From positions 47,740,001 through 47,804,000 of the forward strand of contig OZ024740.1 of assembly GCA_964016885.1 (NCBI GenBank): a stretch of 64,000 nucleotides of DNA, given 5' to 3'. Under the pieces are notes generated by a model. The model had not been told where the DNA came from, did no database searches, and worked only from the letters and a program-made list of their open reading frames with translations. This stretch comes from Eledone cirrhosa (lineage: Eukaryota). The position numbers and the translations under genes were made by a program. Shown piece after piece: positions 1 through 64,000 of this stretch (its first letter is position 1; every line of letters begins with the position of its first letter).

Positions 1-716
1 TACAATACTCAATCTGTTAAAAAATAGCAAAATCTCACTTTCTTTTGTTAAAAAAAAGGGGAACACAAGAGAAAATGTAGTGTTAGATATGCCATGACTG
101 AAAAATGTGATGATCATGGCTGGAATGTCTTTGATCATAGGCCTGCTGAATAAGTGCTGGCCTGGTGCTAAATAAACTACTAACTGAAGTGGGAGTGTTG
201 TTAATTAATTAATTTATTTTTATTTTTATTACAATTTGTGAACAAGAACATTGTTGGTTATAGGTTTCCAGTGAGTCAATCACTGGTTCACTGTATTTTT
301 AATGGTGAGAGTGAAAAGTGAGCATCTGTAACTTGGTGAACTGTGCTAAAAAGAGACTAGTTTTTCACTATTTACATCCTCCACCAATATATCATGAAGG
401 CTATATTAAGGATGGCTATCTTTATAGGAAACAGAATTCAATATATAAGCAAAGTATGTATTTTTATTGAGGGAATTGAAGATACAATTCCTCACAGTAA
501 CTGATCTGTTTCATCACAGTTGAAATATATATAAAATTTCCATCTACCTAATTCTACTCACAAGTTACAAGTTAACCCCAAAAAGTAGTCTTACCCAGGG
601 CACCCGACAGTGGGATCAAACTCAGAATCATGTGGCTTAAAAGCAAAGCTACTCACTACAAAGCATAGCTGTGCTTAGTTTAATGTAAGCTAATCTCTTT
701 TGCCTTATTATTACAG

Positions 717-777
717 GATGAGAGTTGGTGAGCAATTGTATAAACAAAATGAATTCCAAAGGGACACTGTGCTATGA
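717..777 (+). CDS. Possible last coding exon of a gene starting upstream of the window (..MRVGEQLYKQNEFQRDTVL*)
   Basis: Branch-like GCTAAT, pyrimidine tract and ttacag acceptor ending at 716; short open frame to TGA 775-777; AT-rich UTR-like sequence follows. No homolog recognised. Confidence 0.3.
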
Positions 778-1185
778 AAGGGAAACTGTTACAGACAAAA
801 TAAATTGTTGGAATAAACTGTATTGGCGATACATATTTGAAACAGAGAAGGTGAGTTTTATGAGGTAATATGTAACAACTTGACACAAGTCTAACATAAC
901 AGATTTATGTTCACAGCTGGAACCAAACAAAAACAATGCCACTATTTCTGGGTGTATATAAAGTAATGTGGCAATATATATACCTGAGGGTTTTATTACT
1001 TTGAAAAACAACAATAACAACATTTAACAAGAGGTAAAACACCGGGTAATTTTTCAAAATTATTTACAATTGAGTGCTATCTTCAGTTACATACATGCTT
1101 GCATGACTACATGCATGCTGTCTATAAAGTGTGTGTGCAACTTAAAATACTACTAGTATTTTAAATTGCACATAGACTTTATGGA

Positions 1186-1223
<38 letters not shown>

Positions 1224-3099
1224 AAAGAAAGTGTCAACTTTTTTAATAATACTGTAAGTTGTTCTAATTTTAAATTTCCTTCCTCACCTTGAGCCATGAA
1301 ATCATTGGAATTTTATTTTTATGAATTTATTTGTATATATATTATTCATCTATATTTTTCTATTTTAATTTTCTTTGTTTTTTGGTTTTTTTTTCTTGAA
1401 ACAAAAACTGAAGATTTATAACAGAAATACAATTGAATCTTGAAGTGAACGGAAAATAATGGACATACTCAGAATTTTTGGATCACCTATGTTAAAATCA
1501 GAATCAAGTTAAATTCTGAAATGTGTTATTTAAGTAACTTCCTTAATATAAACAAGAAGTTGTTTCAAATAACAGAAGATACAAAATGTTACATGATTTA
1601 ATATAAATTGCCCTATGATTTTGAAATGGAATGAAAAAAAAATTTAAGACAGTGCTTAGCAAACCTTACAACTTTCATAAAATAGCACAAACTTTACTGT
1701 AAAGACCTGAAATAAAATAGAAATAGATTATTCAGATATAACATGTTTCTATAAATTCATTTAAAAATTAGATTATAAATTAAATTAAATTATATATATA
1801 TATATATATATTTTGTAATTATATTTTAGCAATGAATGTTCCAGATATTTTGTATATAATATATTACATATTGAAAGTAAAACCTAGATTATCCAAACAC
1901 CCACACATGCATGAATAATTCTGCAGCAACCACTAGATAAAATATTTGCTTATGCAATAACATTGTTTAAATATTTAAAATCTTTAGGGTTCTTCCAAGT
2001 TTTGTTTTGTTTCCTTCCCATAAAAGTGTAATATTTGAAGCAACAAGTATTACTAACAATGGATGTTATGGGGTTAAGTGTTTTATCTGTATATATTTTA
2101 CCATTTGAAATAAAGTAGTACCTTTTTAAATACCAGGACTCGTCTATTCTTTGATACACTAGTTTTGAACTGTATAATTATTATTGATCATTCACATAAA
2201 TTTATACATACATGTAAATTTTTATTTAAAAGAAAAAATGGAGAACCCTTGATTTGGAGAGTCTATCTCAGCTAGGCCTGCAGACAAAATGGTGAAAGAA
2301 TAGCCATCAATATCTGCTGCATCAGTCATACCATCTCCCAGGGCTCCTTCAGGAGTGATGCTTTCATCTCAATTTGGTAGCAGAAAACAGCAGGCTGAAA
2401 ACCGTGGACACTGGATGTCTCCATAGCAGCCAATACAAAATAAAAAGTGTTTTAACATTTTCTCAAGTTGGATAATCAGGTTCACATTACAGTACATCTC
2501 CATCATGTTGTCTGTCACTTTTGTTGTGCTTGAAATTTGTTGACGTCTGTTTCAACTAATTCTTCCTAAATCTTCATAAGTTTCTATCACAGTTACTTGA
2601 CAAAATACTTCTTGAACCACCTATATAAAGTAATCTGAAATTTCTAATTTTCTAAATTCATCCAATTCCTTAACACTGAATATAAAGTGACTAATTTATG
2701 TTAGAATCCATTCCCTTATTTTTGAACTCTGTGAACAACTCCATTTTGGTTGCCTGACTATTGTAAGAAAGCCATTTATGGAGGTGAACATTTTATTTTG
2801 CTGATTCCAGTCATTGGACTGTGGCCATGGTAAGGTGCCAAGTTCCAGATGAGTATATAAATTCCAATTTTTTTCTCCTGTACTAAATTAATCAATCTAA
2901 AACCCATGATCTATGCATTCCAGCCATGATTTTCATTATTTTAGAGGTATCTATGTCTACAGTATTGAATATGTCCTTGTTTTAGATACCGGAATGCGGT
3001 TTTAGAGAGCTTTCCTCGTTATTTCTACCAGAAACAGTGAGCAACAGATAAAACACTTTAAACTACTCAGTTTTCACCTTTCTATATCTCTTATTATTC

Positions 3100-3860
3100 T
3101 TGGCCATTGTCTTCTCACTGCAAGACAAAAGGCCTCCCCAAGCCAGTGCCAGTTGTTTCTATCTTGTGCTGCTCTCATCACATAATGACCATAAACTTAT
3201 CAATCTCATTCTGTTTTCCTCAACTACATGAGCCTGTCCTCCTCAGTTTCTGATTGGTACATATCGTTGCTCATCTCTTGTCATTTGTTTATGCCACATG
3301 CCCTGCTTACTTCCATTTTTTTTTTTTCTTTCTCTTTTTAATGTTTTATAATATCTAGTGCATTTGTTCTATCTATTGACATTTTTCTGTCTTTTGTGTT
3401 GAAGCTTCTGTTCCATATTTTCAGTTATCGACCATACCTTTACTCCCTGGTCAAATACTCTGCACTTCAAGCATATTACTTTACATGATGATATTTAATT
3501 ACCTCACCTAGCTTGGATTTCTTTTAACTTCACTGTTAGGGCTGCAGTTTACCAGCTGTCTAAGATAAATATTATATATGTCGTTGTTATAGTGTCATTG
3601 TTGACTTGTTGCATGGCTGTTGGTTGAACGACTGCATTTTCTTCATATTATTTTTAGTCTTTTTCATTATTCAGTTCATTTAATATTTGTTCCAGATGAC
3701 TATCATTTGAAAAGAGGACTGTCGTTAGTATAGTGTAAATGACTTAAAAATTCACCATTTATGTTTGTCCCTATTCGATCTTTTTTTAAAGATGCCTTCT
3801 AGTACTGCATTAAAGTTTAGGCAATATACTCCCTTCTCTTGCTCATATTTCAATATTGAA
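3100..3860 (-). mobile_element. Highly degraded RTE-type LINE fragment
   Basis: Minus strand near 3290-3320 reads KWK*AGHVA, the WAGHV motif of RTE C-termini; boundaries approximate. Confidence 0.4.
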
Positions 3861-5639
3861 TTTAATCCTATTGTAATTAGATTCATCTTCCCAAAATCAA
3901 TAAAATAAAACTGTATAACATTGGATTGAATTCCAACAACTCTGCACGTTTTGCTACAAAATCTGGCCTTGTTGTTATTCTACAGCAATAGATTTTTGTT
4001 TCTTGATTTTTCAAGATCTAGTTAAACTGGTCATTTGATAGTCTATGAAACCAACTTGAATAAAGTTTTGACTCGCCCACATTTTTTTTTTTTCTTTGAA
4101 CAAACAGAAATTGATATCTCTACAAGGGTGTGAGAGTTTCTGGCTTGTGTATACATAACATTCTAAATATATCAATGTAAGCAGTCATTTGAAAACCTGA
4201 GATAACATCCAAGAGGCCAATCAGCTTGGAGCTTATCTTTAAACTGGTGATCTGGCCCGAATGCTTATGACAGAATTGACTTTCTACTAAAGGTACTGAA
4301 GAGTGAGGAGATAGTGGTGTTAAATTGGACAATGAGTTAAATTTACAACTGAAATGTATGTCAGTAAAAGATATACATATCAGCAAGAAAACCTGTAAAT
4401 TAGTATACCGAACAAAAATGGCTGGTGACATTTATTCCATCCAAATTACAGACTCTCCCTTGTCACTAACACCACAGAAATGTAGTGAACCAATGATTAG
4501 ATCACTGGAAATTTATTATTGCTTCCATGTCTAGGATTTCTCCTAGATCTACTGCGGATTTAACTATAAAAACTAGGTCTTCTCATGAACAGCCAATCTT
4601 GAACTCTTTTATGGCCTGGGGGATAAAAAACAGGAAGGGGCAGAGGATTGGATCCCAGCAGACCACCAGTCTATATAAATTCACACAACACTGTTGATTA
4701 AATTCTTTTTTAGTTTTACCTCGAATGGATAAGCTAAGTTGATCTTGGCAGAATTTGAACACACAGCTGTAAAATTAAATACCGCAAAGCAAATAGTCCA
4801 TTTTATATTTCTGCTATTCCATTCTGTTATTAGAATACACTGTTTTAACCTAAACATTGATTTTGAAGTACATAAAATTAATAAGCAAAGAGCTCCAGGT
4901 GAGCAAATTTAAGATTGAAAACATTCTAGTTATAACCATCTCATATCAGACTACATTGAGCAATACTTTCTGCCTTTTTGTAAATATAGCAGTGTGATTT
5001 GAGAGCTAATTGATTATTTGAAGGCATGAGGGAGCCTCTATCTGGTAGCTTAAAAGTAGCAGCTATACCTCTCCCAAACATCCTATGGTCATAAAAAGTG
5101 AAGGATATATATACACTAGTAGAGTAGCCTGTCATAACTGAACAATTTTCACTATAGAATGCCTTTCTTTCAAATTTAAAAAAAAAATAAATAAATAAAA
5201 AATGTATTCCATGTCTTCCCTGTGCTTCATCTCCCATTACTTATTCCCCATGAATTGTCAATTGTCCCCAAGGTGGTTTCTATGGAAATGTACTTGGAGC
5301 TGTATATTGGTGTATCGGTGGCTTGTGTACTTTAACATAAGTGTCTTCACATAAACATTGGATGACCTCTGTGATGACAACTCTCTGCCTCATAACAAAA
5401 CCAATGGATGAATGGAATAAGGTCACGTTGAAGGAATAGATGAGATGATCAATTAAAAACCAGACTACATAAATTATCACAGTAATGGTTATTGATAGTA
5501 TTATTTTCCATTTCTGTTTTATTCTTTTTTGAAATTAAGAAACATGAGCCCCAAAACCTCCTTGAGGTGCAGATTTCAAAAATCTTTTTTTTTTTTTTTT
5601 TTTTTTTTCTTATCTAGAACGCACAGTTTTTTTAGCTTT

Positions 5640-6105
5640 TCAGCAACATACTCTCAAATAAACCTGGAAGCATAGAATCAATAGCCAAGAATCAATAGGC
5701 ATTACAGTTAACTTGTCAAAAACTAAAGCCCTATTATGTAGAAAGGCAAACAGTGCCCAGATTCCCTCAGGGAAATGGCTTGGCTCATGGCAGAACTTGG
5801 ACGAATTGAGGGGAGAAGCTGGGTTTAAGAGGAATCCAAGGGAGTGTGCAGGAGAGAAGCCTGTGTTGGTATAGACATGTAATGCGCTTGGACAATGATA
5901 GCTAGGTGAAGAAGTGCCAGGAAATCCCAGTGGAAAGAAGCCGCAATAGAGGAAGACCAAGAAACACCTGGACAGAGATTTGAGAGCTGACCTCAAATTG
6001 CTGAGACTCACAAAGATGATGAAGCAACACAAGTGGAGAGATGCCGTGCTGAGAAGGACCCATCCAACCCATGCAAGTGTGGAAAAGCTGTCATAATGAT
6101 GATTA
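5640..6105 (+). mobile_element. Internally deleted RTE LINE remnant with 3' tail
   Basis: GTTAACTTGTCAAAAACTAAAG..ATTCCCTCAGGGAAATGG matches the RT at 14460-14535, then jumps to the C-terminal region; ends CAACCCATGC..GGAAAA..TGATGAT. Confidence 0.75.
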
Positions 6106-6231
6106 TATATATATTCATACACACCCTGACAGACATAAACATGCTCCCTCTGGGCAGCTACTGAATGGTTAATAATCATTTGATTATGATTACCCTCTCA
6201 TAGACAGTGTTTAGTTAGATTTTGGTTTTTA

Positions 6232-6420
6232 TTGGTGGATTGGCAGTATCGGTAGAGTGTCAGACATCATGCTATGCATCAGTTACGACCCTTTACGTTC
6301 TAAGTTCGAATCCTGCCGAGGTTAACTTTGTCTTTTATCTTTACGAAGTTGATAATATAAAGTACCAGTAATACACTGAGATAATTGCTGACCTTGTGCC
6401 AAAAGTAGAAACAATTATTT
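6232..6420 (+). mobile_element. SINE with Nin/Deu-like central domain; related copies near 23990-24150(-), 25590-25865, 42545-42660(-), 46455-46580, 50015-50225, 52560-52680, 61530-61635(-)
   Basis: B-box-like GTTCGAATCC followed by GAGGTTAACTTTG..TTT.ATC..GTTGATAA..AAAGTACCAG, recurring across the window. Confidence 0.6.
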
Positions 6421-7070
6421 ACAGGAATAAGAATTGTGTTTTTTGATTTCCTATTACATAAAAATTCAGAGGAATTAAGGGGTGGGGGTCCTAGTTGAAT
6501 GTTTATTGTGTATCTTATTAATTCTAGTTGCACTCTTACAATAACTATTGTTATAATTGCTTGTGATGACATTAAGATTCTTACAGGAGGGCATAGAATC
6601 AATAGTTGGGATATGAGATTTTATTATTATATCCAGACCTAACCAATGCGTCATTATAATACCAGGCAATGGCATTAAAAATATTTTCATTGGCAGACAG
6701 TCTAAAAATTCTATGGGACACTCCTTTGATAACAGTGTTAATAATTGACTTACGGTGGTTTGACAATCTATTTACATAACACAAACACTCCCCTGGCTTG
6801 TGGTATGGGCGGTATAAGCCAGTATTCAATTACAAAGTGATGTCCAAAAAACTTACTATGTTATGATTGGATTCTTGAAGAACCTATGTAAATGCTTATT
6901 AAAGTTTTCAATTCTATGCTGATTATAGTTTTTAACAATAAATAGAACATCGTCTCTATATAAACTGCGATGTCGAGTAGGAATTTCTTCCCTCAGCTTA
7001 TATAAAGTGCCAACAAGATCAGTGACTTGTCCCAAGTCACTGAAACCTATAATAATGTGGAAGTAATTTA
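6420..7070 (-). mobile_element. Penelope-like element RT remnant
   Basis: Frameshifted frames give LYRDDVL, YRPYHKPG..YVNRLSNH and YYNDALVRSGY, typical of Penelope RT/thumb. Confidence 0.75.
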
Positions 7071-7169
7071 GTGTTCTCAATCTACTGACAAATAGTTAAT
7101 CATTAATGAATATATATGCTAGGGGTTGAGTATGTGTGCATATGTGTGACACCCAAATGAGTATCCTTC

Positions 7170-8075
7170 ACCAACTAACTTACCCTCCACCTCTTGGTCC
7201 TTGCTGATTGAGAATAGATTGCCCCAGAGGACGGTGAGGGAGTAAGTCACTCCACCTCATGGACAGCTAACTACACTCATATAGCAGTGAGCAGGAATGT
7301 GGTCCAGGGGGAGAGAAAGCCAGAAGTCTTCACTGCTCTACTTCAAACCTATCAGACCAGTCAATACTTAGACAGTTTGCCTTCTTCAGCCTGGCGGGCA
7401 GCAGAGCCTGAGCTGGTAGTCAAACACACTGGGTTGCCACTGGAGAAGGTATCACAGCATGTAGCATCCCAATTGTGGGTCCTACTCCAGTGGAACAGGA
7501 AGATTATCATGCCATCTAACCTTTGGCTGTCCCCTTAGTCCAGCCCTGCTGGCTTGAGCAGGGAAGGGAGGCCGGTGCCATCCAGGCCATTCTTTATGAT
7601 CTCGTTGAGAGCATTATGGCATGGGAGGCAGCCAGCACTGTAATGGCATGACAGTGGGTGGAGACTGAAAGGATCTAGAAGTACCTCAGTGGAATTTGTA
7701 AGGCTCACAGATGCAGAAACCGAGCCTCAGGAAAACATCTCTGTGCAAGCAGTCACTGTCCAGCTGAGTGCCAGTCGCAAGTGATGGAACTGTGTTGAAC
7801 CAGGTACCAATATGGGGTTGGGAAGCAGAGCGAAAACATGTCAGACGGTGCTGGTCAGCCGGCACACCAGCCTGTCTGAGGTCACGTTGCAATGGTATCC
7901 TATTTGTTTTGGGGGGGCTGGACATCTACAGAGTGGAAAAGGCGATAGACATTCACAGGGTGATGGCCGAGCTAGTTTCATATCACATAGATCACCTCAC
8001 GTTTCTCAATGACAGTAGGTTCAGTTGTTTTGTAGAGAACCCTATTGATGAGGTTATGGTAGGAGGTCACTAGTA
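7170..8075 (-). mobile_element. CRE-like (RLE-type) non-LTR retrotransposon remnant
   Basis: ASQPHIGTWFNTVPS..LRLG, zinc knuckle remnant LSCHYSAG..HNALNEII and endonuclease region LDGMIIF..WDATCCDTFS. Confidence 0.7.
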
Positions 8076-8339
8076 CAAGGAAAGTAGGCAGGGCCAATGA
8101 GACCGGTGACAGGGGTCCCCTTATCTGATGGGAAAGGTGGCCTGTCGACATCCGGACATTGCATATTTCCTCAGCTGCCAGTCAGATGCAGACATCAAGA
8201 TCTGTGAGGAGAGATGCTTGGTTGTAGCAGAGGATACTTGGAAGGTGTATAATACTGTCTTTAAAAAGATGAAAAAAGAAAACATTGGATAACATAAATG
8301 CCATTGCCGTTAACAAGTTTGGCCTGCACCCACTGTCTT

Positions 8340-8830
8340 GCCACCAGAGTGCAAGCTAGTTCCCACGACATGCCGCTATCAATGACATATTGAGAAGGAG
8401 CTGGACGCAGCTGGCTTCCTAACACAACTGGAACCAGCAGCCCTCGACCGCAGAGACGGCAAGCGCCCCCAACGGAATTACCCTCTTCCCATTCAAAGGA
8501 GGTAGATCTCTCATCTGGGACATCACATGTTGTGACATGTTCTCCGCCTCCAACTTATTTGCCTGGGCCACACAACCCGGTACTGCCGTCCGCAATGCAG
8601 AGGAAAGGAAGACAACAAATCCGACCGCTTCCTTTTCGCACCGGTCGCCGTCGTGACGTCAGGCGTTCTCGGACTCCGTACTACCGAGCTCCTCCGAGAG
8701 AATGAAGCCACGAGAGATGGGGTGGCTATTGCAGCGGGTGTCGCTGGCCATTGTCTGCAGAGATGCTTTTGCGATCTTGTCCGCGATGCGTAGCCCCAAC
8801 ACCGCCGCGCCCACGGCCCAGAGCTCGCCC
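8340..8830 (+). mobile_element. CRE-like retrotransposon 3' remnant (RLE endonuclease)
   Basis: LEPAALDRRDGKRP / GITLFPFKGGRSLIWDITCCDMFSASNL, same family as 7170-8075 but opposite strand. Confidence 0.7.
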
Positions 8831-8944
8831 CTTCTCATTCTTCTGTGACCCTAATGCCCTTTCCTTTTCCTTTTTAAATATTTGTAGTGTTTTTCTAATT
8901 ATTTTATAGTCATTTATTCGTGTAGTTACTCATATCTCCTTGAT

Positions 8945-9375
8945 CACCTTGACCGACCAGTCTGTCGGGCGTCCATTCGGCGTCGCTGGTCACAGCACAC
9001 CGTCCATTCCTCTCTGGATCGTGCTTTCCTTATCCATGTAGTCCCAATCATATTCCTAAAATCGTTCTCGACCTTCGTGGAGGCCTTCCGAGTGGTCGTT
9101 TCCGCTCGCGCGGGTACCACTCGGCAACTGCGCGGGTCCACCGATTATCAGTGAACCGGGCGACGTGTCCAGCCCATCTGAACTTGCTGCGCATATATTC
9201 CGTGATGACGTCCCACAGATCAGCTTCAGACCATGCTGACGGAGCTCGACATAAAAAGCTCTGCAGTAGGCCTCAATATGAACAGCATGAAAACGAGGTT
9301 CATGCGGTCCGACAACGTACCAACAGGTCGAATGGTGGTTGGCATGAAGAAATAGAGGAGGTTACTCATATAAAC
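8945..9375 (-). mobile_element. RTE-1-like LINE fragment with inverted 5' segment
   Basis: Minus 9213-9070 reads KFRWAGHVARFTDNRWTRAVAEWYPRERKRPLGRPPRR; plus 9215-9365 reads DQLQTMLTELDIKSSAVGLNMNSMKT (RT motif 6). Confidence 0.75.
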
Positions 9376-9590
9376 AGTTGTATCTATCGGCAATCAATAT
9401 ACAGAATAGCTTTACATTCAAGCATTATATTTTCGAACACTTTAAAATCGCTATTGAATATATATATATCCAACATATTAAAAATTTATATATATGAAAA
9501 TGTGCGGAAGCCAAAAAAAAACATTTCTTCTCACTTATATATATATATATATAGATATATACATTTATTCCCTTTATACGAAACTATTGT

Positions 9591-9614
9591 TGTTTACAAA
9601 TGTTCTATGGCAAC
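9591..9614 (+). promoter_or_regulatory. Forkhead (FOXJ1-type) site plus RFX X-box upstream of TMEM17
   Basis: TGTTTAC at 9591-9597 and GTTCTATGGCAAC at 9602-9614, about 200 bp upstream of the ATG of a ciliary gene. Confidence 0.65.
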
Positions 9615-9806
9615 GGACAACATGGAGTCAAATTGTAAAATCTGTCAAACTTAACAGACCCCGTTATAAGAATGATCGCTATTCTCGAACAAAGAAGAAA
9701 AATATTTGAATGAAATATGTTTTATTTCACTATTACGATTCATTTCAACAATAATTCCTGTGAATTTATTCCTGCTGTTTAAACTTGCTACCCCCTATCT
9801 TACACA

Positions 9807-9921
9807 ATGGCTTCTAACGTTGAAGCCACTCTACGTAAGACTGTTAGCAGTATGACGGATATCTTATTCCCAGTTTCCAAAGAAAGTCTCAAAAAGAATC
9901 AACACAATATCTTACGTTCCG
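9807..9921 (+). CDS. TMEM17: TMEM17 exon 1 (MASNVEATLRKTVSSMTDILFP..ILRS/G)
   Basis: ATG 9807, 38 open codons plus 1 nt, donor G|gtttgt; phase 1 fits exon 2; N-terminal length matches vertebrate TMEM17. Confidence 0.8.
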
Positions 9922-10004
9922 GTTTGTTTTGATTTTTGTTAATATGTGTAATCATTGTAAATGTGTATGTATAAACAAAGCAAGCACTCGCACATCCCTC
10001 TCAG

Positions 10005-10005
<1 letters not shown>

Positions 10006-10067
<62 letters not shown>
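10006..10067. repeat. (AT)n microsatellite; others at about 10511-10561, 58860-58925, 59006-59043, 61766-61802, 62186-62257; (GT)n 1188-1221; (TC)n 10630-10699
   Basis: Directly visible dinucleotide runs. Confidence 0.95.
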
Positions 10068-10077
<10 letters not shown>

Positions 10078-10506
10078 TGCACATGATATAAGTATAGACT
10101 AAAATAAAAATTATAAATAGCTCAATATATTACAGGCTAAAAACTATATTTTGTAGATCTCCATTTATACAAATTATATTTAAGTATAATTATGTACAGT
10201 ATATTAAAAGAAAGCATTGCAAGCAAAAAATACTTTTTAAAAGAAAAATATAATTTATCTACAAACATGTACTTATATATATATACATACACATCAGGAG
10301 CGGTGGAAGCATTCCTGCCAAGTTTGGTCAATTTAGTTGTAATGATTAGTTTAGCTGTTATTATCAAATATCAACCAAGATATTAAAAGCTTCGATATGC
10401 GATAAACATATGTACATAAATTGTAGCGCATACACAAATAGATGCGTGTTTTGGTCGCCTGAGGAGAAAAATATAATTATTGGTGGGGGCAGTTCCACCG
10501 TCACTG

Positions 10507-10565
<59 letters not shown>

Positions 10566-10626
10566 TACTGTGTAAAAGCTGATAACATCATCGTGATTAA
10601 AATTGAAATCAATATGTAAGAACAAT

Positions 10627-10703
<77 letters not shown>

Positions 10704-10709
10704 TATGTG

Positions 10710-11290
10710 TGTAACAGGATAGGAAAGAAAATAGGACCATGATTCCTTCACAGAATGGGGCCCTGCTCTATGTGTAGAAAGGGAGTAAGCATAAACTCCA
10801 TACGATGTACACAATGTAAATCTTGGGTACACAAGAGATGTAGTTTGATAACTATCAGGAAGGGAAGACTTTGTAGAAGAGGCACAGAGTAACTGAGAGA
10901 AAAAGCGCCAGTGATGTAAATCTGTCACAGGAACAACACATAGCAGTGGTTGATAGCTTCTGCTATCTAGGCAGCTTAATTATCAACGGAGGAGGGTACC
11001 CCAAGAGCATAATAGCTAGAATAAGGATAAGATGGAAAAAGTTTAGAGAGCTACTCCTACTGTTGACCACAAAAGCTTTCTCCTTACATACAAAAGGTCG
11101 CCTGTGTATGAATGGTAGTGAAACATGGGCTGTGACTGCAGAGGACATACATAGACTGGAGAGAAATGTGTGAATGAAAGTCAAAGCTTGGATGAGTTGA
11201 AGGAGAAGCTGGGCTTAAGAAGAATTTGAGATAGTGTGCAAGAGAGAAGACTGTGTTGGTATGGACGTGATGCGCATGGATAGAGTAAGG
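10710..11290 (+). mobile_element. Degenerate RTE LINE fragment (PHD-RT family)
   Basis: VDSFCYLG..ARIRIRWKKFRELL..NGSETWAV; decayed Cys/His finger upstream. Confidence 0.8.
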
Positions 11291-11454
11291 GTGGTGTGGG
11301 TAGAAGTGGGAGGGGAAAGTATGGTTGAGGGGGGTGTAGAGGTGCCTACTGGGTGTATGTTTGAGTCTGTGCACAAGGGAAGGTGGGTATTCTGTATGAC
11401 TGTAACGTCTAAGATCTCAATCCTGTCTTTGAGAGGTGCAAATGTGCAAGGTCA

Positions 11455-12325
11455 GCTTTTATCACCTCATCCCAGGGCTTTCTGGGTCTTCCTACTCCGT
11501 AGCTTCAATCAATTTTCATCACCCTGTACTTTTTATACAGCTGTCGACCTTCATACGCATCACATGACCATACCAACGCAATTTCCTCTCTAGTGTACAA
11601 CATCTCATCCCTCTTATTCCTATTTTCTCACTTAGTTCATTTATGTTTTGCCGTTCATGTATATTACTATTACACATCCACGGAGGCATGCATGCTTCAT
11701 TTCTTTCCAATCTGCACAGATCCTCTGCACACAGTGCCCAGGTCTCACAACTATGTAACATTGCTGTTCGTATACAAGCATCGTACAATCTGCCTTTCAT
11801 TTTTAGGGAGAAATCTTTTGTGGTTAACAGTGGTATTAGCTCTCTGACCTTTTTCCATCCTGTTCTTACTCTGGCTACTGTACTTTCAAAACATCCTCTA
11901 CCACTGCTGGTAATAGAAAGTGTCTACAATTTTTATAGAACAGTCTGGGCAATGGAAGGAGCTAGTATCCTGTGGGCACCTTCTAATTACAGCTCCTGAG
12001 CATCGGCCACATATAAAACCTACGTTCTTTGATAGCCTTCCTGTGATCCCACTACATCTTTTATGTACCCATAGCTTGCATTTGGGACATAGAATGGAAT
12101 TTCTACCTACTCCTTTCCTACACACTGAGCAAGACCATTTTCCAGAGGGAATCTGTGCCTTATTTTCCTTTCTACATACTAGAACTTTAATCTTAGACAA
12201 GTTAACTTTAAGGCCTTTTGATTCTAGGCCATGCTTCCAGGTTTGGAATCTCTTCTCTACTTCTGCCATAGATTCAGCTATGAGAGTTAGAACATCTGCA
12301 TATAGAAGTTCCCATGGGCAGCCAA
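11455..12325 (-). mobile_element. RTE LINE fragment, antisense in TMEM17 intron 1
   Basis: GCPWELLYADV..GLKVNLSK..CSVC..CPKC..WVHKRC..CGRC and KGRLYDACIRTAMLH..LRWYGHV; close relative of 14346-15230. Confidence 0.9.
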
Positions 12326-12589
12326 TGTGTATGTGTGTGTTCAATTTTTTGTGTGCGTTCTATGGCTGGATGCTCTTCTTAATACCAACTACTTCACAAA
12401 GTATGTTGAGTTCATTTTATGATGGCCCTCACCCTAGAGAAATTTACATGGCCCTAACAAGATTAAAGTGCCTTTTGTATCTTATGTTGTACGTGTTAAT
12501 TCATTAACTAGTTTAACAGTGACTACTAGGTACATTTAATCAAGGCAACAACAGTAGAAGAGTTGCTTTATCAACTGAAAGGTCAAAGA

Positions 12590-13150
12590 GTTTAATTTTT
12601 GTTCTCCTCATTTGTTCAAGGCAAACATAATTAAGAAAGTGAATAGGTGAGAGAGTATGAATATGATGAGAACAACAGAATGATAGAGAGACCAGTGATA
12701 GCTGAAGAGAGAAGCAGTATAAGCAGCTCCTGAAAAATGCAGTTGTGTCTTTTCAAGGCCAACCAAACAAGAATATACATCTTGGCAACACTCCTACGAT
12801 TTCTCGAAGACCTGCTGCAGTGTGAATATTTGGTCGGCTCTGCTGTGTCCAAGGAGAAAACCGCACTGTTCATCAGCTAGCTTGGACTTGGCAATCTCCC
12901 TGCATCTCTTTGTCAAACACTTAGCATAGAATTTACCAGAGAGGCTTAACAAGGAGATCCCCCTGTAATTGGAACAATCTCTCTTGTCTCCCTTTTTAAA
13001 AATTGGGATTATCATCCTGCTTGCCATTGTTTAGGTGCCTTTCCAGAGATCCAGGCCACCCAGCATACACGAGTCAGCCAGAGAATATGTTCTTTATTTA
13101 AGGCTTTTAACATCTCAACGCAGCAGTTTCTGCTTCAGCTGTTAAATACT
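12590..13150 (-). mobile_element. RTE/BovB-like LINE RT fragment (different family)
   Basis: IIPIFKKGDKRDCSNYRGISLLS..EQCGF..DQIFTLQQVFEK, the N-terminal RT motifs. Confidence 0.8.
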
Positions 13151-13327
13151 GCAGGTAAAAGAGGCTTGGTGTAGTGCCGGATGGCAGGAGAAGCCCTTGG
13201 TTCAATCGAGGTCAAAGCCATGACAACTCCTCCTATGCACTCGGTGGAACATGAAACCATATATAAGCAAGACAGATCCCTGGCCTGTCTGGTAGATCAA
13301 TGGCTTCACTTCAGTACTGACTTGGTC

Positions 13328-13467
13328 TATGTAGACCCATGCAACCCTTGCTAGCAGGGAAAGCAGATGTCAAAATTACAATGATGATGCTGATATATAT
13401 ATCATCATCATCATTGTCATTTTGACATCTGCTTTCCCTGCTAGCAAGGGTTGCATGGGTCTACATA
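13328..13467. repeat. 140-bp near-perfect palindrome built from a LINE/SINE 3' tail
   Basis: Two 70-bp arms, reverse complementary with 2 mismatches, centred on (AT)n at 13397/13398. Confidence 0.95.
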
Positions 13468-13473
13468 TATATA

Positions 13474-13698
13474 TCATCATCATCATCACCATTTTACGTC
13501 CGTTCTTCCACACTAGCATGGGTTAGACGGGTTGTCCTGTTGTGGGCAGTGTCCAGTCGGCTGACTTTGTCTTGCTCATACGGGAACTGATTCTGGTTTG
13601 ATTTCTACAGCTGGGTGCCCTTCCTAACACCAACCTCATTTACAGTGAGTGCTGGGTGCTTTTTTCCATGGCGCCTACACGTCCACTTTGCCGTGGCA
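13474..13698 (-). mobile_element. 5'-truncated RTE LINE 3' UTR
   Basis: Near-identical to 62524-62730; (CAT)n tail; (TA)n on both flanks. Confidence 0.85.
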
Positions 13699-13735
13699 CA
13701 TATATATATATGTAATGTATCTTTTATTCTTTCAG

Positions 13736-13839
13736 GTCATGAATATGTAACCAGCTTACCTTTCCAGATGGAACTGTACTTCAATGTATGGTTCTTCCCA
13801 TTTTGGCTTGTTTCTTCAATTGCAGTTCTTGTTGTCAAG
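13736..13839 (+). CDS. TMEM17: TMEM17 exon 2 (GHEYVTSLPFQMELYFNVWFFPFWLVSSIAVLVVK)
   Basis: tttcag acceptor, AAG|gtagat donor; matches recalled human VSSLALQMSLYFNTYYFPLWWVSSI. Confidence 0.95.
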
Positions 13840-13969
13840 GTAGATATTATTTTCAGCACTGTACATTTTTTGCCAGATGTTCCTGGGGAAAGAAAACAGG
13901 ATTAGTGGAGTGATAAAACAATAAAAAAACAAACATTAAAGGACCATTTTGGAATATTATATATATATA

Positions 13970-15822
13970 GAGAGCGAATTGATCTAGACGAAATGCAATT
14001 CGGGTTTGTGTCAGGTAAAAGTACAACAGACGCTCTCTTCATTGTACGACAACTACAGGAGAAGTACCTAGCTAAAAGTAAACCCCTATACTTAGCCTTT
14101 GTTGACTTGGAGAAAGCCTTTAACAGAGTACCCCACTCGATTATCTGGCCCTTAGAAAACTAGGTGTTGATGAATGGCTTGTGAGAGCTATACAAGCCAT
14201 GTATAAAGAAACAGTCAGCAAGGTTAGAATTAACAACAAATATAGTGAAGAGTTTAGCGTAAAAGTTAGTGTTCATCAGGGCTCCGTCCTTAGCCCCCTA
14301 CTATTTATTATTGCCCTTCAGGCTATAACAGAGGAGTTCAATACCGGCTGCCCATGGGAACTCCTATATGCAGATGATCTAACGCTCATAGCTGAATCAA
14401 TGGTGGAACTAGAGAAGAAATTCCAAACATGGAAGCATGGCCTAGAATCAAAAGGCCTTAAAGTTAACTTGTCTAAGACTAAAGTTCTAGTTTGTAGGAA
14501 GGAAAATAGGGCACCGGTCCCATCTGAGAAATGGCCATGCTCAGTGTGTAGGAAAGGAGTAGGCAGAAACTCCATTTTATGTCCCAAATGCAAAGTATGG
14601 GTGCATAAAAGATGTAATGGGATCACAGGTAAGCTAACTAAGAATATAGATTTTATATGTGGCCGGTGCTCTGGTACAATAAGTAGCAGCAAGTGCCCAC
14701 AGAATACTAGCTCATTCCATTGCACAGATGGTTCTATAGAAATGGTGGACAGCTTCCGTTACCTGGGTGACAAAATCAGCAGTGGGGGAGGGTGCTCTGA
14801 AAGTACAGTAGCTAGAGTCAGAACGGGATGGAAAAAGTTCAGAGAGCTTATACCACTATTGGCCGCTAAAGGGTTCTCTCTAAAAATGAAAGGCTGGCTG
14901 TATGATGCCTGCATACGAACAGCAATGTTACATGGCAGTGAGACCTGGGCATTGTGTGCAGAGGATATACGCAGACTGCAGAGAAATGAAGCTTGCATGC
15001 TCCGCTGGATGTGTAATAGTAATATACGTGAACGGCAAAGCATAAACGAACTAAGGGAGAAATTAGGAATAAGAGGGATCAGATGTTGTTTACTCGAGAG
15101 AAGACTACGTTGGTATGGTCACGGGATGCGCATGAAAGACGACAGCTGTATAAAAAAGTGCAGGGCGATAAAAATAGACGGTAGCCACGGAGTAGGCAGA
15201 CCCAGAAAAACCTGGGACGACTTGATAAATTCCGACCTCACACACTTACACCTCTCCAAGACAATGTCACTGGACCGAGATCTTTGGCGCTACACAGTTA
15301 TACAGAAGACCCGCCTTGCCTAAGTACAAAGCGAAACCTACAGTCAGTAGGCACCTCTAACAAAATACACCCCCGTCCCACTACCCCCACCCCATCCACA
15401 CCACCCCCTAAAATGTGAAATTATGTTGGTACCACAACATCTAGTCCGAAACAAATGAGGTCGTGTAGGTGTCACGACAAAAAAACACACAGTCCATGCT
15501 GTAATGTGGCCGTGTAGGTAACACGGTAAAAACCTCCCAGTACACACTGTAAACGTGGTTGGTGTTAGGAAGGGCACCCAACCGTAGAAAACCCGCCAGA
15601 CGTGTAGGTGTCACGACAATAAAACACACAGTCCATGCTGTAATGTGGCCGTGTAGGTAACACGGTAAAAACCTCCCAGTCCACACTGTAAACGTGGTTG
15701 GTGTTAGGAAGGGCATCCAGCCGTAGAAAACCCGCAAGACAACCAATCTTGCCTCAAGTGGACAATTCCCGTCCAGACCCATGCTAGCGTGGAAAATGGA
15801 CGTTAAACGATGATGATGATGA

Positions 15823-15826
<4 letters not shown>
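13970..15826 (+). mobile_element. 5'-truncated RTE-clade LINE: RT with internal PHD finger, long 3' UTR, (GAT)n tail
   Basis: EMQFGF..STTDALF..FVDLEKAF (frameshift near 14148), then 380-aa ORF with HQGSVLSPLLF, YADD, RYLG, LRWYGH, GRPRKTW; inserted in (TA)n. Confidence 0.95.
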
Positions 15827-15863
<37 letters not shown>

Positions 15864-16897
15864 CACGAGATTCAGCTGAAAAGTTCATAGGCTGGCTATG
15901 AAGGGGTGATGCTAGAACTGTGAAATCTTGCATGCATTAATTTCAACTCTTTTTATTAATAACTGCAATGTTTCTTTCCAGGAACTATGTTAAAAAATAA
16001 ATCTCATTTGGTCATTCAATGAGAGTATCTTGGTCAGCTTATATGTATATATATTGTAAATAGTTACTGCCCAACTGCTGAGCGCATGCTGTTTTGACAG
16101 CTAGTGGTTATCCACTTGCATCAAAACAGCATGTGTATGTATTTACAATACATACACTCTACTTTCCCAAGTATTAAGTACTTAGCTGAATATAGTCTTA
16201 CTTGTTTAAACTGGGGTAGTCTAAATATACAATTGTAGCATTCATTTTTTTTTTCTTACAATACATTATCCTCTACCCTGCCATTCTTTACAGAATCTTT
16301 ATGATAGTTCATGGTTGACATAATTCTGTGAATGATATAATATAATAAGCATTATATATATATGTCCTTCCACAACCTCTCTTTCTAGGGGTGAAGGACT
16401 AGTGTCCGAAACGTTAAGACTCTCTTCCTGTTATATTTCTTTCATGTACTGTGTCATTTGTTTTGTTATTACTTTTACACACACACATATACATATATAT
16501 ATCATAATCTATCATTTTCATTATTTTATCATTGTCCATGCTGGTAGAGGTTGGATGGGTCACTGCAACCTCATCTTGCTGAAACACTTTATATTTGGCA
16601 TGATTTCTATAGCCGGATTCCCTTCCTAACACCAACCACCTTACAGGGTGCATTTTTCTTTTTGTGTTACCAACACTACCAATTTACTAAGTGTACTGAG
16701 TGCATATTTCAATGGCACCAGCACTACCACTTTAAAGAGTGTATTTTGTGAGTTTTACCATGGCACCCATGCTAGAGGGGGTTGTCATATGTTCATCTTT
16801 ATTGAGAATCCTCTCACACCTTATACTGTTTCTGTTTGATCATCAATGCTGTATCTTCTGGTTCTTCACCACATTACTTTTTGTGTCTTTTCATATT

Positions 16898-16931
<34 letters not shown>

Positions 16932-16959
16932 AATGTGTCTGTGTGTGTGTGTATATATA

Positions 16960-17740
16960 TATACTGGCCCCACTCCCGAACTATACAGACGTTATATTGA
17001 TGACTGCATCAGTGTCATGTCATTCAACCTAGTACAGCTCAATTCCTTCCTCTCCGCTCTTGACTTCACCACTTCTGTCCACTTCCTGGATATCTCTGTT
17101 TCTATCAACCACTCCAATCGCTTCCTCATCACTTCAGCCTTCTTTAAACCCACCTCCTCCTACACCAATCTTGACACTACCTCCTCCCATCCCATCCACA
17201 CCAAACACTCCATCCCTTACTCCTAATTCCTTCGTCTCCACTGTCTGTGTTATTAAACACATGACTTTGAGGCTCAGGGTCATTACATGTCTAGACTATT
17301 CACCCAGCGAAGATATCCGCTATCTTGATACAAGCCACCCTCACCCATGCCTATGGAGTCGACTGCAGCCACTGGTCCCAACCAATCGACTACCCTTTCA
17401 CCCCCCCCCCCCCCCCGAAAAGAAGCCTCCCCCCTCAGTCGGATCCCTCCACCTCTCCTCTCTTTTAATGTGCACACATTAGAAACCTTCTTGTCCGCAT
17501 TTTTTTCCCTCCTTCCAACTCTTCTTCTGAATCTCAACCCCGGTGCCACACATGCAGCTTCATCACCTAATCCTCATCGGATCTAATGGCTATATCTTTC
17601 ATGTTAGGGACTCTTTCATTTGTACTTCCAAAAGCCTCATCTATGGACTCCGGTGCATGCTATTGAAGGCCATATACATTGGTCAAACTGGCCAATAGAT
17701 TCGTTGAACATCTGCAGGACATCTGGGTCAGCAATACTGA
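16960..17740 (+). mobile_element. Penelope-like element remnant (RT plus GIY-YIG endonuclease)
   Basis: YRRYIDD, VHFLDISV, FFKPT..SSHP..KHSIPYS and LIY..YIGQTG..RFVEH motifs in broken frames. Confidence 0.8.
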
Positions 17741-20700
17741 AATATCCTCAGTGACATTATTTTTGTGAATGTTTTTGAAAGTTTATACATCAAGAGGAGA
17801 GAGAAAGCGGAAGAGTGATAGCCATGCAAAAATGTGGCCAGAATGACAAAATAAGGTGAGTGAGGAAGGATGATGATAAGTTAAACAGATATTGATTCCT
17901 ATCATGGATGAGAAGTGGGGGTAAAGTAGTGCTAAAGTGTGTAGCAGTTATAGGAGTGTTGTAGACATGTATAAACATAGATATGCAAATGGATTTCCAT
18001 TGGGTTTGACAGTAATTATTCAGCTGTTTAATCAAATGAACTACCTGTTTATGCATTAATGTGTATGTGGCTGAATATCCCACATATTTAGGTACTTTTC
18101 TTTTAATTTCCTGTACCGTATTAGCATGACATTCTTGGGGGGAAAACAGCATTATGACTGCATCATATTAAAAATTCAAGTCTTTACTTTCATTTAGTGT
18201 ATATTTTCACTAATAGAGATACTATAAACAAACCTGTTTTCAGAAATTTTCTATATCATTACGGGATGTTAAGAGGTAATGTAACCCTCAGGCAGGAATC
18301 AATGTGGCAGTGTGTGACAATGATAGACTTTTGAATTATAGGTGTAGCTAATGGGTTTCTACAAAATTTCTGTCTATCCAGTTTCATTCACAAGTCAACT
18401 CAAGACTATGATAAAAGACACTTGCCTGAGATACCATGTAGTGGGATCAATCCCAAGACATGATTGCAAAGCAAAATTCTTAACAATTCGGCCATGCTGC
18501 ATTCACAAAATGATGTCCATACAAACATACACAAACACATTAACACAGTGGAAAAGATAAAAAATATTTTTTATTTTTAAGAGGAGAAAAGTAGTATTAA
18601 TAAAGGGAGGGAATGTTAATATGTTTATACAGATAAATTTTCTAAAAATTTATAGTAACACTAAGAATTTTCATTTGCAGAAAACATAGGGGAGGAAAGG
18701 GTAAGGTAGGGGGAGCAGCTGGTTGAGGATTCTGTTTGGTAATAAGTCAGTGGAGCAGGGAAAAAAGGGTACATTTTTTTTTATTGTAGTAGGGAAGGAA
18801 GGATGAAGTATAGATGTGAGGCTTGAGATAGGTGTCAATAAGTGTATGCTTATATTTTATTCAAACATACATAAAGGCTAAGATCAGGAAAAAAGGTGCA
18901 GATGGGATTATATAAAAGAGCAAAGACTATGGAAGTGTGGTGCAAATAAAATGGGGGAAACTACAGAATCGGAGAGTAGGAAGCTAAGTTATGAAAGAGC
19001 AGGTGTTTTAATGAGAAGATGTTTGTATGAAAGAGAGAGGAATTTGATCTTCAGGTGTGTGTACAGTTGGAGTGCAGTGGTACAGCTGATAACCTGGGCT
19101 CAATGAAGTAACAGAATGAAAGTAACCATGATTGAAATATAATTGCCACATCTCCCCACATTTTGAAATGAAATCCAAGTCTCTGCTGTGCAGCTGACCG
19201 ATTTGAAAGAATGGAGAGAACGGAAAAGATATAGCATGTGTGGTGAGAGGAAGAATACTTAAGAGTGAGAGGAAGAATACTTGAGATAAGAGTGAGAGTC
19301 AGTGAACTTATAGTAAACAAGAGATGAACAAGTGGGTGTTGTCAAAGTGACAGAGATATCGAGAAAGCTGATAGAAAGAATTCCAATGCAGAGTGAAAAG
19401 TATTTATGTAAGCAATTTAGTTCATACCTAGTGAGTGAAGTTGTGCTAAGCTATCATTGATATAAAAAGTACAAATATAGTTCAGGGGTAAATCAAGTAG
19501 ATTTGGCAAATATTTAGGCTTCAATATGGTCTACAATGATATTAATGTAATTGAAGTCCATTTTAGTTCTCATAGCTTCTCCATTAATGTACTGGTAAAA
19601 CTAACTAAAGATTTAGAATGAGGAATGAGTTCATTTAAACAGAGGAAGGTGGTAGTACTGGATTTAAATATGGAGGGCAACAATAAAGGAATTATTTTAG
19701 AGCTGATAGGCCTTCTTTATTGAGAAATGACATTGTATAGAGATTTCACTTCTATGGTGAAAGGAGGTTAGGGGGGTCCAGAAGGCAATGAGAAAGAGTT
19801 AAAGAGATTTAGGGCATGGTTAGCATCCTTCTCAAGATAATTGGAGTGGAGCTCAGTGGGATAATTACATATAGGGATGATAAGATTCACAATTATTGGG
19901 TTTATAGATTTAATGAAGTATGTGGTGTGGGTACAATGGGGTTAGATGGAGATGGTGGAAATACTTTTAAAGAGATGAATTCTCAGACTGTGGAAGATAT
20001 TTGCTTCTGGCAGAATCTTTTGTTCATTTCCAGTAGGAAAGTAGATTGTCAAGCTGGCAGAGTGTTTAGAAGTCAATAGACCACAATGACATCATCTTTA
20101 TTGGTCGATTTGCATCAAATTTCAATGTTGTGCTATTTTTTTTAAATAAATGGAATCTATGTTCACAAATAGATCCACCATGTACTGACACAGATTGAAT
20201 ATTCAATTGGAGTGACATCATCATGTTTGTAAAAAATCCTCTATCAACGGATTCCAATTTACTATCATGTTATAAAGCCTTCAGTTTAGTCTGCATTGGA
20301 CTCTTAACTTCCATTGGAAAGGAACAAAGCTTAAGCCTCTACTGAGAATAGCTTGCTTAGCATCTGACAAAGAAAGATTCCTCAGAATGGTGACTGGTAA
20401 AGCTTAAAAGTTTTTTTGGTGCTAAGAAAGTTGATTTTTTTAAATGTTATACTATGGAAAATACATCGCACTGTCTTATACATTTATAATGGCTTCTTAC
20501 AATGGCATTAATTGATTAAAACAATGGTCATGTATTTTTCATATAACATGAAAAATAATCTGTTTCTATCTCTAGCAGAGACTAGTTTGTTGCAAGCATT
20601 TGACAAGGTCTTCAGTATAAAAATAACTACCTCCCAATATTCTTGGAGGACATAAAAAAGGACCATAGGCTTGCCCTTCCTGGAGACTCAGAATTGAAGA

Positions 20701-21059
20701 CTTTAATGAGATAGAATTGACAACCACATTACTGTACCTGCTACAACCTAGTGAATTATAAAGAAAGAAACAAAAAGTTCTGATATGCTATTTTTGTTAT
20801 TTGTCCAAGAAAGTGAAGCAGTACTCAAAGCTATTGTATGCCTTTACAGACTTTTTAGTTTGAACTTCTGTATAAGGTGATGCTTATATAGAAAATACAA
20901 AGAGGGATAGAGTTCCTGAGGACAACAGTTCTAGGAAGGAAGGATTACATGAAGTGGTGGGAATGACGAGAAGACTTGATGTGGATGCATTAGATGACAC
21001 ATAGTTTCTTAGTTCAGCTATGGATTCATAAAATGTCATTAAATATACATAGTAAATCA

Positions 21060-21350
21060 ATATCATCATTGTATTTATGTCCATTTTTCCATGCTAGCAT
21101 GGATTGGATGGGTCCTTTTCAGCACAGCATCTCTCCACTTGCCTTCATCATTTCCTCTCTCAGTGATTTGAGATCAGCTCTCACCACCTCTGCCTGGGTC
21201 TTCCTTGGTCTAGCTTTACTGCGGCTTCCCTCCACTGGGATTTCCTGGCACTTCTTCACTCAGTGATCATCATCCATGTGCATCACATGTCCGTACCAAT
21301 GCAGTCTTCTCTCTTGCACACCACCTAAGATTCCTCTTAAACCCAGTTTT
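21060..21350 (-). mobile_element. RTE LINE 3' end fragment; similar fragments at 28415-28550 and 49083-49310
   Basis: Minus strand encodes decayed WYGHV..GSRSKARPRKT followed by the shared CCATGCTAGCATGGAAAA tail. Confidence 0.75.
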
Positions 21351-21723
21351 TTTTTCATTCAACACAAGGCCAATATTTATTGAAGAAGTAAAGTTGGTTG
21401 AATCAACTTGTTTATATTTCATGATTCCAGGATGTATTTGATACAACACACCATTCTGTTAAACCTATTGTTAATAAATCTTTCTTGATGTTCCAAATAA
21501 AATTGAAAACTTGAATAAGCTCTAAGAATTCTTTACATTTAAACACCAATAATGCATACAAATATTTATAATTGTAATTATAATATGATTATTGAAACAC
21601 TTTTAGTCATGTTTTCAGACTTGCCAGAAGCTTTTTTCTGCACATTGATAATTTTGGTATTATAGGATTAAATAGCTTCCCTAGCAAAGATTGTTCTTAA
21701 TTATTTTATTTCCACATTTCCAG

Positions 21724-21837
21724 TTTTCCAAACTCAGTATCGTCTACAAGATCCTCCTGGTTGCTGCTTACATCATGTTTGGAATTATTGAAATTATCCG
21801 GCTCTATTTGGGTTACATTGGGAACTTGATGGAAAGA
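21724..21837 (+). CDS. TMEM17: TMEM17 exon 3 (FSKLSIVYKILL..EIIRLYLGYIGNLMER)
   Basis: ttccag acceptor, AGA|gtatgt donor; the IExIRLYLGYxGNLxE signature of TMEM17/TMEM216. Confidence 0.97.
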
Positions 21838-22015
21838 GTATGTAATGACTACAACAACAATGGTTCTGATGATTCCTTACTGTTGTTGTTGTTTATTTAT
21901 TTTGGTCTTTTATTTAGTTTTGTTTCTCCTTCCTGGTAAAGGGAAACATTTCAGTAGAATATATATAGTCATTCAAGTGACATGAAATGAAGCTATTAAA
22001 CTGAAAACACTATAC

Positions 22016-22859
22016 ATCATCACATACATGCCACCACTACCAACACCACTTTCATCCCCATCATCACATACATGCCACCACTACCAACACCACTTTCATC
22101 CCCATCATCACATACATGCCACCACTACCAACACCACTTTCATCCCCATCATCACATACATGCCACCACTACCAACACCACTTTCATCCCCATCATCACA
22201 TACATGCCACCACTACCAACACCACTTTCATCCCCATCATCACATACATGCCACCACTACCAACACCACTTTCATCCCCATCATCACATACATGCCACCA
22301 CTACCAACACCACTTTCATCCCCATCATCACATACATGCCACCACTACCAACACCACTTTCATCCCCATCATCACATACATGCCACCACTACCAACACCA
22401 CTTTCATCCCCATCATCACATACATGCCACCACTACCAACACCACTTTCATCCCCATCATCACATACATGCCACCACTACCAACACCACTTTCATCCTCA
22501 TCATCACATACATGCCACCACTACCAACACCACTTTCATCCTCATCATCACATACATGCCACCACTACCAACACCACTTTCATCCTCATCATCACATACA
22601 TGCCACCACTACCAACACCACTTTCATCCTCATCATCACATACATGCCACCACTACCAACACCACTTTCATCCCCATCATCACATACATGCCACCACTAC
22701 CAACACCACTTTCATCCCCATCATCACATACATGCCACCACTACCAACACCACTTTCATCCTCATCATCACATACATGCCACCACTACCAACACCACTTT
22801 CATCCTCATCATCACATACATGCCACCACTACCAACACCACTTTCATCCTCATCATCAT
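22016..22859. repeat. Minisatellite, 19 copies of a 44-bp unit (ATGCCACCACTACCAACACCACTTTCATCC[C/T]CATCATCACATAC)
   Basis: Unit starts recur every 44 bp from 22028 to 22820; single C/T variant position. Confidence 0.98.
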
Positions 22860-24576
22860 TTAATATCTCAATTTCCAATCTGTAAAATCTCTCTTAATTG
22901 ATTAACCCACAATATATTTTATCTCAAAATTCATTTAAAGAAATAACAATGATCTTGAAGATTGTGAGTCCACAACTTCTATAGGTATTTTGTTATGACT
23001 TGGCTGGGGTGAAGAATGTTTCCACAATGTTTCAGTGCAACTTGCTACGAAAAAAAAAAAAGATATCTATTTTATATATGGTGAAAATAGACTTGTCTGC
23101 TGTAACAATATGAAGTCTTCTTCCTTACATAGTAGTAGAGGTACCTGACCAATACTTTAGTTCAATGAAATCAAAAGATTCATGAAAAGATTAAATGTGT
23201 TTCACAAGTGATGTTAAATCTTACACTATTCAATATATAATGAAACATCACACAATAAGAAATCAATTCTAATTTAGTTGATGGAAGTTCCAAAATACAG
23301 TCACCAAAGAAGAAATTCAAAAGTTACTTCAAAGCTAACCTTAATTGGGTAGGCACTGAACCTCTCATAGATTATGATTCCTTAAAAGATTCCTTCATCT
23401 GATTGGCAAATCTTTATGTATCAACACACTACAACCACAATCACACCATGTCCACTTTATATTTCTTTTACCATTACTACAACAGTTTCTAATATTCTAA
23501 ATCTATAAGCTGTTCACCATCACTTTCAAAATAAACCTAATACATCCACTTCTCCACCTTCATGGAATTTTCTATATAGTCGCTCAACCTACTAGAAATA
23601 GCAGCTAAATCTTCTTCAAATCAAACCTTCCTAAAAAAAACATATTGAACAATGTATTCCTTGATAAACAAAGACAGGTTGGTCAGGGATGGAATGCTTT
23701 TTATAAAAGTTCTTTCTAATCATAAGGCTCATATGAGACTAAAGAACAACAACAATATCTAACTTGACAAATCAAATATAAAAAGTGCAACACTAAGCAC
23801 TCTTCCTACAGTTCAGGCTGAATATCAAGTATACCATTTCGGGAAGATGAAATTCTATAAAAAAGATCCCATAACTCCTTATGGAGTTGTAGAGGCACCA
23901 TCATACGGCATGTCTAGGGCATTTTAAAACCTGGTGGAGCCCAACCTTCTCCAGATCTGAACACAGCCATTTTTTTCTATAGAGGAAGAATCAACCCCAG
24001 TACTGGACATGGTACTTTTTTTTATCAACCTCGAGAGGATGAAAGGCAAAGTTGACCCAGCGGCATTTGAACTCAGAGCGCGCAATGAGGTGGGACGAAT
24101 ACTGTAAAGCATCCTATTTGAAGTCTTAACGACTCTGCCATTTCGCCACCTAAATTCTATACACATTCCAATAATACATGCTCGCAAGAGTGCTTGACTA
24201 TTCCTGTATCTTAGCCTCCTCATCACCTGCAACAATGCTGCCAGTATGTTGGCTTGCCTCAAAAATCATTAGAGGAAAACTCCAGTTTTCTTTGTTGTGG
24301 TGTGTGATTCTTCTCCCACTTTTTTTGTTATTTTGTTCTGTTTTAATAAATAAATATATCAAGTACTTTACCCCAATAAAAGAATTACTGTCCAAAACAA
24401 ACAAAAACAGAAATATGAGATATATGCAAACTCTAGACTAGGTAGAGGTAGTGCTGTATGTAGTCAAATTAATCCCATTATATTACTGATGCTTATTGAT
24501 ATAGTAAATCCTACATTCTGATATTGAAGTGTCTCAGTCAATTTATGAAATAGGTTAAAGAGTAAAAACCCCTTCA

Positions 24577-24878
24577 CTCATGAATGACCATGGGTTTTGT
24601 ACCTAGAAAGTTTCCTTCTGAGGCACAAGCCTGGGAATGGTGTTTTTTGGAAGTCTAGCAGCTGTCCATACATAAGTCTCTCTTCTCCTTGCCACCGAAC
24701 AATCCGATACAGCTTGGCACCAGTGACATCACAACTCATTTCTACAGCTGAGTGAAGTGGAGCAATTTGAAAAAAAGTGTCTTGCTCAAGGACACAATGC
24801 ATTGCCTGGTTAGGGAATCAAAATCACAACTTAATGATTATGAATCCAACTCTCTAACCACTTAGCTATGCACATTCA
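24577..24878 (-). mobile_element. Older tRNA-derived CORE-like SINE; more diverged relatives near 530-670, 18350-18500, 32500-32640, 47540-47690, 51430-51700
   Basis: Shares the head and GTCCTTGAGCAAGACAC core with the young SINE copies but has a different tail. Confidence 0.65.
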
Positions 24879-25155
24879 CCAATTTTATGAAATATATAAT
24901 TATCATCATTTTACGTCTGCTTTTCCCTGCTTGTAATAATTAATTAGACAGTAGTGATCCCATAATCATCATTTAACACCCATTTCCTTTGCTAGCAATG
25001 GTTGAATGTGTATGCGATTTTGAACTATGTTAGAAACAAGATCCATTGTATGAGCTAAAACTATACATACTCACATGATAGTGGATTATATTCATTTTGA
25101 ATTTTTTTAAACTTATTATTATTCCTATTTATTTTTATTTCATTTTTTTTTTCAG

Positions 25156-25440
25156 GTACCAGAGCTTGCAGGATCTTGGCTTTTGACATTACTGATGCAG
25201 TTGCCTCTAATTATATTTTTGCTGTTCAATGAAGGCCAGATATTTCCTCTTGAAATAGCTGTTCATATTGTCATGTTTACATTTATTCTGACTGAAATGT
25301 TTTCAGGTTATTTTGCTATTCGTACAATGATCAACTATCAGATGACACAGTTTCACTTGCGTCAGCTTTCTGACCTAGAGTTTATTGCTCAAGACGAAAG
25401 TTTGGACAGAGAAAGACTTTCTATAACCAAATTTCAATAG
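25156..25440 (+). CDS. TMEM17: TMEM17 exon 4, terminal (VPELAGSWLLTLLMQLPLIIFLLFNEG..TKFQ*)
   Basis: Poly-T tract and cag acceptor; matches recalled human VPELAGFWLLSLLLQLPLILFLLFNEG; spliced CDS 618 nt, 205 aa. Confidence 0.97.
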   Translation, partial: VPELAGSWLLTLLMQLPLIIFLLFNEGQIFPLEIAVHIVMFTFILTEMFSGYFAIRTMINYQMTQFHLRQLSDLEFIAQDESLDRERLSITKFQ

Positions 25441-27578
25441 CTCTCATAATATTTGTAAACTAATGTGATCTTTTTTGTAACTATTCAAAAACTATTCATC
25501 ACAGATTATGAGACAAGACACAGCCAATTCTTTAATGTAAACATGTCTAGCTACATCACAGTGTCTGGATAGACATAAAGATATCAGACAGCATATTGGC
25601 AGAAGTATTACATCGACTAAAATGCTTAGCATTATTTGTTCTTGTTCCTAAGATGGCAGATTGGCAGATCGTTATAGCATCAAATAAATGTCTTGAGGCA
25701 TTTGTTCCAGCTCTTTACATTCTGGATGAAACCTCACTGAGGTCAAGTTTGCCTTCTATCCTTCCAGTGTTGGTAAAATAAAGTACTACTCAGGTACTGG
25801 AGTCAATAAAATCGAATTTCTATTCCCCTAAATTGCTGTCCTTGTGCCAAATTTAGAAATCATTTATTTCTGCTCCTTGCAATCAGAGTTTACTTCTAAT
25901 CCGGGATCAATAAATAAAGTAGTGCAGTAGAATTGTTAGAGCATTGAACAGAATGCCTTGTGGTATTTGTTACAGCTCTTAACATTCTGAGTTTAAATCC
26001 CACCTTGACTTAACTGGTTGGCAGACATAAGTCATCACCAGGCCCTTGCGAGCCTTAAGTGGATTTTATTATGTTGTAAGCATTTGGGTTAAGTTTCCAG
26101 TTTGAGTAAACCCTCACCTCCTGGCTAACTGATAAAAGTTTTTTTTTTTTTTACAATGCCATGAAGTTATTGTTGTAAGTTTGGGTTCCACAAGTGCCTA
26201 TTTGAGTATTTGATAAGGTAAAATTTTTCAATGTGAGTTTTAATGTAGCCAATTATATGTGAGAGATATTTTTTAAACATTCTATATTGTCTGATAGTTT
26301 GATTTTTCTAAGACATTGCATATTCATCAAAGAACTTCATATAAACAAGTTTCAACCTTATTTCATATAGTGTTATTGACTGAATGATTATAGTAAAGAC
26401 CCTATAAAAAAATAAAAAAAATTGGACTGTGTTTTGGTGCCAGTCTAAACTCATATAAGCAAAACTGATATTTTATAACTTCATCTTTAACTAGAATAAA
26501 GATTCATAAAATGCATAATTTTTTTTTAATATCTCTTGTTTATGAGATATTGAAATGAAATCTTAAAATAATATTTTTGAAGAATATATATTAACAAATA
26601 ACAATTGGTATGATGTTTTTCACAATTGACACAAGAAGGCATTGTGGAAGTAATAAAAAAAAAAAGAATTCATTGTATTTTTATCTAATAATTCTTCAAT
26701 AAAACTATAACAGTAATTTCATCACAGCTTCACAACTCTTAACATCTGAAAAGGAGATCATCATCCTTTTATGTCTGTCTGTCTATGCATGGGTTGGACT
26801 TGATGACAATGATCATGTTTTTTAGCATGAGTTTTCTATCACCAATTACTTTACAGTATGGACTAGAACATGTCACCAACATTAAAAAGTTGTCTGTCAG
26901 AACTTAAGAGTCCTCTCTACTCTGTATCAGCATTTATTCAGAGTGACTGCTCTCCTAGGTTTGCCTTCACTACAGTTTACAGAGTCAATATCTACTTATC
27001 TACAATATTGACCATCTTTAAATTTCAAATGTATTGAAGTTACTTAACACGTCAACTTTCACAATAGAAAAGAACTGGGTGGTAGACATAATTCATTATC
27101 CAATTTAAAACAACCATTTTGTTGTTGGATGCCTTTAGCAAAGTCTGCTCTGATGCAAGCATTTAGATGAGGTTTCCAGTTTGAGAATACCTTCCCGTTG
27201 TCTCCCTCTCACCAGTCTCAGAGACCTTAAAATGTGTCATTGATATTGCCTTTTACTCCCTCACTAAACAATTTTTAGAAAAAACGAAATATTACAATGC
27301 CATGACACCCCTTCCCCACAAAAAAGAATAAATAAATTCTAAAACAAATATTATTTGACAAAAATAGCAGTTAGAATTTGAAATTTATATTATAGCCAAC
27401 AAGAAAATGAAATTGTTAAAATATTTGTATTTCAATTGAATCTCATTGAGAGCCCCCAGAAACCTTTAGCATTGCTCAAATGATTTAGGTTTGAAAATTC
27501 TTTGTTTAATTCACAGTATTGGATATATTTTTGTCAATATTTGATTACTCTAAATCACAGTGTAACACTGAAAGAATT

Positions 27579-28232
27579 CATCATCATCATCATCATCGTT
27601 TAACGTCCCTGTTCCACGCTTGCATGGGTTTGGATGGGGGTTTTCCCACGTGAGGCAAGAGTGGTTGTCTTGCTCGCATAGGACTGTCTGGCGGGTTTTC
27701 TACAGCTAGATGCCCTTCCTAACACCAACCACATTTACAGTGTGGGGCTGGGAGGTTTTTACCGTGTTGCCTACACGGCCACATTACAGCGTGGACTGTC
27801 TGGCGTGTTTTCTACAGCTGGATGCCCTTCCTAACACCAACCACATTTACAGTGTGGGACTGGGAGGTTTTTACCGTGTTGCCTACACGGTCACATTACA
27901 GCGTGGACTGTGTGGTTTTTTTTCGTGACACCTACACGATCTCGTTTGTTTCGGCCTGGATGTTGTGGCACCAACATAACTTTGCATTGAAGGATGGGGT
28001 GGGACGGGGGTGTATTTTGTTAGAGATGCCTACTGACTAGTAGGTTTTACTTTGTATTTAGATAAGGCGGGTCTTCTCTGTTACTGAGTACCGCCAAAGG
28101 TCTCGGTCCAGTGACATTGTCTTGGAGAGGTGTAAGTGTGTGAGGTCGGAATTTATCAGCTCGTCCCAGGTTTTCCTGGGTCTGCCTACTCTGTGGCTAC
28201 CATCTATCTTTATTGCCCTGCACTTTGTTATA
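27579..28232 (-). mobile_element. RTE LINE 3' end (ORF tail plus 3' UTR with 112-bp tandem duplication)
   Basis: Reverse complement closely matches 15150-15826; (CAT)n tail at 27579-27597. Confidence 0.9.
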
Positions 28233-28674
28233 CATGCACTATAAAGTTATATCTGTATTATATACTAATATCTATAGTTAGTAAACTGCATTAAAAATAT
28301 TCATGATGAGTATCATCGTCATCATTATCATTTTATGTTCACTTTTCCCTGCTTACAAGGGTGGGACTATTTTCAAATATGCTGAAAGAAACTATAAGCA
28401 AAATTATCCAACATATCATCCTCATCCTTTTTATGTCCATTTCTCCATGCTTGCATGGGTTGTATGGGTCTTTTCCAGCACAACCTCCCTCCACTCATTG
28501 CATTCTTTCATCTTCTCTGTGAGGTTCAGCATATTGAGATCCACTCTCAATATTTTTAAAAGTCTATTTACTCATTCTATTTAGATTTTAATTAAACAAA
28601 CCTACCTGAAATAAAACTGGAAGAGGTTTTCATTTCTTCATCACTGAAATAAAATCTGGATGGAGAGCCTCTAT

Positions 28675-28865
28675 TTGGTAGTTTAACTTGCTAGAAATAG
28701 CAGCAAAATCTCTCAAATTACACTCAGCCTTTCTAAAGAAGGACATTGGATACTGTAATCCTAGACACACTATGTCTGAAAAAAAAGACGCGATGTTAAT
28801 AGCTGGAATGCCTTTAACTATAGGCTCTTTCAGTCAGGTCTGTCTTTTGGCTGAACGATAACCTA
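28675..28865 (+). repeat. Interspersed repeat family of about 190 bp ending GCTAAACAACAAC; copies near 10-180, 23580-23755, 48230-48405, 55030-55205, 58110-58280 and on the minus strand near 2920-3040 and 60010-60170
   Basis: Recurring TGCTAGAAATAGCAGC..ACATTGGATA..GGCTGGAATGCCTTTGATCATAGG; probably a retroposon 3' tail. Confidence 0.7.
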
Positions 28866-29249
28866 CATGGATACAAACTAGTGTGGGAACATCTACACAG
28901 TTTTTTGGTCAAATGTACCTAAAACCACAACCCACCATTTAAAAAGAAAACCGTGAAGAGCACATTAGTGAATGTAGTACCTGATATACAAAATGACAGG
29001 AGTGACAACTGAAAACTTTTTGATCGTCGGTCTGTTCAATTTCAGGGTTTGGAGCTAAACAATAACCAACATGCAAGAGAGAAGTCATGGTTCAAAAAGT
29101 ACAAATACTTTCAAATTATTTCTGAATTGTGATTCAAACTGCAAACAAGATATATCTAAAAGAAGCTTGATGTATTTGTTGGAAAAGGCATGGAAGTCCC
29201 ATTATGAGAGACTTGAACAAAGAGAATATATGGGAGAGTGAGGTTTTGC

Positions 29250-29670
29250 TCCAAGCAGATCTGAGGGACTAGCCATAAAAGTTGACAATATAACAGACAA
29301 AGCAATTAAAGATATGAAGGCAGGTAAGGTAGCTAGACATCTCAGTATAGCTATCAAGATGCTACAAACATGGCATAGTAAGTTGTGAACTAATCAGAGG
29401 CAAAATTAATCAAGTAGTACAGGATATTGTCATACCCAATGACAAAGTGGACACACTAGAGAGAAAGGACACTACAGAAGGATCCAGTTGATGGACTGGA
29501 TCATGAAAGTTACTGAAAGGGTCATAGCCAAACTAATTAGAGACAGAATTAGGCTAGATGAGATGCAATTTGGTTTTATGCCAAGTAGGAGTAATACCTA
29601 TGCCCTCTTCGTTATGAGACACTTAACTAATAATAAACCTGTGGATCTTGAGAAAGCCTTTGATAGGAAC
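29250..29670 (+). mobile_element. Degenerate RTE RT fragment
   Basis: MKVTERVIAKLIRDRIRLDEMQFGFMP..VDLEKAFDR. Confidence 0.8.
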
Positions 29671-30164
29671 CTGTAACTTAGCAATTATATCAATAAAAAT
29701 GCATGAAATATATACCAGATATAATTGACAAAGTCACTTGAAGACAAGGCTACAGTCTAACAATTGAAACCAATAAAATATTAATATATGTATGTATGTA
29801 TGTTTGTATATGCATAGATTTTATAAATGCATATTTTCTCTCAAATATTCTTTGAACAGCAAAAGTTAGGGCGTTTGTATGGAAGGAGTTATTCAGATTT
29901 TGCTAGCAGGGAAAATGGAGGTTGAAGGTGATGATATAAGCATGCTTTAAAGACAGAAAAAATGATAAACAAATGTTATAAATTCATTGAGGTATTTACT
30001 TACAAATCATAGAAATTCAAAACTGACCACATCTTATAGCTTGCTTCACAAAGTTAATTTTGGTGATAGAAAAATGTGAGTATACATGTATGTATAACTA
30101 TGTTAGCGTAGTGTTTATAAAATAGTTAACATTTCTCTAAAAAAAAAGTGTGAATGTGTGTGTA

Positions 30165-30508
30165 TATCATCATTCGTTCATTTCATTTTACGTCCACTTT
30201 TCCCTGCTTGCAAGGGTGGGACGGGAACTGATTCTGGCTGGATTTCTACAGCTGGATGCCCTTCCTAACACCAACCTCATTTACAGTGAGTACTGGGTGC
30301 TTTTTTGCCGTGGCACCTCCACGACCACTTTGCAGTGGAATGATATGGACCCCAGTCCCTATCATCTCATTTCTACAGCTGAGTAAACTGGAGCAATGTG
30401 AAATAAAGTGTCTTGCTCAAGGAAACAACACATCACCCGGTCTGAGAATTGAACTCACAACCTTTCGATTGCAAGGCCAATGCTCTAACCACTAAGCCAT
30501 GTGCCTCC
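30165..30508 (-). mobile_element. Young tRNA-derived SINE (A/B boxes, CORE-like domain, RTE-derived tail), copy A
   Basis: Minus strand GGAGGCACATGGCTTAGTGG..GAGTTCAATTC, then CCTTGAGCAAGACACTT, then tail shared with the RTE 3' UTR. Confidence 0.9.
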
Positions 30509-30569
30509 ATTATATATATATACATCCACATTTGTGTGTATATATGTAAACACACATACATATATATCC

Positions 30570-32330
30570 ACCCTTTAAGGTGATAGTGCTGGTGACATGA
30601 TAAAAACCACCTGTAAGGTGCCCCTCCTTCTTTCATGCTGCCCACATACAATTCTCTTCTGATTGTGCAAAACGGCTCTGCTGTGGTCTCAAGTGACATG
30701 GTACTCCAGTTCACACTGGCTGATATCAGGGACTTCCATGCTTTTGCCTTGACTGCATTCTGTGAAGTTGTGATAGCTGCCCTGAGATCCTTCCCAAGGA
30801 GCAGCAGTTGTGGAATAGCATGCGACTCAGCCACCTAAGAGATCTAATCTCGCCACACTCCACTGAAGCGGGAGTACATCTGTTCTGATGGATTACTGTA
30901 ATGAACAGTCTTCTCTGTGCCTACCTCCCCTACCATGCCATGATCTTTTTTTGTCAGCCAATCTGATTGTGTTGAAGAATGATGGAGGCATCTGAACCAT
31001 TGCAGTGGGCAATATCTTTTGGCAACTTGCAACCAAGATAGCCTGCAGGTCAGCTTTGATCAATCTGAGCAGGGTACTAAGCCCTGTCCAGCTGAAAGTG
31101 GAAGTTAACTGCAGATGTGAATGGTTGCTCATGCAGCCAGACACTTCATAGAACACATACCACTCAGTCAAGCTGGACAAATAAAACGCCTTCTGTCCAA
31201 GTCCAAGATCGTAAATGTGAGCAACGGAAAAGCTGACTTTCAAGACACTGTACTCAGCATCCCACTTGCCTTGATTGGGGCTCGGCTAATGCTTAAAGAT
31301 GCCATCTACATTCTCAGCTCACCAATCTTCCTAAAAGCCATACATGAGTGCTTGAAGTACAAGTATACAAACTTGATGAGAATGACAGAGAGTTGGTGTC
31401 TCACTGACATACATATGTTGCTCTTCCTCCTCAGGAACTGTTTTGCCCCCACCCCAACACCTTCATGCAATGCCTTGTCATCCTCTCACAGATTGCTGCC
31501 ACCATCTTATGCTGTGTTGAACTCATCTCCAATGTTAGTTTTGACAGTGCCAACTGACAACAGGTCAAACTCCCTGCAAAATGTTATGGCCTCGGCCTCC
31601 AATCCACTTCTGAACTGGCACTGCTGGCCTATCTCTCCTCAAGTCACACTCTCATCAGCAAGGTCCTCCAAAAGACAGTAGAACCTGGAGTCAACTCTGG
31701 CTGATTGGACCGAAGGTCTTCCCATCCCCCAGTTTACAGATATCCAAAGTAACTGGGACAACATCAAGTGCAGATTGAGTTTTCCTTGGACCAACACCAT
31801 CTTGCCTGCTTCCATTCTGCCTCACAACCCTTCTTCATGATGAGTGCACTTGCATCAGAATGGCCCAGCACCTCGGCCTCCGTGTGTGTGACACACAAAT
31901 GCTGTTGTATTCGGTCTGCAACCACTATCATGCTACCTTAGAGCAGACTGGATCCACCAAAATGCTGCTCTGAACATTAGAAAGTGGTGATAGTAAATGC
32001 TCCGACAGAATAACCCTCATCCCATTTAAGGGAGGTAAATCCCTAATCTGGGAGGTGATGTGTTGTACTCATTCTCTGCCTCCAACCTTCTTGCTTTGGC
32101 TGCTACCCTGGGCACCAACGGCCACAATGCAGAGGAGAGGAAAATAACTAAATACCAGGGCTTGTCCGACCGCTTCCCTTTCATACTGGTCACTGTCGAG
32201 ACCTTGTGTGACCTCTGCCCTCACTCTTTCTTTTGTGAGGAATAGCCTGTTGTGGTGGGGTGGCTGTTGCAGCAGGTGTTTCTGGCCTTTCTGTTTTTGT
32301 CCACAGAACACATCTGAAACACCCCTCAGA
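30570..32330 (+). mobile_element. Degenerate CRE-like non-LTR retrotransposon
   Basis: 3' part reads ITLIPFKGGKSLIWEV..SFSASNL..AEERKITKYQGLSDRFPFILVTVETL; same family as 7170-8830. Confidence 0.65.
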
Positions 32331-35300
32331 CCAAGGTGTAAAATATGTTGCTCCGTTTATTTCGTTGCTTAATTCTTTTTTTTTCATTTTGTTTTTTTAT
32401 TGCCATGTATATTGTACAGTTTTTATCACATTTTCCATTTACTAGAGATTCAAAGTAAAAAAAGGCGTTATGTAAGCACATCACTGTTATGAAAATGAAA
32501 ACTAACAACAATAAACAGGTCTGCTTCTCAATCACATGGTCCTGGGTTCAGTCCCACCATAAGATATGGCCAAGTGCCTTCTACTATAGCCTCAAATTGA
32601 CTAATTCCTAGTGAGCAGAATTTGGTAGACAGAAACTACAGGAATCTGTGCTATATATACGAAGTTTGTCATAAAAGTAAGAGTACTGATGTTTTATTTA
32701 AATGTATATTAGACGTACATGACATTACAAGTTATCTCCTTGATAATGACCCTTGGGAAGTCATACAATGGTTCCAACATTTTTTTTCATTGATTGTAGC
32801 AGTAGTGGAAGTCATTTTCTGTGAGTGTCCTTAGCATGTCACGGAACTTGATCTGGGCTGTAGGGAAAAGTATGAGTATTTTACCCAATTTTCTTAACTA
32901 TTATTTATAGTGAATGAGTATATCATAATCCTCTGTCTGAAAACTCACATTTCAAATTTCATATATATGTACGTGTCTCCTTGTCTATATTTACAATCGC
33001 ATCTCTGTTTATTTCTCATAACTTAGCAGTTCAACAAAAACAGATTGATAAAATAAGTACCAAACTTGAAAAAAATAAATGATGGGGACAATATGATCAA
33101 TTAAATCCCTTCAAAGTGGTGTTATAGTATTGTTGCAGTTTAATGAATGAAACCAGAATAAAATATCTTGATTATATCATCTTATCTATGAGAGTCCAAT
33201 GTTCTCAAATCTGACCTTAGGTCCTAAATATCTTTTCTAATATTGTTGCATCAGTTAAGATTGAGAAGGTGCAAGGCCAATAGCCTTTACTGACTCTTCT
33301 AAAGTGAAATACATTTCAATGAATTTATTACAATTGATATTCAGCTTGAGTTTTAGTTGAAAGAACATGAACATAAGGAAAGAAGGCATTCCAGGAAAAT
33401 AAAAATCTGTGAAGAAAGGATTAGGCAACCATTTAGTGTGGAAGTTTGGGAAAGATGGACAGTCAAAGTGATGAGAAAAAGGACTGCAGAAAAAAGTGGC
33501 TTCATGTGGTGGCAGAGAATTGGTAAATTCACCAACATAGAAACTGTTGGAAGTAATGATAGAAGATAAGGATCTGTAGTGTTGGTCAGGGATGACTTGG
33601 TAATTATGTATATAGCTATACTTTTGTTGTTTTAGATGCAGTCAAAATAGGCTCGTACATGGTAAGTGCTCCATCATGTGTGAGGGGAATAAAATTCTGG
33701 CATAGGGAATATGTATTTCTTGTATATAGAATGTATGAGCAAGATGAGGTCTCTCCAACCTATCTCATCTCAGTCCGTGACAATCCATCAAACAGATGCT
33801 ACCATAGAAAGCAGACATAAAACAATGATGATGATTATGTTAGCAATACCAAGAGGGACCTAAAAATCAAGACCTTTCATCTAGCATGTTCTATTTACTT
33901 TATGTATCCAAACTAGAGTAATTGAAACTTCATAAAAATCAATAAATATATCCAAGTAGTGTTAAGCAACAGAGTAAATTCAATGTTGATACTTCAAAGA
34001 CAATAAATTTCTTGACTGATTCTCATTCTGTAGTATTCTTCAAATTATAAGCATTGATTACTCAAACCATTCATCAGGTGCTGGTCTATTGTTTTTTAAA
34101 GAGCAGTTCCATGAACAAAATTAAAACACTAGTATTTAAATCCTTAAAAATTATTTCCAAAAAAATATTAATAGATTTGTAATTTTTTATAAAAATACCA
34201 ACCACTTATAAAATATAGTTACTTTATTTACACTATACATACATGCTTTTTATTATTTTTTTTTAGTAAATAGGTATGTATAAATATATATATAAACAAA
34301 CATATATACATACACATATATGTGAATATTCACTAGTGTGGGCATATTTGTACATATGTCAGTGGATATATACAAATATATACAATATACAATATATGCA
34401 AGAATATATGGATACATTCTGTTTCTGACTAACATGCTACACATTATATGGACCTATATACACAAACACGGGAGTTTATAATGACAGCTATAACAATAGT
34501 TTAAATATTAAAATCTTATGTAAAAAAGTAAAAAATAACTTGCCAAAACTTCCAGCCACATTGCTCCATATCATTGGCAATAGCTATTTACTGGCAAAAC
34601 TATGTAATTTACATACAGACTTAGCACCATGCAAGTTAGAAGACACTGGTATCTGCATTATTTGATAAAATCATATAAGCACAATGCCCTGGCATTTTTT
34701 TGTTAACCTCCCACTCTCACACACAATCATTTAAACAACTAATGTTTTATGTAGTCATCATTACTATAAAATAATTTATTCTCAGTTAATATCACTAAAG
34801 AGCAATAAATTATATCTTTGATATCAAAATGTTGAAAAAGAAGCAAATTATAATTCAAAATGCCTTTCATTATTGTAAGAAATACAATTTCAATGTGTAA
34901 AAATATGTGTATACAGTGGTGAGCTGGATTTAGTATATGCAAACTGGTTGATAATTTTTTGATGGACACAGAAAACAAATCTACTTAGAAAAGCATGCTA
35001 CAGTCAATTGACTGCCTACCTAAACTAGAAATTCAGTTGGGAAGATTCATCATCATTGTTTAATGTCCATTTTCCACGCTAGCATGGGTAGGACGGGATG
35101 ACCCTTTGGGAGAGAATCAGGTCAGAGGATCATATTCGCTCACTCAGGGTTGATTTTGGATTGGTTTCTACAGCTGGATGCCCTTCTTAATGCCAACCAC
35201 ATTCACAGTGTGCTGAGTGCTTTTTGTTGTTAAAGTTTAATTGTGATGGGAGTAAGGAAATATACACAAGTGTTTATATATATCAAACATAATTGTGCTT

Positions 35301-36279
35301 CCATATAAGTTACCCCTTTCTACCACTTTGCCTCTACTTCCTGCAATACTTTAACCTGCTATCATAACTCTAACTATTTATGATTCTTTGATATACTGAA
35401 CCTATCACACTCCCTATCCCCACAATACTTTAACCTATTACCTATTTCTTTTTGTGATTGTTCAAGGGATATATCAACTTTCCTGTCCAACTTTTTCACC
35501 CTTCTCCTTTGTCAGCTTGTCTCCAAGGATCCTCTCCCACACACATCAACCCTCTTGTTTGGTGATCCCTCTCCTGACCAAATCAATCACTCAACTTCAG
35601 TATCAAGTCTAATTTCCTCAGACAGATGATGAGCCAAAACAACAAAAAAGAAAAATTCTACATTCCACACAACGAAAGACTTCACAAATCTTTGTATTGA
35701 CTTATTTTTGCCAACACAGACCATCAACAGTTTCCCTGCATTCTAAATCTTAGCCTATTTTCATATTTTATTGCTCAATTCAACGTTTTTGCACCGAACC
35801 CATGCTTAAAATTTTGGTAGCTTAGCAAACCAGTTTTTAAAATTTTGGTAGCTCACCACTATATTTGTGTGTGTGTGTGTAAATATATACTTATATTTAT
35901 ACACACACATATGTACAAATACTTATATATACACACACACACATACATACATAGATATCCACAAATGCATACATATATAAAGATATATGCCCATGCCTAT
36001 GTAATGTTAAACTCTAAACTTTAAATTATTTAAAATCTTGTTTACTTTATTCAAAGAGATTCTAACACTCAAAAGTTCATCTAATTTCTCAGAGAATTTT
36101 CATACTTGACATATAACATTGTTTCCCTTCAATTTCACAGCTTCAAACATTTTTATTTCAATTGGTCAAGACAAAGTAAAAAAATATTAAGAAATAGCTT
36201 TTTCCTCATTTTCTTGTTTTTGTTACTTTTGTTTTTTAACAGAAAGAAATTTACATTAAAAGAGAGAAAAAAAAAATTT

Positions 36280-39200
36280 TTAAGATTCAGAAACAGAAGC
36301 ACTGTTAGATTGTTGCTCACTCTGAAAAGTGTTTTCTGAAAAGGCCACTGACTGATTAGCATCAATTTTAGGTCTGGGCTTGCCTGCTTGACCAGCAACA
36401 ATGGCATTACTACTAGTAGTACTAGTCAAAGGTTTTGAAGAACTAATTGCTTTGCCAGCAGTTGTTACAATAGAAGAATAATTAGAAGCAGAAGCCATGC
36501 CTAAACTTTGTCCAAAATTTGAAATACCCGTGGAACCATCTGCTGAAATACCTGCCAAAGATAGTTTCCTTAATTCGGCTTGCGTCCGCTGCCCTGAATC
36601 TATATTCAATAAAGCAGCAATAGTGTTTAAACGTGGACGAGTTGGTGTTGATGCTGTTGAAATGTGGCTAGCGGCAGTAGAACTATGGCTTGTTGGCTGA
36701 GTTAAGGCAGTACTGCTAGGTTGAGAAACACTACTCAAAGACAACTTGTGAAGATTAAGTTCTTGGGTGGGAACTGATGAGAGTATTGATGCAGATGTTG
36801 CAGCTTCTGATGCTGAAGACACCAGCATGTGCTGCAGTAAAGAGTTATTGCCTGTAGCAGTGCTGACAGCATCTGAATGTTGGGGTGTATTCATGGCACT
36901 ATTTGAATTCTTCACAGAAGAAAATCCTAATAGATTTTTATGTAGTAACTGGCCATCTTTGCTGGTAGACTGGGAGATGGCAGCTCTAACTGCAGACAAA
37001 GAGGTGTTAACTAAATCTAAAGTTTGTTTATCATCTTTCTCAGTGAGGTTTCTTTGTACATCAAATTGTTGGACAGCTTGCATTTGTGACTTTTGGAGGA
37101 GAAGTTGTGAAATTTGGTTGGTTGCCAGAGTGTTTACACCTGACTGTGGAGAAGTAATTGTATGTGAGTTAGATACAATATTAGCTCCTGAATCAGTTGA
37201 AACAGATTGTAAAGTATTCCAATTAACTCCAGAACTATAAGGAACAGATGTAGGCAATGACATTTCAGCCCCTTTAACAAATGCTACATTTGATTTATCA
37301 GTGACACCAGATGAAAGATGACTTATTGCATTGGCATCCTTTCGTCCAGCCATAGAAGTTAAAATCATTTGTGCTTTTTCGGCAATAGCAACTGAATAAG
37401 GTGGAGGAGGCTTTCCAATTATTGCTGACTTTGGCATCATATATGACTGTGTTACAGCAGGGTCTCCAACTGACCCTGCATGAGACTGGGAGAAACCCAC
37501 AGGGACAGATGATTGAACTTTAGGGACATTGGAATACTGCTGAGAAAGAGAAGCAATATCCCCTTCTGAATGGTGAGCAAAACGCTCTTGATTCTGAAGT
37601 GATATTTCTCTGGATTGTATTATAGATGACAATGTTTGTTTATCTTGCTGTGTGAGACTACTAAGGTCAAATGATCGCACCATAGATGACAATGTCAAAC
37701 GTTCCCGAGCAGATGAAGGAGAAGATTCATTTGCCTCTGATGCATTTTGTTGAGGCACTTGTTTAGAACTAGTTAAGTTGTTAGCACCTTGAACCATAGA
37801 ACTTAGCGTGAATCGTTCTTGTTGAGCAACAGAAGTTTCAACACCGGTTTGCAGTAAGTTTTGTGGTAAAGTTCTGCTTTGTGGCGCTAATAAGGTACCA
37901 CTTTGACTGAGTGAAGTTGCTGTGGCAGTGGAACCACCACAAGACTGAGCAGATACAGCAATATTTCTTAGCTGGTTTGCATTCAATTCCATAATTGTCT
38001 GTTGATTATCTGACGATCCTGTATGTGGAATGGCAGCCTGTGTAAAAATGGAAAGTTTGTAATCTGGTGAGGAAATCTTATTTTGAGAGATTCCAAGAGT
38101 TTGTGCAGTGAGTATATCATCCTTGCGCAGAAGTGAAGATTGCTGGGTGTCAGCTAGAGGAGACTGTGAGATTGAAGTGACAGGTGATTGAGCAATACTA
38201 GAAGGATTAGTTGAAGGAACATGGCTTCTTGAAGATAATTGGTTGTGAAGAGTAACAGGGTTAACCTGAGCAATGTTCTGAGTTGAGCTGATGGGGATCT
38301 GAGTGGTGTGAAACAGAGTGTGAGTGGTGGGAGGTTGGGTAGACTGTGATGGAGATGTAAGCAATTGGTTAGCTTGTGTGGTCAGAGAAAGGGATTTTAA
38401 TAGCTGGGGATGATTTGCTTGGTTTGCACGGGCCTTAGCTGCCTGAAAATACTGGCTAAGGCTGGCTCGGTTCATTTGTGACAAAGCTGCTTGTAAAGCT
38501 GGAGTAGTTCCTCTTGGCTTTGTTAACTGAGCTGAAGCGGTAGCACTCAGCTGCAAGTTACTAGTAGGCTCTTGAGATTGTGACTGACTAACAGCTTGCT
38601 GGGAGATTGTTTGACCCATTAGGGCCTGTGGAGATGATTGACTAATGACAGCCTGAGGTGATGCTTGGCTTGATGGAGTTTGTGGAGATGCTTGGCCTAC
38701 TGATGCTTGTGGGGAGGGTTGGCTAAGGACCGACTGTGGAGAGGCTTGGCTTACTTGTGACTGGGGTGAACTTTGTCCTATGGGAGTCTGGTTACCTATC
38801 TGGGCATGCTGCTGCTGCTGTTGAAGAACTAATTGTTGAACTTTAGCCTGAGCTTGTTGCTGTTGTATTTGCTGTTGCAATTGTTGTTGCAACTGCTGCT
38901 GCTGCTGCTGTTGTAACTGCTGCTGCTGTTGTAGCTGCTGCTGTTGCTGTAGCTGCTGCTGTTGTAGCTGCTGTTGCATTGCTATCTTCTGAGATGCTGC
39001 TTGATTTGCAAGCTGTTGAACAACACGTTGTTGGCGAGAAGCTAACTGATGTGTTCTCTGTTGCTTGATCAGTTGACTAAGTTGCTGAGTTATCTGCTGC
39101 TGCATTACACTTTGAGGCTGCTGCACACTGGACACTTGCTGACCTGCAACTTGAATGTTTTGTGATGGCTGTTGCTGCTGCTGCAGCTGTTGCAGTTGTT

Positions 39201-39589
39201 GTAACTGCTGTATCTGTTGTAGCTGCTGTAATTGCTGCTGCTGTTGCTGCTGTTGTTGTTGTTGTTGCTGTTGTTGTTGCTGTTGATGTTGTGGCTGCTG
39301 CTGCTGTTGTTGTTGGTGTTGCTGCTGTTGTGCTAAATTAAGTTTCAACTGTTGTTGATTGACAGTTTGTTGTTGACTTAAAGCTTGTATCAACTGTTGC
39401 TGCTGTTGTTGTTGTTGTTGCAATTGCTGTTGTTGCAACTGCTGCTGTTGTAATTGTTGTTGTAACTGTTGTTGCTGTAGTTGTTGTTCCAGTGAGGTTT
39501 GGGTCTGTAACTGAGAAACCTGTGTCTGTATTGTTTGAGGTCTTTGTTGTTGTTGTTGCTGTTGCTGTTGCTGCTGCTGCTGCTGCTGC

Positions 39590-39685
<96 letters not shown>

Positions 39686-41423
39686 TGTTGTTGAAGCAAC
39701 TGATGAAGCTGCTGCTGAGTAGCTTGACTTAGTTGCTGTGGAGCTGACTGAGCCTTCTGTTGTCTTAATCCCTGGCTAAGCTGGGCTTGCAGAGAAGTAA
39801 AATTTGGCTGATTGGCAGCAGGTGATGCAGCATATGGAGAAGTTGGAAGAGCTCTTGGCTTACCTGATGCTAAATGCTTAGATTTGTCTGCACTTAACTT
39901 TGGTTTGCCCGAAGCAGCTTGGCGAGGTTTAGTTACCAAACCAGTCTGGGACAGATTCTGTTGGACTGCTCTGTGTGCAGAAGCATTCTGAGCCATTGGA
40001 TTGGACTGGAGTGTAATTGGAGAAAGAGCACCAGTTTGTAGAGGTGACTGAGCTGTGGAAGATAAGGGAGACTGGGCAGCAGTAGGGGAGGGAACAGGCT
40101 GAGTCATAGGGGACAGAACAGGCTGTTGCAAAGGAGACATTGAAATTTGTGTCATAGGAGAATGTGTGTGCTGACTCATAGGAGACTGGGTATGTTGACT
40201 GATTGGGGAGTGAATAGTTTGACTGATGGGTGACTGGGCAATTGGGGACATAACTGGATGTGCTATGGGAGACTGGACAGGTTTTGCCATAGGTGAATGG
40301 ACAGACTGAGGCATGGGTGATTGAACAGGTTGTGCCATAGGGGACTGTACAGATTGGAGCATAGGTGATTGTGAAGGATGCACCATTGGTGAATGGGCAG
40401 ATTGGTTCAAAGGTGACTGAACAGGGGATTGAACAGGCTGAGCCAAAGGAGAGTTAGCAAGATAAGATTGAGATGCTCTGACCACAGAAGACTGTTGTGC
40501 AGTCTGAACAGACTGATGAGGGAAAAGAGAAATGCTAGATCGTGGAATACCTGTCACTGAGTGAGTTGGTTGAGTATTGCTGGCAAAGTGCAAAGCCTGA
40601 GTAGATACTGCAAGTGCAGTGGCAGAAAGAGGAGAGCTGGCAGGTGCACCAATAGGAGAAGTAGGAGCCAAAGTGGTGCTGGTGGTAGTAGTAATGGTAG
40701 TAGTAGTAGTAGTAGTAGTAGAAGAAGTAGTAGTAGTGCTGTTACAACTAGCATTAGCTGTAGTGGTACCAGGTAGTGATTGTGGCACATTTTGTGGAAG
40801 AGAAACCCTTGGTTTATTAAAAAGAGTTATATTAGAGGGGTAAGAGCTTACCATTGGTTCAGTCATGAGAGCTTGGGTTAGAGGTGTGTACTTCGAGGAG
40901 CTGACGGCAGCAGTGGAGGTCATGGCTAGAGACACACAAGTGGATGACCCACTTGTCTTCATGGGGTTTTCTACTGATTCTGCTTGAGTCACTTCGGTCA
41001 TATTTAACTCAGCATCGCTTGGAAGAAGTGTGTTTTGAGGAAATTTAGTAACACTGGATGCAGTCTGTGCAACATTTTTCTCTGCACTCTGACCAGTTTG
41101 AGATTTGGGACTTGATAATGTACGAGGAGACGTGGAAGTGGAACGCAAAGGTGGAGTGTATTTAGAAGTCAAAAGACGATTATGTGAGCCCTTTGCTCCA
41201 GCAGAACGAGGTGTACCTGGTGGCGTAATAGAAGGAGCATACTTTTCTACAGAAATCGGTGTTCTAGGTGATGAGAAGAAACGTCCACCTGCTGAACCTC
41301 GAGTAGATTTTGGAGTACCTTTCTTTCGCTGGTCCTTTGTGGCTTCTGTAGCTTTCCTTTGTCGATTAAGGTCATCAAGCACTTTATCCATCCTGGCAAC
41401 CCTCTTTTTTCCTTTTGATGAAC
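36280..41423 (-). CDS. PAGR1: PAGR1-like exon 4: end of conserved core (GSSKGKKRVARMDKVLDDLNRQRK) plus about 1,690-aa S/Q/P/T-rich extension
   Basis: Acceptor aatgtag|GT at 41424/41423, phase 1 fits exon 3; matches recalled human [25 protein letters not shown]; uninterrupted 5.1-kb frame to TAA. Confidence 0.9.
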
Positions 41424-41818
41424 CTACATTTTTAAACAATAATAAATAAACAAATGTAAGAAAATCATAAGAATAAGATTTTTAAGAATCGATTTTATTG
41501 TAAATACATATCAGAAATTAACACTTACCACTCTTTGATAAACCAAAATTGAGCGGAACCTTGTCCACATCTATCTTACTCCAGTTTGTAGGTGCCAATA
41601 CCAAATACCCCAACCCTAGAGACTGAACACCAAAGTGTACTCATAATCATAATATATCTTAAAACAACCATAACCTGCTTGAGTAGACAATGAGGTCACT
41701 GGGTGGTTAACACCATTTAATATACTCAGTGTATTCAGTTAATGGGCAACTCTCCAGACTAATATATTTCAATGAGACTGTGGACATATCGTATTGCCTT
41801 TATGCCTTCACGTTTTAA

Positions 41819-42035
41819 CTCTTTAGCATTTACATTACTCAATATTTACTATTGTATTTTCACGGTAAAGGCTTTACCTCAGATAATTATCTCACATAAT
41901 ATCGGATCTATGAGATTTTGATATTATTTTGAGAACAATACCTTAACATCAGTATGAGCAGCAGGTTACAGCCGGTTTGAACAGAAAGAGGTGAGAAAAT
42001 TCTGGCCGAATACAGCCGGTTTAAATGCTAAAGGG
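41819..42035. mobile_element. piggyBac-type MITE copy 1
   Basis: TTAA target duplications; TIR C(T)CTTTAGCATTTA / TAAATGCTAAAGGG. Confidence 0.85.
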
Positions 42036-43045
42036 TTAAAACATATTATTTCAATATTTTTATATCGAAGTTTCCATGCTAGCACAGTGAAATCGTTTTG
42101 ATTAATTTTCCTACCACTAACCACAACCATGAAGCAGTTCAACCAGGCAAAGTGAGAAGTTATGTGTGATATTCAAGAGCACAACAGAATGACAACAGTA
42201 AAATCTGAATCTGTGATCATATGTTCAGAAGTCTTAGCTTCTCAGCTAACATGCCACATTTTACCAGAAAAGAAAAACAAAATCTGATATAATTAATCAT
42301 AAGTTATTATAGTTACTTTGATTAGTCAGTTAAGACAAATAATATTTCTGACTTTCAATGTTTTCCACAGAAAGAATGTGTGTACGTATGGATCCATAAC
42401 TTCTAATGGGTTTGTTGGAGCGCCAAAGTGACATACATTGTTTCCTGGGCATTTTAAAGCTGGCAAAGCCCTACCCCTCTCCATGTCTGAACACAACTTA
42501 TTTCTTCCAGAGAAGGAAAGTGAGAAAGAAATATAGAAGAATAGACTCCAGTGCAGAACTGGTACTTTATTGACCTTGGCAAGATTTGAACTCAGAGCAC
42601 GGAGAGCCAGAACAAATACAGCAAAGCATTCTATCCAATGATTTAATGGTTCTGCCAGTCACATAAAGAATACTTCTCTATAAAATCTAACTAGTTAAAG
42701 GAGAACCTGGATGGTAAATTAACAGACAATATGGTCAAAAATGTTATCAAAGTGAACCAAAAGGTCCAAATTTTGTTGATGCAACAATGTTAGAAATAAA
42801 TAGTAGTTACTGTAAATTAATGTTATACTGATGTTGTTATTACTTATCATTTAGCTATTAAAGAATTAAAAAATAACCTACTATATACAGAAATTAATCT
42901 TAGGAAAAATATAATCTATGTCAACAAACATTGTGTATTAGAAGCCAATCTCTCAGACTTTTACGAAGCACTGAGGGATAGCTAATATAAAGTACATGTG
43001 TGGAGATGCTATAAAATAGCTTATAAAATAGGGTGAAGACCTTAA

Positions 43046-43230
43046 CCCTTTAGCATTTAAACTGACAGTATCCAGCCAGAATTCTCTCACCTCTTTCTGT
43101 TCAAACCAGCTGTAACTGGCCACTCATACTGATGTTAAGGTATTGTTCTCAAAATATTATGAGATAATTATGTGAGGTAAAGCCTTTACCATGAAGATAC
43201 AATAGTAAATATGGAGTAAATGCTAAAGGG
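43046..43230. mobile_element. piggyBac-type MITE copy 2 (inverted relative to copies 1 and 3)
   Basis: TTAA|CCCTTTAGCATTTA..TAAATGCTAAAGGG|TTAA; internal sequence is the reverse complement of copy 1. Confidence 0.9.
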
Positions 43231-43800
43231 TTAAAGATTGAAAAAGAAGCTGCCATCGACCGCTATTCCTATTTTATAGCATCTCCACACATGAGCACTA
43301 CATTCTGTATATTCACTATAATTCACTATATTCTCTGTGATGGCAAAGAACTTACTCTCAAATGAATGATAAAGAATTTAACTGCTAGCATCAACTAAGT
43401 TATATCTATTAATCCTTTTGTAACTATATTTCTAACAAAAGACTACTTATGAATTTTAAATAAGTTTGAAACTCATCAACAAAATGTATGTATTTATCTA
43501 GTAATATAATTACTTTCTTATAATTAAGTTGGTGTTTGGAGCATAATATAACAAAGGTTGATTCATAATATTATAAAGAAAGGTATTTAGAGAAATATAA
43601 ACACTTAAAAAAATAAACAGTTTCTATCATAGAACCAGGAGCAGTTTCAAAAGGATGAAATTCCTGCTACTTTTTCTTTCATCATAACAAATACACCTCA
43701 ACATATCTAATATATAGTCCTTAGTTAACTGAGCCATGGCATGTAAGCTACTCTGCCTTGGATCACAAATAAAAGCTCATAGTTGATAAGAATGTATTAA

Positions 43801-44010
43801 CCCTTTAGTGTTTACATAGCTTTATATTTACTATTGTATTTTCACAATAAACACTTTATCTCACATAATTATCCCACATAATATCAAATCTACAAGATTT
43901 TTATATTTATTTTGAGAACAATACCTTAACATCAGTATGAGCAGCTGGTTATGGCTGGTTTGAACAGAAAGAGGTGAGAGAATATATCAAATATATTAAA
44001 TGCTAAAGGG
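43801..44010. mobile_element. piggyBac-type MITE copy 3
   Basis: TTAA|CCCTTTAG..TAAATGCTAAAGGG|TTAT; collinear with copy 1. Confidence 0.85.
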
Positions 44011-44560
44011 TTATACATCATTTCATCCCAACATGTAACAGGCATCTATTATATTAAAGTTGGAGTATCAGTGACATAAAGAGTGCATGTGTGATGGTGA
44101 AAGAGAGTAGCAATGGTAGTGGCAGTAGCAACACCAACATTTTATATTTCTTAATCTCACATCTTTATGGAAAGGGGATGGTGTGCGTGAGAGAGGGGAG
44201 TAACACTGCTGACATTTCTTTTTAAAACCTATGCTATATGAAAAATACTGTTTATCCCTAAAATATAAGTAAAATATCCCATTTTGATGGTCATTTGTTC
44301 AATTTATTTGATTTATTTGTTGTGTTGTTAAAGAGTAATTAAGTACTTATATGTTGTTTGTGTGTATATATAACTTATAAATGAAACATTTAAAATGTGG
44401 AATTCCCATAGGGTCAGCTAGTTTTATTTTAATATCAAAGAAGATATTACCCCAGAATAGCAATGAACCTGACAATCAAGAAAACACAACAAATATTCAT
44501 CATTGTTTTAACAAAAATAGTGAGTAACTAAATAGTGTAGAAGGACATATATACACATAC

Positions 44561-44643
44561 CAGGCGTTTTTCTAGGAGTTAATTTAGTGGTAGATTGTTC
44601 TAGGCTGCAATCATCAAAGTCAAATTCTGTAGGCTGTGGTGCT
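44561..44643 (-). CDS. PAGR1: PAGR1-like exon 3 (APQPTEFDFDDCSLEQSTTKLTPRKTP/G)
   Basis: Poly-T ctag acceptor, G|gtatgt donor; PTEFDFDD and R.TPG match recalled human PAGR1; phases 2 and 1 fit neighbours. Not in the supplied ORF track. Confidence 0.95.
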
Positions 44644-44971
44644 CTAGAAAAAAAAAGAAGTAAGCAAACAAAACATTTATTAAGAAAAATATGCTTTACA
44701 TCTTCAGTAATGAACTTGAAGAATTTCTATTTTTATTTATATATTTTAGTTTTGACAATTCTACACGTTATCGAAGTTTAAATTTGGACATTATGAGAAA
44801 ATTGTTTTTTTTTTCCTTCCTAAGAAAGAGGAACAAAATGGTTGTGAGGTTAAGAAGATGCTGGACTGTTGACGACATAGTTAGGAGTTCAAAAATATTA
44901 CAAAAGCCATTGTACTGCATCCCTGGACAAGGCAGATAAATTTGTTTGCTCTAGATTATCTGACTTACTGT

Positions 44972-45310
44972 ATCATCATCATCATCATCATTTTACGTCC
45001 ACTTTTCCCTGCTTGCAAGGGTGGGACGGGAACTGATTCTGGCTTGATTTCTACAGCTGGATGCCCTTCCTAACACCAACCTCATTTACAGTGAGTGCTG
45101 GGTGCTTTTTTGCCGTGGCACCTCCACAACCACTTTGCAGTGGAATGATATGGACCTCAGTCCCTATCATCTCATTTCTACAGCTGAGTAAACTGGAGCA
45201 ATGTGAAATAAAGTGTCTTGCTCAAGGAAACAACACATCACCCGGTCTGAGAATTGAACTCACAACCTTTCGATTGCAAGGCCAATGCTCTAACCACTAA
45301 GCCATGTGCC
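44972..45310 (-). mobile_element. Young tRNA-derived SINE, copy B
   Basis: Near-identical to copy A. Confidence 0.9.
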
Positions 45311-45481
45311 TGTATATATTCGAATATAAGCCATGCCCCTATTTTATGTCTGGGCAAAAATCCAAACCCAAGGCAGCTAATCAACACATGTTTAGATGGT
45401 GAATATAAGCCAACACCTCATTTTACCATCGATTTTTTTTTGGTCACATATTCCTAGACTTATATTCGAGTGTATTTGGTA
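45311..45481. mobile_element. Tigger/pogo-like MITE
   Basis: Imperfect TIRs GTATATATTCGAATATAAG / CTTATATTCGAGTGTATTTGGTA. Confidence 0.55.
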
Positions 45482-45782
45482 ATATAAATCAGGTTCAACA
45501 GCCATTACAGCAATATTAGTTTCCTAGGAACAATGTTAATTTGTACAGAGATGCAAGGTATAGTCAACTAAATTAATCCTATTATCAACGTCATTTTTTC
45601 ATGCCAGCATGGGCTGGACACATCTTTTAACACAGTGCCTCTTCACTTATCGTTGTCCATCATCATCTTATTTATAAGACTCAGAATCCTGAAATAAGCT
45701 TTCATTGCTTTGTCTTCTTAAATCTTTCTCTTCTATAGGCTGTTTTCACTTACAGCGTTTGACACTTTTGCATTGCTTATTA

Positions 45783-46124
45783 TCATTCATCATCATTTCA
45801 TTTTACGTCCGCTTTTTCCCAGCTTGCAAAGGTGGGACGGGAAGTGATTCTGGCTTGATTTCTACAGTTGGATGCCCTTCCTAACACCAACCTCATTTAC
45901 AGTGAGTGCTGGGTGCTTTTTTGCCGTGGCACCTCCACAACCACTTTGCAGTGGAATGATATGGACCCCAGTCCCTATCATCTCATTTCTACAGGTGAGT
46001 AAACTGGAGCAATGTGAAATAAAGTGTCTTGCTCAAGGAAACAACACATCACCCGGTCTGAGAATTGAACTCACAACCTTTCGATTGCAAGCCCAATGCT
46101 CTAACCACTAAGCCATGTGCCTCC
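45783..46124 (-). mobile_element. Young tRNA-derived SINE, copy C
   Basis: Near-identical to copies A and B. Confidence 0.9.
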
Positions 46125-48492
46125 ATAATAGTATTTATTTAATCAATACTGTACAGAAGTCAACTAACAAAATTTGAACTAAAAACATAAAGAATAGAAA
46201 CTAAATAGTGCGAGGTATTTTCCATAATCTGCTACTAATTGAATCTGCTAAGTCATAGACTCTGCTGTTTAAAATCATTTCTTTAAATCAATCAAATCAC
46301 AAGGAGGTTATACAATTCCCTGTATTACAACCGATACTTCATTAATCACAGGATAGAAAAGTAGATTCACTGGATTTGAAACTAGAATGTAGATAAATGA
46401 AACTAAATACTACATTTCTATATATATATATATTCTGATATGATCACCTCTAAAGGTGGAGTATTTGCAGAAGCATTATTGCATCGAATCTTTTCCTACT
46501 TATTGCACCCTGAGTTCAAAATCTTGCCAAGATCAATTTTGCCATTTGAGGTTGATAAATTAAGTACCAATACTGGGGTCAATTCTTCTATCTCTCTTTA
46601 TCACATTCTCTCTATCTCTTTCTCTGGAAGATATCAGCTAGCTATGTTCTGATCTGGAGACGGATAGGCTCTGCCAAATTTAAAATGCCCAAGACATGCC
46701 ATGTGTCAGGATGGTGCCCCTATGACTTCTTTTCTACTGATGATCTCTAAAAGTTGAATATGCTGGCTTTAAAGACAAAAATCAACCCCCAACAGCATCA
46801 TCTACATTTTCAAAAAATTTTTATTGGCTAATATTGCAATTATCCTTGATTGTTGTTTATATCTTTTAAACACAACCTAGAGGGAGTTTTATGCACTAAT
46901 TGCAGAGATAATCTCAGTTAATCTAATTTTTTTCAACTGATGCTTCACATTGCACAATTTCATTTTAAAATACACTGGGACAGGAGGACTTTTCAAAGAT
47001 ATGACAACCTCCCTGGTGTTGGCGCCAGGATAAAATGTAATTGCTAGAGCACGGGAACATTTTGTAAACAAGATAGCCACCTGACCACCCAGAAGATTGC
47101 GAGAACATAAGTAAGTGAGATGAAAGTCCCCAGCCCATCTGAGAGGTCAGTAGCTCTACTTGAATACTGGCTCAGTTTATGATGATCCATCCAACCCTTG
47201 CTAGCAAGGAAAACATATTAAATGATGATGAATCAAAGAAGTGAAATGAAATTTAAAAGCCATAAGCCACCACTACCAGATAAAGAGTAAAAATCCAAAC
47301 TATAAGGAAACTAATGATCTACATTGATTATAGTTCATAGCAAAGTTTGTAGAGGAGTTTGGTAAATTCAATTCATGTGAGGAATAAACTATCTTCTTTT
47401 TAATGGACTTCTTTAAGTTTCAATAATGTTTGTTCCAGTTATTTTATCAATGGAACAGCCTACTCATGAAATTAGCATGTAAGTGACAGATTCACAGCAA
47501 CATTCAGTGTGACACAGTGTGACAAAGCTGTCCATCCGACAGTTTCCATCTACCCAATTTCACTCACAAGGCATGGGTTGACCCAAAGCTATGGTAAATG
47601 AGTTACCCAAGATGCCACACAGTGGAACAAAAATCTAAGAACTAATGGATACAATGCAAACCATTTATTTAACCATTCAGCCAAGCTGCATTCACACTCA
47701 TGTGAATGTAGTTGGCATTAGGAAGGGCATCCAGCTGTAGAAACCAAGCCAAAATCAGTTCTGTGGGAGCAAAACATGGTCACCTGACCTGGCATTGCTC
47801 ACAAAAGACAATTCGTCTAACCCATGCTAGCATGGAAAAATGGATGGTTAAATGGTGATGATGATGATGTCATGGTTTTTACACTATACATATCTTACAT
47901 TAAAAAATAATTTTTTGTATAGTGTGTTGTAAATTTTCACAACAATCTGTCCACTTGTAATGATATTATAGACATTTGAATTAACAAACCCCATTTTTAA
48001 ATTATTACAAGATCATCATCTTCGTTTAATGTCCATTTTCCACGCTAGCATGGGATAAGGGGTAACTAAAAGGGTTGGCTTTAAAAAGGGATCCAGCCAT
48101 ACAAAGTTGCCTCAAAGAGTCCTATCTAGCCAATCTCAACATGGTAAAGTGGATGTAAAAATGATGAACATTTGAAGGATGAGCAAATGAGGATGTCACT
48201 ACGCAAGCCAACAATAGCACTGCTACTCAGTTGCTGGACCTGCAAGAGATAACATCAAAATCTCCCTGAAATCACACACTCTTCTGTCTTAAAAAAAGAA
48301 AAGACATTGGATACACTGTCTGAATAAGACAGGATGCACATGGCAGGAATACCTTTGCTCAGAAGTTTGGTTGATTAAGGCTAGCCTGAGGCTAAACAAC
48401 AAAGCCTACTTGATGTTATAAATACATCCATAGACACACACACACCAGCATCTGTTGTTACCTGCCAAGACACATTATCCTTTAAAACTTCC

Positions 48493-48879
48493 ATCATCAT
48501 CATCATCATTTTACGTCCGCTTTTCCCTGCTTACAAGGGTGGGACGGGAACTGATTCTGGCTTGATTTCTACAGCTGGATGCCCTTCCTAACACCAACCT
48601 CATTTACAGTGAGTGCTGGGTGCTTTTTTTCCGTGGCGCCTACACGTCCACTTTACAGTGTGGGCTGGGTGCTTTTTTGCCGTGGCACCTCCACAACCAC
48701 TTTGCAGTGGAATGATGGGGACCCCAGTCCTATCATCTCATTTCTACAGCTGAGTAAACTGGAGCAATGTGAAATAAAGTGTCTTGCTCAAGGAAACAAC
48801 ACATCACCCAGTCTGAGAATTGAACTCACAACCTTTCGATTGCAAGCCCAATGCTTTAACCACTAAGCCATGTGCCTCC
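48493..48879 (-). mobile_element. Young tRNA-derived SINE, copy D (extra internal repeat unit)
   Basis: As copies A-C but with two TTTACAGTG..GCTGGGTGCTTTTT..CCGTGGC units. Confidence 0.9.
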
Positions 48880-49311
48880 ATGCTTCCTGAAATTTGCCAA
48901 CACTACACCTGATATTCCCCTCCATACACATGCACACATGTATATTATGACTCATACACTATTCACTTACTTGACATTTGTATATTATTCTATGTACTAT
49001 AGACGCACTGTTGACGAGTTGTAGTGCACCTGAGCACTGTACACAATAATTTCATTATTATTATTATACATATATATATATATCATCATCATCATCATCA
49101 TTTTACGTCCGCTTTTTCCTGCTTGCAAGGGTGGGACGGGTCCTATTCAGCACAGCATCTCTCCACTTGTCACGGTCCTTCGTCATCTCCTCCGTGAGCT
49201 TCAGCAATCTGAGGTCTGCTATCACCACCTCTGCCTATGTTTTTTGTGGTCTTCCTCTACTGGCATTTCTTGGCACTTCTTTACCCAGCGGTCATCCTCC
49301 ATGCGCATCAT

Positions 49312-49360
<49 letters not shown>

Positions 49361-49439
49361 TATATATATACACACAAACACACACATATATACATACATA
49401 CATACATACTTGCACATGCAACAAATCTAATTTGCTTAC

Positions 49440-49752
49440 TTTTTTTCCTCTTTGTGTTCTTCTATTTTCTGTTCCACAACTAACTTCTGTTCTGTGTCCA
49501 TGTCTTCTTCATCTTTCTCCACCTCAGGTGGTCTGCGACCAGGACATTTCCATTTAAGAACTGGTAAGGCACCATTATCCAGTTTCTCAAACATTTCAGC
49601 CACTTGATCCGGATAAGGGATCCAGAGTCCCTGGAAGACATTAGTTGAGCTATACTTCTCATCATCACTCACATCAACATCAATAATGTCTTCTTCGTCC
49701 TCTACACGAGAACTCATTTTCCTCACCATCTGGGAAGATTTGGGGGAATTAG
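49440..49752 (-). CDS. PAGR1: PAGR1-like exon 2 (..DEEDIIDVDVSDDEKY..WIPYPDQVAEMFEKL..LKWKCPGRRPP..EEK)
   Basis: ctttttag acceptor, AA|gtaagc donor; SD(D/E)E, WxPxP, L..RRPP and acidic stretch are the PAXIP1-associated protein core. Confidence 0.93.
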
Positions 49753-52700
49753 CTAAAAAGAAAAAAAGAAAACCTTGAATTTAGATTTTCTCTGACAAAG
49801 AAAAGAGAAAATAAACAACATTTCTTGTATAACACATTTTTTTTTCTTTTTATAGATTGTTTACTGTTGAACTACTATCCACATGATCAGGATATTCAAA
49901 TTTCACAAGCATTGTCTATTACTTAGGCAAAGCACAGAATACCGCAATCTCTTACTCTTACTTCATGGGGCAATAAGTTAGTAGTGATAAAAGCATTGTT
50001 TCAATGTAAACAAAGGGTGGTGGATTGGCAGAATTTGTAGTGTCATATAAAATGCCACTGCAGTATTTGTTCTGGTTTTTAACATTCTGATCTGAAATCC
50101 TACCAAAGTAAATGTTGCCTTTCATCTTTCTGAGGTCAATAAAATAAAGTACTAGTCAAGTACTGTGGTTGATTTAATCAACTTTGCATTGCTTCCAAAT
50201 TTGATGGCCTTGTTAGAAATCAATACTGGCACAAACCATTATATCAAATGCCAGCATTCATAAATGGTGTAAATGTAGTAAAAATACAAACAACAGAAAA
50301 AAAACATTGAGTAATGCTACAAATTTAAATGTTTACATGCTTCAGGAAGTATTGTTTCATCACAGTTTAAAGTCCATTTTCACAAGCTAGCATGAGTTGT
50401 CCTATTGTGAGTCAAGTCAGGTGAGATGGTCATGTCTTGCTCATACAGAACTGTTTCTGGCTTAGTTTCTATGGCTGGATGTCCTTCCCAATGCCAACCA
50501 CATTTACAGTGTGAACTGGGTGCTTTTTGCTGTGGTACCAAAATAACCACTTTACAGTGTGGACTGGACACGTTGACATTGTGTCACCTAACAACCACTT
50601 TACGGTGGACTGGGTGACTTTTGTCATGATACCAGAACAACTACTTTATAGAATATCTGCGCTTTTATTGCAGCACCAAAACAGCCACTTTACCGTGTGG
50701 ATTGGGTGATTTTTGTCAGGACACCAACATAACCACTTTACAGTGTGGACTGAGTGCTTATAGGTGTAATATAGGAATGTTATTGTTAGTTAGACTAACT
50801 AAAGCAATGTAATACAAGATACTGTTCCTGCTTATGCAATATTTATCATATGCTTTGCCTCAAACTATACTCTCAATGCAAATAATTTAAATGCAAGCCA
50901 CACCGTTCTAGAGAAAGGGTGTTTAAATATAGACTAGTCTCAAGCATATCAAAAGTTATTACATAGTTTAACCTAGAGACTACAAAACTAAAAACCTTGA
51001 TACTAAAATGGACCAATCACATATTTCCAATGTCGAGAGTGACAAAGGAACGTAAGTAACTCAACGCAGAACAAATATCCAAAAGTACTTTGTTCATAAA
51101 GTACCAAATTTTACACATACTCCTCATAGTCAAGTTTATAACTGACAGCCACCTAAGTGCTGGTGCCCAGTATAGTCTAGAGCGGTTGGTGTTAGGAAAG
51201 GTATCAAGCTGTAGAAACCATGCCAAACAAAGGTTTGAGAAGACTCTTCAGTTGTGTCAAAGACAAGAAAACTTCTCCACTGCTGATGTCATGGTAAAAT
51301 GCACCCAGTATCCTTAGTGAAGTGCAGGAACTTAAGCAAGGTATGGACCCTGGCCCATCTAAGCGGTCAGCATGGAAAAGCAGGAATTGAATTATGACAA
51401 CGATGATGATATACATGGCACACACACACATTCCATTTACCAAATTCTACTCACAAAGTATTGAACCTGTGGCTATGGTAAAAGACTGTTGCCCAAGGAG
51501 CAGTATTGTGGAATCAAACCTGTGGCTCTGCAGCAATGGTCTATTACCATACTAGCTATGGCTGTGTAGTTAAGACATTTGCTTAGCAACCACAAACTTC
51601 TAGCTTTATCCCATTACACGTCACCTTGGGCAAATATCTCTTACCATAGCCTCGGGATGACTTATGCTTTGGGAGTGGAATGTGCTACAAAGAACTATTT
51701 AAAGCCTTTTCAGAAAACTAGATCTACTGGAAATATAATTCCCCATGTATGATACACAAATGGTCTCTAGTGTTAGAAGATCATAGTGAAAATACAAATG
51801 TTTTTGTTGTTTAGTTCCATGTCAGCCCCATATAATCTAAAGTGTTCCAGCCATGACCATCGATTCTTTTATACAAGGTTGGTTTTCTCATAGAAAATAA
51901 TTGTTTCTACTTTTGGCACAAGGCCAGCAATTACCCAGTGCATTACTGGTACTTTATTTTATCGACCCCGTAATAATGATGTTAGGAAGACAAAAATATG
52001 AAGAGTGGAGTTGCATATTTTTTATCAAGAAAATTTAAGTTTTCTGAATTTTCAATTAAACACTAGTAATATACTGGAGGGGATGACCAAGTTTCAATTG
52101 TTGATTAAGACCATTTAATTTCACCTGCATTGCTAAACATTTCTTATAAATAATACAAAGCAATAAATAAACTGGAAGCAGTGGTAAAAAAACTAGGTAT
52201 ATCTGGTTTGTTTGTGTTACAACCAAGAACTCATCCCATTTTGTGTTGCAATCCTCCTATGCCAAAACTGACCAGAGGTACTCAACAACCTGTACAATGT
52301 ATGCCAGTTCATAGTGTATATATAACATACAAGACCGACTGTTGATTATGCTCAATGGTTACAGTTGTCAAATAAAACTAATCACAGAAAAAATTTAACA
52401 CAAAAGAATGATGTCACTTAAACCATTAGGTCATTTAAACATCATTGGTGACCCTATCATCAAAATTATATATAAAATCCTAAGTCAGTTTTGTGGAGCC
52501 AATCACACTCCAAACTCCACATAATGGAGCTTTTGAGCTCTGAATTACAAACTAATGTTATGGAGGTGGCATATTTGTTCCGTCTCACTGTGCACTGAGT
52601 TCAAATTCCACCAAGATCATCTTTGTCTTTCAGGCTTTCTAGGTCGATAAAAAGGTACCAGTCCAATACTGGAGTTGATTCTTCATCTATATCTCTGGAA

Positions 52701-55469
52701 TAAATTGGCTGTGTTCAGACCTGGAGTTACGGGTCCATACATTGTAGAACCATTGTGAATTATACAATGTTAAACTGAATAGGTTAACATGATAGCCATG
52801 TAATCATCATTTTTATGTTGACTTTTCCATGCTGGCAGTGATTGTATGGGACTTTATGAGGCAATTGAATAAAATTCCTAATATATAATTTATGTTGAGA
52901 TAACAATTCTATGTATTCTTTACTATTTTTTAATATCTTAGTGAAATTTATTTAATTAGTGCTAATTGTTAGTCTATTAAATTAACTGATTATAATGAGT
53001 CCACACTGTAAAGTGGTCATGTAGAAGACACGGTAAAAAGGCTCCCAGTCCACACTGTAAATGTGGTTGGTGTTAGGAAGGGCATCCAGCCATAGAAAAC
53101 CTGCCAGATAGTCCTATACGAGCGAGACACGGTCACCTGATCAATCTTGCCTCAAGTGGGAGAATTCCCGTCTAACCCATGCTAGTGTGGAAGATAGACG
53201 TTAAATGGTGATGATGATGTAGGGTAATTTTGAAAACTTAGACATTTCCATGAGTTTTTTTAGCAAATGTTTTTTATGCTGTTTCTTATGCAAAATTTTA
53301 TTTAAAAACAAGAAAGATCACTGAAGATGGTCAGTTCCAGCATTTTACTATGATAGAGTAGAAAAATGGTTTAGTTAAGAATTAAGTAGGACCTTATAGA
53401 CAAGATATTACAAAAATAAAAAGGTAATACATTATTATCGCCATTTAACATCCATGGGTTAGACGAGTTATCCTGTTGTGAGACAAGTCAGATCAGGTGA
53501 TCATTTCTTGCTCATACAGAACTGTTTCTGGCTTGGTTTCTATGGCTGGAAGCCCTTCCTAACACCAACCACAGGTTGTTGTGTCACCAGTATGACCACT
53601 TTACAGTGTAGACTGGGTGAATTTTGTCATGTCACCAACACAACCACTGTACAAGGTGGACTGAGTACTTATTTGTCTAGTCACCAGCACGACAGTAAAT
53701 GTTAATAAGTAATGTTCTATATCAACAACCAAGCTTCTTGATACCAACCCACTTAAAAAACTGTTCCTTTTAAATTAGAATATTCAAACAATTTTATAAA
53801 AGAACCTTTCATTAAGTTATCTTACAAAAACCATCCTATCATCTTCATTTAACATGCTTTCCCTGTTAGCTAGGGCTGGACTTAATGAAATAATTTTAGT
53901 AAATCTCTCCAAATCATTCAATAATTTATTCAAACATAATGTATTTCATTAGAAATACAGTATCGAAAGGATTAATCAATTAGATTTTTATGTAGGTCAT
54001 TTTCTCTTATCTCTCACTCTCCTAAGAGTTGTATTATTTGGATGCACTAATCTGTCTTCTGTGATGAGTTCCTGGAAGGAAATTGAAGAAACACTAACAT
54101 TACCATGTTAATCAATATACTACCAGAATCAACAGATATACAGAAATAGGCAAATCACTGCGTGTCATTGTGATACTCAGCTAGGTAGCAGAGGCATGGA
54201 ATATCACTGACCAGCACTTACATGCTATAAGTCTGTTTGGTTGAAGTTTATCTGGGACTTGAGAACAATCTGAAGAATGCGCTAAACAGATTGTGCTATC
54301 TGCTTGAAAATGAATCTGAGAAATAGATTTGTTCTCAGCAGAGCTTTTCTACTAGAAAACGGGTCACAGGTGGTGGATAGCAATAGTCATCAGATATGAT
54401 GTTAGCTGCATTATAAACAGGCTTGTGCTGGATGAATAGGCAACTCCAGACTACTAGAGGTGATGGAGTAATGGGTAACACTTTTAGCTCCCAAGAAAAC
54501 TCTCACAACCTGGTGATGTAGCTACTTGGTGAGTAAAGACCTGCTAAAAAAAAGCCTAATCTTTGCGGGTCTGAGAAAAAGTACCAAATTGGTGACAGGC
54601 ACAAGTAAAACAACCAAAACACTGCAGTATGGTAAGAATAAAAGCATTCATAGCACATCGTCCTTCATGTGGGATAACAAATTAAGCGTTCAGGCCTTAA
54701 GTTAGTATTCATGCCAACCCTTACCTATGGTCATGACTGAAAGAATACAATCGTGAATATAAGTGACTCAAATGGGGTTCCTCTGAAGAGTCTTTGGAGT
54801 AATGTTACTAGATAAAGTGCGTAGCTCAGACATCAGAGAGTCGTCCAGGTAGAGTTGCTACTTCTGCAAATTGAGAGATCACAGCTCTGATACAATGGAC
54901 ATGTGGCTAGAATGTCTAAGGAAAGAATTGCTGGACAGATTTTACAGGCAGGAGATCCAAGTATAGACCCTGACATTAAAAACAAACAATTAAGAGTCAA
55001 TAATTTAGTTCCTATGTGGTTTCTCAACCAGCAGGAAACTAACTAAATCTTCAAACTGCATCCTACTGTCCTGAAGAGGGAGGACTACATTAGATAATGT
55101 AGTCTTAGATACACAATGCTAGAAAGAAGGATGGGATAATCATGGCTGCAACACTGTTGATCATGAATCTGCCAAAGTAGTGTTGATCTGGAGTTAAGCA
55201 ACAGCAAACATCTAATTTACAGATGGCATAAATGAAATCATGTGTTGTTTTTGTCTTTAAACTTCCTACTTTTACTTCAGGTAAAAATAATTTATAGTAC
55301 TTAATATTCAGTAGGATCAACCAGCTTTAACAATTTTAGGGTTTTGTAATTTTACAAAATCGGAATCATTTTCAGACATCTAGAAATCAATGGCTTGCTG
55401 TAATAAAAACAAAGAGTAGCATGTAGCATGTGCTCACAGGAAACAAGTTGTATCAAATGCTCAGAGGTT

Positions 55470-56563
55470 TCCATACAAGTAGTTGACAGCTTGTTATCTG
55501 ATTGACCAAATTAGTAGTGGAGGTGGGTGTTCCAAAAGTACAGTAGCCAGAAGGAGAATGGGATAGAAAAAATTCAGGAAACTACTACTTCTGCAAGCTA
55601 CAAAAGGTTTTTCCCTCAAAATGTAGGGCAGATTGTATGATGAATGTGTACAAACTGAAGTGAGACCTGGGCGCTGTGGGCAGAGGACATACTAAAGAAA
55701 TGAAGCTTGCATGATCCGATGGATCTGTAATAGTAATATACAAGAACAGCAAAGTGTCAATGAACTGAGAGAGAAAATGGGCATATGAGAGCTCAGATGG
55801 AGTGTGCAGGAGAGGAGATTGCGGTGAAATGGACATGTGATATATATGGAGGCTGACAGCTGTATAAAAAGGTGCAGAGTGCTAAAAATTGAAGGAAACT
55901 ATGGAAGAAGACCTAGGAAGGCTTTGGATGAAGTGATAAAAGCTGACCTTTCACAATTAAACCTGTCAAAGGCAACCAAGATCTCTAGCAATATGCAGAA
56001 CTGCAAAAGACCTGCTTCCTATGTGCACAGGATGAAGCAAATATCTAGAAGACATTAGTATGCACCAAATCTCCTCTACCCTGTCCATAAACCTCTCATG
56101 TAACACTCTCTTGTTTCCCAGCTAAGTACCCCACCTTAGACCTACTGCTCCAATCCCCATGCTGCATACACACCACAGGCCCCCAAAAGAGCATCCAGTC
56201 AACCCTGTAAACTGGTCAAGCTGGTGACACAACAAAAAGCACCCAGCCCACCCTATAAAGTGGTTGTGTTCGTGAGATATTAAAAAACATCAGATCCACC
56301 TTGTAAGCTGGCCTTGCTGGTGACATGATGAAAAAGTGCCCAGTTCAACCTGTCAGTTGGTCATTTTGGTGCCACAATAAAAATCACCCAGTCCACACTG
56401 TAAATGCGGTTGGCTTTAGGAAAGGCATCCAGCCATAGAAACCAAGCCAGAAACAGTTCTGTATGAGCAAGACATGGTCATCTAATCTCACTTGTTTCAC
56501 AATGGGACAATTCGTCTAACCTATGCTAGCATGGAAAATAGACATAAAATGGTGATTATGATG
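55470..56563 (+). mobile_element. Degenerate RTE LINE 3' portion with repeat-containing UTR; tail-only relatives near 47700-47870, 50365-50760(-), 52998-53219, 53435-53680(-)
   Basis: Decayed DSL..DQISSGGGCS, GHVIYMEADSCIKRC..RPRK, and shared GGAAGGGCATCCAGC / CCATGCTAGCATGGAAAA tail. Confidence 0.8.
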
Positions 56564-57039
56564 ATTATTAATATTAGACAATTCAATTGTTTTTTTCTTT
56601 GTAATCAAAAAGGTTTTTAAGTTAAGTTGGAGGAATTAAGGATTACACTTCAAGAAGATTATTTAATAAATTCATAGATCTTAATTAGACAGGGAAATTT
56701 AGAAATATATTTAACATTCAATTATTATTCATGAATAGTAGCAACCTAAGTGGAGCAATTCTAAAAAGGACCATATTTACTGAGTGAATAAAATATCCAT
56801 TCTCCATTCATTAAAATTAATCAAGTATAGATTTTTTGCCAACACTGTATGTACCGATGTAAATACCTTGTCTTTGTATGCTATATTTTTACAATTAGAA
56901 AAATCCTGTGTTGGGATTTCATTAGTGATTTCTAAAGTGTTTATATCTGTCTTTACATAGTGTAGATACAAATCAATAAGATATTGAAACAAAATACTAT
57001 TAGCACACCAGTAATTCATTAATTTTACTAACTACCAAG

Positions 57040-57442
57040 AACTCATCTGATGGTGCATTCTGAAACCTTAAGATCCTTGCAATGGATCTGATTGACTTTC
57101 ATGGGGTTTTATCGATTAATCTTTGAATGGTTTTACAAACTTAAGCGTTGTGATTGTATTAGGACCTTTTGCATGAGTTTTACACTTGGCTGCGGATGTT
57201 GGATCCCCATCAGCAGCTTCTGGATTCTTTTTAACTTTGACAATGAAGGATTGGGCAACTTTCAAGCAGGAAGCTATCACTGTATCACTATGCTGTGCTT
57301 TTCAGGCAACGATTACAGCATACCTTTTCATTTGCTGAGTTAATTTAATGTCTGGCATTATTTATCTAAAAAAAATTTTTTAATTAGTAATAAGAAAGTT
57401 AAAGCTCAAGAGGTATCCTAAAAAAAACTGATGCACCCTGTA
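57040..57442 (-). mobile_element. Tc1/mariner transposon 5' remnant
   Basis: TA|CAGGGTGCATC terminus at 57442; decayed HTH region MKRYAVIVA*KAQHSDTVIASCLKVAQSFIVKVKK..KSIRSIAR..VSECTIR. Confidence 0.7.
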
Positions 57443-57506
57443 TATGCAAATTGGTCAACCTAATTTACCTAGCCTTTATGTCCGTAGACAATTAAAGAGG
57501 CAATTC

Positions 57507-57564
57507 AGTCACTGATGAAATTCCAACACAGGGATGAAACAAAGAAACAAGTTTTTTTCTGACT
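57507..57564 (+). ncRNA. Type I hammerhead ribozyme-like motif
   Basis: Stem I AGTCA/TGACT, core CTGATGA(A), stem II ATTCC/GGGAT, GAAA, stem III with one C-U mismatch, UC cleavage site at 57558-57559. Confidence 0.55.
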
Positions 57565-58847
57565 ATAGAGATATATTGTGAGTAAAGGCGTCCATACATA
57601 CAACATTGGCTATAAATATCTATAGATATATTCTGCACTACAATATAATATTTAATTCACGAACCAGTAATTAAATATAAGTCTAGTCTATATGTAAGAC
57701 TAGATTTTCAAATAACTAATCTATTCGAAATAATATTTCCTTTAGTTGAACTTGACTAAAAATATAATAAAATATGCAGTATTTCTTATGAAACCTACAG
57801 ATTTAGGTTCTCAACTTAAACTGCTACATTACAATACTTTCTAAAGCACAACTTCATAGCCATATATTATACATGCCAGTAATCATCATTACAATCTTAG
57901 TCGTCACAAGTTACGTATTTGTAGATATGTTCTTAGAGAACAAAATACGCATTAGAGTTGTGTTTACTGATCAGAACTATTATATATTGCTACCGTTGCT
58001 TAATACCCTCAGTAAATAGGTGTATATCACAATTTGACAATTCAGATTCATTAAAAGATATATGGCTCTTATATTTGTAAAAAAAAATCGAGTTAAAGGG
58101 CCTCAACGTGTCGTGCGACCTGCTAGAAGTAGTAGCAAAATCCGTTCAAATGACACTACCGTCTTAATAAAGGATACGTTGAACAATATAGTCCCTAATA
58201 TACACAGACGAGAATATCATGGCTGGATAGCCTTCGATCATAGATCTGCTTGATCAGAGCTGACCGGATCTAAATAATCATTAGTCATTTTCGCTTTCCT
58301 TTGTGTAGTCGTATATTAGATAGAGTTTTCTGTTAATAAACTGACAACACAGAAAAACAACCTAAATTTGCCAAGGGGCGAAATAAGTTAGTTAATAATG
58401 TTTTCTTAGATGTGATGCCTGTGAGTTTTTATTAGTGGGAAAGTTGAAAGGATTTGTGACATCCATGCTTTTTAAAAGGGCATTAATGATCTTTATACGA
58501 AGCGAAGCGAAATTAAAGGATAATAATAGTACTGACTAAATATAATATAAATACACACACGCACAGTCTACACGGGAATTTAGAATAGTATTGTCTGAGC
58601 AAGTGACTGCTAGACAGAGTGTAACTCCAGCCAAGCTGCATTCTAATGTCAATATTTGGTTGCGGGAAGGTATTGATAAAGGGTATTTTACTGAGTGCAG
58701 CACTACTTCGATCGCTATAATAGTAGACGGTTTTCACTGGTTCTTCGATATTATAGCTTGAAGAGCATCGATTCGTTCATGGGAATCAGTAATAGCAAAT
58801 AAAATCTTAAGAGAAACGAGCAGAAATTGTGTTTAAATACACCCACC

Positions 58848-58928
<81 letters not shown>

Positions 58929-59003
58929 GTACGTACACACCCAGACACATCTACATTTCTTTCTGTACACACACAATCTACTTTTCTTTCTGTACACACT
59001 CAC

Positions 59004-59051
<48 letters not shown>

Positions 59052-59481
59052 TCTACTTTTCTTTCAGTACACATACATGTCTGCTTTTTTTCATTGTGGG
59101 TTCATTGGGAGTTGCTGATAGTGTAATAGATTTTCAGAGCAGTATATATTCAAAAGCAGCATTACAAAATATTTGTTGAAATTAGTGATCTTAAATCGAG
59201 GTTAAAATATCGATAACTAAATAAATATGAGCATTTTATAAAAAGTTTCTAGACGGAAATGCGACAGGGTTGTAAAATGTCAACAAAAATAAAACAACAA
59301 AGCATAATCTAAAATAAGCTAAACTATAAATATAGTTCTCCGAGAAGTAAAACACATAAAAACCATTAATAAACAAATAGCTTTGGTGCTAGGTTGATAA
59401 TGTTAAACAGAATATCTAATCGGTTTCGGAGTTACTTCTGAAATAAAGGAGAAGCCATCGTGAGCAGGAGACAAGACTCAC

Positions 59482-59551
59482 CTATGGCATCTGTCAATGA
59501 ATATGAGAAATACTTCTTCACTTTACATGAAAACATGCTACTTCCCGCCAT
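59482..59551 (-). CDS. PAGR1: PAGR1-like exon 1, predicted (MAGSSMFSCKVKKYFSYSLTDAI/A)
   Basis: ATGGCG start next to a promoter motif cluster, 23 open codons plus 1 nt, consensus donor AG|gtgagt, phase 1 splices in frame to exon 2. No homology support for this peptide. Confidence 0.65.
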
Positions 59552-59649
59552 TACAAGGCACGTCGCTGTCTATAATAGTGCGCGTGCGTACTATCAGTAC
59601 TCCTGACGTCACTTCCTATTAGTGACTTAACTTCATTTTCCATGGCAAC
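59545..59649 (-). promoter_or_regulatory. PAGR1 promoter motif cluster (YY1-like, NRF1-like, ETS-CRE composite, RFX X-box)
   Basis: CCGCCATT over the ATG, TGCGCGTGCGTA 59579-59590, TGACGTCACTTCCT 59604-59617, TTTTCCATGGCAAC 59636-59649; locally CpG-rich. Confidence 0.65.
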
Positions 59650-60192
59650 TGTCTTAGAGATAAATAAGCGAACGTTTTTATTGAAAAACATTTTTCTTTC
59701 GGCATTGGAATATTGGTCTCCGAAGGGCCATTGATGCTTTAAATTGTTATGATTATAGCTGAAAATATTAGAAGTGATTTTACAAAAAAGAAAATGAAGC
59801 GAAAAGCGAGATGCAGCATGGTATAGTAGTATACTTGTAGATTTCTAACTAGCCTACAGCCATAGCTTTGCGGGGAAGGGAAAACCATGTTAAGATCGAC
59901 TCTGGTTTCGGACGTGGGCCAATTATAAACATTCTTATACATTAATTAGTTTTAGATAAAGATTGAAAAATGGTGTGTTTAGAAATTAAATACTTCAGTT
60001 TACTCAAATGTTTATTGTTTGGTGTAGCATACACATGGTCTAAGGTATTCCAGCCATGAACATCCAATCATTTTAGGCATATCTAGGACAAAATTACCTA
60101 ATACATCCTTCTCTTAAAATTGTGATTTTATGGAAATTTGGCTGTTATTTCTAGGCAGATTGTTAGAACACTCCACTCGATTTCAGTGGGAA

Positions 60193-60917
60193 AATTTTTT
60201 CCTCGGCTTTTTCGTCTGCTATCAACTAATCTAACCTCCAAGATTCTGGTAATCAACTTTTTCCCCAGAGAACGGAGGGGGTGGGGAGCACCCACCCCTT
60301 CATCGCTGATTTCCCTACGGATTTTTTTTTCCGCATGTTATCAACCTATAAACCAGTCGGAAACGACTAGATTTGTAGAATGGGGTGAATGGAGTTTCAC
60401 AGGTCGACACACCTCCCGCGTTTGGTGGGAAATAATTATTTTTCCTTGTATTTTTTCTGGACCTCTTAGATGCTCGCAATCGACTTTTTTTTTCCAGATT
60501 AGGGTTAGGGTTGCCGTTTACCGGGAAAAAGTCGATTACAAGCATTTAAGAGCTCCAGAAAAATACAACGAAAGATTATTCCCACCAAACGCGAGAGGTG
60601 TGTAGATCTGCGAAACTCCGATGTTTTTTTGCCCACTTTCACCCGCCTTTTTTTATAAATTGGTCGTATCCAACTGATTTGGCGGTTCTACTCGTTGCTA
60701 ACACGCGAAAAAAGTCGTAGGGAAAACTCCTTGTTTTATTCTGGTCGGCTTTTTTCCAGGAAAACGGTAACCCTAACCAAAATCCGTGGGAAAAGTCGTT
60801 TGTTGTCAGAGGAGGGGGGGGGCACCCGTACCTCCTCCGTTCTCCGGGAAAAAAGTTGATTGCCAGAATCCTGGAGATTAGATTAGTTGATAACACGAAA
60901 AACCCTAGGAAAAAATT
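60193..60917. mobile_element. Foldback-type non-autonomous DNA element with nested inverted repeats
   Basis: 60193-60300 pairs with 60810-60917, 60310-60390 with 60635-60724, 60391-60497 with 60522-60619; central TTAGGGTTAGGG. Confidence 0.8.
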
Positions 60918-61060
60918 CATATATATATATATATTCATTTATGTTTTGTGGTTCACCACTGGATAGAACTGGCCATTCCATGATGTTAATAGTAGGAAAG
61001 CACTCTGCGTTATGCAACTCATCGTTGATGTTGAATCCCGTAACTGATGCAGGAGTTAGA

Positions 61061-61337
61061 TATTAATTTGATTAAAATAACAGGAGGCCAGAATGGTAAT
61101 GCTCCTTTAAAGTTTTATTGTAGCAAAAAACGCTATATATATTTCAATGGCCTGATTGCGTAAGATCCTGGCGATATCATCAGGTTCGGGTTGCATAATT
61201 AGTTAATCAATAGACAAACACAAGCAGAGAATAAAGAAAATATTTGATTCGGAGAAATGTCTATAGTGTTTTTTGCAACAATAAAACTTTAAAGGGATAT
61301 TACCAGTGGGCCTCCTGTTATTTTAATCAAATTAATA
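61061..61337. mobile_element. MITE with TIRs of about 85 bp
   Basis: TATTAATTTGATTAAAATAACAGGAGGCC.. and ..GGCCTCCTGTTATTTTAATCAAATTAATA. Confidence 0.8.
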
Positions 61338-61763
61338 GTGTGTGTGTGTGTGTGTATGCATGGATTGATTGACCCGTAACTCCTGAGGGAGTCGTAGAGG
61401 CGCCGTATTAATATACGGCGTTTCTAGACATTTTAAAACCGGGCGGAGCCCATCTCCTCTCCATTTCTGAATACAGCAGATTTCTTCCAGAGAAGAATAA
61501 AGAGAGAATGTCAGAAGTAGAAACAGAGGAAGAATCGACCCCAGTACTAGACAGGTACATTTTTTATCGATCTGGACTAGACGAAAGGCAAAGTTGACCT
61601 CGGCGAGATTTAAACTCAAACGACTCTGCCAATTTTATATATATATATATAGTAATAATAATAAATATGAAGACAAAAACCCAAAGAGGGTTCGATAAGG
61701 ATAAATATATAAGAACCCTAGAGCAAATATTTATTAAAATAACAGATTAAAGTTTAAGCAAAG

Positions 61764-61802
<39 letters not shown>

Positions 61803-61806
<4 letters not shown>

Positions 61807-62131
61807 TACTTTGGGAGGGTCATGTTGCCAATAAGAAACACACGCACCAGTTGCTTTCACTTCAATTTATTATAAATTAAATTTATAAATTTAGGAATTT
61901 ATAAATAAAGAAGATGGCGTAGGACAGAACAAAGGAGAGGCACAAAAACAAAGAAAAGAATCCCCAGTCACTGAAGAGGTCACAGAATGTGTGACGAAAG
62001 AACTTTGACAATATATGAACAATCATCTGGTTGTGGAACCAACCAACCAACCGGAAATTTATAATAAATTGAAGTAAAAGTAACTGGTGCGTGTGTTTCT
62101 TATTGGCAACATGACCCTCCCAAAGTATAAC
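61803..62131. mobile_element. Element with inverted repeats of about 75 bp enclosing a hammerhead motif (Penelope-type terminal repeat or MITE)
   Basis: 61803-61878 is the reverse complement of 62056-62131 with about 2 mismatches. Confidence 0.75.
61967..62009 (+). ncRNA. Minimal type I hammerhead ribozyme-like motif
   Basis: Stem I GTCA/TGAC, core CTGAAGA(G), perfect stem II GTCACA/TGTGAC, GAAA, minimal stem III G-AA-C, then UU. Confidence 0.65.
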
Positions 62132-62184
62132 AATATCGGTTTCAACACACGTTTTCAGATAAAGAATCTTGCTAAACAAATTCA

Positions 62185-62261
<77 letters not shown>

Positions 62262-62523
62262 ATATATATATATACAATATATATATATATATTCAATATA
62301 TATATATATATATATATATACAATATATTATTCTGGTTGGAATCTCCTGCATTTTTTCAGGGTATGTCAATATTTATTTATAAAACTAACCTATATTATA
62401 TTTTATCTCATGAAAGAGCACCATAGTTTGCCTTGGTGGCCCTTGAAATATGTATAATGAAATAAATATGGTTTTATAAATATAGTTTCCATTTGTTAAT
62501 ATATTGTGTATATATATATATAT

Positions 62524-64000
62524 ATCATCATCACCGTTTTACGTCCGTTCTTCCACGCTAGCATGGGTTAGACGGGTTGTCCTGTTGTGGGCAGTGTCTG
62601 GTCGGCTGACCATGCCTTGCTCATACAGGAACTGATCTGGCTTGATTTCTACAGCTGGATGCCCTTCCTAACACCAACCTCATTTACAGTGAGTGCTGGG
62701 TGCTTTTTCGTGGCGCCTACACGTCCACTTTACAGTGTGGGCTGGGTGCTTTTTTGCCGTGGCACCTCCACGACCACCTTGCGGTGGGGGGTGTGGGGGC
62801 ATATTGTTTATATGCTTCAGCATGTACCCATGGGAGGTCGGGTACCCTGTATTACTGCCTGACGCCAGAAGTCACGGTCGTGTGTCATTGACTTTGAGAG
62901 GTGTAGTTGGGTAAGGTCGGCTTTTATCACCTCATCCCAAGTCATCTTGGGTCTCCCCACTCCGCGGTTTCCATCAACTTCTAGTGCTCTGCACCTTTTT
63001 ATGCAGCTGTCATCCTTCATACGCATCACATGTCCATACCAGCGTAACCGCCTCTCCTGCACGCAACATTTGATTCCTCTTATGCTCAGTTTCTCTCTCA
63101 ATTCCTTTATGCTTTGTCGTTCACGTATATTACTGTTACACATCCATCGGAGCATGCAGGCTTCGTTTCTCTCTAATCTACGTAAGTCTTCCACCTTCAG
63201 CGCCCAGGTCTCACTACCATGCAACATCGCTGTTCGGATACACGCATCATACAGTCTGCCTTTCATTCTGAGGGAGAAGCCTTTTGCAGCTAGCAGTGGT
63301 AGTAGTTCCCTAAACTTCTTCCATCCCGTTCTTACCCTAGTTATTGTACTTTCTGAGCACCCACCTCCGTTGCTAATTCGGTCACCTAGGTAGCAGAAGC
63401 TGTCTACTGTTTCTACAGGGCCCTCCCAGAGATTGGTGGTACTTGTTTCCTGTGGCTGTTTGCTTTCTGTTTCAGCACAGCTGCTGCATGTGAATCCTAC
63501 ATTCTTAATTAAGCTTCCTGAGATCCCGCTACATCTCTTGTGTACCCATTGTTTGCATTTGGGGCAGAGAATGGAGTTCCTACCTACACCTTTCCTACAT
63601 ACTGAGAAAGGCCATTTCCCTGAGGGGATCTGGGTTCTGTTCTCTCGTCTACTTACAAGGACCTTAGTCTTTGTCATGTTGACTTTGAGGCCCTTTCTCT
63701 CTAGTCCCTGCTTCCAGGTTTGGAATTTATTCTCTAGTTCTACCATAGATTCAGCTATGAGTGCGAGGTCATCAGCATACAGGAGTTCCCATGGGCATCC
63801 GGTCTTAAACTCCTCCGTTATTGCCTGCAGGACTATGATGAACAGGAGAGGGCTAAGAACAGAGCCCTGGTGGACCCCAACCTGTACGCCAAATTCCTCG
63901 CTATACTCATTGCTAATCCTAACTTTGCTGACTGCTCCCCTATACATGGCTTGTACTGCTTTCACAAGCCATTCATCTACTCCTAGTTTTCTAAGAGCCC
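62524..64000 (-). mobile_element. RTE-clade LINE (PHD-RT family), continues beyond the window
   Basis: 382-aa frame with GVHQGSVLSPLLF, YADD, PHD-like finger (first Cys replaced by Phe), CYLG, LRWYGHV, GRPKMTW; 3' UTR and (CAT)n tail abut (TA)n. Confidence 0.95.

What the first reader, a model, noticed from the sequence alone, without database searches (positions are those of the whole stretch)
36280..59551. Giant PAGR1/PA1: small MLL3/4-complex subunit fused to a roughly 1,690-aa condensate-like tail in one 5.1-kb exon
Seen: four exons splice in frame (70+313+83+5144 nt, about 1869 aa). The PAGR1 motifs (SDDE, WxPxP, RRPP, PTEFDFDD, ARMDKVL) all fall in the first 180 aa or so, and the same exon continues without a stop through S/T/P-rich, SP-repeat, polyQ and Q/L-rich blocks. 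Known: human PAGR1 is about 254 aa and partners PTIP/PAXIP1 in the KMT2C/D H3K4 methyltransferase complex, where Q-rich disordered regions are carried by other subunits (KMT2D, NCOA6, PTIP). Inference: in this lineage PA1 has become a large disordered scaffold or coactivator, implying a rewired COMPASS-like complex. A 5-kb open frame in AT-rich, TE-riddled DNA indicates selection.
Basis: partly seen in the sequence, partly recalled or inferred. Interest (0 to 1): 0.8.

Follow-up and report, generated by a model that had tools for sequence, protein, structure and literature searches.

The report
Cephalopod PAGR1 with splice-out polyQ tail
In octopus and cuttlefish the normally small chromatin adaptor PAGR1 carries a conserved tail of about 1,500-1,700 residues that is predicted to be mostly unstructured, and octopuses likely splice out its 938-residue glutamine-rich middle to make a half-length second form, which would let cells switch a predicted self-clustering domain on and off.

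Summary
Four GT-AG exons give a 1,869-aa PAGR1, single-copy in this 3.0-Gb octopod genome. Cuttlefish (1,673 aa) and an unnamed cuttlefish-like relative carry the same tail, about 50% identical, with conserved motif islands. Other molluscs have 245-639-aa proteins with Q-poor tails.

RNA-like contigs break at its donor and acceptor in 2 of 4 runs. O. vulgaris and O. bimaculoides gene models use this junction. Splicing it out removes 294 of 361 Gln and 34 of 40 SP sites, giving 931 aa.

The core keeps the cohesin-binding FDF motif, and the genome's STAG keeps the matching pocket. Best reading: a PTIP-cohesin adaptor whose coleoid-specific, motif-bearing disordered tail includes a splice-switchable polyQ module. 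No source gene for a fusion was found, a 'rewired COMPASS' is not shown (PTIP keeps a Q-bearing linker), and condensation is untested. New variant of a known kind; no paper found.

The parts
59482..59551 (-). Exon 1 coding part (Met1-Ile23); may be 5' UTR if Met32 is the start
   Evidence: GT donor; the first 31 aa are identical in O. vulgaris and O. bimaculoides models
49440..49752 (-). Exon 2: PAGR1 core (SDDE, WIPYP, W-C-P-G-RRPP), acidic stretch
   Evidence: Pfam PF15364 E 3.1e-7; spliced contigs
44561..44643 (-). Exon 3, with the PTEFDFDD motif at 44633-44610 (aa 132-139), the F/YxF cohesin-binding motif
   Evidence: matches human P165-D172 as listed in bioRxiv 2026.09.14.751543
36280..41423 (-). 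Exon 4 coding part, 5,144 nt, one open frame to TAA
41377..41397 (-). ARMDKVL motif, start of the predicted C-terminal core helix
   Evidence: helix 136-156 in the O. vulgaris model
38038..40851 (-). In-frame exitron, 2,814 nt = 938 codons (aa 347-1284); donor ATG|GTAAGC, acceptor ...CTTTCCATTTTTACACAG|G; removal gives 931 aa
   Evidence: contig breaks at 40851 and 38038/38009; same junction in CAI9715147 and A0A0L8FPE3
40675..40767 (-). Thr-rich run (aa 375-405), inside the exitron
40000..40452 (-). SP-octamer repeats (aa 480-630), Ser-Pro mostly every 8 residues; same repeat in cuttlefish; inside the exitron
38800..39729 (-). Q and Q/L-rich block (aa 721-1030, 66% Q) with Q50 of mixed CAA/CAG; predicted long helices; inside the exitron
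38608..38796 (-). SPQ nonamer repeats (aa 1032-1094), inside the exitron
37582..37671 (-). Conserved predicted helix (aa 1407-1436), in both isoforms
   Evidence: pLDDT 78-87 in the O. vulgaris model; conserved in cuttlefish
37381..37413 (-). KPPPPYSVAIA island with a PPxY motif, in both isoforms
   Evidence: invariant in 4 of 4 sequences aligned; PPxY in 0.85% of 2,000 shuffles
36973..37035 (-). Conserved island DDKQTLDLVNTSLSAVRAAIS
36823..36849 (-). Conserved island NNSLLQHML (LxxML, resembles a nuclear-receptor box; label recalled)
36592..36639 (-). Conserved island RPRLNTIAALLNIDSG (IxxLL)
35963..36279 (-). 3' UTR as far as an RNA-like contig reaches; AATAAA at 36157 and 36051
59604..59616 (-). 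GGAAGTGACGTCA, 53 nt before the ATG; looks like an ETS-CRE promoter element (label recalled)
   Evidence: 1 match, 0.01 expected

Best explanation
This is the single PAGR1 gene of an octopod, with a long last exon that likely makes two proteins: a 1,869-aa form and, by splicing out an in-frame exitron, a 931-aa form; both are predicted to dock on PTIP and cohesin through the conserved core, and the long form would add a phosphorylatable SP-repeat and polyQ module that likely promotes clustering on chromatin. Shown: gene structure, open frame, conserved core and FDF motif, tail conserved between octopods and cuttlefish, both isoforms in public protein records, an intact STAG pocket. Strongly inferred: exitron splicing in this species (contig branch points; the junction contig itself was not listed). 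Inferred from human work: binding to PTIP BRCT2 and to STAG-RAD21. Inferred only: the constant C-terminal part recruits partners through short motifs (PPxY to WW-domain proteins such as YAP/Yorkie; LxxML and IxxLL helices), while exitron inclusion tunes self-association through Q/L helices under control of proline-directed kinases. The tail likely arose by stepwise lengthening of the last exon, from the S/T/P tail that molluscs already have, before octopods and cuttlefish split.
For: Gene model and open frame. Single copy. Cuttlefish 1,673 aa and P0022 1,535 aa keep the tail: exitron region 50.6-51.4% and C-terminal part 47-48% identical over aligned columns, 11 conserved islands. Gap totals in 8 of 8 long coding-only contig pieces from three other octopods are multiples of 3 (1.5e-4 by chance). 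X24 contigs break at 40851 and at 38038/38009 with depth 13.2, then 4.8/6.4/11 inside, then 19.1; X1 breaks at 40851 and 38010; the DNA run X21 reads through 40851. O. vulgaris and O. bimaculoides proteins jump from EPM straight to the post-acceptor sequence. FDF motif binds STAG2-RAD21 in human; 7 of 7 pocket residues checked are present at the same spacing in this genome's STAG. Disorder and polyQ helices predicted. PolyQ is needed for MLL4 prion-like-domain clustering; PPxY links Ncoa6 to Yorkie.
Against: No junction-spanning contig was listed (joint tables were cut to 15 rows dominated by repeats). X5 and X12 read through the donor without a break, and X5 through the acceptor, so splicing was seen in 2 of 4 runs. 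No short isoform was found for cuttlefish (0 of 9 cluster members; none). Synonymous codon choice favours the donor only weakly (p 0.045) and the acceptor not at all (0.15). The exitron has 1.2% aromatic and 4.5% charged residues, unlike Tyr/Arg-driven condensate formers (recalled). No run is on record as RNA; contig depth does not measure expression. No protein-level, binding or condensate data.
Confidence: 0.55

Rival explanations
1. The tail is a tolerated, largely neutral low-complexity expansion: only the core works, the tail is kept in frame because stops or frameshifts would be harmful, and the exitron is leaky splicing of a huge exon.
For: Other molluscs carry unrelated, variable S/T/P tails of up to 495 aa. 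Coding nucleotide divergence in the tail (7-11%) is not far above exon 2 (6%) in X1. Third-position bias is modest, 27 of 55 listed changes, p 0.011. Acceptor codon choice is unremarkable.
Against: Near-invariant islands of 12-24 aa between octopods and cuttlefish, among them PPxY. A stop right after the core would give the normal short protein, yet none of the coleoid full-length records has it. The same junction appears in three or four octopod species.
Confidence: 0.2
2. One reading: PA1 became the main Q-rich scaffold of a rewired KMT2C/D complex, taking over from PTIP, NCOA6 or KMT2D.
For: The tail combines Q-rich blocks, PPxY and LxxLL-like motifs, as NCOA6 does (PPxY, the rest recalled). 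The NCOA6 N-terminal family was not found in the genome. The PTIP linker frame is only 11% Q.
Against: The NCOA6 search rang in no control genome and works exon by exon, so it shows no absence. PTIP keeps a Q-bearing linker. In human cells PTIP-PAGR1 acts on cohesin and class switching apart from KMT2C/D. The Q-rich part of KMT2C/D was not located, so no compensation was tested.
Confidence: 0.15
3. The 2.8-kb segment is mainly an ordinary intron that is sometimes retained, and the 931-aa form is the only real protein; or, the reverse, the short models are annotation artefacts that skip repeat-masked polyQ.
For: All octopus protein records found are the short form; all cuttlefish records are the long form.
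Against: 938 codons without a stop, 50% identical to cuttlefish, frame-keeping gaps inside the segment, and retention in already spliced transcripts (X5) argue against an intron. Contig branches at the exact GT and AG in two species' runs, absent from the DNA run at the donor, argue against an artefact.
Confidence: 0.07
4. The tail came from fusion of PAGR1 with another gene.
For: Its size and motif content resemble a separate coactivator; a donor gene could have been lost after fusing.
Against: No second match for aa 1407-1766 in the genome; no Pfam family in the tail; no usable Atlas hit (best 0.80, chance level); the tail continues the same exon as the core motif.
Confidence: 0.03

Closest known systems
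Human PAGR1/PA1 (254 aa; Pfam PF15364), partner of PTIP/PAXIP1 and of STAG-RAD21
   Same: Pfam core; PTEFDFDD identical to human P165-D172; acidic region; predicted disorder; single copy.
   Different: 7.4 times longer (3.7 times for the short isoform); polyQ, SP repeats, PPxY and other islands; alternative internal splicing. The human core LxxLL at 115-119 has no LxxLL counterpart in the core here.
PAGR1 of other molluscs (scallops 320-342 aa, pearl oyster 245, limpet 248, abalone 249, Littorina 290, Biomphalaria 406, Aplysia 576, Elysia 578, Potamilus 635, Plakobranchus 639)
   Same: About 37-47% identical core, followed by a basic SP/TP-rich stretch and an S/T/P-rich tail.
   Different: Their tails are at most 495 aa, 2-4% Q in the named ones, and do not match a profile of the coleoid tail (best E 0.051); coleoid tails are 783-1,698 aa, 15-21% Q in long forms.
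IDR-removing exitrons (Marquez 2015, PMC4484396; Yamagishi 2026, 10.64898/2026.10.06.756961: 820 events in 448 human genes, TARDBP as model)
   Same: Inside a long coding exon, no stops, multiple of 3, canonical sites, removes disordered sequence and spares the core, recurs across species.
   Different: An invertebrate case; 2.8 kb; removes the polyQ/SP block but leaves a 585-aa motif-bearing tail. Regulation unknown.
MLL4/KMT2D prion-like polyQ domain and NCOA6 (PPxY to Yorkie/YAP)
   Same: Helix-prone polyQ in a disordered region of a KMT2C/D-linked subunit; PPxY motif.
   Different: No sequence homology shown; one PPxY against two or three in NCOA6; sits on PAGR1 and can be spliced out.

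Membership tests
PAGR1/PA1 (PF15364) | PAXIP1_C profile above cut-off | tested here: met
   Exon 2 alone 31 bits against cut-off 27; O. vulgaris and cuttlefish orthologues 85-88 bits
PAGR1/PA1 (PF15364) | FDF (F/YxF) cohesin-binding motif | tested here: met
   PTEFDFDD at aa 132-139 equals human P165-D172
PAGR1/PA1 (PF15364) | Single orthologue, with partners PTIP and STAG present | tested here: met
   One locus; PTIP-like BRCT gene on C12 (identity as PTIP from recalled layout); STAG with 7 of 7 pocket residues checked
PAGR1/PA1 (PF15364) | Physical binding to PTIP BRCT2 and to STAG-RAD21 | not tested
   No complex prediction run: a textbook pair would pass by likeness; needs experiment
PAGR1/PA1 (PF15364) | Small size, about 250 aa (typical, not defining) | tested here: not met
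   1,869 or 931 aa
Exitron (Marquez 2015) | Internal part of a coding exon, no stop codons, coding flanks | tested here: met
   938 codons open, flanked by coding sequence
Exitron (Marquez 2015) | Canonical splice sites | tested here: met
   GTAAGC donor; pyrimidine tract and CAG acceptor
Exitron (Marquez 2015) | Both spliced and retained transcripts exist | tested here: met
   Retained: X5, X12, X24, X1 contigs and cuttlefish proteins. Spliced: branch points in X24 and X1 and two Octopus gene models; the junction contig itself was not displayed
Exitron (Marquez 2015) | Regulated use across tissues or conditions | tested here: inconclusive
   Branch in 2 of 4 runs; species, tissue and depth are confounded
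Condensate-forming prion-like/polyQ coactivator domain | Long disordered, Q-rich, low-charge region | tested here: met
   31% Q, 4.5% charged; 647 of 938 residues pLDDT under 50, Q blocks helical, pTM 0.23
Condensate-forming prion-like/polyQ coactivator domain | Forms condensates in vitro or in cells | not testable with these tools
   Needs experiment
Rewired KMT2C/D complex | Loss of Q-rich regions or subunits elsewhere (PTIP, NCOA6, KMT2C/D) | tested here: inconclusive
   PTIP keeps a 351-aa, 11% Q frame; NCOA6 not detected by an insensitive search; only the 3' end of KMT2C/D found
Gene fusion | Tail homologous to another gene or domain | tested here: not met

The most novel reading that the evidence does not exclude
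Coleoid cephalopods turned the cohesin-binding adaptor PAGR1 into a splice-switchable condensate scaffold: a tissue- or stage-regulated exitron decides whether PTIP-PAGR1 brings a 300-residue polyQ helix block and SP phospho-array to cohesin-bound enhancers and promoters, while the constant tail recruits YAP and receptors in place of NCOA6, giving a protein-level mechanism for the distinctive 3D gene regulation of coleoid genomes.
Probability: 0.15. Interest if true: 0.88.

Novelty: new variant of a known kind. Interest (0 to 1): 0.6.

Why it matters
PAGR1 is a small adaptor in every other animal identified here, and its FDF motif sets cohesin occupancy on chromatin in human cells. Coleoid genomes are reported to have a reorganised 3D regulatory landscape (PMC13652810, PMC9023564; listings and abstract starts only), but the proteins behind it are not named there as far as I saw. 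A sevenfold, conserved extension of a cohesin adaptor, with a natural plus/minus polyQ isoform pair, is a ready-made test of whether a Q-rich region changes cohesin or COMPASS behaviour. It is also an invertebrate example of an IDR-removing exitron with the same junction in several species. In practice, current Octopus protein records hold only the short form and cuttlefish records only the long one.

Tried and rejected
Run search listed no holder on record as RNA; X24, X1, X5 and X12 are treated as RNA-like because they join exons or lack the intron. X12 had no cover at 36719-38671; a filter can drop records, so this was not used. Joints and loose ends were dominated by repeats and gave no direct view of the exitron junction. 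One 57-nt polyQ piece with 4 gap letters (X12 record 10, another gene's repeat) and two pieces that include the 3' UTR (gap totals 48 and 32) were left out of the 8-of-8 frame count. NCOA6 family search: no real match, insensitive. KMT2C/D: only the 3' end on contig C1325; a motif search for the upstream part found nothing. ESM Atlas: no usable hit for the short-isoform tail, and only chance-level hits (0.80, 0.77) for the cuttlefish tail. No fold search was run, as both models were low in confidence. No complex prediction was run. Synonymous-choice test at the splice sites was weak. No Nautilus orthologue was among the 20 representatives looked up by name, so the extension is dated only to between other molluscs and the octopod-cuttlefish split. 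Earlier-findings look-ups returned nothing. Literature: 'PAGR1'+'octopus' gave 0 papers; searches listed none on cephalopod PAGR1 or cephalopod exitrons; the library lacks most subscription journals, and no supplements were read.


Full report
Observation. The window lies on contig C1 of a 3.0-Gb genome; its exon-2 peptide is 92% identical to Octopus vulgaris, so the animal is an octopod. Four minus-strand exons (59551-59482, 49752-49440, 44643-44561, 41423-36280) with GT-AG sites splice to 1,869 aa. All named motifs fall in aa 52-171. Exon 4 has one stop in frame against 74 and 86 in the other frames, and the longest ORF in 200 shuffles was 210 aa. Pfam PAXIP1_C matches the core and the gene is single-copy. 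The start may be Met32.

Transcription. No run was on record as RNA. X24 (identical sequence, same study as the best DNA holders, so not independent as to species) has depth 0.34 in the intron bin beside exon 4 against 13 in the exon, and one contig joins exon 2 to exon 4 with an 85-nt gap for exon 3; X1 shows all three pieces. X5 carries 1,717 nt of exon 4 in a contig with 397 further letters upstream, the size of exons 2 and 3. X24, X1 and X5 contigs tile exon 4 to the stop except at skipped repeats; X12 covers only its 5' part.

The exitron. X24 and X1 contigs both stop at 40851, the G of an ATG|GTAAGC donor, while the DNA run X21 reads through. X24 contigs meet again at 38038/38009, and X1 at 38010, on a pyrimidine tract plus CAG. 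X24 depth is 13.2 before the donor, 4.8, 6.4 and 11 inside, and 19.1 after the acceptor; X1 31.2, 14.9, 20.9, 25.5 (depth is a poor measure of level). The segment is 2,814 nt = 938 codons; removal gives 931 aa without a stop. The O. vulgaris (CAI9715147, 954 aa) and O. bimaculoides (A0A0L8FPE3, 956 aa) proteins have this junction. It removes the Thr run, SP octamers, Q blocks and SPQ nonamers: 294 of 361 Gln and 34 of 40 SP. Against: the junction contig was not among the rows shown; X5 and X12 show no branch at the donor; codon choice favours the donor weakly (0.045) and the acceptor not (0.15).

Conservation and dating. Cuttlefish (Acanthosepion pharaonis CAE1269110, and Logan records of 1,569-1,673 aa; 9 of 9 cluster members long) and unnamed P0022 (1,535 aa, 80% to cuttlefish) have the long form. 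Identity to the window is 50.6-51.4% in the exitron and 47-48% in the last 585 aa, with 11 islands, among them both splice-site peptides' surroundings (EPM|V, DYKLSIFTQ|A), KPPPPYSVAIAEKA, KDDKQT-DLVNTSLSAVR, NNSLLQHML and RPRL--IAALLNIDS. Gap totals in 8 of 8 long coding-only contig pieces from other octopods are multiples of 3, five of them within or reaching into the exitron, whereas the 3' UTR has single-base insertions. Of 55 listed substitutions 27 are at third positions (p 0.011). Splicing of the equivalent 742-aa segment in cuttlefish is possible (Met-Val guarantees the GT) but not shown. The octopod-cuttlefish split is about 270 million years old (recalled).

Other animals. A profile search of 1.84 billion representatives gave 286 hits; among the best 150 only O. 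vulgaris exceeds 654 aa. Named ones: scallops 320-342, pearl oyster 245; Potamilus 635, Aplysia 576, Plakobranchus 639, Elysia 578, Bradybaena 443, Bulinus 428, Biomphalaria 406, Physella 481; limpet 248, abalone 249, Littorina 290, a nemertean 255, Priapulus 262, a millipede 167, Echinococcus 395. In the 44 of 150 with a recognisable ARxDxVL-type motif the tail median is 109 aa and the longest non-octopus tail 495 aa; mollusc tails are Q-poor and a profile of the coleoid tail matches none (best E 0.051). Limits: many hits are fragments (median 176 aa), clustering at 50% hides long members (the cuttlefish protein is not listed), the profile is mollusc-biased, and Nautilus was not identified.

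Origin. The C-terminal tail has no second match in the genome, no Pfam family and no usable Atlas hit. With the mollusc trend this favours lengthening of the last exon over fusion (inference).

Structure. AlphaFold2 of the 923-aa O. vulgaris form: 787 residues under pLDDT 50, helices at 40-51, 136-156 and 459-478. The exitron peptide: 647 of 938 under 50, long helices over the Q and Q/L blocks, pTM 0.23. It is 31% Q, 4.5% charged, 1.2% aromatic.

Partners. Human PAGR1 is 254 aa (PMC9219552, first of four parts read), binds PTIP BRCT2 and can act apart from MLL3/4 (PMC4719306, passages). Its FDF motif is needed for cohesin occupancy, independent of KMT2C/D (PMC10570055, passages), and residues 164-172 sit in the STAG2-RAD21 pocket by cryo-EM (10.64898/2026.09.14.751543, passages). 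The octopod motif equals P165-D172, and this genome's STAG has R298, D326, S327, W334, L366, F367 and F371 equivalents at the same spacing (7 of 7 checked, counted by hand; Y297 lies on another exon). A PTIP-like gene on C12 keeps a 351-aa frame with a short Q patch after the second BRCT. NCOA6 and the Q-rich part of KMT2C/D were not located, so rewiring is untested. PPxY motifs link Ncoa6 to Yorkie (PMC4118621, passages), and polyQ is needed for MLL4 clustering (10.1101/2024.05.06.592652, passages); these are analogies only.

Mechanism. Most likely a PTIP-cohesin adaptor with a constant motif-bearing tail and an optional SP/polyQ module set by exitron splicing (confidence 0.55 overall; about 0.9 for the two-isoform anatomy, about 0.5 for a clustering role). 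Rivals: tolerated expansion 0.2, rewired COMPASS scaffold 0.15, intron or annotation artefact 0.07, fusion 0.03.

Novelty. PAGR1, polyQ coactivator domains and IDR-removing exitrons are each known (PMC4484396, passages; 10.64898/2026.10.06.756961, abstract and one results section). I found no paper on cephalopod PAGR1; the library is incomplete and supplements were not read. The short form is in public protein records for Octopus and the long one for cuttlefish, both unnamed. Verdict: new variant of a known kind, interest 0.6.

Noticed in passing
L029 (G000 C9:52,710,054-52,710,380, minus strand): The STAG/SA cohesin gene has two tandem, near-identical exons covering the pocket that binds F/YxF motifs, separated by only 38 nt (GT..AG); likely mutually exclusive exons that differ at a few residues next to the R298 equivalent.
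   Followed up: partly
window 25111-25440 (+): Last exon of a TMEM17/TMEM216-type gene (Pfam Transmemb_17, E 1.3e-6), convergent with PAGR1.
   Followed up: partly
window 14124-15323 (+): Fragment of a non-LTR retroelement with RT and an inserted PHD-like finger; similar copies at 11519-12359 and in fetched loci.
   Followed up: partly
window 59604-59616 (-): GGAAGTGACGTCA just upstream of the ATG, resembling an ETS-CRE element (1 match, 0.01 expected); implies a very short 5' UTR if Met1 is used.
   Followed up: partly
window 38002-38010: Just behind the exitron acceptor other octopods have in-frame insertions (16 aa in O. vulgaris; net 78 nt in X5) containing RKSSL, which cuttlefish also has nearby; the window's species seems to have lost it.
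   Followed up: no
window 21986-22901: Tandem array with a long unit, open in all three plus-strand frames, strong C skew; probably a non-coding minisatellite.
   Followed up: no
G000 C1325:1-18,200 (L026-L027): The 3' end of the KMT2C/D gene (ePHD, FYRN, SET exons) lies on a 93-kb unplaced contig; the rest of the gene is elsewhere.
   Followed up: partly
P0016-P0019: Scallop PAGR1 tails end in a poly-proline stretch without the Tyr of the coleoid PPPPY island.
   Followed up: no
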